Positions 1 through 64,000 of a stretch of 64,000 nt of DNA are shown here, one piece after another. The stretch is taken from assembly GCA_046293555.1 (NCBI GenBank), contig JBKBOT010000004.1, positions 1 through 64,000 on the forward strand. Direction: 5' to 3'. The DNA is from Pyrobaculum sp. (GTDB lineage Archaea > Thermoproteota > Thermoprotei > Thermoproteales > Thermoproteaceae). The notes under the pieces were generated by a model, which worked only from the letters and a program-made list of their open reading frames with translations, did no database searches and had not been told where the DNA came from. Numbering within the stretch: position 1 is the stretch's first letter; each line of letters begins with the position of its first letter. Position numbers and translations under genes: made by a program.

Positions 1-2
1 GC

Positions 3-845
3 TCTACCAGCAAGGGGAATGACCAGGTGCGTTTTGACGTCACCATAAAGGCTCTGGCGCCAGATTTAAAGATCATAACCCCGGCGCGGGTGGGGGGGAT
101 GGGGAGGGCTGAGGAGGTGGAGTACGCCAGACGCCACGGGTTGCCTATAGGGGAGGTACATAAGAAATATAGCATAGATGACAACCTCTGGTCTCGCTCT
201 ATCGAGGGGGGGCCTCTAGACGACCCCAAGACGGAGCCTCTAGAAGAGGCCTTTAAGTGGACTGTTGCGCCAGAGAAGGCCCCCGGGGAGGCCACATATC
301 TAGAAATTGAATTTGAAAGAGGGCTCCCCAAGGCCGTAGACGGGGAGAAGATGGACCTAGAGAAATTAGTGCAGCTTCTAAACAAGGTGGGTGGCCTCAA
401 TGGGGTTGGCCGTATTGACCATATAGAAAACAGGGTGGTGGGGCTTAAGAGCAGGGAGGTCTACGAGGCGCCGGCCGCCGTGGTGCTACACCAGGCACAT
501 GTAGACTTGGAGAAACTTGTGCTTACGCCGAGGGAGCTTAGGTTTAAACACCACGTCCTCGACCCCCAGTGGGCCGACCTGATCTACCAAGGGCTGTATG
601 TAGAGCCGTTAAGAATTGCCTTGGAAAAGGCGGCGGAGGAGGTGGAGAGGTGGGTCACCGGCGTGGTTAGGGTAAAGCTCTACAAGGGGGGGCTGTGGGT
701 GGTGGGGAGGTCTTCTCCCTATGGCGGCTATAGCGTGGAGGTGGCTAGTTACGACTGGGGGTGGTACCCCAGCGACGCAGAGGCTAGAGGCTTTATCGAG
801 ATGTGGAGTCTCCACTCTCTTACAGCCAGGCGGCGTAGAACATAA
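3..845 (+). CDS. argG: argininosuccinate synthase (5'-partial)
   Basis: Frame open from window start: STSKGNDQVRF, YSIDDNLWSRSIEGG, GVGRIDHIENRVVGLKSREVYEAP. Confidence 0.97.
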   Translation, partial: STSKGNDQVRFDVTIKALAPDLKIITPARVGGMGRAEEVEYARRHGLPIGEVHKKYSIDDNLWSRSIEGGPLDDPKTEPLEEAFKWTVAPEKAPGEATYLEIEFERGLPKAVDGEKMDLEKLVQLLNKVGGLNGVGRIDHIENRVVGLKSREVYEAPAAVVLHQAHVDLEKLVLTPRELRFKHHVLDPQWADLIYQGLYVEPLRIALEKAAEEVERWVTGVVRVKLYKGGLWVVGRSSPYGGYSVEVASYDWGWYPSDAEARGFIEMWSLHSLTARRRRT

Positions 846-898
846 ATAGTCTATATATTTTGAAAAAGTTTTATATTATATCTTTTTCTAGGGGTTTG

Positions 899-1051
899 AT
901 GGGGCAACGTTCCATAGTCTGTCCCAACTGCAGACGGCCGGTAAAGCCCGTGGAGTGTAGTAGGAGGAGCCAGTCTAGGAGGTACCTACTCGTTACCTAC
1001 TGCTGCCCTAGGTGCAAGACAGAGCTTCTGACTGAACGTATTGAGGCATGA
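899..1051 (+). CDS. small zinc-ribbon-like protein (50 aa)
   Basis: ATG at 899 behind an AT-rich TATA-like stretch; CPNC...CCPRC; stop overlaps the argH start (ATGA). Confidence 0.7.
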   Translation: MGQRSIVCPNCRRPVKPVECSRRSQSRRYLLVTYCCPRCKTELLTERIEA

Positions 1052-2331
1052 GTTATTACCGGTCTTGGATTGGGGGAGAGCCCCCCGTCAGATATATATC
1101 CAGCGTGAGGGACGACGTGGAGATTGTAGAAGAGGTTGTGAAAGTGGCTAAGGCACATGTACAACACCTCGCCGAGGTGGGGGCAGCGCCGAGGGAGGCC
1201 GCTGAGGCCATATTGGACGCCTTAAGCCAGCTGGACTACAGGCAGGTGCTGGCGGAAGGTTTTGAAGACGTCCACGAGGCGTTAGAGAAGTGGCTTGTAG
1301 ATAGGCTGGGGGAGGAGGTTGGGGGGTGGCTGGGGCTCGGCCGGTCTCGTAACGACCACGTGGCTGCGGCCATAAGGCTTGCGGCGTTGAGAAAGGCGGG
1401 GGAGCTGCGGCGTGGTGTAGAGAGGCTACGCTGCGTGTTGGCCAGAAGGGCGCTGGAGTACTCGCAATGCGCCATGCCCAGCTTTACTCACTTCCAGCCG
1501 GCACAGGTGATCACCTTTGGCCACTACCTAATGGCGGTAGACGGGCTCGCGGGGGAGTTCCTACAGGTCCTGGCCTCCGCAGAGGGTCTTTTGAGAAAGT
1601 CGCCGCTAGGCGCCGGGCCGGCTGGGGGGGTGAGGCCGCCTGTAGATAGACGCCGTCTGGCAGAACTGGCGGGATTTAGCGACGTGGTGGAAAACTCGCT
1701 ATATGCCTCAGGGGGCCGCTTCTTTATGGCCAACCTGGCGGCTGCGGTAGCCTCCTTTCTCGTAGAGCTCTCTAGAGCTGTGGACGATTTCATCAGGTGG
1801 AACAGCCCGGTGGTGGGCTACATAAAGGCGCCGCCGGGCCATCTCTCCACTAGTAGCATCATGCCGCATAAGAGGAATTTAGTCACCCTAGAGGTCTTCA
1901 GGGGGAGGGCCATGGAGGCCGTGGGTCACCTCACGGCGCTTCTATCCGTCATATCTAAGGTGGGGGTGGGCTACAGCCTGGACCTACAGGAGGCCACACG
2001 CCACCTCTGGTCTATACTGGATATAGCCATAGGGGGGGTGGAGGTGTTTAGAGACTTTGTGGAGAAGATGGAGTTTGACTGCCAGAAGGCCCGCCAAGAC
2101 GCCGAGAGGTATTACTCCACCTCTTCAGACACTGTGGAGGCCATGGCGCTGGGGGGGACCTCCTTTAGGAGGGCTTACTTCCAGCTGGCTAGAGAGATCG
2201 GGGAGGGGCAGGCCCACCTCCTCTCCGTAGAGGAGGCCTTGAGGAGGCCGGCGGCGGGTTCCGCAAACCCGGAGGAGGTGAAAAAAGCCGCGTCTAGAGT
2301 CGCCGCGGCGTTTTGTGGGTCAGGTTTATAA
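1048..2331 (+). CDS. argH: argininosuccinate lyase
   Basis: EDVH, GRSRNDH, TH.QPAQ and SSIMPHKRN signature; adjacent to argG. Confidence 0.95.
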   Translation: MSYYRSWIGGEPPVRYISSVRDDVEIVEEVVKVAKAHVQHLAEVGAAPREAAEAILDALSQLDYRQVLAEGFEDVHEALEKWLVDRLGEEVGGWLGLGRSRNDHVAAAIRLAALRKAGELRRGVERLRCVLARRALEYSQCAMPSFTHFQPAQVITFGHYLMAVDGLAGEFLQVLASAEGLLRKSPLGAGPAGGVRPPVDRRRLAELAGFSDVVENSLYASGGRFFMANLAAAVASFLVELSRAVDDFIRWNSPVVGYIKAPPGHLSTSSIMPHKRNLVTLEVFRGRAMEAVGHLTALLSVISKVGVGYSLDLQEATRHLWSILDIAIGGVEVFRDFVEKMEFDCQKARQDAERYYSTSSDTVEAMALGGTSFRRAYFQLAREIGEGQAHLLSVEEALRRPAAGSANPEEVKKAASRVAAAFCGSGL

Positions 2332-2351
2332 ACAGTGTTTTACAACGTGCC

Positions 2352-3338
2352 GTGGGGCTTTCCGTAGAGCTGCGAGACGTGGTGGTGCAATATGGCAGTT
2401 TTTTAGCCCTCAGGGGGGTCTCGCTGGCGGTAGAGGCGGGGGAGGGGCTGGTGGTGTTGGGGCCCTCTGGCTCCGGCAAATCCACCCTGTTGAGAGTGGT
2501 GGCGGGGCTTGTGTCCCCCACCCGGGGGGGCGTGTATATCGGCGGCGTCGATGTCACCAAGGCCCCTCCAGACAGGAGGGGGGTCTCTATGGTCTTTCAG
2601 GACTTGGCCCTATTTCCCCATCTCGACGTTTTTGAAAACGTGGCCTTTGGCCTTAGGGTGAGGGGGGTGGAGGGCGGCGAGGTGAGGAGAAGGGTGAGGT
2701 GGGCGCTCGAGCTGGTGAGGCTAGACCCCGCTGTGTTTATGTACAGAAGGATACACCAGCTCTCCGGCGGCCAGCAGCAGAGGGTGGCGCTGGCGAGGGC
2801 GCTTGTGGTGGAGCCAGAGGTGTTGCTTCTCGACGAGCCGTTTAGCCATGTGGATCTCGACATAAAGAGCCAGCTGTTAGAAGAGCTTAAGGCTTTACAC
2901 AACAAGCTCGGCTTTACTCTTATCTACGTCACTCACGACAGGTTTGAAGCTGTGGAGGTGGGTGACCGCGTGGCCGTGATGAGAGAGGGGGAGGTCGTAC
3001 AGGTGGGAAAGCCCGTGGAGATATATAGAAGGCCTAGAAACAAGTTTGTAGCTGAGTTCTTCGGCGAGGCTAACGTCATATCTACAGAATCTCTGGGGCT
3101 AGGCCAGGGGGGCTACGCGGTGGTGAGGCCAGAAGATGTGGTGCTGGGAGGCGGCTCCTATAGGCTGAAGGGTGTGGTGGTAGATATCACCTTCTTGTGG
3201 CACTACCTAAAGGTGGAGATACAGACGGAGGGCGGCATATTTAAGACGTATGTAGATCTAGACACCCCCATCTCCGTGGGGGACGTGGTGGAGTTCGGGT
3301 GGGACGCCAGAGATATGTACCTCATAGAAAATGATTAG
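2352..3338 (+). CDS. potA: ABC transporter ATP-binding protein, PotA-like (polyamine/Fe3+ family)
   Basis: GPSGSGKS, LSGGQQQR, LLLDEP, C-terminal TOBE-like region; GTG start at 2352 preferred. Confidence 0.8.
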   Translation: MGLSVELRDVVVQYGSFLALRGVSLAVEAGEGLVVLGPSGSGKSTLLRVVAGLVSPTRGGVYIGGVDVTKAPPDRRGVSMVFQDLALFPHLDVFENVAFGLRVRGVEGGEVRRRVRWALELVRLDPAVFMYRRIHQLSGGQQQRVALARALVVEPEVLLLDEPFSHVDLDIKSQLLEELKALHNKLGFTLIYVTHDRFEAVEVGDRVAVMREGEVVQVGKPVEIYRRPRNKFVAEFFGEANVISTESLGLGQGGYAVVRPEDVVLGGGSYRLKGVVVDITFLWHYLKVEIQTEGGIFKTYVDLDTPISVGDVVEFGWDARDMYLIEND

Positions 3339-4059
3339 GAGGGTTGCCTTCACCGCCCTGGCGGCGGTAATCCTCCTGTTCTACCTACCCTTCGCCGCCT
3401 TTCTGTACTACATCTCCGAGGGGGGGCCCCTCAGGCTGCCGGGCCTCCAGACGGTGGCATCCACCCTGCTGCTGGCAGCAGGCACGGCTGTGATCTCTAT
3501 AGCCCTGGCGTACCCCGCGGCGTATTACCTAGCGCGTAGGGGGTCCGAGCTGGAGTTCGCCCTACTGGTGGCACCCCTTTGGGTTGGCACGCTGCTAAAA
3601 GCGTACTCGCTGTTGGCCATATTTGTCATCGTGGAGAGACACGCCGGCTTGGCGCTGTGGGGGACCCCCCTCGGCGTCTTGATTGGGATGGTGTATGAAT
3701 ACTTCCCCTACGCCCTCTTGACTCTATACGCCGCCGTGGAGAAAGTCACAGAGGCCCCCATAAACGCCGCCAGGGTGTTAGGCGCCTCCAGGCTACAGAC
3801 CTTCTTACGAGTGGAGCTACCCCTCACCGCACCCGGCATTGTGGCCGCCTTTGTGCTAGTTTTCCTCTTCGCCGTGGGGGAAGTCATAATGCCGGTAGTG
3901 CTGGGGGCGGGAAAGGTCTACACTTTTGGCAACTATGTGTGGGACCTTTATTTCAAGAGCCGCGACGTGCTTAGCGGCGGGGTGCTCTCCATGGCCCTGG
4001 CGGGGCTGTCCCTACTGGCCACACTGCTAGTAGTGAGGACCGTGAGGCTGTCTCTATGA
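3331..4059 (+). CDS. potB: ABC transporter permease, PotB-like
   Basis: Hydrophobic; LAYPAAYYLA; EAA-type loop NAARVLGAS. Confidence 0.75.
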   Translation: MIRRVAFTALAAVILLFYLPFAAFLYYISEGGPLRLPGLQTVASTLLLAAGTAVISIALAYPAAYYLARRGSELEFALLVAPLWVGTLLKAYSLLAIFVIVERHAGLALWGTPLGVLIGMVYEYFPYALLTLYAAVEKVTEAPINAARVLGASRLQTFLRVELPLTAPGIVAAFVLVFLFAVGEVIMPVVLGAGKVYTFGNYVWDLYFKSRDVLSGGVLSMALAGLSLLATLLVVRTVRLSL

Positions 4060-4814
4060 TACTCCGTGGCTACACCTGGGCTTTAATACTTCTCTTCTAC
4101 ATGCCCATCGGCGCCATGGTGGCCCTCTCCTTTAATGACAGCAGGCTGCCCTACGTCTGGGGCGGCTTTACCGCCAGGTGGTACCAAGCCTTACTTCAGT
4201 GGGACGCAGCGTGGCAGGCCATATTTAACAGCCTCGCCATCGCCCTCGCGGTAGCCACACTGGCCACAGCCTTGGGGCTATTTATGGCCTACGTCCTGAG
4301 GGGAGGCGGCTATCTGTTTATCTCACATGTGGCCATAGTGATGCCGGAGGTATCTGAAGCACTTGCCCTCGCCGCGGCCCTCTGGCTAGTAAAGATATAC
4401 GCCGGCGTTGACCTCTTCGGCCCTACGGGAGTCCTGTTGGCCCACCTGGCCTACACCCTGCCCATGGCCCACGTGTTGCTCACCCCCTATGTGGCCTACG
4501 TGGGGAGAAATGTGGTAGAGGCAGCCAGGATATTAGGGGCGTCAGAAGCCAGGACGGTGGCCTCTGTGGTTATGCCCATATTGCTCCCAGCTCTCGTGGC
4601 GGTTTTTCTAATAGTTTTCGCCAACTCTTTCGACACCTACATCAAGACCGCCTTTACCACAAGCCCCGATTTCGTCACCGCGCCGATCTTGCTGTGGGCC
4701 TACGCGGCCAGGGGGCGGGGGGACCCCACCATATATGCCCTAGCCACCTTCATGTTGATCCCCTCTATAGCCGCCGCCGTGATATATTTTAGAGCCATAA
4801 GACGCTACAGCTGA
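4056..4814 (+). CDS. potC: ABC transporter permease, PotC-like
   Basis: LSFN..WGGFT.RWY, EAARILGAS, SFD motifs. Confidence 0.8.
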   Translation: MILRGYTWALILLFYMPIGAMVALSFNDSRLPYVWGGFTARWYQALLQWDAAWQAIFNSLAIALAVATLATALGLFMAYVLRGGGYLFISHVAIVMPEVSEALALAAALWLVKIYAGVDLFGPTGVLLAHLAYTLPMAHVLLTPYVAYVGRNVVEAARILGASEARTVASVVMPILLPALVAVFLIVFANSFDTYIKTAFTTSPDFVTAPILLWAYAARGRGDPTIYALATFMLIPSIAAAVIYFRAIRRYS

Positions 4815-6089
4815 CAGAGCTCTGGCGGCCTCCCTAGGCGTCTCCACCACCACAAGCCTCTCCCCTAGCCTCCTGGAGAGAGGGCCCCACGTCAGCACCA
4901 CGATGGCCTTTCCCCACCTGTCAAAGGCGGAGAGTATATAGTCTCCAGCCCGCTCGCTGTAGCTAGGGGGGTGTATAAGCGGCGCCACCACCGCGGCGTC
5001 TGTATACCTAAGCCCCACCTCTAGAGCCGCCGCTAGATGTTCGTCAGTCCCCCCTCCCGTCAGGTCTATTGGGTTGGAAACCGCCGCGGCTGGGTGTAAA
5101 ACCCGGCGGAGTTCCTCCTGCCCCTCTCTAGGCAGCTCGGGCACCTCGAGCCCCACCTCGTTTAGGAAGTCTACAATCTGTACCGCCACGCCGCCTGAAG
5201 TGGAGACCACCAGGACTCTCCTCACCTCCCTGGGGCTGTATACCGCCAGGGCTTTAGCCATGTGGAAAAGCTCTTTTAGCTCCCCCGCCTCCGCCACCCC
5301 CGCCTGTCTAAACAGGCCTTGATACATCTGGTAGCTCCCCGCCATGGCGGCGGTGTGGGAGTAGACAGCCCGCTGGGAGTCTACACCCCTGCCGGCTTTA
5401 TACACCACAATGGGCTTGGGGAAGGCCTTGGCCGCTTTTAGAAACCGGGCGGCCTCCCCCCTGCGCCTAAAGCCCTCTAGGTAGAGAGCCAGCGACTTCA
5501 CCTCATCCAACCCGGCTAGAAACTCCATGAGTTCAATCTCGGTGACGTCTATCCGGTTGCCAAAACTTGCCGCAATCCCCACGCCGATGTTGGCGCCAGC
5601 CGCCCAGTCAAGCGCGGCGGTCATCACGGCGCCGCTCTGGCTAAGAAAGGCTATGGGGCCGGGGGGAGGGCGCGCCGCCCTCTCTAGGGGTATAAACATG
5701 GTGTCTAGGCCGATGTGGGCGTTGTAGACGCCGAGGCAGTTTGGCCCCAGTACCCTCACGCCGTGTCTCCTCGCCGCCTCTAGCAGCTCCTCCTCTAGGT
5801 CCCGCCTCCCCACTTCTGCAAATCCTCCAGACACCACAATGGCGGCTTTTACGCCGGTCTTGCCTGCCTCCTCTATAATTGCCGGCACGGTGGGGGCTGG
5901 GGTGGCCACCACCAGGAGGTCTGGCGGCTCTGGGAGCTCGGAGATAGATCTGTAGTAATATTTGGGGTTCACGGGGTAGACCCTCCCCCTGAATCGGGAG
6001 AGTTGTCTCAATATCTGGCCCCCCACGGTGTGGGGGTTGGGGGAGGCCCCCACCACCGCTATGGAGTTTGGGAAGAGGAATTCCCTCAC
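4740..6089 (-). CDS. acdA: ADP-forming acetate/acyl-CoA synthetase alpha subunit
   Basis: SIAVVGAS, VYPVNP, GPNCLG, SQSGA, phospho-His motif SHTAAMAG, NPIDL. Confidence 0.88.
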   Translation of the reverse strand: MREFLFPNSIAVVGASPNPHTVGGQILRQLSRFRGRVYPVNPKYYYRSISELPEPPDLLVVATPAPTVPAIIEEAGKTGVKAAIVVSGGFAEVGRRDLEEELLEAARRHGVRVLGPNCLGVYNAHIGLDTMFIPLERAARPPPGPIAFLSQSGAVMTAALDWAAGANIGVGIAASFGNRIDVTEIELMEFLAGLDEVKSLALYLEGFRRRGEAARFLKAAKAFPKPIVVYKAGRGVDSQRAVYSHTAAMAGSYQMYQGLFRQAGVAEAGELKELFHMAKALAVYSPREVRRVLVVSTSGGVAVQIVDFLNEVGLEVPELPREGQEELRRVLHPAAAVSNPIDLTGGGTDEHLAAALEVGLRYTDAAVVAPLIHPPSYSERAGDYILSAFDRWGKAIVVLTWGPLSRRLGERLVVVETPREAARALSAVASYGSKIYHGGGYRGDQHEGG

Positions 6090-7312
6090 CCCCTGAGCGC
6101 CTTGGAGATAGCGGCGGGGTTGTAGCCCACTATTACCGTATATGTGCCGTTGGGGTATATCACCGCCACCATGGGGGTTCCCACAGACTCGCCGGCCTGT
6201 CCGGCGAGGATTTCAGCCAACCGGCGTGACGACTGGACGTCTACCGTACAGCTCTCTGTGGGCAGTATGTCGGTATAGTTCCTGTCGCCAGCTAGAAACC
6301 GCGCGTAGATCTCCAGGAGGGTGGGGACTACGGACTGTGGCGACTTCTGGTAGAGACATCTTAACCTCTGGTGGTCTGGCAGAGCTGCCTCATGTACCAC
6401 GAGGTCTATTAACACCACCTTGTGGCCTTGAAACAACGTGTAGTTATACCTAAAGAGCTGGGCGCAGTAGGGACAGTCCAGGTCGAAAAAGATCACCGCC
6501 GCCGGCCAGCCGCCGTCGTAACTCATGCCGATTTTCTCAGCCACGCGTAGTACGTCCAGCCCGCCTCCAACCGCCGCCGTCACGTTTTGCATAAGCTCGG
6601 CCACGGCTTGTCTCACCTCTGGGGCCATCTCTGCTGCCTTCTGGAGGACATACGTCAAGGTGGCTGCCGGCTGTGTGCCATAAGTCAGCTGGACTTTAAG
6701 CATGTAGACAGCGCCGTCTGGAAGCTGTTGTTTTTCATAATTCAAGACGGCGTTAAGGCCGGGGAAGATGGGCACAGTGGTGGTGTTTACATAAACCACC
6801 GCCTGGCCGAACGGCGTCTGGGCGACCCCGGCCCTAGTCCAGCTGGCGGGAGGGGGTAGCCCCACCACCAGGAAGACGGCGTCTTCAAAACTTCTGGCTG
6901 TGGGAAGTGGCGTGTAGGAAGTGCGGCACTGGCTATTTGAAAGCGTGACCTGTTCCCCAGCTATAGTTAGAGAGGTGGTGGAGTTTATACATAGGCCAAG
7001 CGGCTTGCTGTAATATGTAGATTTCTGTATCTCGCCCCGCGGCCCTCTCGCCAAGACGTTTATGTGGCTCTCTCTAAATAGGATGTAGGTTAACGACTCG
7101 TTTCTCACGTCGCCATACACCACGCCTTCTTTCAACGCGATGAAATACGCCGTGCCCACCTGTTGGTCTCCTATCCTCACCGTGTAGACATACATCTTGC
7201 CGACAGACGGCTGGGCGGCTAGAGGGGCAGGCTGGTTTTGGAAAGCCAGTAGGACCACGACGGCTACTGCCACCACGACTAGAAGGGCCCCGATGAGGAC
7301 ATATCTGTTCAT
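6086..7312 (-). CDS. membrane-anchored protein with C-terminal thioredoxin/DsbA-like domain
   Basis: N-terminal TM helix from ATG 7312; FFDLDCPYC and cis-Pro motif GTP. Confidence 0.75.
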   Translation of the reverse strand: MNRYVLIGALLVVVAVAVVVLLAFQNQPAPLAAQPSVGKMYVYTVRIGDQQVGTAYFIALKEGVVYGDVRNESLTYILFRESHINVLARGPRGEIQKSTYYSKPLGLCINSTTSLTIAGEQVTLSNSQCRTSYTPLPTARSFEDAVFLVVGLPPPASWTRAGVAQTPFGQAVVYVNTTTVPIFPGLNAVLNYEKQQLPDGAVYMLKVQLTYGTQPAATLTYVLQKAAEMAPEVRQAVAELMQNVTAAVGGGLDVLRVAEKIGMSYDGGWPAAVIFFDLDCPYCAQLFRYNYTLFQGHKVVLIDLVVHEAALPDHQRLRCLYQKSPQSVVPTLLEIYARFLAGDRNYTDILPTESCTVDVQSSRRLAEILAGQAGESVGTPMVAVIYPNGTYTVIVGYNPAAISKALRG

Positions 7313-7462
7313 TGGCAAACCTTCAGATAGATATAAAAAATTTTGGGCGTTTAAGACCTTCCGTACCCGCCAGCCGTCTCCCACGCCGGCGTCAAACTGC
7401 CCGCGGGGCTTCCCGCCGCCAATGTCTCCCGGCGTTGTGGCCAGCCTTGAGGCAGCCCCTCC

Positions 7463-8746
7463 CTATATGTCTTTCAACACTTTTCTTAGCGACTCTGGGT
7501 TGGCTGTATTTACCTTGACTGTGGGCACGTGGGCTTTAATTACCTCGTTTGTGCCTCCAATTAGGATGGCCTTTACCTCTCTGAAGGCGCTTTTCGCCGC
7601 CTTTAGGACCTCTGGGTTTACCATGTCGTCCTCGCCATCTGTAATCAAGACTAGTTTATACCCCTGTAGGCCCTGTTGTCTAGAGTCGCGAATTGCCGTG
7701 TGGACTGCGGCAGTTATGTCTGTCCCCCCCAGCGGCAGTACCTTAAGTAGAGATTTTATGATGTCTTTCGTGCTGGTGATGGGGGGGTAGACCATCTGGT
7801 CGAAAAACCGCATCACGACCCTCCTACATTTTCTCATCAACGCCACCGCCAGCGCCGTGGCCCAAGTGATTTTTTGCGTCATGTCCATAGCTACGCCGTC
7901 GTATACGGCGTAGAACATAGAGCCGGATTTATCCACGAGGAGGTACACCTTTTCCCGTATCTCAATCGACGTGTCGTATATAGAGAGAGATTTTGTGGCC
8001 AGCTTGTAGCCAAAAAGCTCTCTAGACTGGAGGTATATAGCCTTGCTGAGATTTGTGGCCTTCTGTAAGTCGGAAAATGTCCTTATCCTAGTGACCCCAG
8101 AGATGACGCCACGGCGTTCTGCCAGCTGGCTTTCTTCTAGCTCCGGGGCTATGCCGGAGATTAGGGTCACCAGAGACTCCAGTATTTTGGCCAGCCTGGC
8201 CCTATAGGGGTCAATATCTATGTCGAACAGAAGCTCTGCCGCCTCTTTCCCCACGTCATCGCCGAGAGCCTTGGCTACAGACCTCCTTATCTTCTCTATG
8301 TTCTTTATGTTGCCCATATAGAAGCGGAGGAGGCTACTTATCTCGTGGCGTAACAGCTGGTTTTGGCTAAGCTCCTCGTAATCCCCCCTCTCCTTTACCC
8401 CCTCCACGGCCCCCCTCTCTATTCTAGACAGGAGGCTGTTGTATGCACGTAGCAGCTTTATGGAGGCAGATCTGGAGACCTGGTAGTTATACCTACTTAT
8501 CTTAGAGATCTCCTGGTAGATATCACTATTTATATATGTCCGCAGGAAGAGATTCCACAGAGCCTCTTCTTTAGAGTCCTTGAGGATAGGCGTCCTGTAG
8601 TGTACGTAGAAGGAGTCTGCAATTATGTGGTTAGAAATTTTAGCCAGCTTGAGGGGGATGCCGAGCCTTTGGAAGTATCTTACTACCTCGTGCGTTCTAA
8701 GTCTTGTAAGCTCGTCCTCATAGTCGACGTTTAGCAGGGCGCCCAT
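7463..8746 (-). CDS. vWA (MIDAS) domain protein, ViaA/CoxE-like
   Basis: LLVDKSGSM, GGTDI, LITDGED. Confidence 0.88.
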   Translation of the reverse strand: MGALLNVDYEDELTRLRTHEVVRYFQRLGIPLKLAKISNHIIADSFYVHYRTPILKDSKEEALWNLFLRTYINSDIYQEISKISRYNYQVSRSASIKLLRAYNSLLSRIERGAVEGVKERGDYEELSQNQLLRHEISSLLRFYMGNIKNIEKIRRSVAKALGDDVGKEAAELLFDIDIDPYRARLAKILESLVTLISGIAPELEESQLAERRGVISGVTRIRTFSDLQKATNLSKAIYLQSRELFGYKLATKSLSIYDTSIEIREKVYLLVDKSGSMFYAVYDGVAMDMTQKITWATALAVALMRKCRRVVMRFFDQMVYPPITSTKDIIKSLLKVLPLGGTDITAAVHTAIRDSRQQGLQGYKLVLITDGEDDMVNPEVLKAAKSAFREVKAILIGGTNEVIKAHVPTVKVNTANPESLRKVLKDI

Positions 8747-9853
8747 TTACAGCTGGCTTTTCAACATGTCTAACGTAGATCTGATCTCCTCAAGCTCTAT
8801 ATAGAAGAAGCGGTACATCAGGGGGTCTGCCACAGCTTTTTCCAACAGGCTGTACGCCTCCCTAAGCCTCTCTCTGGCTATATTAACCGCGTTGTTTGTC
8901 ACCAACGCCTTTATTTCGTTCGCCATGTCGTATAGTATAGACAGGTTGCCCGGCATGTGTGTAGAGAGGAAGGACTCATATTCCGCGAAGTCGTCTCTGT
9001 CTTTCACCAGGTATTTCAACACCTTGATGGTCCCCGCCCTCAACGTGGCTGCGTCGAGATCTGAGGGCCTTACCCCAAGGACTGTGAGGTAGGCCACCAC
9101 GTAGAACGGCACCTTTACCCTAGTGCGGTTTGAGATCACCACGTGGTCTAGATAGGCGGCCACCACGGGGGATATCTGTTTGACCAAGGCCCCCATGTTC
9201 TCATAGACGTAGTTCTGGATGTAGTCATTTACCTTCTTGATGCCTTCCATCGTCATCACTGGGCTCAGCCTTTCGAACTCCCGCCTTAACTTGAGGCCCG
9301 TCTTGATTAACTCCTCCGTCTCGTCGGGCTGGGCGTATTTCGTGAAGACTCTTAACGGAAATCTGTCGTATAGGGCTTGTAGCTCCTCCTCGTCTGGCAC
9401 GCGGTTGCTGGCGCCAAAGACAGTCCAGGTCTTCACGGGGATTATGTTCCCCCCGTCGTAAATCACCCTCTCGTTGAGAATAGTCAACATGGCGTTAAGA
9501 ATGGCGCTAGAGACGTTAAAAATCTCGTCCAATAGGGCGAGGTCTGCCTCCACGATGGAGTTTGTATAAATCCTCTTTACGTTACCCTTTAGGAGCTCCA
9601 CCACGTCTATGGGGCCTATCACCTCCTCAATTTCTGTAAATTTTGTCAACAGTCTGTAAAACCACCTGGCCTTAAGTAGCCTCGATATTGACGCCACCAA
9701 CATGGTCTTGGCGGTGCCGGGGGGGCCAATCAGGATGATGTTTTCTCTTGTCAACACCGCCGTGAGGCTGGCGTTTATCTCGTCTGAAAACTTGAAGAAG
9801 TGCGAGTCCAGTACTTTCCTTATATGTGTGATGTCAGACAGCAGATCTTCCAC
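8747..9853 (-). CDS. MoxR-family AAA+ ATPase (RavA-like)
   Basis: GPPGTAKT, LLDEIF, ILN..L..LNER, GASN, ALYDRF; abuts the vWA gene. Confidence 0.88.
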   Translation of the reverse strand: MEDLLSDITHIRKVLDSHFFKFSDEINASLTAVLTRENIILIGPPGTAKTMLVASISRLLKARWFYRLLTKFTEIEEVIGPIDVVELLKGNVKRIYTNSIVEADLALLDEIFNVSSAILNAMLTILNERVIYDGGNIIPVKTWTVFGASNRVPDEEELQALYDRFPLRVFTKYAQPDETEELIKTGLKLRREFERLSPVMTMEGIKKVNDYIQNYVYENMGALVKQISPVVAAYLDHVVISNRTRVKVPFYVVAYLTVLGVRPSDLDAATLRAGTIKVLKYLVKDRDDFAEYESFLSTHMPGNLSILYDMANEIKALVTNNAVNIARERLREAYSLLEKAVADPLMYRFFYIELEEIRSTLDMLKSQL

Positions 9854-9858
9854 AGTTC

Positions 9859-9915
9859 ACATTCGTTTCTCCATTAATATTTTTTGCTTTTACATTCGTT
9901 TCTCCATTAATATTT
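9859..9915. repeat. 24-bp direct repeat ACATTCGTTTCTCCATTAATATTT x2 (period 33)
   Basis: Identical copies at 9859-9882 and 9892-9915. Confidence 0.9.
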
Positions 9916-9992
9916 GCTAGGCCAAAACTTACGGCCTACTCTCCTGTAGGTAGTTATGCCTTGACTATATAAATACTGTAGATAAAATTGCT

Positions 9993-11276
9993 GTGGACCT
10001 GTTTTTCGACTTGTTTGTCCCCCAGGCGGAGAGGCGGCTTGGAGAATATCTCCGCGTCGAGAGAGAAAGAGAGACCCCACCGCTTTATGTACCCCAGCGG
10101 GAGGTAGAAAGCCGTAACTCTAGCCTCAAGGCTGCCGGCGTGGACGGCGGCGTGGGGGTAGTGAGGCTGTCTAACGGCCACCAGGTGGTAATAGCCAGGG
10201 CGGCGGCGGTGGGGCCAGACTTCATGGAGAGAGACCTTGTGGCAGATGTGGCCACTATTGACGGCTCTCTACACTGGGCCTACCTGGTGATTACGGAGTC
10301 TCTAGCGGGGCTAAAGGCCGTGGGGAGACACGGCGTTGACGTCTTGTTTATGGACGGGTCGCTTTACGCCAAGATCATGAGGCTTGTTCACAACCTCATA
10401 CTGGCTAGAGAGTTCCAAAATCTTTACTACATCCCGGAGTTCGCCCTGGCGTTACACACGCTCTCCAGGCTGATAGAAGAGGCGGCAACACGGGGCGTGA
10501 GGCTGGTCTTCGTCTCCAAGGACCATAACTTTAGGCTTGTGAAAGAACACCTTATTTTCGACAGGCTTTATGCAAAACACCGCGACGCCCTATTCCAGAG
10601 GGGGCTTTTGTGGCACTCAGTGTTGTGGATCAGGAGGTTTAGAAAAGAGCTTCTAGAGAGCTACAGGAGGGCCCAGAGGTATGACTACGAGGCGGCCAGA
10701 CTGCTGGCTCTCCTCATAAACCAGTCTATAACTGACTCCCTGCTGCTTGACGCCTTGTTGCCTCCAGGGCGTTATACAGTCCCCATGTTGGTAGGCAGCT
10801 GCGACGCCTATATTAACTACAAGGACCTCACCACAGTGGAGAAGCTAGCCAAAGCTGCGGAGGACAGGCTGGAAGACTCTCTGATATTTAGGCTTAGAGA
10901 AGATTTTAACTACGACGTGGCTGGACTGGTGAGAAACGCGTTGGAGAAATTGCCAAAGATATATTTCTTCTACATTAAGCTCAGACATGAGGACAAGCCG
11001 CTGTTGGCCGAGGTGCCTGCAGAAGGCAGGATGTTCGACGGCGCTCCAGTCAAGGCCTTCCACCCCGCCGCCGACGTGGGAGATGTGGCGGGCTTTTTGG
11101 CAAGTCACTACAAAGACCCAATTCATTACAACACCTGGCTTTGGTATGCCCACACACACGCCTCGTTTAGATCAAGCCAGCTGGCGGAGTATGCGGTATA
11201 TCTAAAGAAGATAATTGCCGAGAGGGGGGCCAACCTGGGCGTCGCCAGGAGGGTAAAGCTGGCCTGGGGGTTATGA
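9993..11276 (+). CDS. nurA: DNA double-strand break repair nuclease NurA
   Basis: AGVDGG and FMDGSL acidic motifs, C-terminal His; first gene of the herA-mre11-rad50 operon. Confidence 0.9.
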   Translation: MDLFFDLFVPQAERRLGEYLRVERERETPPLYVPQREVESRNSSLKAAGVDGGVGVVRLSNGHQVVIARAAAVGPDFMERDLVADVATIDGSLHWAYLVITESLAGLKAVGRHGVDVLFMDGSLYAKIMRLVHNLILAREFQNLYYIPEFALALHTLSRLIEEAATRGVRLVFVSKDHNFRLVKEHLIFDRLYAKHRDALFQRGLLWHSVLWIRRFRKELLESYRRAQRYDYEAARLLALLINQSITDSLLLDALLPPGRYTVPMLVGSCDAYINYKDLTTVEKLAKAAEDRLEDSLIFRLREDFNYDVAGLVRNALEKLPKIYFFYIKLRHEDKPLLAEVPAEGRMFDGAPVKAFHPAADVGDVAGFLASHYKDPIHYNTWLWYAHTHASFRSSQLAEYAVYLKKIIAERGANLGVARRVKLAWGL

Positions 11277-13120
11277 AGGTAGGCCACGTGATGGCGGCGG
11301 CAACGCCCTTTGAGTTTCTCGCCACCATAGACCCCGAGAGCCCGGTGGGGCTTTATGAATACGTGGCGGTAGACCATATAGACGGGGGGCGGCTGTTGGG
11401 ACAAATCATAAGGCTCTACAGAGATCCCTACTCCCTCAAGAAGGACCTCCCCCTCTATTACGTCATGTCGGAGGTATCTAACAACCTCCTGGAGGTGCAG
11501 GTGGCGAGAGTGAAGATTCTGGGCTATCTAGATGGCGGCAAGTTAAAACTTCCCAAACAGCCCCCGAGAATTGGCGCCGCGGTGTATCTCGCAGAGGATG
11601 AAGAAGTGGCCGAGTTGTATAAAGTAGACAACGGGCTGTGTGTGGGGAAGTCCATCGGGAGGGAGGTAGAGATATGTCTAGACCTCAACGGGGTGAGGAG
11701 ACATATGGCCATAATGGCCGCCACTGGTAGCGGCAAGACGTGGCTTTCGGTGGTGTTAATTGAAGAGCTTTTGAAAAAAGGCGGCAAGATCGTGGTGTTT
11801 GACCCACACGGCGAGTACATCCCCATTAGAGATACTATCCACAAGCTGGGGCCATATGAGGCTAGGGTGATCACAGTGTCTGAACGGTATCCGGGAGATC
11901 TGAGGTATAAAATCGGGGTGCTACATAGCGACCCGGAGGCCTTGGGAGACGCGGCGGGAGTCCCGCCGAAAGCCACAAAGATAAGATACGCCATATATCT
12001 GGCACAGGCTTTAGCCAAGAGGGTGAGGGAGGCTGACGGAAGGCCTAGAGGCTTGGCCTTTATGTACAAAACGCTCCGCGCCGCCTTAGGGGGGGGTTTG
12101 AGGAAATACCTATCTAGAGAGGTAAAAAACGCGCTGGAGGACGACAGGAGGCTGGACCTACTAGTGGAAGACCTGGAGGCCTTGGCGCAGAGAGATAGGC
12201 ACTCTGTCTTCAGCGCCGTTATGTACCTCAAGCGGCTGAGGCGGCTGGGGGTATTTGCCCCCCGGTCCACCCCACTGTCTAAACTGCTGGCCGACGTGAC
12301 TATAGTAAACCTGGCGGGAGTGAGACAGGAGGTACAGGACTACGTCGTGGCCCATCTAACCGATAGGATCTTTGAGGCTAGAGTACGGCATGTGAGATCT
12401 CTAAAAGGCGAGGCCCTCCCCTGGCCGGTGGTGTTGTTTGTAGAGGAGGCACATAGGTTCGCGCCCCCCAAGACGTTAAAGAGGACTAGGGCATATGAGG
12501 CACTCTCCCGGGTAGCCGCCGAGGGGAGGAAATTTGGCGTCTTTCTGGTGGTGATAAGCCAGAGGCCAAGTAGGGTGGATCCAGACGTCATAAGTCAGTG
12601 CCAAAGCCAGGTGGTGATGCGTATAATCAACCCCAAGGACCAGGAGGCCGTTAGAGACAGCAGTGAGTTCATGGCGCAGGAGTTTTTAGAAAACCTCCCC
12701 GGCCTAGACGTGGGGGAGGCTGTGGTACTAGGGCCCGTGGTGAGACTGCCGGCGGTAGTAAAGGTGAGAGATAGGGCCCTGGAGTACGGGGGACAGGACA
12801 TAGATCTAGCGCAGGAGTGGCAGAAAGCCAGGGGGCAAGTGGGCAATATGGCCCTCTATAGAGTCTGGAGGGAGGTCTTTAAATCCACGCCGTCGCCCCA
12901 GGTGGTGCTGGCGGCGCAGGCCTTGGAGGTTGTATCTGTGAGTAAAGACGGCGCCGTGGCAAAAGTGGTGTTAAAAGACGGCGGGGGGAAAGTAGTTGTG
13001 ACAATAGAGGGGGGCCACGTGGCGTGTAGCCACTGCGGCGTTGGGAGGGGCTGCCCCCATGTCTACAAGGCGATGGAGGCGGCTGTAGACATAATTTGCC
13101 CCCAGCCGGGGTGTAGATGA
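11273..13120 (+). CDS. herA: bipolar helicase HerA with C-terminal SWIM-like Zn finger
   Basis: N-terminal HAS-like region, ATGSGKT, FDPHGEY, EEAH, EGRKFG, SQRP; tail CSHC-x5-CPH. Confidence 0.92.
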   Translation: MKVGHVMAAATPFEFLATIDPESPVGLYEYVAVDHIDGGRLLGQIIRLYRDPYSLKKDLPLYYVMSEVSNNLLEVQVARVKILGYLDGGKLKLPKQPPRIGAAVYLAEDEEVAELYKVDNGLCVGKSIGREVEICLDLNGVRRHMAIMAATGSGKTWLSVVLIEELLKKGGKIVVFDPHGEYIPIRDTIHKLGPYEARVITVSERYPGDLRYKIGVLHSDPEALGDAAGVPPKATKIRYAIYLAQALAKRVREADGRPRGLAFMYKTLRAALGGGLRKYLSREVKNALEDDRRLDLLVEDLEALAQRDRHSVFSAVMYLKRLRRLGVFAPRSTPLSKLLADVTIVNLAGVRQEVQDYVVAHLTDRIFEARVRHVRSLKGEALPWPVVLFVEEAHRFAPPKTLKRTRAYEALSRVAAEGRKFGVFLVVISQRPSRVDPDVISQCQSQVVMRIINPKDQEAVRDSSEFMAQEFLENLPGLDVGEAVVLGPVVRLPAVVKVRDRALEYGGQDIDLAQEWQKARGQVGNMALYRVWREVFKSTPSPQVVLAAQALEVVSVSKDGAVAKVVLKDGGGKVVVTIEGGHVACSHCGVGRGCPHVYKAMEAAVDIICPQPGCR

Positions 13121-14250
13121 AGATCCTCCATCTTTCAGACGCCCACCTGGGGAGGGCGCAGTACGGCCTCGCCGAGAGGGCTGAGGATTACTTCAACGCC
13201 TTTGAGGAGGCGTTGCGGCTGGGGAAATCCGCCGACGTGGTCCTGGCGACGGGGGACCTTTTCGACTCCAGGCAGGTACCCGTGCGGAGGCTCATGCGTT
13301 TTATAGACGTGGTGGAGGCGGCTGGGGTGAGGCTGTACGTCATCGGGGGGAATCACGACTTCAGCTATCTTGCCTACAGGTCGGATAGATACCACACGGT
13401 GTTGAGCCTACTGGACAGGCTGGGGCTAGTCCAGCTGCTATGCTGGAAGGAGGCAGAGGTGGGGGGCGTATATATCTACGGCGCCTGTGCCACGCCTAGA
13501 GAACACGTGGCTGAATACAGGGCTTACCTCCAGAGGATGCCTCCAGGCTCCATACTGGCCATACACCAGGCCATAGAGGGCGTGAGGGCGAGATACCCCA
13601 CGGAGTCTGACGACTTCACCATGCCGCAAAAAGTCTTTCAGGGCCTCCCCTATGTCCACATCGCCGCCGGCCATGTACATGACCACTACGTGAGCCACCC
13701 CGTCGGCGCGGTGTGGGCAGGGTCGCTGGAGCTGTGGGACGCCGGGGAGTTCGAGACGTGGGATTTCGACGGGAGGTGGGAAAGGGGGCAGGAGGCCGCC
13801 GGGAAGGGGGTGGTGTTGATAGACGTCGCCGGGAGGGGGGTGGTCCACAAGTCGTTACTTCTCTCACGGCGGCGGCCCATGTATAGAGTGAGGCTGCATG
13901 TAGGGGGTAGGGAGATACACCCCGCCGTGGAGGAAGCCGCCAGGCGTTTTGACCGAAGTGGGGCCGTGGTGAGGCTTGAGATATACGGCTCGGCGGAGGG
14001 GGTGAGGCTGGGGGAGCTGGCGGCCTATTTCCCCAAGGCCCTACATGTGGAGGTTGTAGACAAGACCTCCGCCCCGCGGCGGGCGGTAGAGCTGAGGGGC
14101 CCCGCCATGGGGGAGGTGATGCGGTTTTTAAAGGAGAGGCTGGGCGAACACGGGGAGGTGGTGCTAAAAGCCATGGAGTACCTCAGGGATGGAGATAGGG
14201 AGGCCGCAGAGAGGCTTCTCGCGGGGGTTCTGTATGATAAGGAGGGTTGA
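13117..14250 (+). CDS. mre11: Mre11 nuclease
   Basis: SDAHLG, GDLFD, GNHD, GHVH metallophosphoesterase motifs. Confidence 0.93.
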   Translation: MKILHLSDAHLGRAQYGLAERAEDYFNAFEEALRLGKSADVVLATGDLFDSRQVPVRRLMRFIDVVEAAGVRLYVIGGNHDFSYLAYRSDRYHTVLSLLDRLGLVQLLCWKEAEVGGVYIYGACATPREHVAEYRAYLQRMPPGSILAIHQAIEGVRARYPTESDDFTMPQKVFQGLPYVHIAAGHVHDHYVSHPVGAVWAGSLELWDAGEFETWDFDGRWERGQEAAGKGVVLIDVAGRGVVHKSLLLSRRRPMYRVRLHVGGREIHPAVEEAARRFDRSGAVVRLEIYGSAEGVRLGELAAYFPKALHVEVVDKTSAPRRAVELRGPAMGEVMRFLKERLGEHGEVVLKAMEYLRDGDREAAERLLAGVLYDKEG

Positions 14251-16369
14251 GTTGACAAACTTTAAGGCCCACGAGAGGGCTGTCTTCAGGCTTGAAGAGG
14301 GGGTTGTTTTTATCCATGGCCCCAACGGCGCCGGCAAGACCTCGTTGATGGAAGCCATATCGGTGGCGTTATTTGGGTCACAGTGGGTGAGGAGAGTCGG
14401 CGGGAGGTGGTCCGACTTCTTGAGGCTAGGCGCGCCCTACGGCGAGGTGAAGCTGGCGTTAGAACATAGGGGAGATGAGGTGGTTGTGACTAGACGTTTT
14501 GAAAGAGAGGGAGGTGACGCCAGGCTGTATGTCAACAACGTCCTGGCGGCGCGGGGGGATAAAGAGGTTACCACAGAGCTTATGGCCAGGCTTGGGCTAA
14601 ATGTCGAGGAGTATCGCCACCTGCTTTATATCAGACAGGGCGAGCTGCGGAGGATTCTAGAGGAGGATTATCTAGACCGCCTCTTTAGGCTAGACGAGTT
14701 CGACAAGGTGGCTGAAATAATTAAAGAGATACGGCTAGAGCTGGAGAAAAAGAGGGAGAGAGCCGCCGGGAGGGTCGAGACTTTAGAGAGAGAGGTGGCT
14801 AGCCTTAAGAGAGAGGTGGAGGAGCTAAAAGCCAGATTGGGGGAGGTGGAGGGGAGGCTGAAAGAGCTAGAAAAGACGGCGGCCGGGTTTAGAGAGGTGG
14901 AGGAGAGATATCTAAAGCTGAGGGAGCGACAAGCCTCATTGGCCAAAGAGGCGGAAAGTCTCGAAAGGCGATGGGGGGAGTACGTACAGACGGCGGTAGA
15001 CCTCGAGAGAGAGGTAGAGGGGTTAAAAAAAGAGCTGGAGGCCATCTGGAAGGCCAGAGAGGAGCTACAGTTGTTACCACAGCTGGGGGACATAGAGGGG
15101 GAGTACTTCACCCTAAGGGAGCGGGTGGAAAAAGCCGAGAGGACGCCGCCAGCGGTGAGGAGTTTCAACCCACAGGTGTTAGAGGAGAAGAGGAGAGAAC
15201 GAGATGAGACAATGAGGAGACACGCAGCGCTTAGCTCCAAGCTGAAACTCTTGAGAGATGTGATCAAACTGGCTAAATCCGCACAGGGCGGCCGTTGTCC
15301 CATATGTAACTCGCCGCTAGGTAGAGATGTGGTGTGGCGCCACGAGCTGGAGGCGACGGAGCTCGAGAAGGAGGTCGAGGAGCTTGGGGCCCTCCTCCAG
15401 AGGCTTCACGACGAGGTGAAAAAACTAGAGGAGATAGAGAGACTTTACCAGAAGTATAAAGAGCTAGACGTAGACGAGACAGCCAAAAGGAGGCTTAGAG
15501 AGCTAGAGGATCTCTACAATATGAAAAAAGAGGTGGAGAGAAAAAGGGCGGCCCTCTTGGCGCAATTGGCCAGAGAGGCTGAGGTGCTCCGGCGGCTTGA
15601 GGAGAAGGAGAGGAAGAAGAGCGAGACGGAGAGAAAGGCGGAGGAGATGGGGCGGCGGATAAGAGAGGTTGAAGCTGAGCTTAAAGATGTAGAGACCCAG
15701 CTGGCCGAGGTGGAGTCAACCTATCGACAAGCCAAGACGCTTTATGAAGAATATCTCCAGAAGTCCTCTCTGGCGGCTCAGTGGAGGAAAGAACTAGGGG
15801 GGAAAGAGGGGAGGTTAGCTAAAGCCGTGGAGGAGTTAGAGAGGGAGAAAAGGGAGCTTCAGAAGCTAGAAAAAGCTGTGGAGTTAGGAAGACATATGGA
15901 GAAAGTAATTAAGGAGGTGAAGCCGGCGGTACGCCAGATCTTAATAAAAGGGGTGAACACAGAGTTAAACAAGATATTTCTACAGTTACGCCATAAGGAG
16001 TCCTTCCGGTCTATACAGCTGGTGGAAAACAACGGGCGGTACTCCGTGCGGGTAAACACGGAGGGGGGGCCTATAGACTTCAGACAGCTCTCGTTGGGGG
16101 AACAGAACCTGGTGGCCCTCTCGCTTAGGGTGGCGGTCGCCAGGGCGTTATTGGGATGGGCCCCCTTTATGATGTTAGACGAGCCCACTGAACATCTGGA
16201 CGAAAGCCACAGGAGGGGAATTGTGGAGCTCGTGAGGGGGCTGGCCTCCGTGGTGCCTCTCGTTATTGTCACCTCCCACCTGGGCGAGTTTGAAGAAGCC
16301 GCAAGCCTCACCGTGGAGCTGGCCTACCGCTCTAGAAGCCAGACGGGGGCTGAAAGCAGGGCGACATAG
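14234..16369 (+). CDS. rad50: Rad50 ATPase
   Basis: GPNGAGKTS, coiled coil with CPIC zinc hook, LDEPT; ATG start at 14234. Confidence 0.93.
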   Translation: MIRRVELTNFKAHERAVFRLEEGVVFIHGPNGAGKTSLMEAISVALFGSQWVRRVGGRWSDFLRLGAPYGEVKLALEHRGDEVVVTRRFEREGGDARLYVNNVLAARGDKEVTTELMARLGLNVEEYRHLLYIRQGELRRILEEDYLDRLFRLDEFDKVAEIIKEIRLELEKKRERAAGRVETLEREVASLKREVEELKARLGEVEGRLKELEKTAAGFREVEERYLKLRERQASLAKEAESLERRWGEYVQTAVDLEREVEGLKKELEAIWKAREELQLLPQLGDIEGEYFTLRERVEKAERTPPAVRSFNPQVLEEKRRERDETMRRHAALSSKLKLLRDVIKLAKSAQGGRCPICNSPLGRDVVWRHELEATELEKEVEELGALLQRLHDEVKKLEEIERLYQKYKELDVDETAKRRLRELEDLYNMKKEVERKRAALLAQLAREAEVLRRLEEKERKKSETERKAEEMGRRIREVEAELKDVETQLAEVESTYRQAKTLYEEYLQKSSLAAQWRKELGGKEGRLAKAVEELEREKRELQKLEKAVELGRHMEKVIKEVKPAVRQILIKGVNTELNKIFLQLRHKESFRSIQLVENNGRYSVRVNTEGGPIDFRQLSLGEQNLVALSLRVAVARALLGWAPFMMLDEPTEHLDESHRRGIVELVRGLASVVPLVIVTSHLGEFEEAASLTVELAYRSRSQTGAESRAT

Positions 16370-17451
16370 CCGCCGAAGGCTTGCATCAAGGTCTTTCCCT
16401 CCTCCACGCCTCTTGGCACCACCTCGATCTTTACGTCTTTCCTCTCGGCCATGGTGACCACTTCTAACACCGCCTCCTCGCCTAGCTCTTCTGCCACCAC
16501 CACTGTGTCCACGGCGCCGTGTTCCAACGCCTTCAGCACCTTGTCTCTGCCGTAGATAATATAGTCAGATTTCCTCACGGCGTAGTACATCACTCTCTCC
16601 ATCACCTCCTTCGCCCTCACGTATTCACTCTCTTTTAGCTGCTCCTGGGCGTTCCTTATGGCCTCCACCACGCCGTACTCGTTGGCACAACATGACGACA
16701 CTACCGCCAGCACCTTGTCTTTTAGCCTGTAGTCAAGTCCCCCCACCTCTAGAAACTCCTCCTTCGTGGGGCCTGGCCCCGCCACAATTATGCCCTTTAG
16801 GGTGGGTATCTGTAGAAATATCCTGTTGACCTCCTCGGCCAGCACCTTGTAGAAAGCCTCGGCTAGGTGTTCTGTCTGTCTCTTAAAGCGGTTGGCCGAC
16901 TGGCCCCCGGCGTGGTGTTTACCCGGCACGTAGAACTCCACAGTTTTTACCACCTCCCACTGGCCTCCCTTCAGAAGGGCTATCACCGCCTCGCCCCTCT
17001 CTACAACCACAATGCCGTATGTAGTGCCGCCGTGGAGCTGTTCCTCCAGCATCTCGACGTGAAAAGCCGTGTCGCAGATATACTTAAAGGTGTGGACAGG
17101 CTGTGGCGGCACCACCACGTAGTAAACCCACTCGTAGCTACCCTGGTTGACCATATGGAAGCCGGCGAAGACCGCCATGCCGTTTTCCGGCGCCTTGGCC
17201 TCCCCCTTCAGGTTGTTCACTATACGCTCCAACGTGTCCTGGACGTGAGTCCTCGTGGTCTTGTCCTTTATGTTGGCGGCAGTGGCCCACTCGGAACGCA
17301 GGAGGTTTAACACGTCTGGGATAGGCCGCCCCGAGTTTACATATAGCGTTATGAGCGTTGTGGCATACCCCCTGAATTTTTTCAACAGGTTTATAAATGC
17401 CCTAAGCTCCGTGGGGGTCTTGAGGTAATACACGCCGTTGGGAAGCCTCAT
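16324..17451 (-). CDS. prf1: peptide chain release factor aRF1
   Basis: NIKD (NIKS-like), YxCxxxF, GGQS.NRF; ATG 17451. Confidence 0.95.
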   Translation of the reverse strand: MRLPNGVYYLKTPTELRAFINLLKKFRGYATTLITLYVNSGRPIPDVLNLLRSEWATAANIKDKTTRTHVQDTLERIVNNLKGEAKAPENGMAVFAGFHMVNQGSYEWVYYVVVPPQPVHTFKYICDTAFHVEMLEEQLHGGTTYGIVVVERGEAVIALLKGGQWEVVKTVEFYVPGKHHAGGQSANRFKRQTEHLAEAFYKVLAEEVNRIFLQIPTLKGIIVAGPGPTKEEFLEVGGLDYRLKDKVLAVVSSCCANEYGVVEAIRNAQEQLKESEYVRAKEVMERVMYYAVRKSDYIIYGRDKVLKALEHGAVDTVVVAEELGEEAVLEVVTMAERKDVKIEVVPRGVEEGKTLMQAFGGYVALLSAPVWLLER

Positions 17452-17519
17452 GTCTACACAGTGGAGATGTACTTTATATATTTTGGAGAAGGTTTTTAAA
17501 CACATGTTTTAGACACCAC

Positions 17520-17840
17520 GTGTCTCTTGCCTCTAGGAGAAAAGTGAGGATTAGGCTATATGGCACCAACCCGACAGATTTAGAACAAGTGGCTAGAGAG
17601 ATCGTAGAGCTAGCCAAAAAGATGGGCGTAGAGGTGAGAGGCCCCATCCCGCTGCCTACCCGCAGGCTTGTGGTAACAGTGAGGAGAGCGCCGTCGGGAC
17701 AGGGGTATCACACTTACGACCACTGGGAGATGCGAATCTCCAAGAGGCTTATAGACATAGAGGCCTCAGAGAGAGTGTTGAGAAGACTTATGACCATACG
17801 TGTGCCAGACACAGTAAAGATAGAACTACAACTGATTTAA
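17520..17840 (+). CDS. rps10: 30S ribosomal protein S10 (uS10)
   Basis: RGPIPLPTRRL, WEMRISKRLIDI. Confidence 0.97.
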   Translation: MSLASRRKVRIRLYGTNPTDLEQVAREIVELAKKMGVEVRGPIPLPTRRLVVTVRRAPSGQGYHTYDHWEMRISKRLIDIEASERVLRRLMTIRVPDTVKIELQLI

Positions 17841-17932
17841 TGTCAATTTACAAATTTGTGTTATTTCTAGCCACGGCGATTTTAATTGCGGCCATTGTGG
17901 TGATAATCTTCCTATCTCTCCATGCCCCTTAA
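17840..17932 (+). CDS. putative 30-aa single-TM microprotein
   Basis: MSIYKFVLFLATAILIAAIVVIIFLSLHAP*; ATG overlaps the rps10 stop (TAATG); not in the ORF track. Confidence 0.5.
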   Translation: MSIYKFVLFLATAILIAAIVVIIFLSLHAP

Positions 17933-18139
17933 GACGTAATAGCTCCTGTGGTTTATCACAACTCTTTTCACAAGCCCCTCGCGCTCTAGGACATATAGAT
18001 GCCACTGAAGCCTCCCCCACTCCATCCCCGTGAGTCTCATCAACTGGCTCTGTGTGAAAGGCCCTTTCTCGCTGAGAAGTTCCAATAGTCTCACTCTGTC
18101 TGAATGCCCCAACGCCGTTGTGTGTTTCCATCTAGCCAT
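17912..18139 (-). CDS. small winged-helix (ArsR-like) regulator
   Basis: LGHSDRVRLLELL, LQWHLYVLEREGLV. Confidence 0.75.
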   Translation of the reverse strand: MARWKHTTALGHSDRVRLLELLSEKGPFTQSQLMRLTGMEWGRLQWHLYVLEREGLVKRVVINHRSYYVLRGMER

Positions 18140-18147
18140 GCGCGGCC

Positions 18148-18831
18148 CTATTTGCCAAAATAAAAACTCTCCGTAGTGGCGTTAATTGTGTCTAGACAGC
18201 GGGCGACCTCCCTAATGGCTTTTCTGATCTCCTCGCCGCTGGGCGCCTCTATGCCGAAAAGCTCTGCCTCCAGCCTGGCTGCCAGCCAGTAGAGCCTCAG
18301 TTTTGCCAAAACTAGGGTCTTGTTGGCCATCTCCACAGCCGGTTGTATGGGAGTCTCAATGCCGCGGTGTTTTAGTGGGATGTCAAGCCTCTCCTCGCCC
18401 AATATCTCTACAAAAATACCCCCCTTGTTTATTGTAATAATACCGCTGTGTTTGTGGCCAGTCTCTCTCCCAATTTCTACAATCTTATATGCAGTCCTCA
18501 CATCGGCTGTGGCCACGTGGATAATTGCCCCCCTTACCATAAGCCAGGCGTGATCTAGCTCAGAAATGGCCTCTTCTATCAACTCTGTAGGCACTGGATG
18601 ATGCCACTTCGCCACAGGCCGGAAGCCCTTGCCCTTGCTATAACTAGGCCTGACTGCCTCTGCCACCATGATCCTGCCGCTACAGCTAGAGGTGGTATAT
18701 ATATTGGGGTGGCTGTTTAAAAGCCTGAGGAGGGGCAGTATGTCGCCGTCTACTCTGTCTTGCAACGCCTCCAGCTCAAGTCTTTCTAAAAAGACCTTTT
18801 TACGGAGTTGAAAGACTTGTCTATCTACCAC
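18148..18831 (-). CDS. taw3: tRNA wyosine-derivative methyltransferase Taw3/TYW3
   Basis: VD..I..LL..LN....YTTSSCSGRI and KWH motifs. Confidence 0.9.
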   Translation of the reverse strand: MVDRQVFQLRKKVFLERLELEALQDRVDGDILPLLRLLNSHPNIYTTSSCSGRIMVAEAVRPSYSKGKGFRPVAKWHHPVPTELIEEAISELDHAWLMVRGAIIHVATADVRTAYKIVEIGRETGHKHSGIITINKGGIFVEILGEERLDIPLKHRGIETPIQPAVEMANKTLVLAKLRLYWLAARLEAELFGIEAPSGEEIRKAIREVARCLDTINATTESFYFGK

Positions 18832-19721
18832 AGGTCTTTTAAAAGCCGCTCTAGCTCCTTCCTATCTTTGTCGTCTACAGGCGGCAGGGGCTCACGGGGC
18901 GGGCCCATGTCTATGCCGTGTACTATCTGCGCCGCCAGTTTGTAAAGCGTGGGCCACTTGCCCCCTAGCCTGCCCACCAGCCCACAGCCCCCCATAAAAC
19001 GCCAGAGGGGCATCAGCCTGTTGTGTAACGCCAAGGCCTCTGAGATCTTGCCCTCCCTCACGAGGCGGTACTGGTCAAGAGTAATACGGCCGAGGAAGTT
19101 AGGCCCCGCCAACACCCCGCCGCGGGCGCCCATAACCAGCGAGGGGACAAACAACATGTCTAACCCCTGTAGTACAGAAAGGCGGCGGCCTAATAAATAT
19201 ATGAGGTCTAGGTGGTATCTAAAGTCGCCGCTGCTGTCCTTAACGGCCACCACCTGGCTGTACTCCTGCGCCACGAGTTCAAAAACCTCGACAGGGATGT
19301 TATAGCCGGTGGCAAGCGGGATGGTGTAGAGAATTACAGACATATCCACTTTATCTAACACCTTTTTATAAAAGGCGTAGACTGCGGCCCAGTCGGGCTG
19401 TAGGTAATAAGGTGGCGTGATTAACAACATGTCTACCCCAACGTCTTTATATCTCCTCGCCATTTCTATAGTGGAAAGGTGGTCGCCGGTGCCGGTGCCT
19501 GCAACCACCAACGCCTTGCCGCCGGCAGCCTCCCTTGCCACCTCCATGGCCTTCACCCTCTCATCTGGCGTCAGCTTGGTCACCTCACCTGTAGAGGAGG
19601 TGGGGAAGACGCCGTGGTACCCCTCGGCCACGATTTTGGAGAGGAGTTCTCTCAAGCCGTCATAGTTGACCCCCTCTTTCGTAAAGGGGGTTACAGTGGC
19701 CACTATAACTCCCTCAATCAT
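18825..19721 (-). CDS. dihydrodipicolinate synthase (DHDPS/NAL) family aldolase
   Basis: VTPF, SSTGE, TPPYY, Schiff-base KDSSGD. Confidence 0.88.
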   Translation of the reverse strand: MIEGVIVATVTPFTKEGVNYDGLRELLSKIVAEGYHGVFPTSSTGEVTKLTPDERVKAMEVAREAAGGKALVVAGTGTGDHLSTIEMARRYKDVGVDMLLITPPYYLQPDWAAVYAFYKKVLDKVDMSVILYTIPLATGYNIPVEVFELVAQEYSQVVAVKDSSGDFRYHLDLIYLLGRRLSVLQGLDMLFVPSLVMGARGGVLAGPNFLGRITLDQYRLVREGKISEALALHNRLMPLWRFMGGCGLVGRLGGKWPTLYKLAAQIVHGIDMGPPREPLPPVDDKDRKELERLLKDLW

Positions 19722-19743
19722 AGAAAAATACTACTGGGGTTTT

Positions 19744-21003
19744 TTAATACAACTCCTCTAGCCTCCTCCTGGCGCTCTCCACGCCGCGGGAGGCCCACGC
19801 CAAGGCGGCCGTCAGCCCCAAAAGCCACAAGACTGCGTTAATAGCTAAAAACTGGCCGGCGGTGAGAAAAGCCTCGGCTAAGACTAGGCTTGTGTTTATT
19901 AACCACGCAGTGGCTGTGACTAGCCCCACTACAGAGGCCCTGACGCCTGTGGGGAATAACTCGCTTTCTAATACGCTAAGCGAGGCCCACGCCCATTCTG
20001 AAAAAACAAGATTAGAAAAGAGAATAGACAAATATAGAGAGAGGCCTCCCGGCATGGTGGCCAGCAGGAGGGCGGTGGCGAGGCCCCCGACGTAAGACGA
20101 CAATAGGGCAAACCGCCTCGACTTGTCTATTGCCGGGATTAACAAAAAGGCGCCGATAGAGGCGCCTAGGTTAGCCACCGCCACAATTACGGGTGCTGTC
20201 TCAACGCCTAGCGGGAAGCCCTCTGCATATGGCGAGTAGTATGCCGCTATGTTGTAGGTGGCTAATTGTGTAGAGGTCACCATAAGCAAAACCGCTAGCC
20301 TAAATAGATGGCGCCTTAACGCCTCTTTAAGCCCCACAGCTCCCTCTATAGGCATCTCAGACATCCCCATTTTTCTCAACAAGGTCTCTGCCTCAGCCCG
20401 CCTGCCCGCTGTCACAAGCCACCTGGGGGACTCGGGAAGGTGTAGCCTAGCCATAAACACAACAGTGGCCAACGCAATTGCCGTCAGGAAGGTGTAAAAC
20501 ACCGCCACGTCTGGCTCCTCAGCTAACGATTTATACCAAAGCGAGAGGCCGGCAATTATGGCGGCGCCGATATTCCAAAAATTAGTGGCAAGCATTAACG
20601 CCCTCCCCCTGAGGCGAGGCGGCGAGAGTTCAGCCATGGCGGCATAGGAAGGCCCCACCTCGCCCCCCACCCCGAAGTTAATCACGCTGGTGAGTAAAAC
20701 TAATGTCCCAAAAGTGAGTAGGCCGCCCCAGTAGAAGGAGACAAATAGGATAGACCCCACGGTGTAGGTGAGAAGAGATAATATCAGCCCAAGCCGCCTC
20801 CCCACTACATCTGTCACTTTGCCAAAGGCAAAGGCCCCCGCCATAAATGCCAAAGAGTTGGCGGCAAAGACATAGGAGGCTAGGTGGGGCTGTATGAGAT
20901 ATATAGTGACGGGGACAAGGCTAAACAAAACGCCGTCGAGGAAAAAGCTGGCGGACACCACGGCGAAGAGGCCCCAATGCGTCTTTCCCCATCTCTCCAT
21001 CAA
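19744..21003 (-). CDS. MFS transporter (sugar porter-like)
   Basis: D.VGRR, ELSP...RG, PESPRWL, ELFPT.VR. Confidence 0.88.
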   Translation of the reverse strand: MMERWGKTHWGLFAVVSASFFLDGVLFSLVPVTIYLIQPHLASYVFAANSLAFMAGAFAFGKVTDVVGRRLGLILSLLTYTVGSILFVSFYWGGLLTFGTLVLLTSVINFGVGGEVGPSYAAMAELSPPRLRGRALMLATNFWNIGAAIIAGLSLWYKSLAEEPDVAVFYTFLTAIALATVVFMARLHLPESPRWLVTAGRRAEAETLLRKMGMSEMPIEGAVGLKEALRRHLFRLAVLLMVTSTQLATYNIAAYYSPYAEGFPLGVETAPVIVAVANLGASIGAFLLIPAIDKSRRFALLSSYVGGLATALLLATMPGGLSLYLSILFSNLVFSEWAWASLSVLESELFPTGVRASVVGLVTATAWLINTSLVLAEAFLTAGQFLAINAVLWLLGLTAALAWASRGVESARRRLEELY

Positions 21004-21029
21004 TAAGTAGTTAATTTTGATATAAAAAC

Positions 21030-21210
21030 TTACTTATTTGGCTTCACCCAGTTTTACTATCTCTCTTCTCCACCTTGACGAGCCCTGCTTCCTCAAGCCG
21101 CCTTACTGCTTTAAATACCGTAGTGCGCGGAATCCCTAAATCAGACTCAAAAAAACCCCGCCTCTCTCCCTAACGTGACGGAGAATCAACATGTCTACTT
21201 CTGAAAGACC
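21030..21210 (-). pseudogene. degenerate winged-helix (MarR-like HTH) gene fragment
   Basis: Minus strand reads GLSEVDMLILRHVRERGGVF / ESDLGIPRTTVFKAVRRLEEAGLVKVEKRDSK / NWVKPNK* with frameshifts at a T7 and an A4 run; no clear 5' end. Confidence 0.65.
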
Positions 21211-21299
21211 TCCTGGCGTCTTTCCCCACCCGTTTTACATTTGTATACCCCCTAGCCGTGTAACCTAAACCACAATGTTGACGTCAAGACTAAGAGTCA

Positions 21300-21481
21300 C
21301 GACATGAGAAAATAAAAAATAGACGGCACGCTGTCTGAATTTAGAAAAACGTTAATAAGATAGGAAAAGTCACCGTGTAAAACAGTAAAACAGCCAGAGA
21401 AAACTTAAAAACTCATAAAAACAAAACGCTAGAAACCCCAGGATCTCAAAAAGAGGATTGAAAGTAAAAGAGGATTGAGAG
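21300..21481 (+). CRISPR. orphan CRISPR remnant: A-rich leader, one full repeat and one truncated repeat, no spacer
   Basis: GGATCTCAAAAAGAGGATTGAAAG at 21441-21464 (1 mismatch to the recalled Pyrobaculum repeat GAATCTCAAAAAGAGGATTGAAAG), then T, then AAAAGAGGATTGAGAG at 21466-21481; upstream A-rich leader with GAAAACTTAAAAA. Confidence 0.75.
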
Positions 21482-21516
21482 TTAAGGAATGGGGTTATTC
21501 CACAGGCGGAAAGCCT

Positions 21517-22236
21517 CTAGAGACTTTCCGCAGGCGGAATTTTCGCCGTGGCCACGGCCAACGCCGTGAAGAGAAAACTACTGGCCAAAACCCTGCGGCC
21601 CATCTTCCTGATGTCTCCCACAGCCGACAGTTTTACATTATGCCGATAGTTCTGTATAAGGAGGTAAGTGGGCTCTACCGCCGCGACGAGAAACGGCGGG
21701 TGAGACGCCGCAATGTAGCCAACTGCAGGAGCCCACAGGAGTAGAGGCACGCCGGGGTCCACATTTCTAAAGGCCAGTCTTGACTCTACATACAAGGCAA
21801 AGGTGACAAAATATATGACATATAGCGGGTAGAACAACGTCTCGACGCCGGCGGGGACGCCAAGTAGATACCGCATGGGGATAGCCAAGGAGGAGTATAA
21901 CGCAAGGCCGGCCACATACCCTGTGGGCGTCCTTATGCGGCCTCTGGCTGCAGTTAGAAACACCACCATGGCCAACGCCACGAGGTAGACAACCCAAGGC
22001 GGCGGCATGTTCCACAACGCCGGGGCATACGGCAAGACGTTTAAAACAACAAGCGGGAGAGAAAGGCGGCGTCTAGAGGCCTCCTCAAAAAGAGGGCTGA
22101 AGGTAGTCAGGTGGATAAAAAACGCCAACGCCACGAGGGCAACGCGCCACCACTCCGCGGGGAGGCCCAGGGCGAGGACAGCCGCCAGGTTTGTAACTAA
22201 CACCCCCACGATGGTCCACTCTCTGGGTAGACGCAT
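21517..22236 (-). CDS. polytopic membrane protein, possibly YwiC-like
   Basis: About 7-8 TM helices; N-terminal LPREW and C-terminal RKMG reminiscent of YwiC; last gene of the ccm run. Confidence 0.55.
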   Translation of the reverse strand: MRLPREWTIVGVLVTNLAAVLALGLPAEWWRVALVALAFFIHLTTFSPLFEEASRRRLSLPLVVLNVLPYAPALWNMPPPWVVYLVALAMVVFLTAARGRIRTPTGYVAGLALYSSLAIPMRYLLGVPAGVETLFYPLYVIYFVTFALYVESRLAFRNVDPGVPLLLWAPAVGYIAASHPPFLVAAVEPTYLLIQNYRHNVKLSAVGDIRKMGRRVLASSFLFTALAVATAKIPPAESL

Positions 22237-22263
22237 GACACATAGACGTCATGTACATATTAA

Positions 22264-22809
22264 TTAATGTCTGTAGTCTAAAAGCGCCGCCACGAGTGTC
22301 CCCACGGCGGCTGTGAGGACCAACGCCCCTACGGCGGCTGTATGGCCTTCTGCCGCAGCTACCGCGGGGGGTAGGGCCAGAACTATGGCCATGGCGGTGG
22401 CGGCTGGGGGCGGCAGCCCGCCGTAGACTGCAAAAAGCGCCGCCAGGGAGCTTACCGTGGAGAACAACAACGCCGTAATTACCGCCGTGGGGATGTGGGC
22501 TGGGTGGATGAAAAGAGTGGCCAACGCCGTGGCTAACGCCGTCGTGAGGCCTGTCACCACGAGTTTAGAGATGTAGATCTCCACGTGGCTTGTGTAATAT
22601 ATCAGCCCTTCCAACACGCCTCTGTCCCAATCCCTAATGACGTAAAGATAGGCAGATAGCTGGGAGGCCAACAGGGCTATTAGATAGACGGCAGGCCACC
22701 CCGCGGCGGAGGCCAACACCCCCGCGGCTATCGCCACTGTGGCTATATAAGCCGTCTCTTCCGGCCTTCTGGCCGCCGCCTTTAGGTCAGCCTTTATGAT
22801 CTCCCACAT
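22264..22809 (-). CDS. ccmB: heme exporter permease CcmB-like
   Basis: IIKADLK, RDWDRGVLEGL, IYISK motifs; downstream of ccmA. Confidence 0.7.
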   Translation of the reverse strand: MWEIIKADLKAAARRPEETAYIATVAIAAGVLASAAGWPAVYLIALLASQLSAYLYVIRDWDRGVLEGLIYYTSHVEIYISKLVVTGLTTALATALATLFIHPAHIPTAVITALLFSTVSSLAALFAVYGGLPPPAATAMAIVLALPPAVAAAEGHTAAVGALVLTAAVGTLVAALLDYRH

Positions 22810-23365
22810 TGATTTCTCCCATCTTGAGCTCTCTCCCCAGCCCCAGAGGAAACGGCGAGGTTAACAACGCCGCCGGCCTTTGTCTTACTATATCCATGAG
22901 TTCCCCCCGGGCCTCCTCGTCTAGCCCCGTGGTGGGCTCGTCGATTACGAGATTCGGGGGGTCTGGCAACAAGGCTCTCGCCAGGTCTACCCGCCGCCTC
23001 CAGCCAAAACTGAGGGTCTTGACGGGCTTGTCTAACACCTTACAGACGCCCAGGGGGCAGCCCTCCAGCTTTCCGCCAGAAAGCTTGGCGAAAAGCCTTA
23101 AGTTCTCCCTCACTGTGAGCTCTGGGTAGAGCGTCGGGCTGTGGAAAACCACGCCGAGAGTTCTGGCGGGGACTTTAGGCCTGGCGCCATCTATATACAC
23201 CTCGCCCCTTGTGGGTTCCAACACGCCGGCAATTATTCGCACCAACGTGGTCTTGCCGGAGCCATTTGGGCCCACGAGCGTGACGACCCCACCTATGGAC
23301 AGACTTACCCCTCTAAGCACCCAGCCCTCCCCCAGCCTCTTCCATAGGTTTATCACTTCAATCAC
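22787..23365 (-). CDS. ccmA: heme exporter ATPase CcmA-like
   Basis: GPNGSGKT, LYPELTVRENL, LSFGWRRRV, IDEPTTGLD; ccm context. Confidence 0.78.
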   Translation of the reverse strand: MIEVINLWKRLGEGWVLRGVSLSIGGVVTLVGPNGSGKTTLVRIIAGVLEPTRGEVYIDGARPKVPARTLGVVFHSPTLYPELTVRENLRLFAKLSGGKLEGCPLGVCKVLDKPVKTLSFGWRRRVDLARALLPDPPNLVIDEPTTGLDEEARGELMDIVRQRPAALLTSPFPLGLGRELKMGEINVGDHKG

Positions 23366-23733
23366 CCCGCTGGGGCGTAGTAGGCGGAGTGACAGCCTTT
23401 GATAATCGTGGTGATATTTAACGTCCTTGTGGCTGGGCTGTATACGCCCTCTACCACCACCTCACGGTCGAACTGAAACTGGGGGCCGGCCATTTTGACC
23501 ACCTCCATGTAGGGCACCACGGCCCTTATGGTAAAGCCGTCTCTCCCCCTGAGCGTTAAGTAGAGATAATCCCCCTCCCTGCCGTAATCCACAAGGACGC
23601 CGGACACCCTCACCTTGCCGCCAGGAAAGTTCTTAAGGTCAGACACGTCTTTTGGACTCCCCACATAAAGCGACATGATGCCCGCCGCGAGAAAGACGGC
23701 GGCTAGGGCAATAATTAAGACAAGCCGCCTCAT
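23362..23733 (-). CDS. ccmE: heme chaperone CcmE (CxxxY variant)
   Basis: N-terminal TM, VRVSG, VVVEG, C-terminal GCHSAY. Confidence 0.8.
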   Translation of the reverse strand: MRRLVLIIALAAVFLAAGIMSLYVGSPKDVSDLKNFPGGKVRVSGVLVDYGREGDYLYLTLRGRDGFTIRAVVPYMEVVKMAGPQFQFDREVVVEGVYSPATRTLNITTIIKGCHSAYYAPAG

Positions 23734-24662
23734 CTCTTCCCCACAGCCCGGAGGACTGCCGCCGCCGTGAGGAAATACAACGCGGCGTTTATATATGCGC
23801 TATAGTGACGCACCAGCTCTACCTCCCCATCTCTTACTAACACGAAGTTCTTTGGGAGGGTGGGGTAGCCCTCTACCTCAGCTGGCGTGAGGACTTGAGA
23901 TGGGGAAATTGGGAGAGCTCTACCGTCTTCCAGCACGATAGAGGTGGCGGTGACGTCTACTACCCGCACTGGGCCGAGAAGCCAGGGGTAGAGCATGGCT
24001 AGCGCCACCACAGCCCCCGTCATGTATATCCACACGACTTTCCTCCCCCCGGCGGCGAGAAGCAATGTGAAGAAAAACGCCGCCACTAATATAGTTCTTG
24101 CCATCATGTAGAGACGCAGCGTCCCCGTCAAGGTGGCGCCAGGCTGGGGGTGTAGCGATTTAGCCACGACGGGGGCCACTAGAGAGATAACTACCAGCAC
24201 GTAGCCCGCGATGAGGTAAGACTGCGCCAGTTTGACAGATCTATCTGGGTCCTCTACCCCCCTCCTTATGGCTGGATAGAGGGAAAACACCAGAGCTACA
24301 GCCAGTATTGACATCTGCCGTGGGTCGAGGGCAAGGGGCGTGCCCCAGCTTTCGGCAGCCCAAAGGGTGCCGCTGACAAAGGCGTACCAAGCCAAGGCCG
24401 CTGTGATGTAAGCCGAGACGTCCATCAGCTGTATTACCCGAGGCGACGGCCTCTTGACGCCCCAGAGGGCGGAGGCTAACGCCGCTGTGGCCATTATGTA
24501 CATAACAATACCTGCAGGCACATGTACGTAAATATTTAGATAGGCCGTGGGGGCGCCCAGCTCTTTAACCACAAGAGGGAAGGGCCCCCAGTTCACGAGG
24601 TAGATAGCCGAAATGACGTCTACAGCCGCCAGGACGGCTATGACAGACCTCACAGGACTCAC
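23730..24662 (-). CDS. ccmC: cytochrome c biogenesis protein CcmC with C-terminal extension
   Basis: IYVHVP, GTLWAAESWG...DPR, SLHP. Confidence 0.85.
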   Translation of the reverse strand: MSPVRSVIAVLAAVDVISAIYLVNWGPFPLVVKELGAPTAYLNIYVHVPAGIVMYIMATAALASALWGVKRPSPRVIQLMDVSAYITAALAWYAFVSGTLWAAESWGTPLALDPRQMSILAVALVFSLYPAIRRGVEDPDRSVKLAQSYLIAGYVLVVISLVAPVVAKSLHPQPGATLTGTLRLYMMARTILVAAFFFTLLLAAGGRKVVWIYMTGAVVALAMLYPWLLGPVRVVDVTATSIVLEDGRALPISPSQVLTPAEVEGYPTLPKNFVLVRDGEVELVRHYSAYINAALYFLTAAAVLRAVGKR

Positions 24663-24672
24663 GGGCCTCTAC

Positions 24673-25122
24673 TTAATAAACCTTCTCCCCGAAGTCCTCT
24701 ATTGCAAACCCCCTGCCGAGCCGCCGCTTGGCTTTTTCAATAATTGCATCTATGAGATCTCTAGGCGTTGCGTAATGCCCCTCTACCAGCTGTAATCTCG
24801 TCAGGGCGTTTAGATGTGTGAAATACATGGGGCACTGGAGGCAATCCACCCCACAGTCCTCCTCTAGGTACACACAGTGGCGCCCCGCAATCGCCACAGG
24901 TCTTCTCAAGACTTGAAACACGCCGTCTGTCGACCTAATCGCCAGATATATGCCAGGACTGTCAAAACCACGTCGCCTAAAGAGGGCGGCCTTCCTATAT
25001 AGAGTCGACAAGGGGATTCCGGTGATAAAACTGGCCTGTCTAATCCCTTTTAGAAGTATACAAAAAAGGTTAAAATCCCCCCTATCTAGAAAAAAGTTGC
25101 GGGGAATAAAATTTATCTTCAC
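24673..25122 (-). CDS. putative HTH regulator with four-Cys cluster
   Basis: IRQASFITGIPLSTLYRK (HTH-like) plus C-x6-C-x3-C-x2-C; overlaps the cytochrome c stop. Confidence 0.6.
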   Translation of the reverse strand: MKINFIPRNFFLDRGDFNLFCILLKGIRQASFITGIPLSTLYRKAALFRRRGFDSPGIYLAIRSTDGVFQVLRRPVAIAGRHCVYLEEDCGVDCLQCPMYFTHLNALTRLQLVEGHYATPRDLIDAIIEKAKRRLGRGFAIEDFGEKVY

Positions 25123-25712
25123 GACTTTGTGGCAGCCATTTTGAACATCTCGACGAGAGCTGGAACCTCCTCTGTGGCGTATCCACTCCGTTTCTTAAAC
25201 GCCTCAGTTTGTGCAAACATAGTTGGCGCTAATTCTTTATCGCCCTCTATTAGGAGCTTGGCAATTAGCTGCGCCGCCCTCTCTGGATCTGCCGCCGGGT
25301 CTTTAAGGCCGTGTTTTTCGAAATATTTCATCATCATGGGGCCGCCGGCAGTGCCTTTCTCTACCCCCACGCTGCCTAACAGCGCTTTACTTAAGTCGGG
25401 GCCGAGGTTGCCCCCCACCTCAATGCCCACAGCCTTTACCGTGTGGCAAGCCACACAAGCCAGATCTTTAAACAGCTGGATGCCCTTTTTGGCCAGCTCC
25501 TCGTTGTATTTAATCTGTAACGCCGGCGTGGCGGGAGCCCCGGGAGCCCCCGCGGTTATTGTCACCGGCGGCTCTGTAACTGTGGCGGCTGGCTCTGTAA
25601 CTGTGGTGACTTTAGTCGCCGTCTTTACCTCGACAGCGGGCTGGTAGGTAAACGCCGCGGCGCCAATGATAACTGCAATAATTGCTACAGCCAGATATAT
25701 AGCTTTGCCCAT
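25119..25712 (-). CDS. membrane-anchored monoheme cytochrome c (probable c subunit of split cd1 nitrite reductase)
   Basis: TM anchor, Thr/Pro linker, CVACH, GPDLS; divergent from nirS. Confidence 0.85.
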   Translation of the reverse strand: MGKAIYLAVAIIAVIIGAAAFTYQPAVEVKTATKVTTVTEPAATVTEPPVTITAGAPGAPATPALQIKYNEELAKKGIQLFKDLACVACHTVKAVGIEVGGNLGPDLSKALLGSVGVEKGTAGGPMMMKYFEKHGLKDPAADPERAAQLIAKLLIEGDKELAPTMFAQTEAFKKRSGYATEEVPALVEMFKMAATKS

Positions 25713-25746
25713 ACGTAAGGGGAATGTGTATGTTTTTAGGAGTTTT

Positions 25747-25763
25747 GGTTTACTATGTTAACC
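25747..25763. promoter_or_regulatory. palindromic box GGTTTA-CTATG-TTAACC (nirS/cyt c promoter)
   Basis: Near-perfect GGTTAA-N5-TTAACC centred between two divergent starts; recurs at nosZ and norZ. Confidence 0.7.
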
Positions 25764-25796
25764 ACAAAGATTAAGTCACTGTGTGTAGAGAGCCAC

Positions 25797-27416
25797 ATGG
25801 GCGAGAAAGAGACCAGGAGAGATTTTCTAAAGGCGGCTGCTGCTGCGGGCATAGGCTTCGCAGTGGGGTCATGGGCGCTGGCGTTATCTAGACAAAAGGT
25901 GGTGGTAGAGACTACTGCAGAAAAGGAGACGTTAGTAAGGCCAGAGGTGAGAGTAAAGCCAGAGGTCCACATACAGCAAGCTGCGCCAACTGCGGCGGCG
26001 CCGCCCCATCCGGCTTTTGAAAAACGGGGGCTGGAGTTCCTAAACCCAGAGAATATACAAAAGACGTTAAGAGTTGTCGTGCCGGAGGACCAGCTTCCCG
26101 GCAAGCCAGTTGGCTATAACATAAACGACATAGACTGGATAGCTCTCCTCATCGAGAGTAGATACCACGAGCCGGGGGCCGAGATGGTGGGGTCCTATAC
26201 CTTCCTCGACATGAAGGAGTTTAAGATCTTAAAGCGGGTGAAAAACGCCGGCGATCGCGTCCATGTGGTGCGGTTTGGCAGAGAGGAGTGGCCTGAACAC
26301 AAGAGGCGGTTTGCGGTGGGGATGTCTAGAGACTGCTGGCTCTCTAAGATAGACCTATACTCAATGCAGGTGGTGAGACAGATAAAAATTGGCGTAGATT
26401 GTAGAAGCGCCATCTTTGACAAAGATGGGAAGTACGTAATAGCGGGCTCTAAAGACCCGGGCCACGCCGTGATACTAGATGCAGACACCTTTAAGGTCTT
26501 AAAGGTAATACCGTTTCTAGGCGTCAGTAAGTACTTCCCCACGCCAATGATGGGGAGACAGGGGGCAATACTGGCCTCAGACTTGGGCTACTGGCTTGTC
26601 AACGTGAAAGACGCAGAGATGGTGTTAGTAATTGACTACAGGCAGCCTGACTTCCCCATCGTCCACGTCTTTACTAGTTATGATACAAACAAGAAGGGCA
26701 GCTCGGTGAAAGTAAGAATTGGCGACAAGGAGTATGAGACAACAGGTATTGGCAAAAGCCCCCACGAGCTTAATAAGTTAGATAAGGAGGGTAGATATGT
26801 CGCAGTTACAGGACAGGAGGGCAATACCATATCTATAGTAGACATGAAGACTTTCGAAATTGTTAATACAGTATACTGTGGCAAAAAGCCGCATCCAGGC
26901 CCCGGCACGCTGGTACCTGGAAAATACTTCCTTACAAACGCCATAGCGGAGGGTTTAATCACAGTGATAAACCTACAGACCATGGATGTAGAGAAATACA
27001 TCAAGTATCCAAAAGAGTTCCCGCCAGAGACAGGCGGTGGCCTGTACTCCACCCCGCCCCTGCCTGACGGCAGAGTTCCCCACAACTTGGCGTGGTTTGA
27101 CACCAGCTTCAATATAAACAAGGGCGTATTTGCAGTAGACATTACGTTAATGGACGTGGCCACTAGGCCCCCGGAGCCCGCCGTCTTTGCCCCCAACAAG
27201 CCCGGCAAGTGGGCTATGCATCCCGGACATACCCCAGACGGGAGATATGTGGTGTCTGCCCTCGAGAGGACCGACATGGTGTACAAAGTGGATGCCGAAA
27301 GCGGCAAGATTGTCTCCACCATCGAGCTAAAGAAGGTGGAGCCAGTCCAGCTGGTGGAAGAGCCGAGCCCCACCGGGATATTCCCGTTGTGGCGTATAAA
27401 GGCGCCGTGGTTTTAG
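25797..27416 (+). CDS. nirS: cytochrome cd1 nitrite reductase, d1 beta-propeller domain only
   Basis: Tat signal TRRDFLK; RVHVVR, RD.W.SKIDL, PHE, KPHPGPG, SPTGIF; no CxxCH. Confidence 0.85.
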   Translation: MGEKETRRDFLKAAAAAGIGFAVGSWALALSRQKVVVETTAEKETLVRPEVRVKPEVHIQQAAPTAAAPPHPAFEKRGLEFLNPENIQKTLRVVVPEDQLPGKPVGYNINDIDWIALLIESRYHEPGAEMVGSYTFLDMKEFKILKRVKNAGDRVHVVRFGREEWPEHKRRFAVGMSRDCWLSKIDLYSMQVVRQIKIGVDCRSAIFDKDGKYVIAGSKDPGHAVILDADTFKVLKVIPFLGVSKYFPTPMMGRQGAILASDLGYWLVNVKDAEMVLVIDYRQPDFPIVHVFTSYDTNKKGSSVKVRIGDKEYETTGIGKSPHELNKLDKEGRYVAVTGQEGNTISIVDMKTFEIVNTVYCGKKPHPGPGTLVPGKYFLTNAIAEGLITVINLQTMDVEKYIKYPKEFPPETGGGLYSTPPLPDGRVPHNLAWFDTSFNINKGVFAVDITLMDVATRPPEPAVFAPNKPGKWAMHPGHTPDGRYVVSALERTDMVYKVDAESGKIVSTIELKKVEPVQLVEEPSPTGIFPLWRIKAPWF

Positions 27417-27973
27417 GCAGGGTATACATCGTCGGCGCCGGCCCCGGCGACCCGGAGTTATTAACGGTCAAGGCCCTTTTTCTCCTTCTAACAGCAGACG
27501 TGGTCTTCGCCGCCTCCCTCGTCCCCAGCTCAATTCTCAGCCTAGCTGACGGCAAAGTGGTGAAGTGCGGCCGCCTTACCTCTAGCCGACATGTAGGGCT
27601 GACAGCAAAAGTAATAGAGGAGGCCAAGTCTGGAAAGACGGTAGTGGTGTTAAAAAACGGGGATCCAGTCATATTCGGCCGGGGGGTGGCCATGTGTAGA
27701 GAGATAGAGAAGGCCGGCGTGCCTTGTGAAATTGTGCCCGGAGTCTCCTCCTTCTCTGCAGCTGCGGCGAAGTACAAAATACCCATAACTGAGGGGGGCA
27801 GGCCTCTCCTCCTGACTACAGCCAGAAGTGGGGGGGAGCCAGACGTGGTGGTATTTATGCCTGAACAGAGGGCTGAGGGGCTTGTGGTGGAGGACCTATA
27901 TGGAGAGGGCGAGAGGGCGTATTTTGGGGTGCCACAAAAGACGCCGGCGCTAGTCTTTAAACTAAGGCAGTAA
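27407..27973 (+). CDS. nirE: uroporphyrinogen-III C-methyltransferase (NirE/CobA-like)
   Basis: VGAGPGDPELLT, LKNGDP.IFGRG, IVPGVSS; overlaps the nirS stop; GTG 27407. Confidence 0.8.
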   Translation: MVLGRVYIVGAGPGDPELLTVKALFLLLTADVVFAASLVPSSILSLADGKVVKCGRLTSSRHVGLTAKVIEEAKSGKTVVVLKNGDPVIFGRGVAMCREIEKAGVPCEIVPGVSSFSAAAAKYKIPITEGGRPLLLTTARSGGEPDVVVFMPEQRAEGLVVEDLYGEGERAYFGVPQKTPALVFKLRQ

Positions 27974-28412
27974 TTTTTTTCAACACATTTTTAAAGGTCT
28001 TATATACAGCTGTCTTAGATATCTGATATCTCTCCGCCAATGTGGCCAAGTTGCCTCCATTAGCCATAGACTGCAACACCTCCCTCTGTCGAGGCGTGAG
28101 GAAAAGCTCCCGGCTGTCTAAAGTCTTTATTTCAACCACCTGGTCTTTACTCAAGATCTTTCTCACAGCTGCATTATCGCTCACAATGACTTTAATCCTT
28201 TGGTTTTCAAGTATAGGCCCGCGTAACACATAGCCGGCGGCAAGTAGGCGGTAGAAAACACACTCCTCACATCGCGCCGCCATGACCTCCACGCCGCGGT
28301 GTGTATGTAGGAGGTAGAAAATCTTGTCGCCACGTATTTTAAAACCAACGATGGCCTTCACGTCGGGGGGAAGTTTGTCACAAGGACGTAAAATAACTTT
28401 TAAAAATTTCAT
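27957..28412 (-). CDS. Bat-type (HTH-10) regulator with N-terminal Cys motif, paralog 1
   Basis: LTPRQREVL...LAERYQISKTAVY; Cys11 and CEEC. Confidence 0.78.
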   Translation of the reverse strand: MKFLKVILRPCDKLPPDVKAIVGFKIRGDKIFYLLHTHRGVEVMAARCEECVFYRLLAAGYVLRGPILENQRIKVIVSDNAAVRKILSKDQVVEIKTLDSRELFLTPRQREVLQSMANGGNLATLAERYQISKTAVYKTFKNVLKKITALV

Positions 28413-28581
28413 AGCAATAGGTTATTATCTTTATTTAAATTTTATCTTAAATATATTTTTATAACCTATTACATCTTTATATATGTGAATAGATTTTTAT
28501 GTAAAATTGTGTATATTTATAAATTCCTGTTTTTAACGATTATTTACACAAAAATTTTTATAGCTCTCTTTATTTTAAAAC

Positions 28582-29424
28582 GTGTTGCCCTATTTAGTAT
28601 TGCTAAAGCCTAGAGTAATTTGGCTTTTAATATTGGCGTCAGTGGCTGGGTATATATATGCAACTCCACAAATAGATCCCATACTCTTGTTGTCTTTATT
28701 ACTTGTAGCTTTTCTTTCTACAGGAGGATCTGCGGCCTTTAATCATTACTGGGAGAGAGATATTGACAGCGCCATGACTCGCACCGCCAAAAGGCCTCTA
28801 CCCATGGGCCTTGTGGCGCCGAAAAACGCCTTGACCTACTCCCTAATGCTTTCAGCTGTTGGCGTGTTATGCGGCTTTCTATTATTGGGGCCTCTCCCGA
28901 CATTTTTCGTGGCATTGGGGTGGGTCTTTTATTCTGTAGTATATACGATATTGCTAAAAAGGAGAAGTTGGCTAAATGTGTTGGGCGGCGGCTTTGCTGG
29001 AAACGCCACTTTTCTAGGTGGTTATGCCTTGGGTAAGGGGTATATAGACCTTACAGCCCTGTTGCTCTCTTTTGCGATATATCTCTGGATTCCTTCACAC
29101 ATATGGGCTCTTGCGTATAGATATAGACATGACTACAGAGCCGCCGGGGTGCCCATGTTGCCCACAGTGGTGAGTGAAGGCAATGCAATAAAGATAATCT
29201 CGACGTTAAATATCTTAAGCGCTTTTTACATCCTGTGGCTATATCTCACTCTCGCGGGGGCAGACCACCTCTTTTTGTTAGTGGCGGCAGGCGCCGCGGC
29301 GTCTATATATACAAGCATAAAAGCCCTCATTGAGAAGAGCGACGAGGCGATGTGGAAGATGTATAAAGCCTCTAGCCCCATCCTCATGTTGTTTCTCCTC
29401 GCCCTTATTTTCGCCAAGCTTTAA
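28582..29424 (+). CDS. ctaB: protoheme IX prenyltransferase (heme o synthase)
   Basis: LLKPRV, N..ERDID..M.RT..RPLP, YT..LKRR, H.WALA...DY..AGVPMLP. Confidence 0.93.
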
Positions 29425-30389
29425 GGAAGGGGGATAGGCTTCTGTCTGGCCAGCCTCCAGGCCACATATAGCACCGTGGCGATAGTCAAAACGCCGGCTG
29501 CTGTGATCTGGCCTAATAGCCGTAGGGCAGTTGCGATAGTGGCCAGCGCCAACAGCTCCAGCCCGTAGGTGGGGGCCCCCCTATATAAGACAGAGGGGAG
29601 GAAATAGGGCACGCACAACACGGACATCACCAAGGCGAAGGCCATGTACATAAAGTGGTGGTGTACCCCCGCGAGGGCTATGGCCCATCTAAACGCAAGG
29701 GCCCCCACGCCGTAGGGGTCTCTCACCTTGGGCGGAGCCACGGCGGTTAACACAAGTGACGGCAGTAAGAAGGCCCAGAGGTGCCCCAGCCTAAACGCCA
29801 GATAGGCGGCGACATATGTGGAGGCGAGGGCGAGAGAGCTGGCGAGAGAAAACCTCCGCCTAGCCTTAGAGCTGTCGATACGATATAGCAACGTGTAGAC
29901 TGACGCCAGAGGGTAGGAGGCTATGGCGTCGAGGTGGCTTCCGGCCGTCGGCAGAAATAATAGCCCCGGCACTGTGACGAGATTGGGGACATATGTGGGC
30001 TTCCCCCCAAGGCCCTTTATATATAAGATGGCGTAAGTTAGAGAAAAGGGGAGGTAGGCTATGTACCCAACCCAGTAGGAGACCACGGCGGCGGAGAAAA
30101 ACGCGGCGGCTAGCAGCCATGTGGCTGGCCTTTTGGGGACTGCGTTTATAAATCCCGGCAGCTGTATATACATGACGGAGAAATAGAAGGCCAGAAGCCC
30201 CACTGCCATGAGGTGGGCGTGAAACAAATGGCGACCAGCCACGGCGTCATATATGGCCAGGAGGAAAGATGCGGCGGAGACATATAACGCGATTTGTGCC
30301 GACTTGATTACAGCCACAGTGGCTTTAAAAAAGGCGTGGGGGTTAGACCTCCCGATTTCTAGCCACACGCCGCTTCTCACATGTCTCAT
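29421..30389 (-). CDS. polytopic membrane protein, possibly NnrS-like
   Basis: About 10-12 TM helices; HAHLM..G...LPGF and HHH motifs; start uncertain. Confidence 0.55.
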
Positions 30390-30399
30390 GTACCTGCAG

Positions 30400-30849
30400 T
30401 CACGTCAATAACGTCACGACTTTTCTTAACGCCTTTTTGAAGTGTTTGTAGACCGCCGATTTGGAGACGCCGTATTTATCTGCAACGTCAGACAGACTGT
30501 AGCCGCCGGCCACCTGTCTAAGTACTTCTCTCTGGCGGGGAGTTAGAGTGAGGTCGCTAAGCCGCAGGGCCTCTACTATACGGCCTCTATATGTCTCCAC
30601 CACCTGTCTAACTGCCCTACTGTCTCTCACCACAATCACAACTTTTCTTCCCTCAAAAATGGGGCCTTTTGCCACATATCCCGTGGTGAGTAACCTATAG
30701 AGGGGACAATTCTCACATTTCGCGACGACGATCTTAACTCCAGCCGTGGTTTGCACTATGTGGTACATCTTGCCATGTCTAATCTTGACGCCAATTATGT
30801 CAAACGGAACGGCGTCGCAGTGATTTAATGTGAGCTTCAAAAATCTCAT
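30400..30849 (-). CDS. Bat-type (HTH-10) regulator with N-terminal Cys motif, paralog 2
   Basis: LTPRQREVL...VADKYGVSKSAVY; Cys11 and CENC; clearly similar to 27957-28412. Confidence 0.78.
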   Translation of the reverse strand: MRFLKLTLNHCDAVPFDIIGVKIRHGKMYHIVQTTAGVKIVVAKCENCPLYRLLTTGYVAKGPIFEGRKVVIVVRDSRAVRQVVETYRGRIVEALRLSDLTLTPRQREVLRQVAGGYSLSDVADKYGVSKSAVYKHFKKALRKVVTLLT

Positions 30850-30875
30850 GATATTACTAATCTCTCTCTTTTTAA

Positions 30876-31298
30876 CTAGTGTATATGGATTTCGAGGGTG
30901 GTGGGCGGCGCCTCGAATTGTATCTTGGCGCCGTCGTCTAGACGTATGGCTACTCTTATGGTTCCCTCTACGGCGCCATATATCATGAGGTGGTATGTGA
31001 GGTGTCTAAAAGACGCCGTGCTGAAGGGAGCCACACAGACCTTATCTACAGGCAGCATGGCCACCACAGTGCCGTTAACTACAGTTTTGTGTAACTCCGC
31101 CGTGGCTGTATGTGGTTTTTCCAGCTCGGCGCCTATGATACATCTGGTGAAAGGCGTTGGGTTTACAAAGGTGAAGTATACCATCCCCACGTCTGGCGCC
31201 GTCATGACGTAACTGGCGTCTTTCACATAGGGCCTGGCTAGGCCTATATAGGCGAGGGTAATTACGGCGACTGTCAGCACTATGGCGAGAAGCCGCAT
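30876..31298 (-). CDS. copper chaperone PCu(A)C
   Basis: Signal/TM; ELH-x10-M...YHLM copper-binding motif. Confidence 0.85.
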   Translation of the reverse strand: MRLLAIVLTVAVITLAYIGLARPYVKDASYVMTAPDVGMVYFTFVNPTPFTRCIIGAELEKPHTATAELHKTVVNGTVVAMLPVDKVCVAPFSTASFRHLTYHLMIYGAVEGTIRVAIRLDDGAKIQFEAPPTTLEIHIH

Positions 31299-31301
31299 GT
31301 C

Positions 31302-31652
31302 TTAATATGGCCTTAAAAATATTGCATATGCCATAGCCACCAACGCCACGAGGCCAATAAAGTGGTCTATAGGTATGTCTGTATGGGGGATGTGCCAGAC
31401 GTAGCCCGTGTACATAGATATGGAGAGAGCCAGCTCTCTTGCCAGCAGTAGGAGAAACGCCACGAGGAGCCACCTAAATCTGGGGGTTCTCACCCTCACA
31501 TATCCAGAAATAGCCACGTAGAGCAAAACTGCCGCCACCACCACTGTGGCTGTATGTAACATGGCGTGTCCTGGCGACAGCCCCTCGTGTTTATGTCCCA
31601 AAGAGAGGAGGAGGACGGCTATGGGTATTAGGAAAAACAACAGGCTTCTCAT
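31302..31652 (-). CDS. small His-containing membrane protein
   Basis: 3-4 TM helices with HKHEG, H..H loops; overlaps its neighbours in the operon. Confidence 0.6.
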   Translation of the reverse strand: MRSLLFFLIPIAVLLLSLGHKHEGLSPGHAMLHTATVVVAAVLLYVAISGYVRVRTPRFRWLLVAFLLLLARELALSISMYTGYVWHIPHTDIPIDHFIGLVALVAMAYAIFLRPY

Positions 31653-32443
31653 AGGTCTATTTTTTTAGAGTTGTCGTATATGGCTAAAGCCAACGCGGCG
31701 AGCCACGCCGCGTATATGCCTGAAAACACCACAAAGATCCACTCTGGTCCCATATGTATGACGTATTCCCCCAGAGGCCCTAGAGTTAAGAGGTGGCGGT
31801 CTACAAGCGCCGTGGCTGTAAGCGCCACCAGCTTTATGGGGTTTGCCAGCTGTATGGCCAACAGGGCTTCACTCCCCAGCGGCAGTATGAGGTTTATAAA
31901 AGCCACAACTATGTCGTATATTATGGCCAGCCCCGTCCACGCCACCACCGAGTAGAGAAAAGCCGACTCCCGGCTTTTAGAGATAAGGCCTATATATGTG
32001 CCAAGTAGCGACGCCACCGCCGAGACGGACAAGGTGAAAAAAACGGCGGGGGTCCCCCGCAGTAGGAAATACGGCGTTATGGCCACAAGGGTGTACGCCA
32101 GCGCCAGCGCCAGGTTTGCCACAGCTCTACTCCAGAAATAACCCGCCCTCCCCCAGCTGGAGAGATAGGCCTCCACAAGGCCCTCTCTATCTCCCACCGT
32201 GGAGGCAGTGGAGGCCATCATGGCTATAAAGGAGGCCACCACCGTGAGGAAGTTTATAGAGGTTACCACAGCCGCAAAGCCGCCGCCTAGAGATGCCAAA
32301 GCCACAGAGACAGCCCACCCTAAGGCCAACATGGCGAGATATGGCGGAGTTAAGGCGTCGCGTTTAAGTGTAAATATAAGCAGTTTAGCCATAGCCCACC
32401 ACATATCGCATCTCTCCCCACTTGACACATATCTCGTCCCCAC
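31649..32443 (-). CDS. ABC permease NosY-like (copy 2)
   Basis: Six TM helices, DREG..E..LS motif, ANP; downstream of nosF/nosD-like genes; start uncertain. Confidence 0.7.
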   Translation of the reverse strand: MGTRYVSSGERCDMWWAMAKLLIFTLKRDALTPPYLAMLALGWAVSVALASLGGGFAAVVTSINFLTVVASFIAMMASTASTVGDREGLVEAYLSSWGRAGYFWSRAVANLALALAYTLVAITPYFLLRGTPAVFFTLSVSAVASLLGTYIGLISKSRESAFLYSVVAWTGLAIIYDIVVAFINLILPLGSEALLAIQLANPIKLVALTATALVDRHLLTLGPLGEYVIHMGPEWIFVVFSGIYAAWLAALALAIYDNSKKIDL

Positions 32444-33041
32444 AGGCCTCCAGATACGCCGCCTTGGCTTTCTCCCAGCTGGCCACAGAGGTGACTCTCC
32501 CCTCCTGTATATATATCAAGGTGGGTTTAAGTACCAGAAATGGCGCCGGGTCGTGTGTAGCCAGTATGAAGGGCCTCCCGGCTAGAGACCTAACTAGCTC
32601 TACCCTAAACCTAGTCTCTAGGTAGGAAAGCGGCTCGTCCAGAAGAGGTATTTTATCTAGAGAGGCCGCCACCGTGAGTAAAACCCGCGCCGCCATGCCG
32701 GAAGAAAGCTCCGCCCCCCTCTTGGCGAGAAAGTCCTCTACTCCAAACCTGGGCCTAATGTCCCTCTGGAAGACCTCAGAGAGGTGTTGTAAATACTCCC
32801 CCACAGTTACTGTAGGCGGCAGGCGGGGGGCAGGCGGCAGGTAGTAAAACAGGCCGGGGCCTGCCGGCATGCCGTCAATCTCCACACGGCTCTTACAGCT
32901 ATATACGCCGGAGAGGCAGCGGAGGACTGTGGACTTGCCGCTGCCGTTTGGCCCTAACAACAGGGCGGGGCCGCTCCACCTGGCGTCAAATCTCAGCGAG
33001 AAGCCTCTAAACCTCTTCTCTACCGCCGCGTAAATATCCAT
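32385..33041 (-). CDS. ABC ATPase NosF-like (copy 2)
   Basis: GPNGSGKS, LSSG, LLDEP, ATHD. Confidence 0.75.
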   Translation of the reverse strand: MDIYAAVEKRFRGFSLRFDARWSGPALLLGPNGSGKSTVLRCLSGVYSCKSRVEIDGMPAGPGLFYYLPPAPRLPPTVTVGEYLQHLSEVFQRDIRPRFGVEDFLAKRGAELSSGMAARVLLTVAASLDKIPLLDEPLSYLETRFRVELVRSLAGRPFILATHDPAPFLVLKPTLIYIQEGRVTSVASWEKAKAAYLEACGDEICVKWGEMRYVVGYG

Positions 33042-34180
33042 AACGCCGCCGGCAGTAAGGCAAAGACGGCCAGCCAGCTGGGTTGACGTACGTCCGGCTG
33101 GGGGGTTGGGTCGGCCACGACGGGCCTCCCGGCTAGGGAGTCAATTAGGGCTTTGGCTGGAGATGCGGCCAGAAAGGCGAGGTCTCCCTCTGTGGCTGTC
33201 ATGAGGTCTGAAAAGGCGCTGGAGTATACATAGGGCCTGTCTGACGGGTGGCCGCCCCAGAGGTTGTGTATAAACGCCGCAGTGGCCGCCGCCTCCCCCA
33301 CGCCGCGGTGTAATACAGCCACCACGTTGTCTCTAATGGTGTTGTTGGCAAAAAGGACGCCGGTGCCGTTTCTCCCCCATAGAGTTACCCCAAAGTAGTT
33401 CTCCACAATGTCGCAATTTTTAACTACAACACGTGTGCCGCCCCAGTAGAGGACAAAAACGCCGTGGATATTCCCACGGGAGGTACAGCCGGCCACCTCT
33501 CCCTCTACCTCTGCCAGAAGTAGCCCGTAGCCCTCCGCCCAATTCCTGTTGTCTACCAACGTGGCGTTTTGTAACGTCGCCGCCGTGGTGTACATCAAGG
33601 CGGCTCCCACGTAGTTCTGGCGGGCGTAGAGACCCTCTATAGCCGCCCCGTGGCTAAACATCAGGTGGACGCCATATCTACAGTCCCAAGTCTCCACATT
33701 GCTGATTTTAACCCCCCTGGAGTACTCGACGTATATACAGTCGTGAAAATGTCTAAAAGAGGCCCACGCCGCCTCCACGTTGCTGGAGTTATATAGATAC
33801 AGCCCCACGCCCCTCTTGTATATAGGGAGTCCCTCAAGCCCGACGGCGTTAATACCCCTAATGGCGACATTTGTGGAGTTAAAGACCAGCACCCCCGAGC
33901 TACACCAGAGCTCTAGCCTCTCGACGGTTATATTCCTGCCCACAATTAACATACAGCCGGCTGTGGGCTTTAGCCTATATGCGGTCATAACTGCCGGGAG
34001 CTCTACGGCCACCTCCCCGCCTTTAACCACGGCGTTTTTTAAAACCACGTCGCTGGCGTTTATCACAAGCCTAGAGGCTGTGATGTTTTCATAAACGCCT
34101 GGCTTGTCTATTATAACTACAGCCGCTAACGCCTTAACAGCTATTATACCAGCCAGGAGGAGAAGACCAAGCAGGGCCAT
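33020..34180 (-). CDS. NosD-like beta-helix protein (copy 2)
   Basis: RGVGLYLYN, D.IY, RYGVHLMFS, VGAALMY beta-helix motifs; C-terminal anchor. Confidence 0.85.
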   Translation of the reverse strand: MALLGLLLLAGIIAVKALAAVVIIDKPGVYENITASRLVINASDVVLKNAVVKGGEVAVELPAVMTAYRLKPTAGCMLIVGRNITVERLELWCSSGVLVFNSTNVAIRGINAVGLEGLPIYKRGVGLYLYNSSNVEAAWASFRHFHDCIYVEYSRGVKISNVETWDCRYGVHLMFSHGAAIEGLYARQNYVGAALMYTTAATLQNATLVDNRNWAEGYGLLLAEVEGEVAGCTSRGNIHGVFVLYWGGTRVVVKNCDIVENYFGVTLWGRNGTGVLFANNTIRDNVVAVLHRGVGEAAATAAFIHNLWGGHPSDRPYVYSSAFSDLMTATEGDLAFLAASPAKALIDSLAGRPVVADPTPQPDVRQPSWLAVFALLPAALWIFTRR

Positions 34181-34736
34181 AGTGGAAGTTATTTAAGACA
34201 CATTTATAACTAACCACCTTCCTCACCTCTCCGCTAGGCTTCGGGGGGCTGTAGACATCGCCACCAATGGCTTTAACCCGCCAGGGGCTTGACGCCTCGC
34301 CTCTCTTGTACCTCTCCAGGTTTTGGGGTGCCACAGCCAATATCCCGGTGCCCATAGCGGTGAACTCCGTAGTGACCAAAAGGCTGGCCTCCCGCGCCTC
34401 TATCCATCTGCCCTCCACTCTATCTATCACACAGACTTGTAACACCTCCCCGCCCGAGTTCTCTACTTCTCTATGCCATGTGGCTAGACAGCCCACGTCG
34501 TCAAAAAAATACCACCGCTCTACTCCCCTCAACCTGACTTTCATCGCCGCGGCTGAGGGGGGGTAATCTACCACCATCTTGCAGACTGGACACTCCTCCC
34601 GGCCGAAGACAAGCGGCGGCTCCTCCCCACAGTAAAGACCCCCCTCCCCGCCCCTCAGGCGGGACAATACGCCAAATAACGCCGCCGTCCCCACGAGGCC
34701 TAGGAGGAGGGCGAAAAAAGTGCGGCGGGTTGGCAT
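34134..34736 (-). CDS. NosL-like copper chaperone (Tat signal)
   Basis: TRRTFF; CPVCKM, FDDVGC, TAMG.G. Confidence 0.82.
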   Translation of the reverse strand: MPTRRTFFALLLGLVGTAALFGVLSRLRGGEGGLYCGEEPPLVFGREECPVCKMVVDYPPSAAAMKVRLRGVERWYFFDDVGCLATWHREVENSGGEVLQVCVIDRVEGRWIEAREASLLVTTEFTAMGTGILAVAPQNLERYKRGEASSPWRVKAIGGDVYSPPKPSGEVRKVVSYKCVLNNFHYGPAWSSPPGWYNSC

Positions 34737-35425
34737 TAGTGGGTGTGCGTCGCCGCGCCTCTACACCAGTTGGGTCTAGGCATCCCGGTCTTCTGCATCA
34801 CCTCTCTATATAGCTGAAGCATTTGGTCAAAAGTGTAGATAGTGGCGTTGTGTTTCTTGGCGTCGTCGGGGTTAGAGAAGGCAAACACACAATCGCCCAT
34901 GGGGGTCTTCCTGTCTTGTAAGATCACGTAATACGCCCTCTTGGCGTCTACATATAGCTCGACGCCACGTCTGTGAGCTTCATAATCTGGCACCAACACC
35001 TGCTTGACCCCACCCAATACGTTCTTTATGTCATCCACAGTGGCGTTTAGCCTGGCGAGAAAACGCCATTTCTCTATAGGTATTAACTGCATCCTGAATA
35101 TACAGCCGATGTCGTCAGTTCTGGCAGCTACCCCCTTGTCGAATATAACTCGCGCCGAGACTCCCATCTTTACAGCCTCAGCCACATCCATGCCGCAGAA
35201 TATACAACGGCGTTCAAAAGTGCCGTTTTTGACAAGTTGTTCCAACAGTGGAACAGGCTTGGCGACAGTTTGAGTCACCGTAGCGGTCTCGGTTGTTGTC
35301 ACTGTTTGAGTCACCGTAGTGGCGACAGTTTGAGTCACCACCTTCGCCGGGGCTGTCGCTGTGCCAGCCAGATAGGCGGCGACCCCCACCACAATCGCCA
35401 CCAGAAGTGGAACTACTATTTTCAT
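34736..35425 (-). CDS. NosL-like copper chaperone with Thr-rich stalk
   Basis: CIFCGM, DDIGC, A.YV, TPMG..VFAF. Confidence 0.82.
   Translation of the reverse strand: MKIVVPLLVAIVVGVAAYLAGTATAPAKVVTQTVATTVTQTVTTTETATVTQTVAKPVPLLEQLVKNGTFERRCIFCGMDVAEAVKMGVSARVIFDKGVAARTDDIGCIFRMQLIPIEKWRFLARLNATVDDIKNVLGGVKQVLVPDYEAHRRGVELYVDAKRAYYVILQDRKTPMGDCVFAFSNPDDAKKHNATIYTFDQMLQLYREVMQKTGMPRPNWCRGAATHTH
35261..35340. repeat. coding tandem repeats (VTQTV units) in the NosL stalk
   Basis: GGCGACAGTTTGAGTCACC twice plus a related middle copy. Confidence 0.75.
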
Positions 35426-35447
35426 AAAGGCCCATGTAATATTTTTG

Positions 35448-35498
35448 TTTAAACCTTATGGAACAACATGTGGGGAGTCTCCCGCGGGGGTGTTCTAG
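35448..35498 (-). promoter_or_regulatory. CTAGAACA-N22-TGTTGTTCCA box plus TTTAAA (promoter of the second nos accessory operon)
   Basis: Same motif, spacer and 5-nt distance to TATA as at 49157-49207. Confidence 0.7.
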
Positions 35499-35714
35499 AG
35501 CGTTAGGCGTTGAGGTAGATATGGCCACATTAAGACATAGGCAAGGGAAAAATATGTAAAATATGCTGGACGACGCCGGCGGCCCTGAGGAGTCTCACAG
35601 GCTTTGTATATTAAAACGGCGCCGCTGCGATATTCCTTCAGAAGGAGGCCCCCTACAAGCTTATAACAGATAGGCGCTGGGGGAGGCCTAGAATTCTAAA
35701 AAGCCTAACGGACA

Positions 35715-36188
35715 CTACTTAACTTTAGACATGGCCACGCCTAACAAAACAAAGGCGTAGGCGAGTAGGAATACCCCAGCCTTTAGGTAAAACAAGGCTG
35801 CCCCAGCCACGTAGACCATCCCGGCGGCCTTAAAGAGGCCTACCCCCGTGGCCTTATATGCCCTTTCCATTAATATATAAAACGGCACTGTTGTGACTAT
35901 CCAGGCGGCGGCCACGTGGGCTAGGTAGGGAGAGTTGGTGAGAAAGGCGGTGATAATAGTTAGCCTCAACGCCGCGGCTGTGGTCAGAGAGGCTGTAAGA
36001 GCTGTGGCAAACCAAAACAAGCCCATGGTGTAGATCTGCCTGTTGTTATAGTAATACGCCATCCATCTAGAGGCCAGTAGTAGAAAGATGTGGGCCACCA
36101 CGGCCACTGGCAGTAATATCCCCTCAATTATAAAAGAGAGGGCGCCAACAACGCCGAAGACCTTGATAGGGCCGGGGTCTAGAGACAT
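35715..36188 (-). CDS. membrane protein, DUF996-like
   Basis: LLAS..MA.YY....IY and TGV.LFKAAG patterns; 4-5 TM helices. Confidence 0.6.
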   Translation of the reverse strand: MSLDPGPIKVFGVVGALSFIIEGILLPVAVVAHIFLLLASRWMAYYYNNRQIYTMGLFWFATALTASLTTAAALRLTIITAFLTNSPYLAHVAAAWIVTTVPFYILMERAYKATGVGLFKAAGMVYVAGAALFYLKAGVFLLAYAFVLLGVAMSKVK

Positions 36189-36193
36189 AACAG

Positions 36194-36379
36194 CTAAGAC
36201 CTGGACTCATGTAGCCACCGCTCGTACCACCGCTCAAAATAATAATAAGCCAGCGCCATCATTCCAAGAACTAGAAATGAGGAGAAGAGCGGCGGGTCGA
36301 AGTGTATAAACGCCACAGCTACGGCGGCGGTCAGTAGAACTACGGCGACTGTTAGAGAAAACCACTTGAGAATCCTCAT
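36194..36379 (-). CDS. small two-TM protein, probable oxidase subunit IV-like
   Basis: MRILKWFSL... ATG overlaps the SoxM stop; two hydrophobic helices. Confidence 0.55.
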   Translation of the reverse strand: MRILKWFSLTVAVVLLTAAVAVAFIHFDPPLFSSFLVLGMMALAYYYFERWYERWLHESRS

Positions 36380-38971
36380 GCCGCCGTGGGCACAGGCCTT
36401 ATGGCATGTATGGCGCCGAGGTAAAAGGTGACGAACAACACCACCCACACTCCGTCTACAAAATGCCAGTAGTACTCGGCGGCCTCCACGCCCTGAGGCC
36501 TCTTCTGGCTCCAGTAGCCCAACGCCACCAACACCGCCACTAGAGACCAGAAGACTAGACCAATTATCACGTGAAAGCCGTGAAGTGTGACTATGGCGTA
36601 GAAGTAGTTAGCCACTATGGAGGACGCCGGCGTAAAGCCTTCTTTTTGTAACGCCGGATACTCCACTAAAAACTGGCTGCCTGCAAAAAAGGCCCCCAGG
36701 GCCGTGGTTACAGCAAGCCATAGATAGAACTGACGCAAGTTGCCTCTCTGGAGGCTTCTCCTGGCGGCCATGGCCGTGAAGCTACTTCCCCACAAGGCAA
36801 AAGTCATGGCTAGAGACAGGGGGCCTATTAAAGAGGGTAGATGCGTCAAGGCGGCGTTCCAGTTGTCAAATAGCACCACCCTGGCGTAATATGCCGAAGA
36901 TATCAACGTGCCGAAGAGGGCTACCTCAGACAGGATTATCCACACCATAGACAGCCTCAAGTCCCCCCAGAGGGTGGGCGGCTTTGGCATCTCCACATGT
37001 GCCCCATTTAACATGCGGAGAGCCTTGGCGTGTTTTACCTGGTCTGCGAGAAACCACGCGACGCCAAGTGACATAAACACGGCTATAGCCACAAGCCCAA
37101 ATTGTGGCGCGGAGAGAAATGGATAGTTTTGAAGTATGGGGGAGACGCCTTTGAGCAGCGAGAGGACGCCGAGCCCCAACGGGATCAAGCCGGTGGCTAA
37201 GATAAATGGCCACGGGTTTGGCGAGTGGTGTGGCTTCACCAACGGCGGTATTACGTCCGGAAGGCCATATCTAGCAGAGCCCCAGGGGTCTTCCCTATTT
37301 TTAACCGCAGGCCCGTTGAGCAGGCTATAGAGGAGGTTTATGAAATACAACACAACACCCGTGGTGAGGATAATTGTGAAGATAGACATGGCGGCGTGGT
37401 ATGGATAGAGGTCTGGGGTGGGGGCTGCCGAGTATCTCCTAGGCGACCCCAAAACGCCGGCGGCAGACATTAGCGTATATGTGACAAAACCCCCTATGGT
37501 TATCAGACCCCAGCTAAACACAGCAAGCCTCTCGTTATACCATCTGCCAGTTAAGTGAGGGAAGTAGTACAGCAAGGCGCCGAAGATAGAGAAGGCGATG
37601 GCGTTGACGATGTAGTGGAAGTGTCCAATCACAAAGTAGGTGTCTTGTAGGGTTAAGCGTAACTACTGGGAAAAACACGCCGGTGACGCCGCCTACGATA
37701 AAAAAGAGGAGAAAGGTAAACATAAACAACATGGGGGCTCTTAGCAATATCCTGCCGCCGTATAGGGTGGCGGTCCAGTTAAAGACCTTTACGCCAGAGG
37801 GGATGGCCACAGCCATGGTGGCAATAGCCATGGCTAGCCTAGGGGCGTAGTCCTGCACTGCGGTAAACATGTGGTGCATCCAGACGGCGAAGCTTATGGA
37901 GGCTATAGCCACAGACGACACGGCAATAGCTGTGTAGCCATAGGCCCTCCTCCTGGCCATCCTCTGTATAACCTCTGAGACAAGCCCCATGGCTGGCAAC
38001 ACCAGGATGTAGACCTCCGGATGGCCAAAGAACCAGAAGATGTGTTGAAACAGCCGCGGGTCTCCCGACGCCGCCGGGTTGTTAGGCACCACCGTGAAGA
38101 AGTGAAGGCCCAGGTGTCTCTCTACTAACAACATGATCGCCCCGGCCGCCAGGGGGGGCAGCGCCACAACCATGAGAAGAGACGTGGCGAGGATAGACCA
38201 GGCAAAGAGAGACATATCTAACATCTTTATGTCAGGTCTCCTCAGCCTAGTTATGGTGAGGAGGAAGTTTATCCCAGTTAAGGTAGAGGACATGCCGGAG
38301 ATTATTACCGCCAACAGTATGAGATCTACGCCGATAGACCTGCTAAATGTGCTAAGCGGGGGGTATAACGTCCAGCCTATAGAGTCGCCGTGTTGCCAAA
38401 AGAGGAGGCTACTCCACATGAAGGCCGTTGCGGGGACCTGCATCCAGAGGGAGAGGGCGTTTACCCGAGGCCAGTAGAGGTCAGGCGCCCCGATTAGCTT
38501 AGGCACAAGAATGTTTGCCACCCCCGTCACGGCCTGCATGGCAAATAGTAATAACATGCCAAGGCCGTGAAGAGACATAAACCATGTATATAACAAGTCG
38601 TCGAAGGGTGGCGAGACGCCAGGGGTAGCCACGGCGGTGGTAGGAGGGCTATTGGCGATAGCAAGCCGCATGTAAATAGCGACAAAGCCCGCCAAGGCGA
38701 AGTTTACTATAGAAAAGAGTATGTACATTATGCCTATCTTGTGGGCATCGGTAGTGGTTAGGTAGTCGCCCAATATCTCTGACACGGGCTTCCCCCCCTT
38801 TCTCTGTTCACTATTTGCGGGTTCATTAGGGGCCACCACGGAAGCAGAGCCATACGGCTCCACCCCCGCCTCAGATGGCGCCGGTCCCATGGAGGCGGGG
38901 CGAGATTTTCCAAAAGCCTTTCTAACGAAACTACCCAAAATGTATGGTAGGTAGAACTTTTGGCTCTTCAT
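36376..38971 (-). pseudogene. soxM: SoxM-type (A-family) heme-copper oxidase, fused subunits I+III, frameshifted near 37651
   Basis: TTTDAHKIG, GWTLYPP, WFFGHPEVY, WMHH in one frame; LQDTYFVIGHFHY and subunit III motifs (SEVALF, HGFHV, YWHFVD) in another. Confidence 0.88.
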
Positions 38972-39407
38972 GTGGCCACCACCTGGCCTAACATTAGGTA
39001 GTGTTTTGCTCCACAAAACTCTGCACAGAATATGTGATATACGCCGGGTTTCTCCACTTGTAGCCACATGGTGTACCACCGGCCGGGCACTGCGTCGTAT
39101 TTATACCCCAGCTCTCTGATGTAGAAGGAGTGTACTACATCTCTAGACGTGGCCTCTAGCCTATACAACTTACCCGCCTTTATGTATAGGGTATTTACCG
39201 TAGTTGTGCCGTTTGGATATTCAAATATCCAACTATATCTAACTGCATATACCTTGATAGCCTCGTATTCCCCGGCGCCGAAAGCCCTGCCGGCGGCTGC
39301 CCTCCCGTAGTTTGATAAAGACCCACGGCGGTTATATAGGCTAGGTACCCCAATATAGCCGCCGCGCCTAATATGGTGGCGTATTCAAGAGCTTTCCCCC
39401 TCTCCAT
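38968..39407 (-). pseudogene. oxidase subunit II (SoxH-like, CuA), frameshifted near 39315
   Basis: TM helix MERGKALEY...; after a frame change IKVYAVRYSWIFEYP...DVVHSF...CAEFCGAKHYLM. Confidence 0.85.
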
Positions 39408-39638
39408 GGCCTCTCTCTCTGAACCTGTACATGAAGAAAACTATGGCGCCCAGAAATAAGGCCACCACAACGCCGGCCGATATCGCCACGATTGTATACG
39501 CCTCAACTTGCGATATTGGAGATGCGGGGTCAAAGGGGGGCTTTCCGAAGTTTACTATATAAAGCCACGTGGCCAGTATGGCATGGCCAGTATGGCGACA
39601 ACCACCCCCATATAGACCCCGAGGTCTTTCAAAGTCAT
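39385..39638 (-). pseudogene. two-TM segment resembling the subunit II N-terminus, disrupted by a 14-nt duplication
   Basis: TGGCCAGTATGGC duplicated at 39570-39582 and 39584-39596; removing 14 nt gives a 79-aa ORF ending ...IVFFMYRFRERGHGEGESS*. Confidence 0.7.
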
Positions 39639-39746
39639 GTAAAAAAGTAGAGAATTCTATTTAAAAATCTTATTCTATCTAAAATTGGAGTAAATTCTGT
39701 ATCTATGTAGATACCAAGGCTTATATACCACGAAATAAGTAGGGCC

Positions 39747-40595
39747 ATGCGCCTTCCTGTCGCGGTGAGGAGCGCCTTTATTTCTGTGCTCTTGGTCAGC
39801 TTTACAGGCGGCTTAACTGCGGGGCTTGGCCATGGTTTTGACTTAGGCACCGCGTGGCCTGGCGAGCCGCTGGTAGTTTTGCTTACGCTTATACAGGGGA
39901 GCCTAGAGCCAGTCCACAGGCTTTTAACCATAGCTGCCGGCGTCTTGTATGTAGTAGTCTTTGCGCTCGCCCTGAGGACTGGGGCTAGGCCTCTCGTCTA
40001 TCTGGCCGCTACGGCTCTGGCGTTTCTAATAGCCACAGCCCTCACCGGCAGGGTGGTGTTGTTAGTTCTCGGCGGCGAGGTGCCGGCGCCGTGGTCTTAC
40101 GCCGTATACCCCCTAAACAACGCCTTAGCTCTCGCCGCAGCCATGTCTATGGCCCTGTTGGCCTCTATGTTTACACCTCCTGTTTCCACAAGGGGGGGTT
40201 ATCTCTTCAGGGGGGCTGCCTTCTGGGGCGCCGTGGCTTCTATCTCTGGCGCATATATCCTCGGCTACCACAAGATAACGCGGACGCCACTTCAATACGG
40301 CCTAATCCCCACCTTTGACGACCTGCCGTGGTTAATACACCTACTTTCTGCAACGGTTGCGGTAGCTCTAGCTGCGGCAGGTCTGGCTATAAACAAGAGG
40401 GGGGTTTGGCATTGGCTTCTTCTAGCGTCGCTTTTGGCACAGCCGGCTACAGGCCTGTTGATGTATCTAGGGGCTTCCACAGACCCGTGGGCCCCTGGCC
40501 CCCAGGCGGGTCTCCACGCCGCATTTGCCCACCTGTTTGTTATCTCCGCCTTTGTTATCTATGTGAGGGGTAGACAATGGACATCCCGTACCTAG
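39747..40595 (+). CDS. ctaA: heme A synthase (CtaA/Cox15-like)
   Basis: G.GxxWP, EPVHR, IHLL, LHAAFAH; about 8 TM helices; oxidase context. Confidence 0.72.
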   Translation: MRLPVAVRSAFISVLLVSFTGGLTAGLGHGFDLGTAWPGEPLVVLLTLIQGSLEPVHRLLTIAAGVLYVVVFALALRTGARPLVYLAATALAFLIATALTGRVVLLVLGGEVPAPWSYAVYPLNNALALAAAMSMALLASMFTPPVSTRGGYLFRGAAFWGAVASISGAYILGYHKITRTPLQYGLIPTFDDLPWLIHLLSATVAVALAAAGLAINKRGVWHWLLLASLLAQPATGLLMYLGASTDPWAPGPQAGLHAAFAHLFVISAFVIYVRGRQWTSRT

Positions 40596-42715
40596 CCCTC
40601 CTCATAGCGGCCATAGCTCTCAACGCCGCGGCGGCATTTTACAGAAGGCTGGGCCCTCTGGCTTTTGTATCAGTTGGAGCCCTAGTGGCGTATCACTACG
40701 CCCTTTTTCTTCTCGGAGATTTTAGACTCGTCTTGGTGTATATAAACGCGGCTGTGGGCCAGACGGCGTTAGAGAGGGCTACAGCCGCCATAGCCTCCAT
40801 CCCGGGCGCCGTATATCTAATGGCGTTGCCCACAGCCGCCGTGTTTAAAAGAGGCGGCCACCTGGCGGCCGCCTTGTTGTTAACATACGCCGCCCTCGAG
40901 AGGCCCTTCTTGACTATAGACGACGTCCTCCCTGGATATATCCCCCAGTCTGGAATGGGGCTAAACCCCCTCCTCCGAAGCGTATGGGCAGTGCCACATC
41001 CCGTGGCGGTGTTGGTGGGCTACGGCCTTATCGTCGCGGCGGCGGCGTCAAGCTCTGAGAGGCTTCTCAAATGGGGCTGGGCCTCTGTCTCCCTCGGCTT
41101 ACTTCTCGGCGCCATATGGAGCTACCAGACTTTCGGCTGGGCTGGCTACTGGGCGTGGGACCCCGTGGAAAACGCCCTGCTGGCCGTCTGGCTTGTGACG
41201 ACTGCCGCGTTGCACCTCAAAAACCGCGGCGGGATGGTGGCGGCCGTGGGGGTCGTGCTAGGCGCCGTGGGACTAAACCAAGGCGGTTTTTCCGCCCTCC
41301 ATAGCTTCGTCGGGGGGACCCCCACGCCGCAGGTAATGCTGGCGGCGTCTTTAGCCCTGTTGACATACGGCATCTATAAGTCCACAGAGGGGGTAAAAGA
41401 TGGCATGTTGGCAATGGCGGCGTTTGGCATGATGGCAGTAGGTGTGGTTATATACATAACGGCGGCGGTTCCAGCTCTCTACTCTATAGCCACCTCTACG
41501 GCTGTACAGCCCCCAGCTGGCGACGTCTTTGTGGCAAGCTTTCTCTACCCCCTGGCGGCCTCTGTGTTGTCGGGGCTCTTCCTGGCGGCTGTATATCACG
41601 GCGTTGGGGTGAAGAGGGGGGTTGTGATTTTTGCCGCCATATTAGCCCTCTCGGCAGTTCTCTCCTGGGTTTTTAAGCCGGCCTTCGAGAGCCCCATTGC
41701 CACAAACTTTTTTGTATATGCCATAGCCGCCGCGGCTCTAGCTGCGGCATACCAGACGGCTAGAAGTAACTACGGGAGGTGGCATAAGGCTCTTCACGTT
41801 GTTGCCTTCCTGCTGGTGGCCCTACTGGCCGCCAGCGGGCCTTTTTCATACAGCCAGAGTTACTACAAGCTGCTGGCAGTAGATAGAGTCGGCGCGGTTT
41901 ACTTCACCCTACTGGATTGGCCCTACCCACAACAGGTCTCCCTAGTCGACATAGCCGTCACGCAAGATGGGAGAGTTGTGGAGGTTCCCCCAACGGCGCA
42001 GGTGGAGCCCCCGCCTAACTATACGGCATTTGTCAAAAGGGTTGACGGCAAGTTTAGCCTAGGCGGGCTGAACTACAGCGTCGTGGAGCTAGGGGGGATC
42101 CCATATGTGGTAGTATGGGGAGGCGGGCAGGAGCTGGGCCGGGTCGGCGGCGTGCCGGTAGTAGAGGTGGAGAGAAACGGCACCGTGGTGGTCTTCCCCG
42201 CACCGCTGGACTTAATAAAGGCGCTGGAGACAAGCCCCAGGTGGGCGAAAAGGTTCTTAGAGTGTTTTAACTCCAGCCGCCTGGCCCCCGGCGGCGTGGA
42301 GGTCAGGGGGGTTCTGTCGATAGACGGCGTGGAGGCGCCCTTCGTGGTGAGGTACGACATATCCGGCTGGCTTAAGGGCGTTGGGGCTTTAACCGCCGGC
42401 GTGGTGGACATCTATAAGCCCGTGGTGGGCTACCACGCGGTGGCGATACCCCCAACTACCCTAGAGGGCGTCGCGTGGGATTACGCCACACGTCAATACG
42501 CCGCCTTGTTGTTACAACAATGCAACGCCCCCATGGCATATGCCGTGTTAAAAACAACAGGCGTCAAAAACCTCACCTCCGCCGTGACCTATCTTGAAGC
42601 CACACAAGACATCTGGGTGGTGGGATTCAAGCCCGTACCCCTAATTTTAGAGCTGTGGGTATTTTCCGCAATACTTATAATTGTCGCGATATATAAGTAC
42701 AAAGACAAAGTTTAA
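40577..42715 (+). CDS. ccmF: heme lyase CcmF
   Basis: GLNPLL, HP, WSY..FGW.GYWAWDPVEN, LHSF. Confidence 0.9.
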   Translation: MDIPYLALLIAAIALNAAAAFYRRLGPLAFVSVGALVAYHYALFLLGDFRLVLVYINAAVGQTALERATAAIASIPGAVYLMALPTAAVFKRGGHLAAALLLTYAALERPFLTIDDVLPGYIPQSGMGLNPLLRSVWAVPHPVAVLVGYGLIVAAAASSSERLLKWGWASVSLGLLLGAIWSYQTFGWAGYWAWDPVENALLAVWLVTTAALHLKNRGGMVAAVGVVLGAVGLNQGGFSALHSFVGGTPTPQVMLAASLALLTYGIYKSTEGVKDGMLAMAAFGMMAVGVVIYITAAVPALYSIATSTAVQPPAGDVFVASFLYPLAASVLSGLFLAAVYHGVGVKRGVVIFAAILALSAVLSWVFKPAFESPIATNFFVYAIAAAALAAAYQTARSNYGRWHKALHVVAFLLVALLAASGPFSYSQSYYKLLAVDRVGAVYFTLLDWPYPQQVSLVDIAVTQDGRVVEVPPTAQVEPPPNYTAFVKRVDGKFSLGGLNYSVVELGGIPYVVVWGGGQELGRVGGVPVVEVERNGTVVVFPAPLDLIKALETSPRWAKRFLECFNSSRLAPGGVEVRGVLSIDGVEAPFVVRYDISGWLKGVGALTAGVVDIYKPVVGYHAVAIPPTTLEGVAWDYATRQYAALLLQQCNAPMAYAVLKTTGVKNLTSAVTYLEATQDIWVVGFKPVPLILELWVFSAILIIVAIYKYKDKV

Positions 42716-42737
42716 ATATTGTGAGATTTCTAACTCC

Positions 42738-43295
42738 ATGAAGTGGGTAACTGTAGTAATAATAATAGCGGTGGTGGTGATAGCAGCCGTAACGGCAATA
42801 ACCCTCTCAGGACTTGGCGCAACGCCTGCACACACACCAACACCTACTCCCACAACGGCGACACCTACCCCCCCTACGACTCCCACCACGCCGACAGCGC
42901 CCGGCACGCCGGCCCCCACTCCAGGCGGCGTTAAATACAACGCCGAACTTGCCCAAAAGGGAGTAAAGTATTTCAGTGAACTTGGATGTACGGCTTGTCA
43001 CAGCGTGAAGTCTTTAGGCATTTCTGGCGGCGCCGTGGGGCCTGATTTAAGCAAGGCGTTATCCAGCGAGACTCAATGGCTCGGTAAGTACTATAAGGAA
43101 AACGGCCTGACTAACCCGGCGGCCGACCCAGAAAAAGCTGCTGAGTTACTTGCCAAGTATTTTGAGTCGCCACCTTCTTATTCGGTAACTATGTTGGCGC
43201 AGGTTCAGACATATAAGTCGCTTTATGGCGACGACTGGGTTAAGCAGTATGTGCCGGCGTTTGTAGAAATGTTTAAAATGGCGGCGTCGAGGTGA
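42738..43295 (+). CDS. membrane-anchored monoheme cytochrome c (bc-complex-associated)
   Basis: TM anchor, (TP)n stalk, CTACH, GPDLS; ATG 42738; paralog of 25119-25712. Confidence 0.88.
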   Translation: MKWVTVVIIIAVVVIAAVTAITLSGLGATPAHTPTPTPTTATPTPPTTPTTPTAPGTPAPTPGGVKYNAELAQKGVKYFSELGCTACHSVKSLGISGGAVGPDLSKALSSETQWLGKYYKENGLTNPAADPEKAAELLAKYFESPPSYSVTMLAQVQTYKSLYGDDWVKQYVPAFVEMFKMAASR

Positions 43296-43846
43296 TGACT
43301 GACGAAAAGAGGAGGGAAACCCTCAAGTTTTTTATCGGCACCTCTGCCGCGTTGGGCGTCGGCATGTTGGCCACACCCCTTGTGGCTTCTCTAGTGGGCA
43401 ACCGCGCCGCCTTGCTGGGAGAAAGTTCTACAGTTAGCGCAATACCTGTAGAGATCTGTAAGTCGCCGGAGGGATGTCCCCACGGCGTCCCGCTGGAAGA
43501 GCTCCGCGGCGGGCCTGTGTTTAGGCTTATTAAGGTAAACACCATGGCCATACCGGCGGTGTTCGGCCTCGTGAGGGCTACAGACGGGAAGGAGTACCCA
43601 GCCGCCTATGTGGCCATATGTACACATTTCGGCTGCCCTCTAAACGTCTCTGGCGGCAAGTACCTCACTGGCTTCTTCTGTCCATGTCACGGCAGCTTCT
43701 TTGCGGTATGTAACAACCCCAACGGCTGCCCCAAGGGGAGGTTTCTGGAGATGTTTGTACAAGGAGGCCCGGCGGTAAGGTCCCTTAGGGCGATAAAGGT
43801 GGAGGTAAAAGACGGGGTTGTGTACCCGCTGGTTGCCTACATATGA
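43292..43846 (+). CDS. Rieske iron-sulfur protein
   Basis: Tat-like KRRETLK; CTHFGC and CPCHGS. Confidence 0.93.
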   Translation: MMTDEKRRETLKFFIGTSAALGVGMLATPLVASLVGNRAALLGESSTVSAIPVEICKSPEGCPHGVPLEELRGGPVFRLIKVNTMAIPAVFGLVRATDGKEYPAAYVAICTHFGCPLNVSGGKYLTGFFCPCHGSFFAVCNNPNGCPKGRFLEMFVQGGPAVRSLRAIKVEVKDGVVYPLVAYI

Positions 43847-45075
43847 GGGTCTTCAGCAGGCTTTGGGAACTCATCCTGGAGCGTTTCCACCTAAAGGAGT
43901 TTTTAGAACACCCGGTGCCCCGCTATTCTAACATAAACCCCCTCTACTGGTTTGGCGACGTGGCGGCCGTCAGCTTCTTTCTGTTGGCTCTCACAGGCTT
44001 CTTCCTGGCGCTTATGTACACCCCCAGCGTAAATGTGGCGACTATACCCACCACAGCGCTTGCCCCTTGGGATATCCTCCACGTGCCTGCCTCAGCTGAG
44101 GTTCAAGCCACTGGGAGTTACCTCAGCGTCTATAAGACCGCCTATCTGACCCCATTTGGCTTTATACTGAGGCAATTCCACCTATGGGCGGCATATATGA
44201 TGATTATGGCCGTCTTGGTGCACTTTTTTGCCAAATTTGTCCTAGGTGCCTACAAGAGGAGGGGCGGCGGCGCCCTCTGGCTGTTAGGCGTCCTGTTGGG
44301 CTTCCTCACTATAAACCAGGCGGTTCTGGGGTACATACTGCCTCTCCATCTTGACGGCATCTTGGCCCTCATGATTGGGCTAAATCTCTTCCGCTATTTT
44401 GACTACCTTGGAATACCTGTGGGCAACGCCATAATTGCGCTGGTGGGCTCTAACTACCCCACCAACGGCGTGATTCAAGTAATCTACGTGGCCCACATCT
44501 TGATCGTACCTGCCATAATTTTAATACTTCTAGCCCTTAAGATACAGGGGATTCTCTACGGCGGCGTGTCCCCCCCGCCCATAAGAGACGAGGCTGTGAG
44601 AGAGAGGCTGGTTAAAGACGTGGAGCCCTTCTACCCCCACAGGTTTGCACTAATGGTGGGGCAAGTCTTTCTACAGATTTCCCTCCTGTTGCTACTAGTT
44701 GCCTTCTTCCCACAGCCTCTACTAGAGCCGTGGGCCCCTGGCGAGCTTGTGCCGGCTGGAGTCAGGCCGCCCTGGCCGGTCATGTGGTATTACACATACG
44801 TGAAGATGATCGACCCGTTTATCTCTGTGGGCATGCCGATAATAATGGTCCTCTTCGCGCTGGTAGTGCCCCTGCTAGATAGAAGCAAGGGGATTACCGT
44901 GGGAGAGAGGTGGGTGTGGGTAGTAATCGCAATTATATACATGGCCATTATTGGCTACGGCTCGGTGTTGGGCTTTATAATCGACATCCCGCGGCAAATT
45001 ACGCCATTTACGCAAATCGCCGTACCTCCAGAGAGCGCAGTTCCCTATATCTCAACGCCGCAGCCTGTGGGCTAA
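43843..45075 (+). CDS. cytochrome b of a Rieske/b complex
   Basis: TGFFLALMY, R..H.WAA..M....HF, GY.LP, AHIL, PFYP. Confidence 0.92.
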   Translation: MRVFSRLWELILERFHLKEFLEHPVPRYSNINPLYWFGDVAAVSFFLLALTGFFLALMYTPSVNVATIPTTALAPWDILHVPASAEVQATGSYLSVYKTAYLTPFGFILRQFHLWAAYMMIMAVLVHFFAKFVLGAYKRRGGGALWLLGVLLGFLTINQAVLGYILPLHLDGILALMIGLNLFRYFDYLGIPVGNAIIALVGSNYPTNGVIQVIYVAHILIVPAIILILLALKIQGILYGGVSPPPIRDEAVRERLVKDVEPFYPHRFALMVGQVFLQISLLLLLVAFFPQPLLEPWAPGELVPAGVRPPWPVMWYYTYVKMIDPFISVGMPIIMVLFALVVPLLDRSKGITVGERWVWVVIAIIYMAIIGYGSVLGFIIDIPRQITPFTQIAVPPESAVPYISTPQPVG

Positions 45076-45076
45076 T

Positions 45077-45412
45077 ATGGAGCCGCTGTCTCCTTCCACG
45101 CTCGCGTGGATTACTGCCGGCGTAGCCGTGCCGGCGGTGGTGCTGGTATATGCGCTAAATGGGGTAGACAGGAGGTGGGCTACCGCAGTTGGGCTAATCT
45201 CTGTGATAGCGCTAATGGCCATATTTGGATATACGGCAAACGTCATAATGTCTTTCTACAGCGCCGTGGAGTTTCCGCCAGATGTCCACACCATAGAGCT
45301 GGGCGTGGCCTACCAGAGGGTGGCCGCCGGACAGCTGGCTGCAGCATCTATGGTCATAGGCCTTCTCGCAATTGGTTACTACATGGAGATTTCGAAGAGG
45401 GGCCATGAGTAG
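45077..45412 (+). CDS. small membrane protein downstream of cytochrome b
   Basis: Three TM helices; starts 1 nt after the cyt b stop. Confidence 0.65.
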   Translation: MEPLSPSTLAWITAGVAVPAVVLVYALNGVDRRWATAVGLISVIALMAIFGYTANVIMSFYSAVEFPPDVHTIELGVAYQRVAAGQLAAASMVIGLLAIGYYMEISKRGHE

Positions 45413-45656
45413 AGAGTCCATATTGATAATACTGGCCGCCATTGTCGCGGTGGGGATGGTGTTGCTAAACTACGGCCTTACTTACGTCCAGGAGGTGTAT
45501 AACGCCCTCGCCAACGCGCCAAGAGACCTAGCAGAGCTGAGGGCAGACAAGGTGGAAAGCCTCTGGATGCTTCAAAGCGCCGTGTGGACCGGTGTATTTG
45601 CCCTCTCGATGGTGGCAGTAATGGCATATTTATATTACCTAACTCAAGAAAAATAA
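45405..45656 (+). CDS. small two-TM membrane protein
   Basis: MSRESILI...; overlaps the previous stop. Confidence 0.62.
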   Translation: MSRESILIILAAIVAVGMVLLNYGLTYVQEVYNALANAPRDLAELRADKVESLWMLQSAVWTGVFALSMVAVMAYLYYLTQEK

Positions 45657-45827
45657 AATCTATAAAACCCAGATTTTCTACAAAAAAGTTGAACTTTATA
45701 TAAATTTATGTCATAGTGTACATATTTATGAATTTGTGTAAAATTATATAGCTTTATAGATGAAATTCTATATTTATTAAAAAATCCTTCGGAAAAAAAT
45801 TTATAAATAACTTGAATTCTGTTCTAT

Positions 45828-45947
45828 ATGGAGGGCAGAGAAGAAGCAAAAGGCGCTTTGGCTACTATGTTGATATATGCTGCAATATTTGCCGCACTTT
45901 GGTTTTTGGTTTATACAGTCACGTTAGGTAGAGGCATAGTGGGGTAG
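45828..45947 (+). CDS. cbaD: ba3-type oxidase subunit IIa (CbaD-like, 39 aa)
   Basis: MEGREEAKGALATMLIYAAIFAALWFLVYTVTLGRGIVG*; KGAL...W..VY....RG pattern of Thermus subunit IIa; directly upstream of subunit II. Confidence 0.8.
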   Translation: MEGREEAKGALATMLIYAAIFAALWFLVYTVTLGRGIVG

Positions 45948-45949
45948 CT

Positions 45950-46426
45950 ATGACGATACACAGAGAAGAGAAGATCTGGGCCGCCGTGGTAGCGGCGATG
46001 GTCGCCATATTTCTGGCGGCGCTTGCCTACGCCGCGTGGGTAATCGGCCTCCAGGTCCCCGGCGGGGAGGTAGAGTTAGTCAACCCCAAGACTGTCCTAC
46101 AGGAGTTTAAGCCTGGCGTGAGGGAGGTGGCGCCGGGGAGATATGAGGTGACTCTAGTGGGGCGGATGTTTTCGTGGTTTCCCTCAGAGATCACGCTAAA
46201 GGACCCCGTAGAGGTGAAGTTCAGGCTTACCTCTCTCGACGTGATACACGGCTTTCAGATTGTCGGCACTAATGTAAACGTCATGGTGTTTCCAGGCTAT
46301 GTGGCAGAAATCACGTGGAGAGTGCCGCCAAATGCAGAGGGGAAATACCTAGTGGTATGTAACGAGTACTGTGGCATCGGCCATCAGAACATGTACGGCG
46401 TCGTGAATATAGTTCGTAGTAAATAA
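45950..46426 (+). CDS. cbaB: ba3-type oxidase subunit II (CuA)
   Basis: IHREEK.W, single TM helix, DVIHGF, CNEYCGIGHQNM. Confidence 0.92.
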   Translation: MTIHREEKIWAAVVAAMVAIFLAALAYAAWVIGLQVPGGEVELVNPKTVLQEFKPGVREVAPGRYEVTLVGRMFSWFPSEITLKDPVEVKFRLTSLDVIHGFQIVGTNVNVMVFPGYVAEITWRVPPNAEGKYLVVCNEYCGIGHQNMYGVVNIVRSK

Positions 46427-46473
46427 GTGTAAAGAATAGAAAAGTTTATAAATTGAACTTCTTTTTTTATTAC

Positions 46474-48135
46474 ATGTTAAGTCAAAAATTTGTGGTTGAA
46501 GATAAGGTGGCCAAGATTGCGTTGGTGTTTAGCTTTGTGCTCCTGTTGTTAGGGGGGCTTTTTGGCTTTCTACAGGTGATTTCTAGAGCTCCCGGCATGC
46601 CTGCGTTACAGACTGCAGATATTTACTATATGGGCTTGACTCTTCACGGAGTTGCTCTGGCGGTGTTATGGACTGCCTTTTTTATCGTGGGGCTTGCCGT
46701 GTTTGTACTGACGAGAGAACTGGGGCTAAACATGAACGCGCCGCTTCTACTAGGCGGCGCCGTCTTGGCTATCTTAGGTAGCTTGATGGGCGCCGTGGCT
46801 ATACTTTCTGGCCAGGCCTCAGTTCTATATACCTTCTACCCGCCGCTGCAAGCCACGCCGCTGTTTTTCATAGGCCTTGCGGTAGTTTTAATCGGCACGT
46901 GGCTAATTGGCGCCGCTGTGATTGAAGTTTTTCTGAGGTGGCGGCGGCTGAATCCAGGCAAGGAGGTGCCCCTAGGTACCTACGGGGTGCTTACAACCAT
47001 TGTGATCTGGCTTTTAGCCACGCCGCCTTTGGCCTATGCCGTAATTTTCTTCTCTATCCCCATGTCGTTGATGAATGCGCCGGTAGATGTGCTATGGTGG
47101 CGCCTCTGGTTCTGGTTTTTCGGCCACCCCCTGGTTTACTTCTGGCTTGTGCCCGCCATCACGGTCTGGTACGTAGTTTTGCCTAAAGTGTTGGGAACTG
47201 AGGTGTTTAGCAAGACTATGGCTAAGGTCGCCTTTATGTTGTATATCATCGCCTCGGTGCCGGTGGGGCTACACCACCAGTTTGTAGACCCCGGCGTCCA
47301 CCCGGTCTATAAGTATCTACACACCGTGTTGACATATCTAGTGGCTGTGCCGTCTTTCCTCACGGCGCTAAACGTGTTGGCTACTTTAGAGAGGGCAGGC
47401 CGCATGAGGGGTGGGAAGGGGCTCTTTGGCTGGATTGCCAAACTGCCTTGGGGGAAAGACCCGGTCTTTACGGGCATAACTTTTGCCATCATCCTCTTCG
47501 GCATTGCGGGGTTTTCGGGCGTTGTCAACGCCTCCTTTAATGTGAACTACATGGTGCACAACACCGCGTGGGTGGTGGGACATTTCCACCTCACGGTAGG
47601 TGGAGGAATCACGTTGACCTTTATAGCCACCTCGTTCCTACTAGTCCCCCTGTTGTTTGGCAGAGATTACGTCGGCAAGAAGTTATTAATCGCGGTGCCA
47701 GCCCTGTGGTTTGTAGGCCAGCTGATTTTCGGCTTTGCCTACCACCTTGCGGGCATTTATGGCGCCCCCAGAAGGACGTTTCTAGCTGAAGCCGGCTACT
47801 TCCACCAGACGGACCTCCTGCAGTCGTTACATTTTGTCCCTCAGTGGGTTCCACTACTTCAAATTGGGGCTGTGGGCGGGGTTATTTTCGCCATAGGCGG
47901 CGCCTTGTTCATACTGCTAACTTTCGCCACTATAGCTAGAGGCCCTAGGGTACAGCTAAGCGGCGGCGAGGCGTCGCCGGAGCTAGGGCCAGCTGGCTTT
48001 TTAGACAGGCTGGGGCTGTTAGTGCTAATCGCCATAGTGATAATTGTGATTGCCTACGCGCTGCCTGTTGTAGAGATATACAGCAGGGGCTTTTCGCCGG
48101 CGCCGCCGTATTGGCCCACGGGGGCGGCAAGTTAA
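46474..48135 (+). CDS. cbaA: B-family (ba3/SoxB-type) heme-copper oxidase subunit I
   Basis: LTLHG, YTFYPPL, WFFGHPLVY, GLHHQF.DP, HNT.WV.GHFH, PRR. Confidence 0.93.
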   Translation: MLSQKFVVEDKVAKIALVFSFVLLLLGGLFGFLQVISRAPGMPALQTADIYYMGLTLHGVALAVLWTAFFIVGLAVFVLTRELGLNMNAPLLLGGAVLAILGSLMGAVAILSGQASVLYTFYPPLQATPLFFIGLAVVLIGTWLIGAAVIEVFLRWRRLNPGKEVPLGTYGVLTTIVIWLLATPPLAYAVIFFSIPMSLMNAPVDVLWWRLWFWFFGHPLVYFWLVPAITVWYVVLPKVLGTEVFSKTMAKVAFMLYIIASVPVGLHHQFVDPGVHPVYKYLHTVLTYLVAVPSFLTALNVLATLERAGRMRGGKGLFGWIAKLPWGKDPVFTGITFAIILFGIAGFSGVVNASFNVNYMVHNTAWVVGHFHLTVGGGITLTFIATSFLLVPLLFGRDYVGKKLLIAVPALWFVGQLIFGFAYHLAGIYGAPRRTFLAEAGYFHQTDLLQSLHFVPQWVPLLQIGAVGGVIFAIGGALFILLTFATIARGPRVQLSGGEASPELGPAGFLDRLGLLVLIAIVIIVIAYALPVVEIYSRGFSPAPPYWPTGAAS

Positions 48136-48157
48136 AATACCCCTCCCTTTTTTTCCC

Positions 48158-48775
48158 GTGAGGTTTTTCCCCATCCTCATCCTGGCCGTAGCAATTCCCT
48201 TCATAGTGGCTATAGTTATGCAGCTTGGGGGCACCACCGCCGAGGAGCACTCAGGTCTTTTTGAGAGAGTTGTCCCCATTTGCTACCCCCCGGGCCGGGA
48301 GCCAGAGGCGTATGACTTCCAGCTGGTGGACCAGTTCGGCAGGTCGGTGAGGCTCTCCCAGCTGTGGGGTGGGGCGGTGTTGATTACTTTTACCTATAGC
48401 TACTGTCCCGACGTCTGTCCGTTAATGCACCTAGTGCTCAACAGGTCGCTCCCCCACATAAGGCCGTATATAGCCCATGTGTTAGACGTCTCTCTCGACC
48501 CCGAGAGAGACACTGTGGAGAGGTTATATCACTACGCTATGGGCAATCGTTACAACTGGACCTTTCTTACGGGCGACTTGAGGGCTCTGGAGGCCGTCTG
48601 GAGGGCATATGGCGTGACCCGCTCTGTGACATATGTGGGCGGCCAGCCGTATATAGTACACGACGTGGTTTGGGCCGTGGTAAAAGACGGCAGGCTGTTA
48701 GGCATGGTGAGGGGGCTCCCGTCGCCCGAAACGCTTTCGCAATATCTGGCGAGAATTGTGGAGAGGAGATGTTAG
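48158..48775 (+). CDS. SCO1/SenC copper chaperone
   Basis: F.YSYCPDVCP, SLDPERDT, IVH. Confidence 0.9.
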   Translation: MRFFPILILAVAIPFIVAIVMQLGGTTAEEHSGLFERVVPICYPPGREPEAYDFQLVDQFGRSVRLSQLWGGAVLITFTYSYCPDVCPLMHLVLNRSLPHIRPYIAHVLDVSLDPERDTVERLYHYAMGNRYNWTFLTGDLRALEAVWRAYGVTRSVTYVGGQPYIVHDVVWAVVKDGRLLGMVRGLPSPETLSQYLARIVERRC

Positions 48776-49134
48776 ACCTAATACTTAGGGCCTTGTTGCA
48801 ATGTCCAGGCCCCTACTTCCGCCAGCTTTCAAAAGAGCTGTCCATACCGGTGGGCACTCTTGACTACTACCTCACAAAGCTGACTAGAGAAAGGCTGGCA
48901 TATAGGCTGGGGTCTCGGCCCCGGTATTACCACATCAAGACAGCCCTCGAGGAGGCCCTGGCGATATATATACTACGGGAGGGTCCGAGGGCACTGGCGG
49001 AATTTCCAGAGGCTAAATGTGGCAAGTCTCTATGCCCAACAGTCAGAAACCTCATGGCTGCTGCGTTAGATAAATATCCATGTCTAAGGAGAGACGTTGT
49101 GGAAAACTACATAACCCTCATGATGTTGATATAG
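48769..49134 (+). CDS. winged-helix regulator with C-terminal Cys residues
   Basis: PGPYFRQLSKELSIPVGTLDYYL; Cys in KCGKSLC and YPC; ATG 48769. Confidence 0.72.
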   Translation: MLDLILRALLQCPGPYFRQLSKELSIPVGTLDYYLTKLTRERLAYRLGSRPRYYHIKTALEEALAIYILREGPRALAEFPEAKCGKSLCPTVRNLMAAALDKYPCLRRDVVENYITLMMLI

Positions 49135-49156
49135 CCGCGTTTTTACCGCAGCGATA

Positions 49157-49207
49157 CTAGAACAGCTTTTGGAGATTTTTGAAGGTTGTTGTTCCAAAAC
49201 TTTTATA
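49157..49207 (+). promoter_or_regulatory. CTAGAACA-N22-TGTTGTTCCA box plus TTTATA (distal nosZ promoter)
   Basis: Identical architecture to 35448-35498 on the minus strand. Confidence 0.7.
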
Positions 49208-49234
49208 AAGTCTTGTGTGACAAGTGGAGGGGGA

Positions 49235-49251
49235 GGTTAATGTGATTAACC
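49235..49251. promoter_or_regulatory. perfect palindromic box GGTTAA-TGTGA-TTAACC (proximal nosZ promoter)
   Basis: 7 nt before TTATAT (49259), which lies 27 nt before the nosZ ATG. Confidence 0.75.
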
Positions 49252-49285
49252 TAAAGGCTTATATGTGTAGTGGTAGGCATGGATC

Positions 49286-51412
49286 ATGAGCCGGGTTAGA
49301 GTTTATGGATCTGCGGCGTCGGGTGGGGGCAAGCCCACGAGGGTCAAGATCTCGAGGCGTGAGGTGATTGCAGGTGTCGGCGGGTTGGCGGTAGGCCTTG
49401 TGGGTGGCTATGCGTTAAGCACTCTCTTGCAGAAAGGCGCCGTGGCGCCGGCGCCGCCTGGCGTGTGGGAAGAGGTACAGAAGATAGCAACTGCGCGGAA
49501 GCTCTCTCCTGACGACGTCACAGCTGCCGTCAAGACCTATCTGCCGGGCACTATGCATGACGAGTTTTATCTATTCTCGAGCGGCGGCCACTCCGGCCAG
49601 GTGGGGGTTATGGGGATACCGTCGATGAAGCTATATCGCATTATTGCCGTATTTACTCCAGAGCCTTGGCAGGGGTGGGGATATCACGACAAGAAGACTA
49701 TGGAGACTTTATTTAGCGAAAGAGCCACTGCCGGCAGGCCGCTGGCGTGGGGTGACACACACCACCCGGAGTTTGATAGACAAAATGCAGAGTATGTAGG
49801 CAGGTGGCTTTTCATAGGCGACAAAGTCCACGGCAGGGCTGCCGCCATTTCTCTATTGGACTTTGAGCCTAAAGACATTGTGAAGATACCAAACGTCCAG
49901 ACTATCCACGGCGGCGCCTTCACTACGCCGAACACCGAATATGTGCTCTACGCCACGCAGTACCCAGCGCCATGGGAGCCCGGGAGGGGGTATAAGCCCG
50001 GCGTGACTAAAGTGCCGTGGTTACAGGTTGTAAAAGAGGAGAAATACTTCTTTGAATATATGAGGGGGGCTCTCACCTTCCTTGCCTTTGATAGAGGCAC
50101 CGGGCGGTTTGACCTCACGAGGAGCTTCCAGATCGAGGTTCCGCCCTACGTCCAGGACTTGGCGACAATTAGCTGGGGTCCCGGCGACGGCTTGGCGTTT
50201 GTAAATTCTTTCGGCACTGAGGGCATGTTCGGCGAGGTGCCTTACGAGGCCAAGTTGTCTAAAAACGACTTTGACCTCCTCCACATCGTGCAGTGGAAGA
50301 AGGCGGAGGAGCTTTGTCTAAAGCAGGGACGTTGTAAGGAGATAAACGGCATTAAGGTGTTATCTCTAGAAGACGCGGTGAGGGAGGGAGTGTTGTTTTT
50401 CGCTAGAGAGCCCAAGAGCCCACACGGCGTGGACACCTCGCCGGGAGGTAATTTCATATCGGTCGGCGGGAAGCTTGCCCCCTATGCCACAATCTACGGC
50501 GCTGAGAGAGTGAAGAGGGCAATTGCAGATGGGAAGTTTGAGGGGAGGGATAGATATGGCGTGCCTATACTAGATTTCGGCTCTATAGTGGCCGGGCAGG
50601 TGGAGGCGTGTCTAGGGCCTCTCCACACGGAGTTCGACGGGAGGGGCAATGCGTATATAAGCTGTTTTGTGGAAAACGTGGTTACTAAATTCTCTCTCGG
50701 CCCTCCAGAGTATAGAGGCGATAAGCCGTTTTCTGTATTAGATAAGGTGGCTATTCACTACAATGTTGGCCATATCTGTGTGCCTGAGTCCAACTCGCCG
50801 AATCCCGCCGGCAAGTATCTAGTGGCTATGAACAAGTGGTCAATTGACCGCTTCATGTCCGCAGGCCCGTTACTGCCGCAAAACTTCCAGCTGATTGACA
50901 TATCTGGCGAGAAGATGAAATTGTTGCTAGATGTCCCCATTGGCTGGGGCGAGCCTCATTACGCCAAGGCGATTAGGTCTGAGAAGCTCAAGCCTCCAGC
51001 TGTATATCCAGTTGGCGCCAATCCGCATGTGATGAAAGGTGGCGAGTTCCAGATAGACCCCAACGCCGTGACTGAGGTGGGGAAGGAGAGGGTTGAGCGC
51101 CGCCAGCTGCCAGACGGGCGTTGGGTCACAGAGGTGTGGGGGACTGTCATCAGATCTACGATAAGGCCCATCATAATTGTGGCAAAGAGGGGAGACTTGG
51201 TGAGACTACATTTAACCAACGTGGAGAAGAGTATAGACGCCACACATGGCCTCGCCATTGCGGAATACAATGTGGCCGCATCTCTAGAGCCTGGGGAATA
51301 TGCGTTAATAGAGTTTGTAGCTGACATACCTGGCGTGTTTGCGTTTTACTGCTACGAGTTCTGCTCGCCGCTTCACCTAGAAATGGTCGGATGGCTGGTG
51401 GTGGAGGAATAA
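49286..51412 (+). CDS. nosZ: nitrous-oxide reductase, clade II-type, with Tat signal
   Basis: SRREVI; SSGGHSGQ, GDTHH, HG, PHG, GPLH, EPH, and CuA motif CYEFCSPLHLEM. Confidence 0.95.
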   Translation: MSRVRVYGSAASGGGKPTRVKISRREVIAGVGGLAVGLVGGYALSTLLQKGAVAPAPPGVWEEVQKIATARKLSPDDVTAAVKTYLPGTMHDEFYLFSSGGHSGQVGVMGIPSMKLYRIIAVFTPEPWQGWGYHDKKTMETLFSERATAGRPLAWGDTHHPEFDRQNAEYVGRWLFIGDKVHGRAAAISLLDFEPKDIVKIPNVQTIHGGAFTTPNTEYVLYATQYPAPWEPGRGYKPGVTKVPWLQVVKEEKYFFEYMRGALTFLAFDRGTGRFDLTRSFQIEVPPYVQDLATISWGPGDGLAFVNSFGTEGMFGEVPYEAKLSKNDFDLLHIVQWKKAEELCLKQGRCKEINGIKVLSLEDAVREGVLFFAREPKSPHGVDTSPGGNFISVGGKLAPYATIYGAERVKRAIADGKFEGRDRYGVPILDFGSIVAGQVEACLGPLHTEFDGRGNAYISCFVENVVTKFSLGPPEYRGDKPFSVLDKVAIHYNVGHICVPESNSPNPAGKYLVAMNKWSIDRFMSAGPLLPQNFQLIDISGEKMKLLLDVPIGWGEPHYAKAIRSEKLKPPAVYPVGANPHVMKGGEFQIDPNAVTEVGKERVERRQLPDGRWVTEVWGTVIRSTIRPIIIVAKRGDLVRLHLTNVEKSIDATHGLAIAEYNVAASLEPGEYALIEFVADIPGVFAFYCYEFCSPLHLEMVGWLVVEE

Positions 51413-51855
51413 GTCGGCGGGTTGTAGTCATGTCTCTTGTCGCCATTGCCTCCGGGGCGGCAGTTTTTTTCCTCCCTCCAAGGAGGGAGAATTCCCCCGA
51501 AATTAGGCTGGGGGTAGATAAATGCGCCGTCTGTCAAATGGTTATTGTAGACAAGAGGTTTGCCGCCGTCTATCGCCATGAGGGGAGGTGGGAGAAATTT
51601 GACGACGTTATATGTCTCCTCCGTTATCTCAAAGAAATTGGGCGGCTTGACGATATTAAAAACGCCTATGTATATGACTACCTCTCTGGAAGGTTGGTAA
51701 AGGCGTCGGAGGCCTATTTTGTCATAACAAAGAAGATACCTACCCCCATGGGCTCTGGAATTGTGGCGTTTATAGATAGAGAACAAGCCGCGGCATATTC
51801 GGAAGACGGGAAGATCTACACTATAGAAGAGCTAGCGGAGAAAGTCTTGCCATGA
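51391..51855 (+). CDS. nosL: NosL copper chaperone
   Basis: CAVCQM, FDDVIC, AYFV, TPMGSG.VAF. Confidence 0.9.
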   Translation: MAGGGGISRRVVVMSLVAIASGAAVFFLPPRRENSPEIRLGVDKCAVCQMVIVDKRFAAVYRHEGRWEKFDDVICLLRYLKEIGRLDDIKNAYVYDYLSGRLVKASEAYFVITKKIPTPMGSGIVAFIDREQAAAYSEDGKIYTIEELAEKVLP

Positions 51856-52406
51856 GGCTGGCGGTAAGGCCCATAGCCCTTGTAGGCCTCGTGTTGATTT
51901 TAATTAGCTACGCCTTCCCCTTCTGGTCTACTTACTTGTCTTCGCCTATATTTGGCTACACCCGGCAGGTATATATCAAGGTGATGTTGGCTGGATATGT
52001 GGATTACACCCCTCCTGACGCCCTCCTGCAGTTAAATATAGCCCATCACTACGTCGGCTTGCCGCCTCTAGAGCCCGAAAAAATGATTGAGCTGAAGCTC
52101 ATGCCCCTTCTGCCGGCTGGGCTTTTTGTGGTCTACCTTCTGTATCTATTTGGCAAACTAAGGCCCAGGTGGCTTCTCTTGGTTACATACCTGGCGCTGA
52201 TAGGCGGCGTGGCTTACTTCCAGTGGTGGCTATATAACCTCGGCCACAGCATAACGCCGGGGGCGCCTGTGAAGATCGAGCCGTTTACGCCAATGGTTGT
52301 GGGCGCGTACCAAATCGCCAATTTCACGGCATTAAACCTCTTAGACGTGGGCTTCTGGCTTCTGGCCATAGCCCCGGTGTTTGCATATCTGGGACGTAAA
52401 AAGTGA
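51852..52406 (+). CDS. nosB: NosB-like membrane protein
   Basis: LN.AHHYVGL, WLY.LGH, AP.KI.PF.P...G..Q.ANF motifs typical of clade II nos clusters. Confidence 0.75.
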   Translation: MRLAVRPIALVGLVLILISYAFPFWSTYLSSPIFGYTRQVYIKVMLAGYVDYTPPDALLQLNIAHHYVGLPPLEPEKMIELKLMPLLPAGLFVVYLLYLFGKLRPRWLLLVTYLALIGGVAYFQWWLYNLGHSITPGAPVKIEPFTPMVVGAYQIANFTALNLLDVGFWLLAIAPVFAYLGRKK

Positions 52407-53704
52407 TTATTTTTTTACTTTTTACAGTCTTTATCTCAGCTGCCGTCATGGTGTCGCCGCCTGGGGGCGGCGCCTATCAACTACCCACGTTTAATTTATC
52501 TCAAGTCCCCCCCGGCTCTAAGGTGTATCTCAGCGGCGTTTTTGCCGGGAGTTTTGTTGTAGATAGGCCGGTGGAGATTGTGGGGCGTGGCGCCGTGTTG
52601 TACGGAAATGGCACAGTGTTGAGAATTGTGGCCAGTGACGTTAGAGTAGCTAACTTAACTATCGCCCGCTGTGGGAGAACCGGGCTGGATTCGGGAATTT
52701 GGGTGGAGAATGCCAGAAATGTGACTATAGTCGGAATATCTATAGAGGAGTGTCTCTACCCAGTTATGGTGTATAACTCCACCGGGGTTAAAATCGTTGG
52801 CTCAAATATAGCAAGCTTTAGGGAAGTACCTAGGGTGACCTACGGCGGGGGGCCGGTGGCTATGCACGAACTGACGCAATACTTCAGGGGGCATGGGGTA
52901 TATGTCTGGTTTTCACGTGGCGTCGTAGTGGAGGGTAGCCGTTTTGCCCACGTGTTAGATGGGGTCTACTGCGACCACGCCTATGGGTTGGAGGTAGTGC
53001 AAAATGTCTTCACGTCGGGTAGTAGATATGCAGTCCACCTGATGTATTGCGAGGGGGTTAACATAGTTGGCAACTCTGTGCGGGATTATGTGGTGGGCTT
53101 TATCCCCATGTATAGCAGCTCTGTGGTTATTAACAAAAATGTTGTAGTCGACATAAGGAGAGTCGGCGGCGCGGCTGTGGTGATTTTTGAAAGCGACGAC
53201 GTGTATATATGCAACAATATAATTACCAGAAATTACCTAGGCGTTGAGCACTTCCGTTCCCCCCTCAGGCCGGGGGGTCGGGTGGTCATTGTAAATAACA
53301 CTTTTCTCTATAATAACATAGCCATAAAGCTAGACTCCTACTCTACCCCAGCCATATATGGAAATTTATTTATAGAAAACATCCGGGATGTGTTGCCGTT
53401 GTTTAACAATGGCGCGTTACTTTACAACGAGAGTTTAAAAATAGGTAACTTCTGGGGGGTTTCACGCGGCGTGTATGTAGCACGGCAGAGGGTATTTGAC
53501 AAACTACTGGCCGACAATCCCCACCTCGAGCTCTTTGTATTAACGCCAGCTTTTACACTTTTGGAACAACTATTTGGCGTGACGTATCCCCGGGGGGGAG
53601 AGCTAGTGGATAAATACCCCATTTCCCGTCAAGTAGACATATCGGCGTTGTATATAGTTGTCGCCATTCTGGCGGTGGTGGCATATGTCTGGAGTAGAGA
53701 TTAA
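52403..53704 (+). CDS. nosD: NosD maturation protein
   Basis: RGHGVYVW, DGVY, RYAVHLMY, GNFW. Confidence 0.9.
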   Translation: MIIFLLFTVFISAAVMVSPPGGGAYQLPTFNLSQVPPGSKVYLSGVFAGSFVVDRPVEIVGRGAVLYGNGTVLRIVASDVRVANLTIARCGRTGLDSGIWVENARNVTIVGISIEECLYPVMVYNSTGVKIVGSNIASFREVPRVTYGGGPVAMHELTQYFRGHGVYVWFSRGVVVEGSRFAHVLDGVYCDHAYGLEVVQNVFTSGSRYAVHLMYCEGVNIVGNSVRDYVVGFIPMYSSSVVINKNVVVDIRRVGGAAVVIFESDDVYICNNIITRNYLGVEHFRSPLRPGGRVVIVNNTFLYNNIAIKLDSYSTPAIYGNLFIENIRDVLPLFNNGALLYNESLKIGNFWGVSRGVYVARQRVFDKLLADNPHLELFVLTPAFTLLEQLFGVTYPRGGELVDKYPISRQVDISALYIVVAILAVVAYVWSRD

Positions 53705-54302
53705 AGTCGCAGACCTGACTTATGCCGTAGGCGGCCATGAGATCTTGAAGAATGTAAACATGGAGATAGACAGGGGGGCATTTGTGGTGGTGACAGGGCC
53801 AAACGGCTCTGGCAAGACCACCTTCCTTAGGTGTGTTGTAGGCGTGTTGAAATGTGAGGGAATCGTGGAGGTTATGGGGAGAGACCCGCGGAGAGATGTA
53901 GAGGTGAGAAGGGGGGTGGGGTATGTTCCACAACTGCTCCCCTTCCCCCCACTCGCCGTGAGGGAGGTGGTGTGGCTACACTACAAGATCTACGGGATTT
54001 CAAACGGCGAGGTGTTAAAAGAGTGGGGGCTGGCGGCTCTGCTCGACAGAAAGGTGGCTAGGCTTTCTGGCGGCGAGAGGCAAAGGCTGGCGTGGGCCCT
54101 CGCCCTATCTCACAAGCCGAGGGTGTTAATTCTCGACGAGCCTTTTAACAACCTAGATGCAGAGGGGAAAAGGTTGGCTTTAGAGAAGTTAAGAGAGTTG
54201 AGAGAAAAGGTGACAGTAGTTATGGCCATACATGAGGCGTATGAGGTGGAGAAGTTGGCAGACGCCGTGGTGAGATTTGAGGGGGGGATGGCGAGGATAT
54301 GA
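53685..54302 (+). CDS. nosF: ABC ATPase NosF
   Basis: GPNGSGKTT, LSGGERQR, LDEP; between nosD and nosY. Confidence 0.85.
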   Translation: MSGVEIKVADLTYAVGGHEILKNVNMEIDRGAFVVVTGPNGSGKTTFLRCVVGVLKCEGIVEVMGRDPRRDVEVRRGVGYVPQLLPFPPLAVREVVWLHYKIYGISNGEVLKEWGLAALLDRKVARLSGGERQRLAWALALSHKPRVLILDEPFNNLDAEGKRLALEKLRELREKVTVVMAIHEAYEVEKLADAVVRFEGGMARI

Positions 54303-55081
54303 TAGTCTGTCTCTTCACGGTGAGGCAGTGGCTTCTCCACAGGTGGGTTTTTTCCTACGCCGCCTCTCTTGTTTTAATACTGCTTTTCATATTCTACACG
54401 GCCTATTTTGGCCTCGCCTGGATACAACCAGAGTTTTACGGCAGGGTGGCCGTGGCTGTAGTCAACGCCGCTCTTTTTCTAGTCTCTCTCTCCGCTCTGT
54501 TGATTCCGCTGTTTGTATATCAAGACGATAGAGAGACTGGGCTTTACGAGTGGTTTATCTCCAGGCCTGTGAGGCGATTTCATCTATGCCGCTGGCTGGG
54601 CGTGGCGGCTTCCCTCTCGGCGGCCACCATTGCCTCCTTCCTCGTCGCCATGTCTCTTAACTACCTGATGTTCCGCCTTTTTGTCTCGCAGATGTTAATA
54701 ATCGCCGCGGTTTTTATGGCCTTAATCTTCTCGCTGTCTGCAGTTAGCTATCTCATCTCCATGGCTCTTCCCGACAAGGCCTCTGCCTTAGGCGCCGGGT
54801 TTTTCCTCTGGCTTTACCTCAATATTATCCACACCATTGTGGCTATGGTTTTTGCCCTGGGGTCCCCTCCAGATGTCGCCTTTGTGATATATGTCCTCAG
54901 CCCCGTGGAGTCCGCCAGATTTCTCAGCTTCTATGTGGTAGACCCCACTCTCTCTTTTTTAAACCCAGTGACGGCGATAGACCTCACGCTCTCGCTACAA
55001 GGCCTCCTCTTTTACCTACCTGTAGCCGTATTGGCAACACCTATTGTGATCGCCCTGGCGGTGTTTCGAACTCTTCCTTAA
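54299..55081 (+). CDS. nosY: ABC permease NosY
   Basis: Six TM helices, DRETG.YE..ISRP.RR, LSPVE. Confidence 0.82.
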   Translation: MIVCLFTVRQWLLHRWVFSYAASLVLILLFIFYTAYFGLAWIQPEFYGRVAVAVVNAALFLVSLSALLIPLFVYQDDRETGLYEWFISRPVRRFHLCRWLGVAASLSAATIASFLVAMSLNYLMFRLFVSQMLIIAAVFMALIFSLSAVSYLISMALPDKASALGAGFFLWLYLNIIHTIVAMVFALGSPPDVAFVIYVLSPVESARFLSFYVVDPTLSFLNPVTAIDLTLSLQGLLFYLPVAVLATPIVIALAVFRTLP

Positions 55082-55574
55082 ATATAGCCCACAGCGCCCT
55101 GGCTAGGTGTCTATATGGACTCTTGTGTTTTTCTAGACATTCCACAAATTTCTTAAACCACGGCGCAATAAAACGTCGGTAGAATTCTCTCCTAAGTTCC
55201 TCCCTGCCGCCTGTGGTGGCGCCGAGAAATTCCAACATGGCTGGGAGGTAGTCTGGTAGCTCCCGCCGTATGTCCATAGTGAAGCCCAGGGCCTTGTAGT
55301 AAGTCAATATTTGGTACATATAGAGGCCTCTCTCCCTGCTGTCTTCCCCCAGGGCGTAGTAGCCGGCATATGGGGGACATCTGGGCGTGAGTTCAAACAT
55401 CTCCACCCTGTGGCTTTCCAGATCTACACCCTCTGCCTCCTCGAGGAAGGCCTTAAGTTCCTCAAGGCCTAGCTCTTCTGCCAGCGTGGAGATCTGTTCT
55501 CTAGCTTGTAGAAATGCCGTGGGGCTGTCCACAGCCCTGGCGGCTATTATGTACAAAACGCCTACCAAATCCAC
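55041..55574 (-). CDS. narJ: nitrate reductase molybdenum cofactor assembly chaperone
   Basis: E.FE...CPPY, ELPDYLPAMLEF, SPY. Confidence 0.85.
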   Translation of the reverse strand: MDLVGVLYIIAARAVDSPTAFLQAREQISTLAEELGLEELKAFLEEAEGVDLESHRVEMFELTPRCPPYAGYYALGEDSRERGLYMYQILTYYKALGFTMDIRRELPDYLPAMLEFLGATTGGREELRREFYRRFIAPWFKKFVECLEKHKSPYRHLARALWAIFKEEFETPPGRSQ

Positions 55575-55599
55575 AGATGTAGAAAAGAGCTATAGATAA

Positions 55600-55616
55600 A
55601 GTTAATGTGGTTAACC
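55600..55616. promoter_or_regulatory. palindromic box AGTTAA-TGTGG-TTAACC (norZ promoter)
   Basis: 7 nt before TTTAAC; same motif as at nirS and nosZ. Confidence 0.72.
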
Positions 55617-55654
55617 CAAGGGATTTAACGCCCATATCGACATAGTTTCGACAT

Positions 55655-57829
55655 ATGAAAAACGGCTGGACCTACTTAGTGCTGGCAGCCACGGTGTTTG
55701 TCTATGTGGTATATATCGCCATGGCCGTCTGGACGTTTTTCAACATGCCGCCAATTCCAGAGAGGGTGGAGACCGCCGGCGGCAAGCTGCTTTTCACCGG
55801 GCGGGATGTCGTAGAGGGTAAAATACTGGCGCAGAAATATGGCCTTCTTGACTACGGCTCTTTTCTCGGCTTCGGCGGCTATTTCGGCATTGACTACACT
55901 GCATACACCATGAAGATCTACGTAGAGAAGGTGGCCAAAATGCGGGGAGTGGAGTTCACGCCAGAGGCGGCTACTCAAGTCAGGCGGCTGCTTACGCCGA
56001 GGTTTGAGGTCAAGGCTGCCTTTTTTGGGTCTCAGAGCGGGAGGGTTGTAGTAAGCGAAGAGTTCGGCACGGCGTTTGAAGAAGTGGTGAAGTTCTACAA
56101 GGAGTACTTTGGGCCCAAGGCCGAGTCTGTTGGCCTAAAGCCCAACCTAATTACCGACGAGAGTCATGTCAGAAAAATTGCGGCGTTTTTCACATGGGGG
56201 GTGTTGATCTCCATGGCTAATTACACCAACGGCTTTCCCTACATGCCGGGGATACTGGAGCCTACAGTACACGTCACGGTCTCCACCTGGGTCACCTTCT
56301 TCGTACTTCTACTCGTCATAATGCCCGTCGCCGGCTATATAATCATCAAGTTTCTTGACTACTGGAAGGAGCCGAGGATTTCGCTACAGCTCCCACCGCC
56401 CACGTCAACACAGAGGCTGGCGTTACTGGGCTTCGTGCTGGCGGTCCTGGGGCTGTCAATACAGGGGCTGCTGGGGGGCTACCTAATGCATAAATACACA
56501 GAGCCTTCTGACCTCTATGGAGTGTCTGGCGTAAACTCCATACTGCCCTTCAACGTGGCTAGAGCCCTTCACTACAACCTAGCCATCTTGTGGATCGCCG
56601 TGTCTTGGGTCTCTTTCGCCCTCTTTGTGTTGCCATATCTAGGCGTCCAGCTAAACAGGGCGAAGGTGTTAGCCATATTAGGCGCCGGCGCCTTTACGGC
56701 TTTTGGCATCCTTCTCGGCATCTGGGCTTCATACCTCCAGCTCATCCCAGAGCCGTGGTGGTTTATAGTGGGGTCCCAGGGGAGGCCTGTGGTTAATCAA
56801 GGCACCTTGTGGCTTCTGCTGGTGGCAGCCCTCTTGGGCTACCTCTCCCTCGCCGTGTGGAGGGCGTCGAGGACATCCCCAGAGCCCATACAGCCGCTAG
56901 TCAAGATTCTGGCCATAGCTCTCGCCGGCACTGCCTTCGGGGCTGTGATGGGGGCATTGCCTGTAGTGTCGCCGTGGGGCCACTTCACGATAGATGAGTA
57001 CTTCCGGTGGGTTTTAATACACGCCTTTGTGGAGGGCTTCTGGCCGGCCATCGTGATACCCATATTACTCATACTGTTGGTAATTGCCGGCATGGTGCCG
57101 CCCAAGATGGCGGTAGCTGCTGCAGGTATTGACGCCACGTTGGAAATAGCTACAGGCATGATTGGCACGGCCCACCACTACTATTGGGGGGGACAGCCCA
57201 CCCTCTGGATGTATGTCGGCGCGGTGACGTCCACATTAGAGGTAATCCCCATAGGTTTCCTCATAGCCTACGCCCTGGTGTTATGGCGCCGCGGCGAGTA
57301 TAAGACAGAGCTCCAGAAGACTTTGCTGACCTTCGTCCTCGTGGCGGCCTTCGGCGGCGCAGTCGGCGTAGTGGCCTTTGGCGCAGGTATGATAAACATG
57401 CCTGTAGTTAACTACTATCTACACGGCTCGCAGGGAACTATGACACACGCCCATCTTGCGATGCCGCTTGCCTACGGCGTCCCCACAATGTTGATGTGGG
57501 TAGTAGCCTTCACTCTGGCCGGGGCATTTGGCGATGTCCAGTTAAGGCGTCTTCGCTTAGCTGTAGTAATAATGGCCGTCGGGTTCTACTTACAAGTGCT
57601 GCTTTCGCTAGGCCTCTTAATGACAGCCCAATTTGTGGTCACGACAACAGAGGGGTACTGGGCTTCTAAGGCCTTGTTTGCCCCAGACGGGACGCCGGCG
57701 TTTTGGCAGAGGCCAGACGTAAAGACTTTTGTCTGGCTTAGAATGATAGGCGACGTAATTGCCGCGGCGGGTATAGCCGTCTTTTTGGTATATATGTTGA
57801 GGGGACTTCCTAAAGCATTAAGGCCATAA
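55655..57829 (+). CDS. norZ: quinol-dependent nitric oxide reductase (qNOR)
   Basis: PPIP, YGS.LG.G.Y.G.DYTA, RALH, RW..IH.FVEG, GTAHHYYW, STLEV, HAH, WLRM.GD. Confidence 0.93.
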   Translation: MKNGWTYLVLAATVFVYVVYIAMAVWTFFNMPPIPERVETAGGKLLFTGRDVVEGKILAQKYGLLDYGSFLGFGGYFGIDYTAYTMKIYVEKVAKMRGVEFTPEAATQVRRLLTPRFEVKAAFFGSQSGRVVVSEEFGTAFEEVVKFYKEYFGPKAESVGLKPNLITDESHVRKIAAFFTWGVLISMANYTNGFPYMPGILEPTVHVTVSTWVTFFVLLLVIMPVAGYIIIKFLDYWKEPRISLQLPPPTSTQRLALLGFVLAVLGLSIQGLLGGYLMHKYTEPSDLYGVSGVNSILPFNVARALHYNLAILWIAVSWVSFALFVLPYLGVQLNRAKVLAILGAGAFTAFGILLGIWASYLQLIPEPWWFIVGSQGRPVVNQGTLWLLLVAALLGYLSLAVWRASRTSPEPIQPLVKILAIALAGTAFGAVMGALPVVSPWGHFTIDEYFRWVLIHAFVEGFWPAIVIPILLILLVIAGMVPPKMAVAAAGIDATLEIATGMIGTAHHYYWGGQPTLWMYVGAVTSTLEVIPIGFLIAYALVLWRRGEYKTELQKTLLTFVLVAAFGGAVGVVAFGAGMINMPVVNYYLHGSQGTMTHAHLAMPLAYGVPTMLMWVVAFTLAGAFGDVQLRRLRLAVVIMAVGFYLQVLLSLGLLMTAQFVVTTTEGYWASKALFAPDGTPAFWQRPDVKTFVWLRMIGDVIAAAGIAVFLVYMLRGLPKALRP

Positions 57830-57830
57830 A

Positions 57831-57871
57831 ATCGGGAAAACTTCCCCTTTTTCCGCCTTTCTTTTCCCGAT
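57831..57871. promoter_or_regulatory. 10-bp inverted repeat ATCGGGAAAA-N21-TTTTCCCGAT upstream of the narG TATA
   Basis: Perfect arms at 57831-57840 and 57862-57871, then 7 nt, then TTTTAAT. Confidence 0.55.
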
Positions 57872-57905
57872 GTGACAATTTTAATGGCCGTTAGTATTGT
57901 TCTCT

Positions 57906-60900
57906 ATGTTGACCACACGCAGGCGGCTTCTATCCGCCACTGCCGCTGTGGGCACAGCTGCCGGCGTGTTGGCGTTGGCGCAAAACCTCCAGTATTTAAA
58001 GCCGCTTACGCAGTTTGTAGAGACTAGGCTACAGTATCCAGATCGCAGCTGGGAGTCGTTTTATAGAGGCAGGTGGCAGTTTGACCGGGTAGTCCGCTCT
58101 ACCCACGGCGTGAACTGTACCGGCTCTTGTTCGTGGAATGTATATACCAAGGAGGGTCTCGTGGTGTGGGAGCTACAGGCCACGGACTATCCCGACATCT
58201 CGCCAGAGATCCCCAATTACGAGCCCAGGGGCTGCCCCAGGGGGGCTAGCTTCTCCTGGTATATATACTCCCCACTGAGGGTGAAATATCCCTACGTCCG
58301 CAAGGTGCTTATCGACATGTATAGACGATATAAGGCCGAGGCCGGAGACCCGGTGGAGGCCTGGCGGCGTATTGTAGAGAACCCCGCAAACCGCTCGGCG
58401 TATCAAAAGGCCAGGGGCAAGGCGGGGTGGGCTAGAGTCAGCTGGGACGAAGTCACAGAGTTAATCGCAGCGGCGTTAATATATACTATTAAGAAATACG
58501 GCCCCGACAGGATTTACGGATTTACACCAATCCCCGCCATGTCGCCTGTGAGTTACGCCAGTGGGGCTAGGTTTATCGAACTAATCGGCGGCGCCATGGG
58601 CTCTTTCTATGACTGGTACTGCGACCTCCCGCCCGCCAGCCCGCAGATGTGGGGGGAGCAGACTGACGTGCCTGAATCTGCCGACTGGTACCATGCGCAG
58701 TATATGATCGTGTGGGGGACAAACCTCCCCATGACTAGAACTCCCGACGCCCATATGTACGTCGAGGCGCGGTACCGCGGGGCAAAAGTGGTGGTGGTTA
58801 GCCCAGACTATAGCGAACATGTCAAATTTGCCGACGTCTGGGTGCCGGCGGCCGCCGGCACAGACGCAGCTTTAGGCGTCGCGCTGGCGCACGTGGCCCT
58901 AAAGGAGTTTTACGTAGAGAGGCAGTTTAAGTGCCTGAGGGAATACGCCAGGCGGTATACAGACCTGCCGTTTTTAGTAATACTAGAGCCGTTGGGAGAC
59001 GGCACGTATGTCGCCGGCAGGTTCCTCCGCGCTAGCGACGTGGCTGAGCTTAAAGAGGCCGTTGGGAAAAACCCAGAGTGGAAAACCGTAGTGGTTCAGA
59101 AAGACGGCACTCTGGCTGCGCCCTACGGCTCTATTGGCTTTAGGTGGGACGGCAGCGGCAAGTGGAGCCTCCAGCTAAAAGGCTATACGGCGAAAGGGGA
59201 GGGAGACATAGACCCAGTTCTCTCCGTAATGGAGTTAGGGAGGTATGAAAAAGTGCCTGTGAAGTTCCACGCGGTGGATTTCGACCAGAAGGTGTTTGTG
59301 AGAGAGGTGCCGGCAGTTAAAATTGGCGACAAATATGTCGCTACAGTGTTTGACCTCCTGGCGGCACACCTGGGGGTAAAGAGGGGGGATCTGGGCGGAG
59401 ACTATCCCGCCGGCTACGACGACCCCAAGCCCTTCACGCCGGCGTGGCAGGAGGCCATAACTGGCGTCTCTAGAGATCTGGCGGTGCAGATGGCTAGAGA
59501 CTTTATGAATACCGCAGTCTACTCCAGGCCAGTATACGGAAAGCCCAGCGACCCGCCTTATTTTGGCGATGACAACACGCCGTGTGGCGGGAGGGCAATG
59601 ATATTTGTAGGGCCTGGGATAAACCACTGGTACCACAACGACTTGATCTACCGCTCAGTATTGTTGTTAGTATTGCTAGGGGGCACACAGGGGAAGAACG
59701 GCGGCGGCTGGGCTCACTACGTGGGGCAGGAGAAGATAAGGACGTTGATAGGCTGGGCCACCCTAGCCTTCGCTCTAGACTGGCGGAGGCCGCCTAGGCA
59801 ACAGAACTCGCCTAGCTATTGGTATGTCCACACAGACCAGTGGCGTTATGACTCCATCACGACTGAGAGCATCTACCCCACGCCATGGGCTAAAAAATGG
59901 AAGAACCTACATGAAATGGATGCAAACGTAATCGCCGCGAGGCTTGGGTGGCTTCCCTTCTACCCAAGCCTAAATGTGAACCCCCTGGAGCTAGGCCGCC
60001 GTCTAGTTGTAGAAGAGAAAGTGCCGGTGTCCGACGTCCCCAAGAGAGTGGCGGAGATGTTAAAGAGGGGTGAGATCAAGCTGGCGATTGAGGACCCAGA
60101 CGCCCCCGAGAACTGGCCTAGGGTGTTATTTGTGTGGAGGGCAAACCTGTTGGGCTCTTCCTCCAAGGGCCATGAGTACTTCCTTAAACACTTACTGGGA
60201 ACAGATAGCAACGCCAGGGCGGAGGAGGTGGGGACAAAGCTTGTGAGAGAGGTAACTATAAGAGACGCGCCTGTGGGCAAGCTGGACCTGTTGGTTGTAT
60301 TAGACTTCCGTATGGCCACCTCTGCGGTTTATGCCGACGTGGTGTTGCCAGCAGCCACCTGGTATGAGAAATATGACATCTCTATGACTGACCTACATAC
60401 CTTTATCCATCCCTTCACTCCAGCTGTAGACCCGCCGTGGGAGGCTAAAAGCGATTGGGAGATCTTTAAGGCTATTGCCAAGAAGTTCTCAGAGCTGGCG
60501 CCCAAGTATTTACCACAGGTGGCACACGACGTCGTGTTGACGCCGTTGATGCACGACAGCCCCGGAGAGATTGCCCAACCCTTCGGCGAGGTGAAAGACT
60601 GGAAAAAAGGCGAGGTTGACCCAATACCGGGTAAAACCATGCCGGCAGTCTCAGTTGTGGAAAGAAGGTATTGGGACGTATATGACATGTACACCTCTCT
60701 TGGGCCTCTAGTGGTCACCGCAGGGCTTACGGCAAAGGGCATACCGCTTTTCAAGCCTGAGGAGCAATACAGGTGGCTTAGAGAGAGAAACGGCGTGTGT
60801 AAACCCGCCTCTGAATACGTAAGAGGCGAATGTGGGAAAGTTGGGGGGTGTCCAAGCCTTGTGTTTGATAAATACGCCGCGGAGACTATATTAGCCCTCT

Positions 60901-61760
60901 CCCCAGAGTCTAACGGCGGGGTGAGCTACATGGCTTGGAAAAACCTAGAGAAGGTGGTTGGATTGCCTCTAGCCGACCTGCCGTCTAAGGAGTTACAGAT
61001 GACTTTTGACGACATAGTGGCGCAGCCCCGTAGGGTGACCACATCCCCCGTGTGGAACGGCGTTGAGGCTCCGGGTAGGACCTACTCGCCGTTTACGGTA
61101 AATACCGAGAGGCTTGTGCCCTGGCGTACTTTAACCGGCAGACAACATTTCTATATAGACCACGAGTGGTTTAGAGAACTGGGGGAGTCCTTCCCACTAT
61201 ACAAACGTCCTCTAGACCGTGAGGAGATCAAAGCGGTGGCGGAGGTCGGCATTAAGGACTTCTGGTACGACCCGGCTAAGTATAGAGTTGAGAAAGGCGG
61301 CACGCGGCAGTTAGTGTTGAGATTCTTGACGCCACATGGTAAGTGGGTTATACACAGCACCTATTGGGATAACCTCATCATGCTTACTTTATTCCGCGGG
61401 GGGCAAGTGGTTTGGATTAACGACGAGGACGCCAAATGGGCCGGCGTTAAGGACAACGACTGGGTTGAGGTGATAAACTCCCACGGCGTGGTTGTGGCGA
61501 GAGCTGCCGTAAGTCCTAGAATACCTAGAGGCACGATATTTATGTATCACGCACAGGAGCGCCATGTTTACGTCCCGCTGTCCCCCACCACCGGCAGGAG
61601 GGCGGGGATGCACAACAGCCCTACTCTCACTCATTTAAAGCCTACCGAAATGGTTGGGGGGTATGCCCAGTTGAGCTGGTTCTTTAACTACTATGGCCCT
61701 ACTGGCGTAAATAGAGACACGCTTGTGATAGTAAGACCTCTCCGTGAGGTGAGGCTATGA
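57906..61760 (+). CDS. narG: respiratory nitrate reductase alpha subunit (Tat-exported pNar)
   Basis: TRRRLL; HGVNCTGSC, PRGCPRG, SFYDWYCDLP, GEQTDVPES, TPHGKW.IHS. Confidence 0.96.
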   Translation: MLTTRRRLLSATAAVGTAAGVLALAQNLQYLKPLTQFVETRLQYPDRSWESFYRGRWQFDRVVRSTHGVNCTGSCSWNVYTKEGLVVWELQATDYPDISPEIPNYEPRGCPRGASFSWYIYSPLRVKYPYVRKVLIDMYRRYKAEAGDPVEAWRRIVENPANRSAYQKARGKAGWARVSWDEVTELIAAALIYTIKKYGPDRIYGFTPIPAMSPVSYASGARFIELIGGAMGSFYDWYCDLPPASPQMWGEQTDVPESADWYHAQYMIVWGTNLPMTRTPDAHMYVEARYRGAKVVVVSPDYSEHVKFADVWVPAAAGTDAALGVALAHVALKEFYVERQFKCLREYARRYTDLPFLVILEPLGDGTYVAGRFLRASDVAELKEAVGKNPEWKTVVVQKDGTLAAPYGSIGFRWDGSGKWSLQLKGYTAKGEGDIDPVLSVMELGRYEKVPVKFHAVDFDQKVFVREVPAVKIGDKYVATVFDLLAAHLGVKRGDLGGDYPAGYDDPKPFTPAWQEAITGVSRDLAVQMARDFMNTAVYSRPVYGKPSDPPYFGDDNTPCGGRAMIFVGPGINHWYHNDLIYRSVLLLVLLGGTQGKNGGGWAHYVGQEKIRTLIGWATLAFALDWRRPPRQQNSPSYWYVHTDQWRYDSITTESIYPTPWAKKWKNLHEMDANVIAARLGWLPFYPSLNVNPLELGRRLVVEEKVPVSDVPKRVAEMLKRGEIKLAIEDPDAPENWPRVLFVWRANLLGSSSKGHEYFLKHLLGTDSNARAEEVGTKLVREVTIRDAPVGKLDLLVVLDFRMATSAVYADVVLPAATWYEKYDISMTDLHTFIHPFTPAVDPPWEAKSDWEIFKAIAKKFSELAPKYLPQVAHDVVLTPLMHDSPGEIAQPFGEVKDWKKGEVDPIPGKTMPAVSVVERRYWDVYDMYTSLGPLVVTAGLTAKGIPLFKPEEQYRWLRERNGVCKPASEYVRGECGKVGGCPSLVFDKYAAETILALSPESNGGVSYMAWKNLEKVVGLPLADLPSKELQMTFDDIVAQPRRVTTSPVWNGVEAPGRTYSPFTVNTERLVPWRTLTGRQHFYIDHEWFRELGESFPLYKRPLDREEIKAVAEVGIKDFWYDPAKYRVEKGGTRQLVLRFLTPHGKWVIHSTYWDNLIMLTLFRGGQVVWINDEDAKWAGVKDNDWVEVINSHGVVVARAAVSPRIPRGTIFMYHAQERHVYVPLSPTTGRRAGMHNSPTLTHLKPTEMVGGYAQLSWFFNYYGPTGVNRDTLVIVRPLREVRL

Positions 61761-63160
61761 GGGTCAGGGCACATATCTCAATGGCGATGAATCTAGATAA
61801 GTGTATTGGCTGCCACACATGTTCCATCACGTGTAAAAACGTGTGGACCAACAGAGAGGGGGCGGAGTACATGTGGTGGAATAATGTAGAGACAAGGCCG
61901 GGCCCCGGCTACCCGAGGCAGTGGGATAACCAAGATAGATACGACGGCGGCTGGGTGTTAGACGGCGGAAAGCTGAAGTTAAGAATTGAGGTGAAGAAAG
62001 CCTACAGGCCGCCTAGCCTCGATGTTTATTACCACCCGTGGACATATGACTACGAGACGTTATTTTCAGAACGGCAGTTTGACCAACAGCCCGTAGCTAG
62101 GCCTATCTCGTTAATTACCGGCGAGCCGGTTGACGTAAAGTACGGCCCCAACTGGAATGACGACTTGGCCGGCACGGATTTTATCCTGGAGGACATGTCG
62201 CTTGTAGAGAGGGAGGTCTACACACAGTTTGAAAAAGTCTTCATGATGTATCTACCGCGTATTTGTAACCACTGTCTCAACCCCGCCTGTCTTGCCGCGT
62301 GTTCCAGAAAGGCTATCTACAAGCGGGAGGGGGACGGGATTGTGTTAATTGACCAAAACCGCTGTAGGGGGTACCGCCATTGCGTCTCTGCGTGTCCCTA
62401 CAAGAAGGCGTATTACAACTGGAAGACAGGCACGTCTGAGAAATGTATTTTCTGCTATCCGAGAGTTGAGGCGGGGGAGACTACTGTCTGTTCGCTAACT
62501 TGCGTTGGGAGGATTCGTTACGTCGGCGTGTTGTTATATGACGTGGACAAAGTTCTCGAGGTCGCATCTGAGCCAGACCCCAAGAGGTTGGCACGACGCC
62601 TTATAGACGAGGTTATTTTAGACCCCACAGACCCCGCCGTGAGAGCCGAGGCGGAGAAGGCAGGTATACCTAGCGACTGGATCTCAGCCGCGGTGAGGTC
62701 GCCGGTGTATAAAATGGTGAAAAAGTGGCGGATAGCCCTGCCGTTACATCCAGAATACAGGACGTTGCCGATGGTGTTTTACGTGCCGCCTCTCAGCCCT
62801 GTGGTTACCACCTTTGAGAAATACTACGGCGCCAAGATTACAGACATGTTGCCTAAAGTGGCTGACCTCAGGATACCGCTGCAGTATCTAGCCAATATGT
62901 TTACTGCAGGCGACATAACGCTTGTAGAACAGGCGTTGAAGAGGCTAATCGCCGTGAGGATTTACGAGAGGTCTAGAAACGTGGTGGGGGTAGACGCCAA
63001 GGCGGCTCTAGCTGAGGCGGGCCTCACCGAGGAGGAGGCTGAAGAGATGTATAGACTGTTGGCTATAGCTAGGCTAGAGGACAGGTTTGTGGTGCCCACC
63101 ACGCCTGAAGGTTATCGCAAACAGCCATACGTAATGAGGGGAGTGGCGGGGTACCCATGA
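61757..63160 (+). CDS. narH: nitrate reductase beta subunit
   Basis: CIGCHTCSITC, CNHCLNPAC, CRGYRHC, CIFC. Confidence 0.96.
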   Translation: MRVRAHISMAMNLDKCIGCHTCSITCKNVWTNREGAEYMWWNNVETRPGPGYPRQWDNQDRYDGGWVLDGGKLKLRIEVKKAYRPPSLDVYYHPWTYDYETLFSERQFDQQPVARPISLITGEPVDVKYGPNWNDDLAGTDFILEDMSLVEREVYTQFEKVFMMYLPRICNHCLNPACLAACSRKAIYKREGDGIVLIDQNRCRGYRHCVSACPYKKAYYNWKTGTSEKCIFCYPRVEAGETTVCSLTCVGRIRYVGVLLYDVDKVLEVASEPDPKRLARRLIDEVILDPTDPAVRAEAEKAGIPSDWISAAVRSPVYKMVKKWRIALPLHPEYRTLPMVFYVPPLSPVVTTFEKYYGAKITDMLPKVADLRIPLQYLANMFTAGDITLVEQALKRLIAVRIYERSRNVVGVDAKAALAEAGLTEEEAEEMYRLLAIARLEDRFVVPTTPEGYRKQPYVMRGVAGYP

Positions 63161-64000
63161 GGCGGGTAGTTATACCCGGTTTCGCGTTGTTGATTGCAGC
63201 AATCCTGGCGTCTTTTGGGCTAGTGGTGGTGACCGCCCAGGTCCCGGCGGCGTTGGTGAAATATGTCGAGGGCGCCCTGCCGTTAGACCCGGCCTCGCCC
63301 CTCTGGCCCGCCCCAGTGGAGGTCTCGTTGACAAGCCAGACGTTGGTATACCCGCTGTCGCCTACAGTGGAGACCAGGTCGTTGTCTGTCTCTGCGGTAC
63401 ATAACGGCACCCATGTGGCCATACGGCTGACGTGGAGTGACGCCACGCAAGATGTAATTAAGGCCGGAGGTCTTGACGTCTTTCCAGACGCCGTGGCGGT
63501 ACAGTTCCCAGTGTCGCGGGCACAGCTGCCGTATATATGTATGGGCACTGTGGACAATCCCGTCAATATAATATACTGGAGGGCTGGCGCCGGCGTGGAG
63601 AACTTAGTGGCGGGGGCGGGCTATGGGCTATCGCCACAACAAAGAGAGGCGTTAGGCCTACAGGCAACCCCAACGGCGACTTTAGAGCTATTACCACCAC
63701 AGGCGCAGGTAGTTACTGCTTACAGCAAATACGAGGGAGGGAAGTGGGCTGTAGTGATCGTAAGACCTCTGGGCTCTGTACATCCACTAATGTCGTCACT
63801 AGCCGGCGGCTTTAACGCCGCCTTTGCCGTATGGGATGGCAGTAAGGGCGAGAGAGGCGGGTTGAAGGCCACCAGCGGGTGGGTACAATTCCAGCTAGAG
63901 AGGCCAGCAGCCCCAACGCCGACAACTGTTACAGTAACAACGACAGTAACAACGCCGGTGACAGTAACCACCACTGAGGCTGTCACCACCACTAGGCTTG
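63157..64000 (+). CDS. narM: heme b subunit of the DMSO-reductase type II family (NarM/EbdC-like), 3'-partial
   Basis: ATG overlaps the narH stop; signal/TM, W.D.T, FPDAVAVQFP, CMG...PVNI.YW.A, AFAVWDG..GERGGLK, Thr-rich stalk. Confidence 0.82.
   Translation, partial: MRRVVIPGFALLIAAILASFGLVVVTAQVPAALVKYVEGALPLDPASPLWPAPVEVSLTSQTLVYPLSPTVETRSLSVSAVHNGTHVAIRLTWSDATQDVIKAGGLDVFPDAVAVQFPVSRAQLPYICMGTVDNPVNIIYWRAGAGVENLVAGAGYGLSPQQREALGLQATPTATLELLPPQAQVVTAYSKYEGGKWAVVIVRPLGSVHPLMSSLAGGFNAAFAVWDGSKGERGGLKATSGWVQFQLERPAAPTPTTVTVTTTVTTPVTVTTTEAVTTTRL

Follow-up and report, generated by a model that had tools for sequence, protein, structure and literature searches.

In bacteria, denitrification is controlled by regulators of the DNR/NnrR (CRP/FNR) and NsrR (Rrf2) types. 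NsrR is an Rrf2 protein with three cluster-binding cysteines; the FNR-type box is TTGAT-N4-ATCAA, and class II FNR-type sites are located at -41.5. Very little is known of how archaea regulate denitrification: the accessible literature names one haloarchaeal regulator, NarO, and one haloarchaeal motif without a known binder. NarO is a small protein with N-terminal cysteines and a C-terminal HTH. In the accessible part of PMC11218638, NarO of Haloferax volcanii is termed an oxygen sensor and is the only haloarchaeal denitrification regulator described. The motif, a semi-palindrome CGAAYATDKTYG, is found in Haloferax mediterranei at nirK, nor and nosZ and is not functional at nar, and its mutagenesis lowered the activity of the nos and nor promoters (PMC10062603, accessible part); its binder is still given as unknown (PMC11218638, accessible part).

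Here we analyzed a window of 64,000 nucleotides of a Pyrobaculum genome (G000), in which Pfam identified the genes of a cytochrome d1 nitrite reductase (nirS), a nitrous oxide reductase (nosZ) and a quinol-type NO reductase (nor). We confirmed that the promoters of these three genes share a 17-base palindrome, GGTTAAY-N3-RTTAACC, located at the same spot just upstream (Table 1). At all three loci a spacer of 7 nt separates the site from a TATA-like box, and the start codon lies 33-38 nt past the site. The initial annotation had placed the three 17-mers, their spacers and the boxes 26-31 nt before the ATG exactly where we found them.

Table 1. Sites, promoter elements and genes of the denitrification loci (positions in the window)
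Feature	Position	Strand	Sequence or remark
Putative operator 1, nirS / divergent cytochrome c gene	25747-25763	no strand	GGTTTACTATGTTAACC, 17-bp imperfect palindrome; 21.0 bits; 33 nt to nirS ATG, 34 nt to cytochrome c ATG
nirS spacer (7 nt, purine-rich, BRE position) and TATA-like box	25764-25778	+	ACAAAGA, TTAAGTCA; first base of box 26 nt before ATG (25797)
Mirror spacer and A/T-rich box, divergent cytochrome c gene	25732-25746	-	CTAAAAAC (minus strand)
Putative operator 2, nosZ	49235-49251	no strand	GGTTAATGTGATTAACC, perfect 7-3-7 palindrome; 23.8 bits
nosZ spacer and TATA-like box	49252-49266	+	TAAAGGC, TTATATGT; first base of box 27 nt before ATG (49286)
Putative operator 3, quinol NO reductase gene	55600-55616	no strand	AGTTAATGTGGTTAACC; 16.6 bits
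nor spacer and TATA-like box	55617-55631	+	CAAGGGA, TTTAACGC; first base of box 31 nt before ATG (55655)
c-type cytochrome gene, divergent from nirS	25119-25712	-	Pfam
nirS, cytochrome d1 domain only	25797-27416	+	Pfam
Candidate regulator paralogue 1, P0001	27957-28412	-	151 aa
Candidate regulator paralogue 2, P0002	30400-30849	-	149 aa
nosZ, then nosL, unassigned ORF, nosD, ABC ATPase, 260-aa ORF	49286-55081	+	
narJ-like gene	55041-55574	opposite to nor	
Quinol-type NO reductase gene (nor)	55655-57829	+	Pfam

As with DNR/NnrR and NsrR, one palindrome per promoter appears to co-ordinate the nitrite, NO and N2O reductase genes, and the site centre, ~42-43 bp upstream of the start, is positioned similarly to class II FNR-type sites. 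However, the sequence bears no relation to the FNR box, and the promoters are leaderless and of the archaeal BRE/TATA type. The H. mediterranei motif, as far as the accessible parts of its sources describe it, is likewise an archaeal denitrification motif common to nir, nor and nos, but it differs in sequence, in phylum and in position (66-79 nt before the ATG versus a site start 50-55 nt before it at the three G000 loci), and in our case a candidate binder emerges.

At nirS, the palindrome is the midpoint between two divergent promoters. The divergent c-type cytochrome gene is the first of a run of minus-strand genes, among them one for cytochrome c assembly; on the other side, a tetrapyrrole methylase ORF that ends at 27973 comes after nirS. 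The three genes expected from the initial annotation do carry the site, but the regulon is not limited to them, as the nirS site also serves the cytochrome gene. This mirror layout is kept in eight genomes, and the A/T-rich boxes lie at equal distance in the nirS orthologues. The gene run from nosZ to the 260-aa ORF is presumed to be one operon.

We then asked how far the sites exceed chance. In the window, GTTAA-N5-TTAAC with at most one mismatch was found six times against 1.48 expected, and none of 100 shuffles reached six. In the whole 1.75-Mb assembly the exact motif, which the initial annotation had proposed to scan for, occurs three times, and two of these matches are the nosZ and nor sites. 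With the matrix used for the scores in Table 1, operator 2 is the best-scoring locus of the genome. A matrix built only from 12 nor sites of other genomes ranked nor (24.4 bits), nosZ (20.8 bits) and nirS (19.1 bits) of this genome first to third, the next locus scoring 15.7 bits. The motif as such is not over-represented: three loci of at least 16 bits were found genome-wide against ~3.9 expected under an iid model. It is the placement, register and conservation of the hits that lie above chance, and not their genome-wide frequency. No match was found at the nar, oxidase and bc-type promoters of the window (best score at most 2.7 bits against 16.6-23.8 bits), in agreement with the absence noted earlier for nar and oxidase.

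Conservation was studied in related genomes, which are kin and include several near-duplicates, so that the conservation and linkage counts given here and below overstate independence. The element directly upstream of BRE/TATA that had been postulated for nirS, nosZ and nor held up in this comparison: 22 of 24 orthologous upstream regions from two genera match at least 10 of the 12 specified bases, compared with just 36 of 4,994 random 200-nt windows. The site keeps a constant register, whereas its flanks show no conservation. In the layout of each of the 27 promoters it ends 7 nt before the TATA-like box, and an in-frame ATG lies 33-38 nt past it in 26 of them. Each of the 12 site columns holds 1.63 bits, compared with 0.17-0.18 bits for the flanks; the choice of the best match in every upstream region as the site inflates the former value and is controlled by the random windows. 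Across 25 promoters, AA at +19/+20 and TTAT at +24 to +27 are also conserved, although these columns played no part in picking the sites.

It might be argued that no factor binds here and that the likeness merely stems from duplicated promoters or from HpaI-like (GTTAAC) palindromes. GTTAAC does lie within the half-sites and the motif shows no genome-wide enrichment, but the flanks share nothing (0.17 bits), while site and register persist across two genera and unrelated genes, and we consider this explanation very improbable.

The palindrome is confined to denitrification promoters. The regulon predicted by the initial annotation was restricted to the steps after nitrate, which is correct for nirS, nosZ and nor but does not hold strictly, since in relatives the same layout was revealed upstream of narG (G015) and, in genus g2, upstream of a NarK-like MFS transporter followed by narI (G021). 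It was also found at MFS transporters alone (G020 and G024) and upstream of a UbiA gene (G003). A further 20 one-mismatch matches in four complete relatives (G001, G002, G004 and G007) all lack the promoter layout. Two exact matches (G004:1026017 and G015:C35:15617), which likewise lack this layout and fall within long ORFs, were taken as chance.

It should be mentioned, as a lead, that a weak site (10.6/11.9 bits) precedes a gene in G001 whose Pfam match to NnrS (E value 5.8e-4) does not reach the cut-off, and that a site of 19.9 bits in G017 has no adjoining ORF of at least 100 aa. A tblastn search of our genome gave no clear counterpart of the NnrS-like gene, the NarK-like gene or a membrane protein of 190 aa from G003.

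In search of the binder, we looked for regulators of the bacterial types. The 96%-complete assembly shows no evident regulator of the DNR/NnrR or NsrR type, which extends the same observation of the initial annotation for DNR/NnrR. The sole HTH_Crp_2 match is a 159-aa protein on another contig (27.6 bits, cut-off 27), and the sole Rrf2-like match covers only the HTH part of an unlinked 286-aa protein with a long C-terminal extension. Neither is a CRP/FNR-type or cluster-bearing Rrf2-type candidate; one of the matches is an HTH plus CBS-like protein. Four local HTH proteins had been counted earlier; between 16 and 57 kb Pfam finds two, P0001 and P0002.

These two paralogues belong to a family of ~150-aa proteins composed of an orphan N-terminal domain and a C-terminal LuxR/GerE-type HTH (PF00196: 27.7 bits in P0001, 32.5 bits in P0002, cut-off 23.5), with helices at 107-150 in the predicted model. 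P0002 is 43% identical to P0001. In the N-terminal domain, Cys11, Cys48 and Cys51 are invariant in close relatives, and P0001 has a Tyr at the near-invariant His of the family. Residues 1-100 of both proteins match no Pfam family. A fold search of the PDB with this beta-rich domain gave no match at E <0.01 (Atlas TM-scores of at most 0.42), and the PDB profile search, which gave weak matches of the candidate to RhlR and NarL, returned nothing for it. A word-index protein search retrieved the query itself alone.

The candidate is of the same HTH class as the NarL/FixJ/GerE-type bacterial regulators, which bind inverted repeats as dimers, as is predicted here, but it lacks a receiver or autoinducer domain; from DNR/NnrR and NsrR it differs in combining a LuxR-type HTH with an orphan sensor domain. 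P0002 also exceeds the cut-off of Pfam HTH_10 (29.7 bits against 23.1), which we take to be the family holding the bacterio-opsin activator; P0001 gave no HTH_10 match at E ≤0.001. As an archaeal denitrification regulator of small size with N-terminal cysteines and a C-terminal HTH, the candidate would resemble NarO. A tblastn search of plasmids with P0002 gave no Haloferax record among the best 25 of 166 matches, all with E of at least 5e-3 and mostly to the HTH part.

Several lines of evidence strongly suggest that this Cys-bearing LuxR/GerE-type family binds the palindrome. Of 15 genomes with nor or nirS, 13 have the family, compared with 2 of 14 with neither, and its gene lies at most 3.1 kb from nor or nirS in all 11 genomes where it shares a contig with them. 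On the mirror side of the nor palindrome, the regulator-family gene itself starts in G021 and G020 (translation checked) and in G024 (by layout), with the start codon 32-33 nt from the far edge of the palindrome and a TATA box 7 nt off that edge. In G018, the one genome that is complete and carries nor yet lacks the family, the nor site is degraded (8 of 12), as in no other genome. The predicted homodimer reached an ipSAE of 0.80, with 0.00 for the best control; among proteins of solved structure, 20 of 30 known as pairs and 1 of 23 known as single chains attain this mark. Part of the score may reflect likeness because LuxR-type HTH dimers have already been solved. At least 93% of the contacts recur between the runs, with a partner pLDDT of 87 or higher.

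An unlinked regulator could bind the operator instead, while the linked proteins act elsewhere, e.g., on cytochrome or copper-cofactor genes. Indeed, both paralogues are located among haem and copper maturation genes, P0002 inside a second nosD/nosL/PCuAC-type cluster, and no motif is found upstream of either of them in this genome. In addition, the protein persists in G017 and G023, which have neither nor nor nirS. No copy is closer to P0001 than that of G017, which also has the UbiA neighbourhood in common with it; P0001 may therefore serve another regulon. The family tree did not settle whether the single copies of relatives match P0001 or P0002. An unlinked binder is nevertheless made improbable by the co-occurrence of the family with nor/nirS and its close linkage to them, by the mirror promoters of genus g2, by the joint lack of protein and intact site in G018 and by the absence of a CRP/FNR-type or cluster-bearing Rrf2-type candidate from the 96%-complete assembly.

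Thus, we favour the hypothesis, which we regard as reasonably probable, that the palindrome is a denitrification operator bound by a homodimer of the linked family, which activates nirS, nosZ and nor. A homodimer of P0001 and/or P0002 would sit on GGTTAAY-N3-RTTAACC directly against the BRE and help TFB/TBP onto weak BRE/TATA elements; nirS together with the divergent cytochrome c gene, nosZ and nor would therefore be switched on. With a second TATA box 7 bp from the other edge, one dimer could serve both directions. The signal (NO, O2 or redox) would be read by the conserved Cys/His residues.

The same protein on the same operator could be a repressor that blocks TFB from the BRE, e.g., under oxic conditions, and is freed by a signal. 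The site ends exactly where the BRE starts, a position from which repression is conceivable as well as activation, and at the G000 nor site a far-side TATA-like run directly abuts the palindrome. However, archaeal activators usually sit upstream of BRE/TATA, while repressors mostly overlap the TATA box or the start site, and here the site lies wholly upstream of both elements. Moreover, the TATA boxes are weak (4-6 of 8 positions are A/T in 24 of 27 promoters), and a regulator gene that itself uses the mirror side of the site is in line with positive feedback. We therefore consider repression unlikely and suggest that the bound factor acts as an activator.

The activator hypothesis can be taken further, though rather doubtfully: the family would be a new, Thermoproteota-restricted metal or iron-sulfur gas/redox sensor in which an orphan Cys3(His) domain is fused to a LuxR-type HTH, an independently arisen archaeal counterpart of DNR/NnrR/NsrR. 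A single dimer would activate two mirror-image leaderless promoters by contacts to TFB in either direction and would also control its own gene by feedback.

A search of the accessible literature revealed no description of the palindrome or of a role for the protein family; part of the finding may be anticipated by Cozen et al. in 2009 (J Bacteriol 191:782), whose abstract reportedly predicts 'a nitric oxide-responsive transcriptional regulator'. The present case combines a precise operator and a small defined regulon with a specific candidate regulator whose sensor domain is uncharacterised, and a 17-mer and a protein of 150 residues suffice to test it directly. The mirror-image promoters offer a clean system for studying how an archaeal activator recruits TFB/TBP, and knowledge of this regulation may help to predict N2O release by hot-spring archaea.

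The three 17-bp palindromes (GGTTAAY-N3-RTTAACC) were found upstream of nirS, nosZ and nor, the gene for a quinol-type NO reductase, exactly where the initial annotation had placed them when the sequence was checked. After each come the 7 nt described there, then a TATA-like octamer and an ATG, the last located 33, 34 and 38 nt past the site in the three window promoters. Leaderless transcripts are a known trait of this archaeal group, and the spacing fits leaderless transcription, which would put the palindrome centre at about -43 relative to the start. The genes narG and narH lie directly after nor (Pfam), narG having a TATA-like box of its own. Its promoter lacks the motif, as do those of the two haem-copper oxidase gene sets, which agrees with the earlier claim. 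Both oxidase sets are separate and located between the denitrification loci, together with a Rieske/cytochrome b set in which the motif is also absent.

Positions of the palindromes and neighbouring features in the window
Feature	Position	Strand	Remarks
nirS palindrome	25747-25763		
nirS, cytochrome d1 nitrite reductase	25797-27416		Pfam
P0001	27957-28412	minus	C-terminal GerE/LuxR HTH, above Pfam cut-off
A/T-rich intergenic stretch	28413-28581		
Second copper-handling cluster	29421-35425	minus	two NosL-like genes, NosD-like gene, ABC ATPase, PCuAC
P0002	30400-30849	minus	C-terminal GerE/LuxR HTH, above Pfam cut-off
Haem-copper oxidase set	36376-39079		
Rieske/cytochrome b set	42681-45075		
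Haem-copper oxidase set	45950-48135		
nosZ palindrome	49235-49251		
nosZ, nitrous oxide reductase	49286-51412		then nosL, nosD, ABC ATPase; Pfam
Interval on far side of nor palindrome, with TATA-like run	55574-55600		TTATCTATAG
nor palindrome	55600-55616		
nor, quinol-type NO reductase	55655-57829		Pfam
narG TATA-like box	~57879		TTTTAAT
narG ATG	57906		

The motif is not enriched as such genome-wide, since 3 positions of at least 16 bits were observed against about 3.9 expected per genome (iid model). The signal is that the best matches fall on three promoters named in advance, in one register. With a matrix built only from 22 orthologous sites found outside this genome, nosZ (23.8 bits), nirS (21.0) and nor (16.6) were the top three loci of the genome, the next one scoring 15.7. 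Use of 12 nor sites only gave a matrix that placed the same loci at ranks 1-3 (nor 24.4, nosZ 20.8, nirS 19.1; next 15.7), and that from 8 nirS sites ranked nosZ first, nor second and the window's own nirS site fifth. The string GTTAA-N5-TTAAC with at most one mismatch occurs 6 times in the window versus 1.48 expected; its exact form is present 3 times in the whole 1.75-Mb assembly, two of these being the nosZ and nor sites.

Among 28 relatives of the same family, nor was detected in 13, nirS in 8 and nosZ in 3. The proposed site is conserved in the orthologous promoters: in 24 upstream regions the best match covered 12 of the 12 specified bases in 6, 11 in 13, 10 in three, 9 in one and 8 in one, although these counts overstate independence because several genomes are near-duplicates. 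Sampling 4,994 random 200-nt windows from this genome gave 36 with a match of at least 10/12. Of 27 promoters (the window's three counted), 26 have an in-frame ATG 33-38 nt past the site, the exception being nor of G018. Promoters anchored on the site carry 1.63 bits per column in the 12 site columns, a value inflated by picking the best match per region, versus 0.17-0.18 for flanking sequence. Conservation extends to columns without a part in site choice, namely A at +19 (23/25), A at +20 (19/25) and T-T-A-T at +24 to +27, and these correspond to the BRE and TATA positions. We consider the operator call solid. From the position upstream of BRE and weak TATA boxes, and from this only, we infer that the protein binding the palindrome would be an activator.

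A c-type cytochrome gene diverges from nirS, and the nirS palindrome sits midway between the two; on the cytochrome side, the edge of the palindrome is 7 nt from an A/T box and 34 nt from the ATG. Among the orthologous nirS regions, a distance of 33-35 nt between site and cytochrome start is seen in 8 genomes. The window nirS contains the d1 domain only (Pfam) and the P. aerophilum nitrite reductase is described in a review as being without haem c (PMC9500659), so co-expression with a separate cytochrome c makes sense.

Only two HTH proteins are encoded between 16 and 57 kb (Pfam), the paralogues P0001 (151 aa) and P0002 (149 aa), which are 43% identical. Their N-terminal ~100 residues match no Pfam family, no PDB sequence or fold at E <0.01 and no Atlas entry above TM 0.42; the structure model is confident (pLDDT 86.8) and this region is beta-rich. 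In 17 close relatives there is no variation at Cys11, Cys48 or Cys51 and hardly any at His33 (P0001 has Tyr33), while Cys11 and Cys51 are still invariant across 28 wider members; a signal read from this Cys/His pattern would be a guess. With 31 cluster representatives out of 1.84 billion at E <=1e-10, the family is very small, and its members, from Pyrobaculum, Infirmifilum and Desulfurococcales, are recorded only as 'hypothetical', 'LuxR family' or similar. Homodimer prediction gave an ipSAE of 0.80 versus 0.00 for the best control; among proteins of solved structure, this level was attained by 20 of 30 known as pairs and 1 of 23 known as single chains. At least 93% of contacts are common to the runs, with partner pLDDT of at least 87. 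The predicted model thus supports a dimer, which would suit a palindromic site.

Of 29 genomes, 15 contain the family, namely 13 among the 15 with nor or nirS and 2 among the 14 lacking both. In all 11 genomes where the family gene shares a contig with nor or nirS, the two are at most 3.1 kb apart. The denitrifiers without the family are G022, whose contig stops 33 nt past the nor site, the place of the family gene in genus g2, and G018 (99% complete), which has the one degraded nor site. In three g2 genomes the candidate regulator's own gene is the mirror partner of nor: counted from the palindrome edge that faces away from nor, a TATA box is at 7 nt and the start codon at 32-33 nt in G021 and G020 (translation checked), with G024 assigned by the same layout. 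In the window, the TATA-like run on the far side abuts the nor palindrome directly and the first start codon of a narJ-like gene is only 25 nt away, a geometry unlike the 7-nt spacer seen elsewhere.

No motif was found upstream of P0001 or P0002 in this genome, and the family tree does not assign the relatives' single copies to one paralogue or the other. G017 and G023 retain the protein without nor or nirS, the G017 copy being nearest to P0001 and having the same UbiA neighbour. In the window an extremely A/T-rich stretch of ~170 bp separates P0001 from the UbiA-family gene; the corresponding G003 spacer has instead a perfect palindrome copy in promoter register for UbiA. P0002 is embedded in the second copper-handling cluster. 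We regard the Cys-bearing GerE/LuxR family as a well-supported but unproven candidate binder of the palindrome.

The earlier remark on missing DNR/NnrR holds, as the genome contains neither a convincing CRP/FNR-type protein nor an Rrf2 protein resembling NsrR. Functionally, the palindrome regulon resembles bacterial DNR/NnrR or NsrR control and likewise the Haloferax mediterranei semi-palindrome, which is common to nirK, nor and nosZ and, according to two reports, is not functional at nar and has an unknown binder (PMC10062603, PMC11218638). Membership in any of these systems is excluded because sequence, promoter type and candidate protein all differ. No account of the palindrome or of the Cys-LuxR protein's role was found in the literature searched. 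For P. aerophilum, the abstract of Cozen et al. 2009 reportedly predicts a regulator responsive to nitric oxide, and that work may already name this protein or motif. In another paper Pyrobaculum is only listed among archaea with LuxR-type proteins (PMC5413776).

In G001 a weak palindrome copy (stretch L055, 5387; 10.6/11.9 bits) stands in promoter register for a membrane protein of 375 aa, which matches NnrS below threshold (E 5.8e-4). In G007 (L023/L024, G007:C1:1531633-1533145) nirS is interrupted by in-frame stops TGA and TAA, and its upstream palindrome is perfect (12/12).

The full layout, in which 7 nt and an A/T box follow the site and the start is ~34 nt past it, was recognized at narG in G015, in G003 at the UbiA-family gene and at a membrane protein of 190 aa, and at an MFS transporter in the g2 genomes G021, G020 and G024; narI comes next after the transporter in G021, the one case with the next ORF scanned. 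None of 20 other one-mismatch matches in four complete relatives has this layout. G026 (L056) and G023 (L058) still have a NarK-type palindrome with a TATA box, with the site near 2052/2082 and no ORF of at least 100 aa after it, and in G023, which retains the regulator, nor was not found. These sites without an intact ORF may reflect denitrification decay under way. Judging by promoter sequence, the regulon appears to extend beyond the three genes yet to stay within denitrification.
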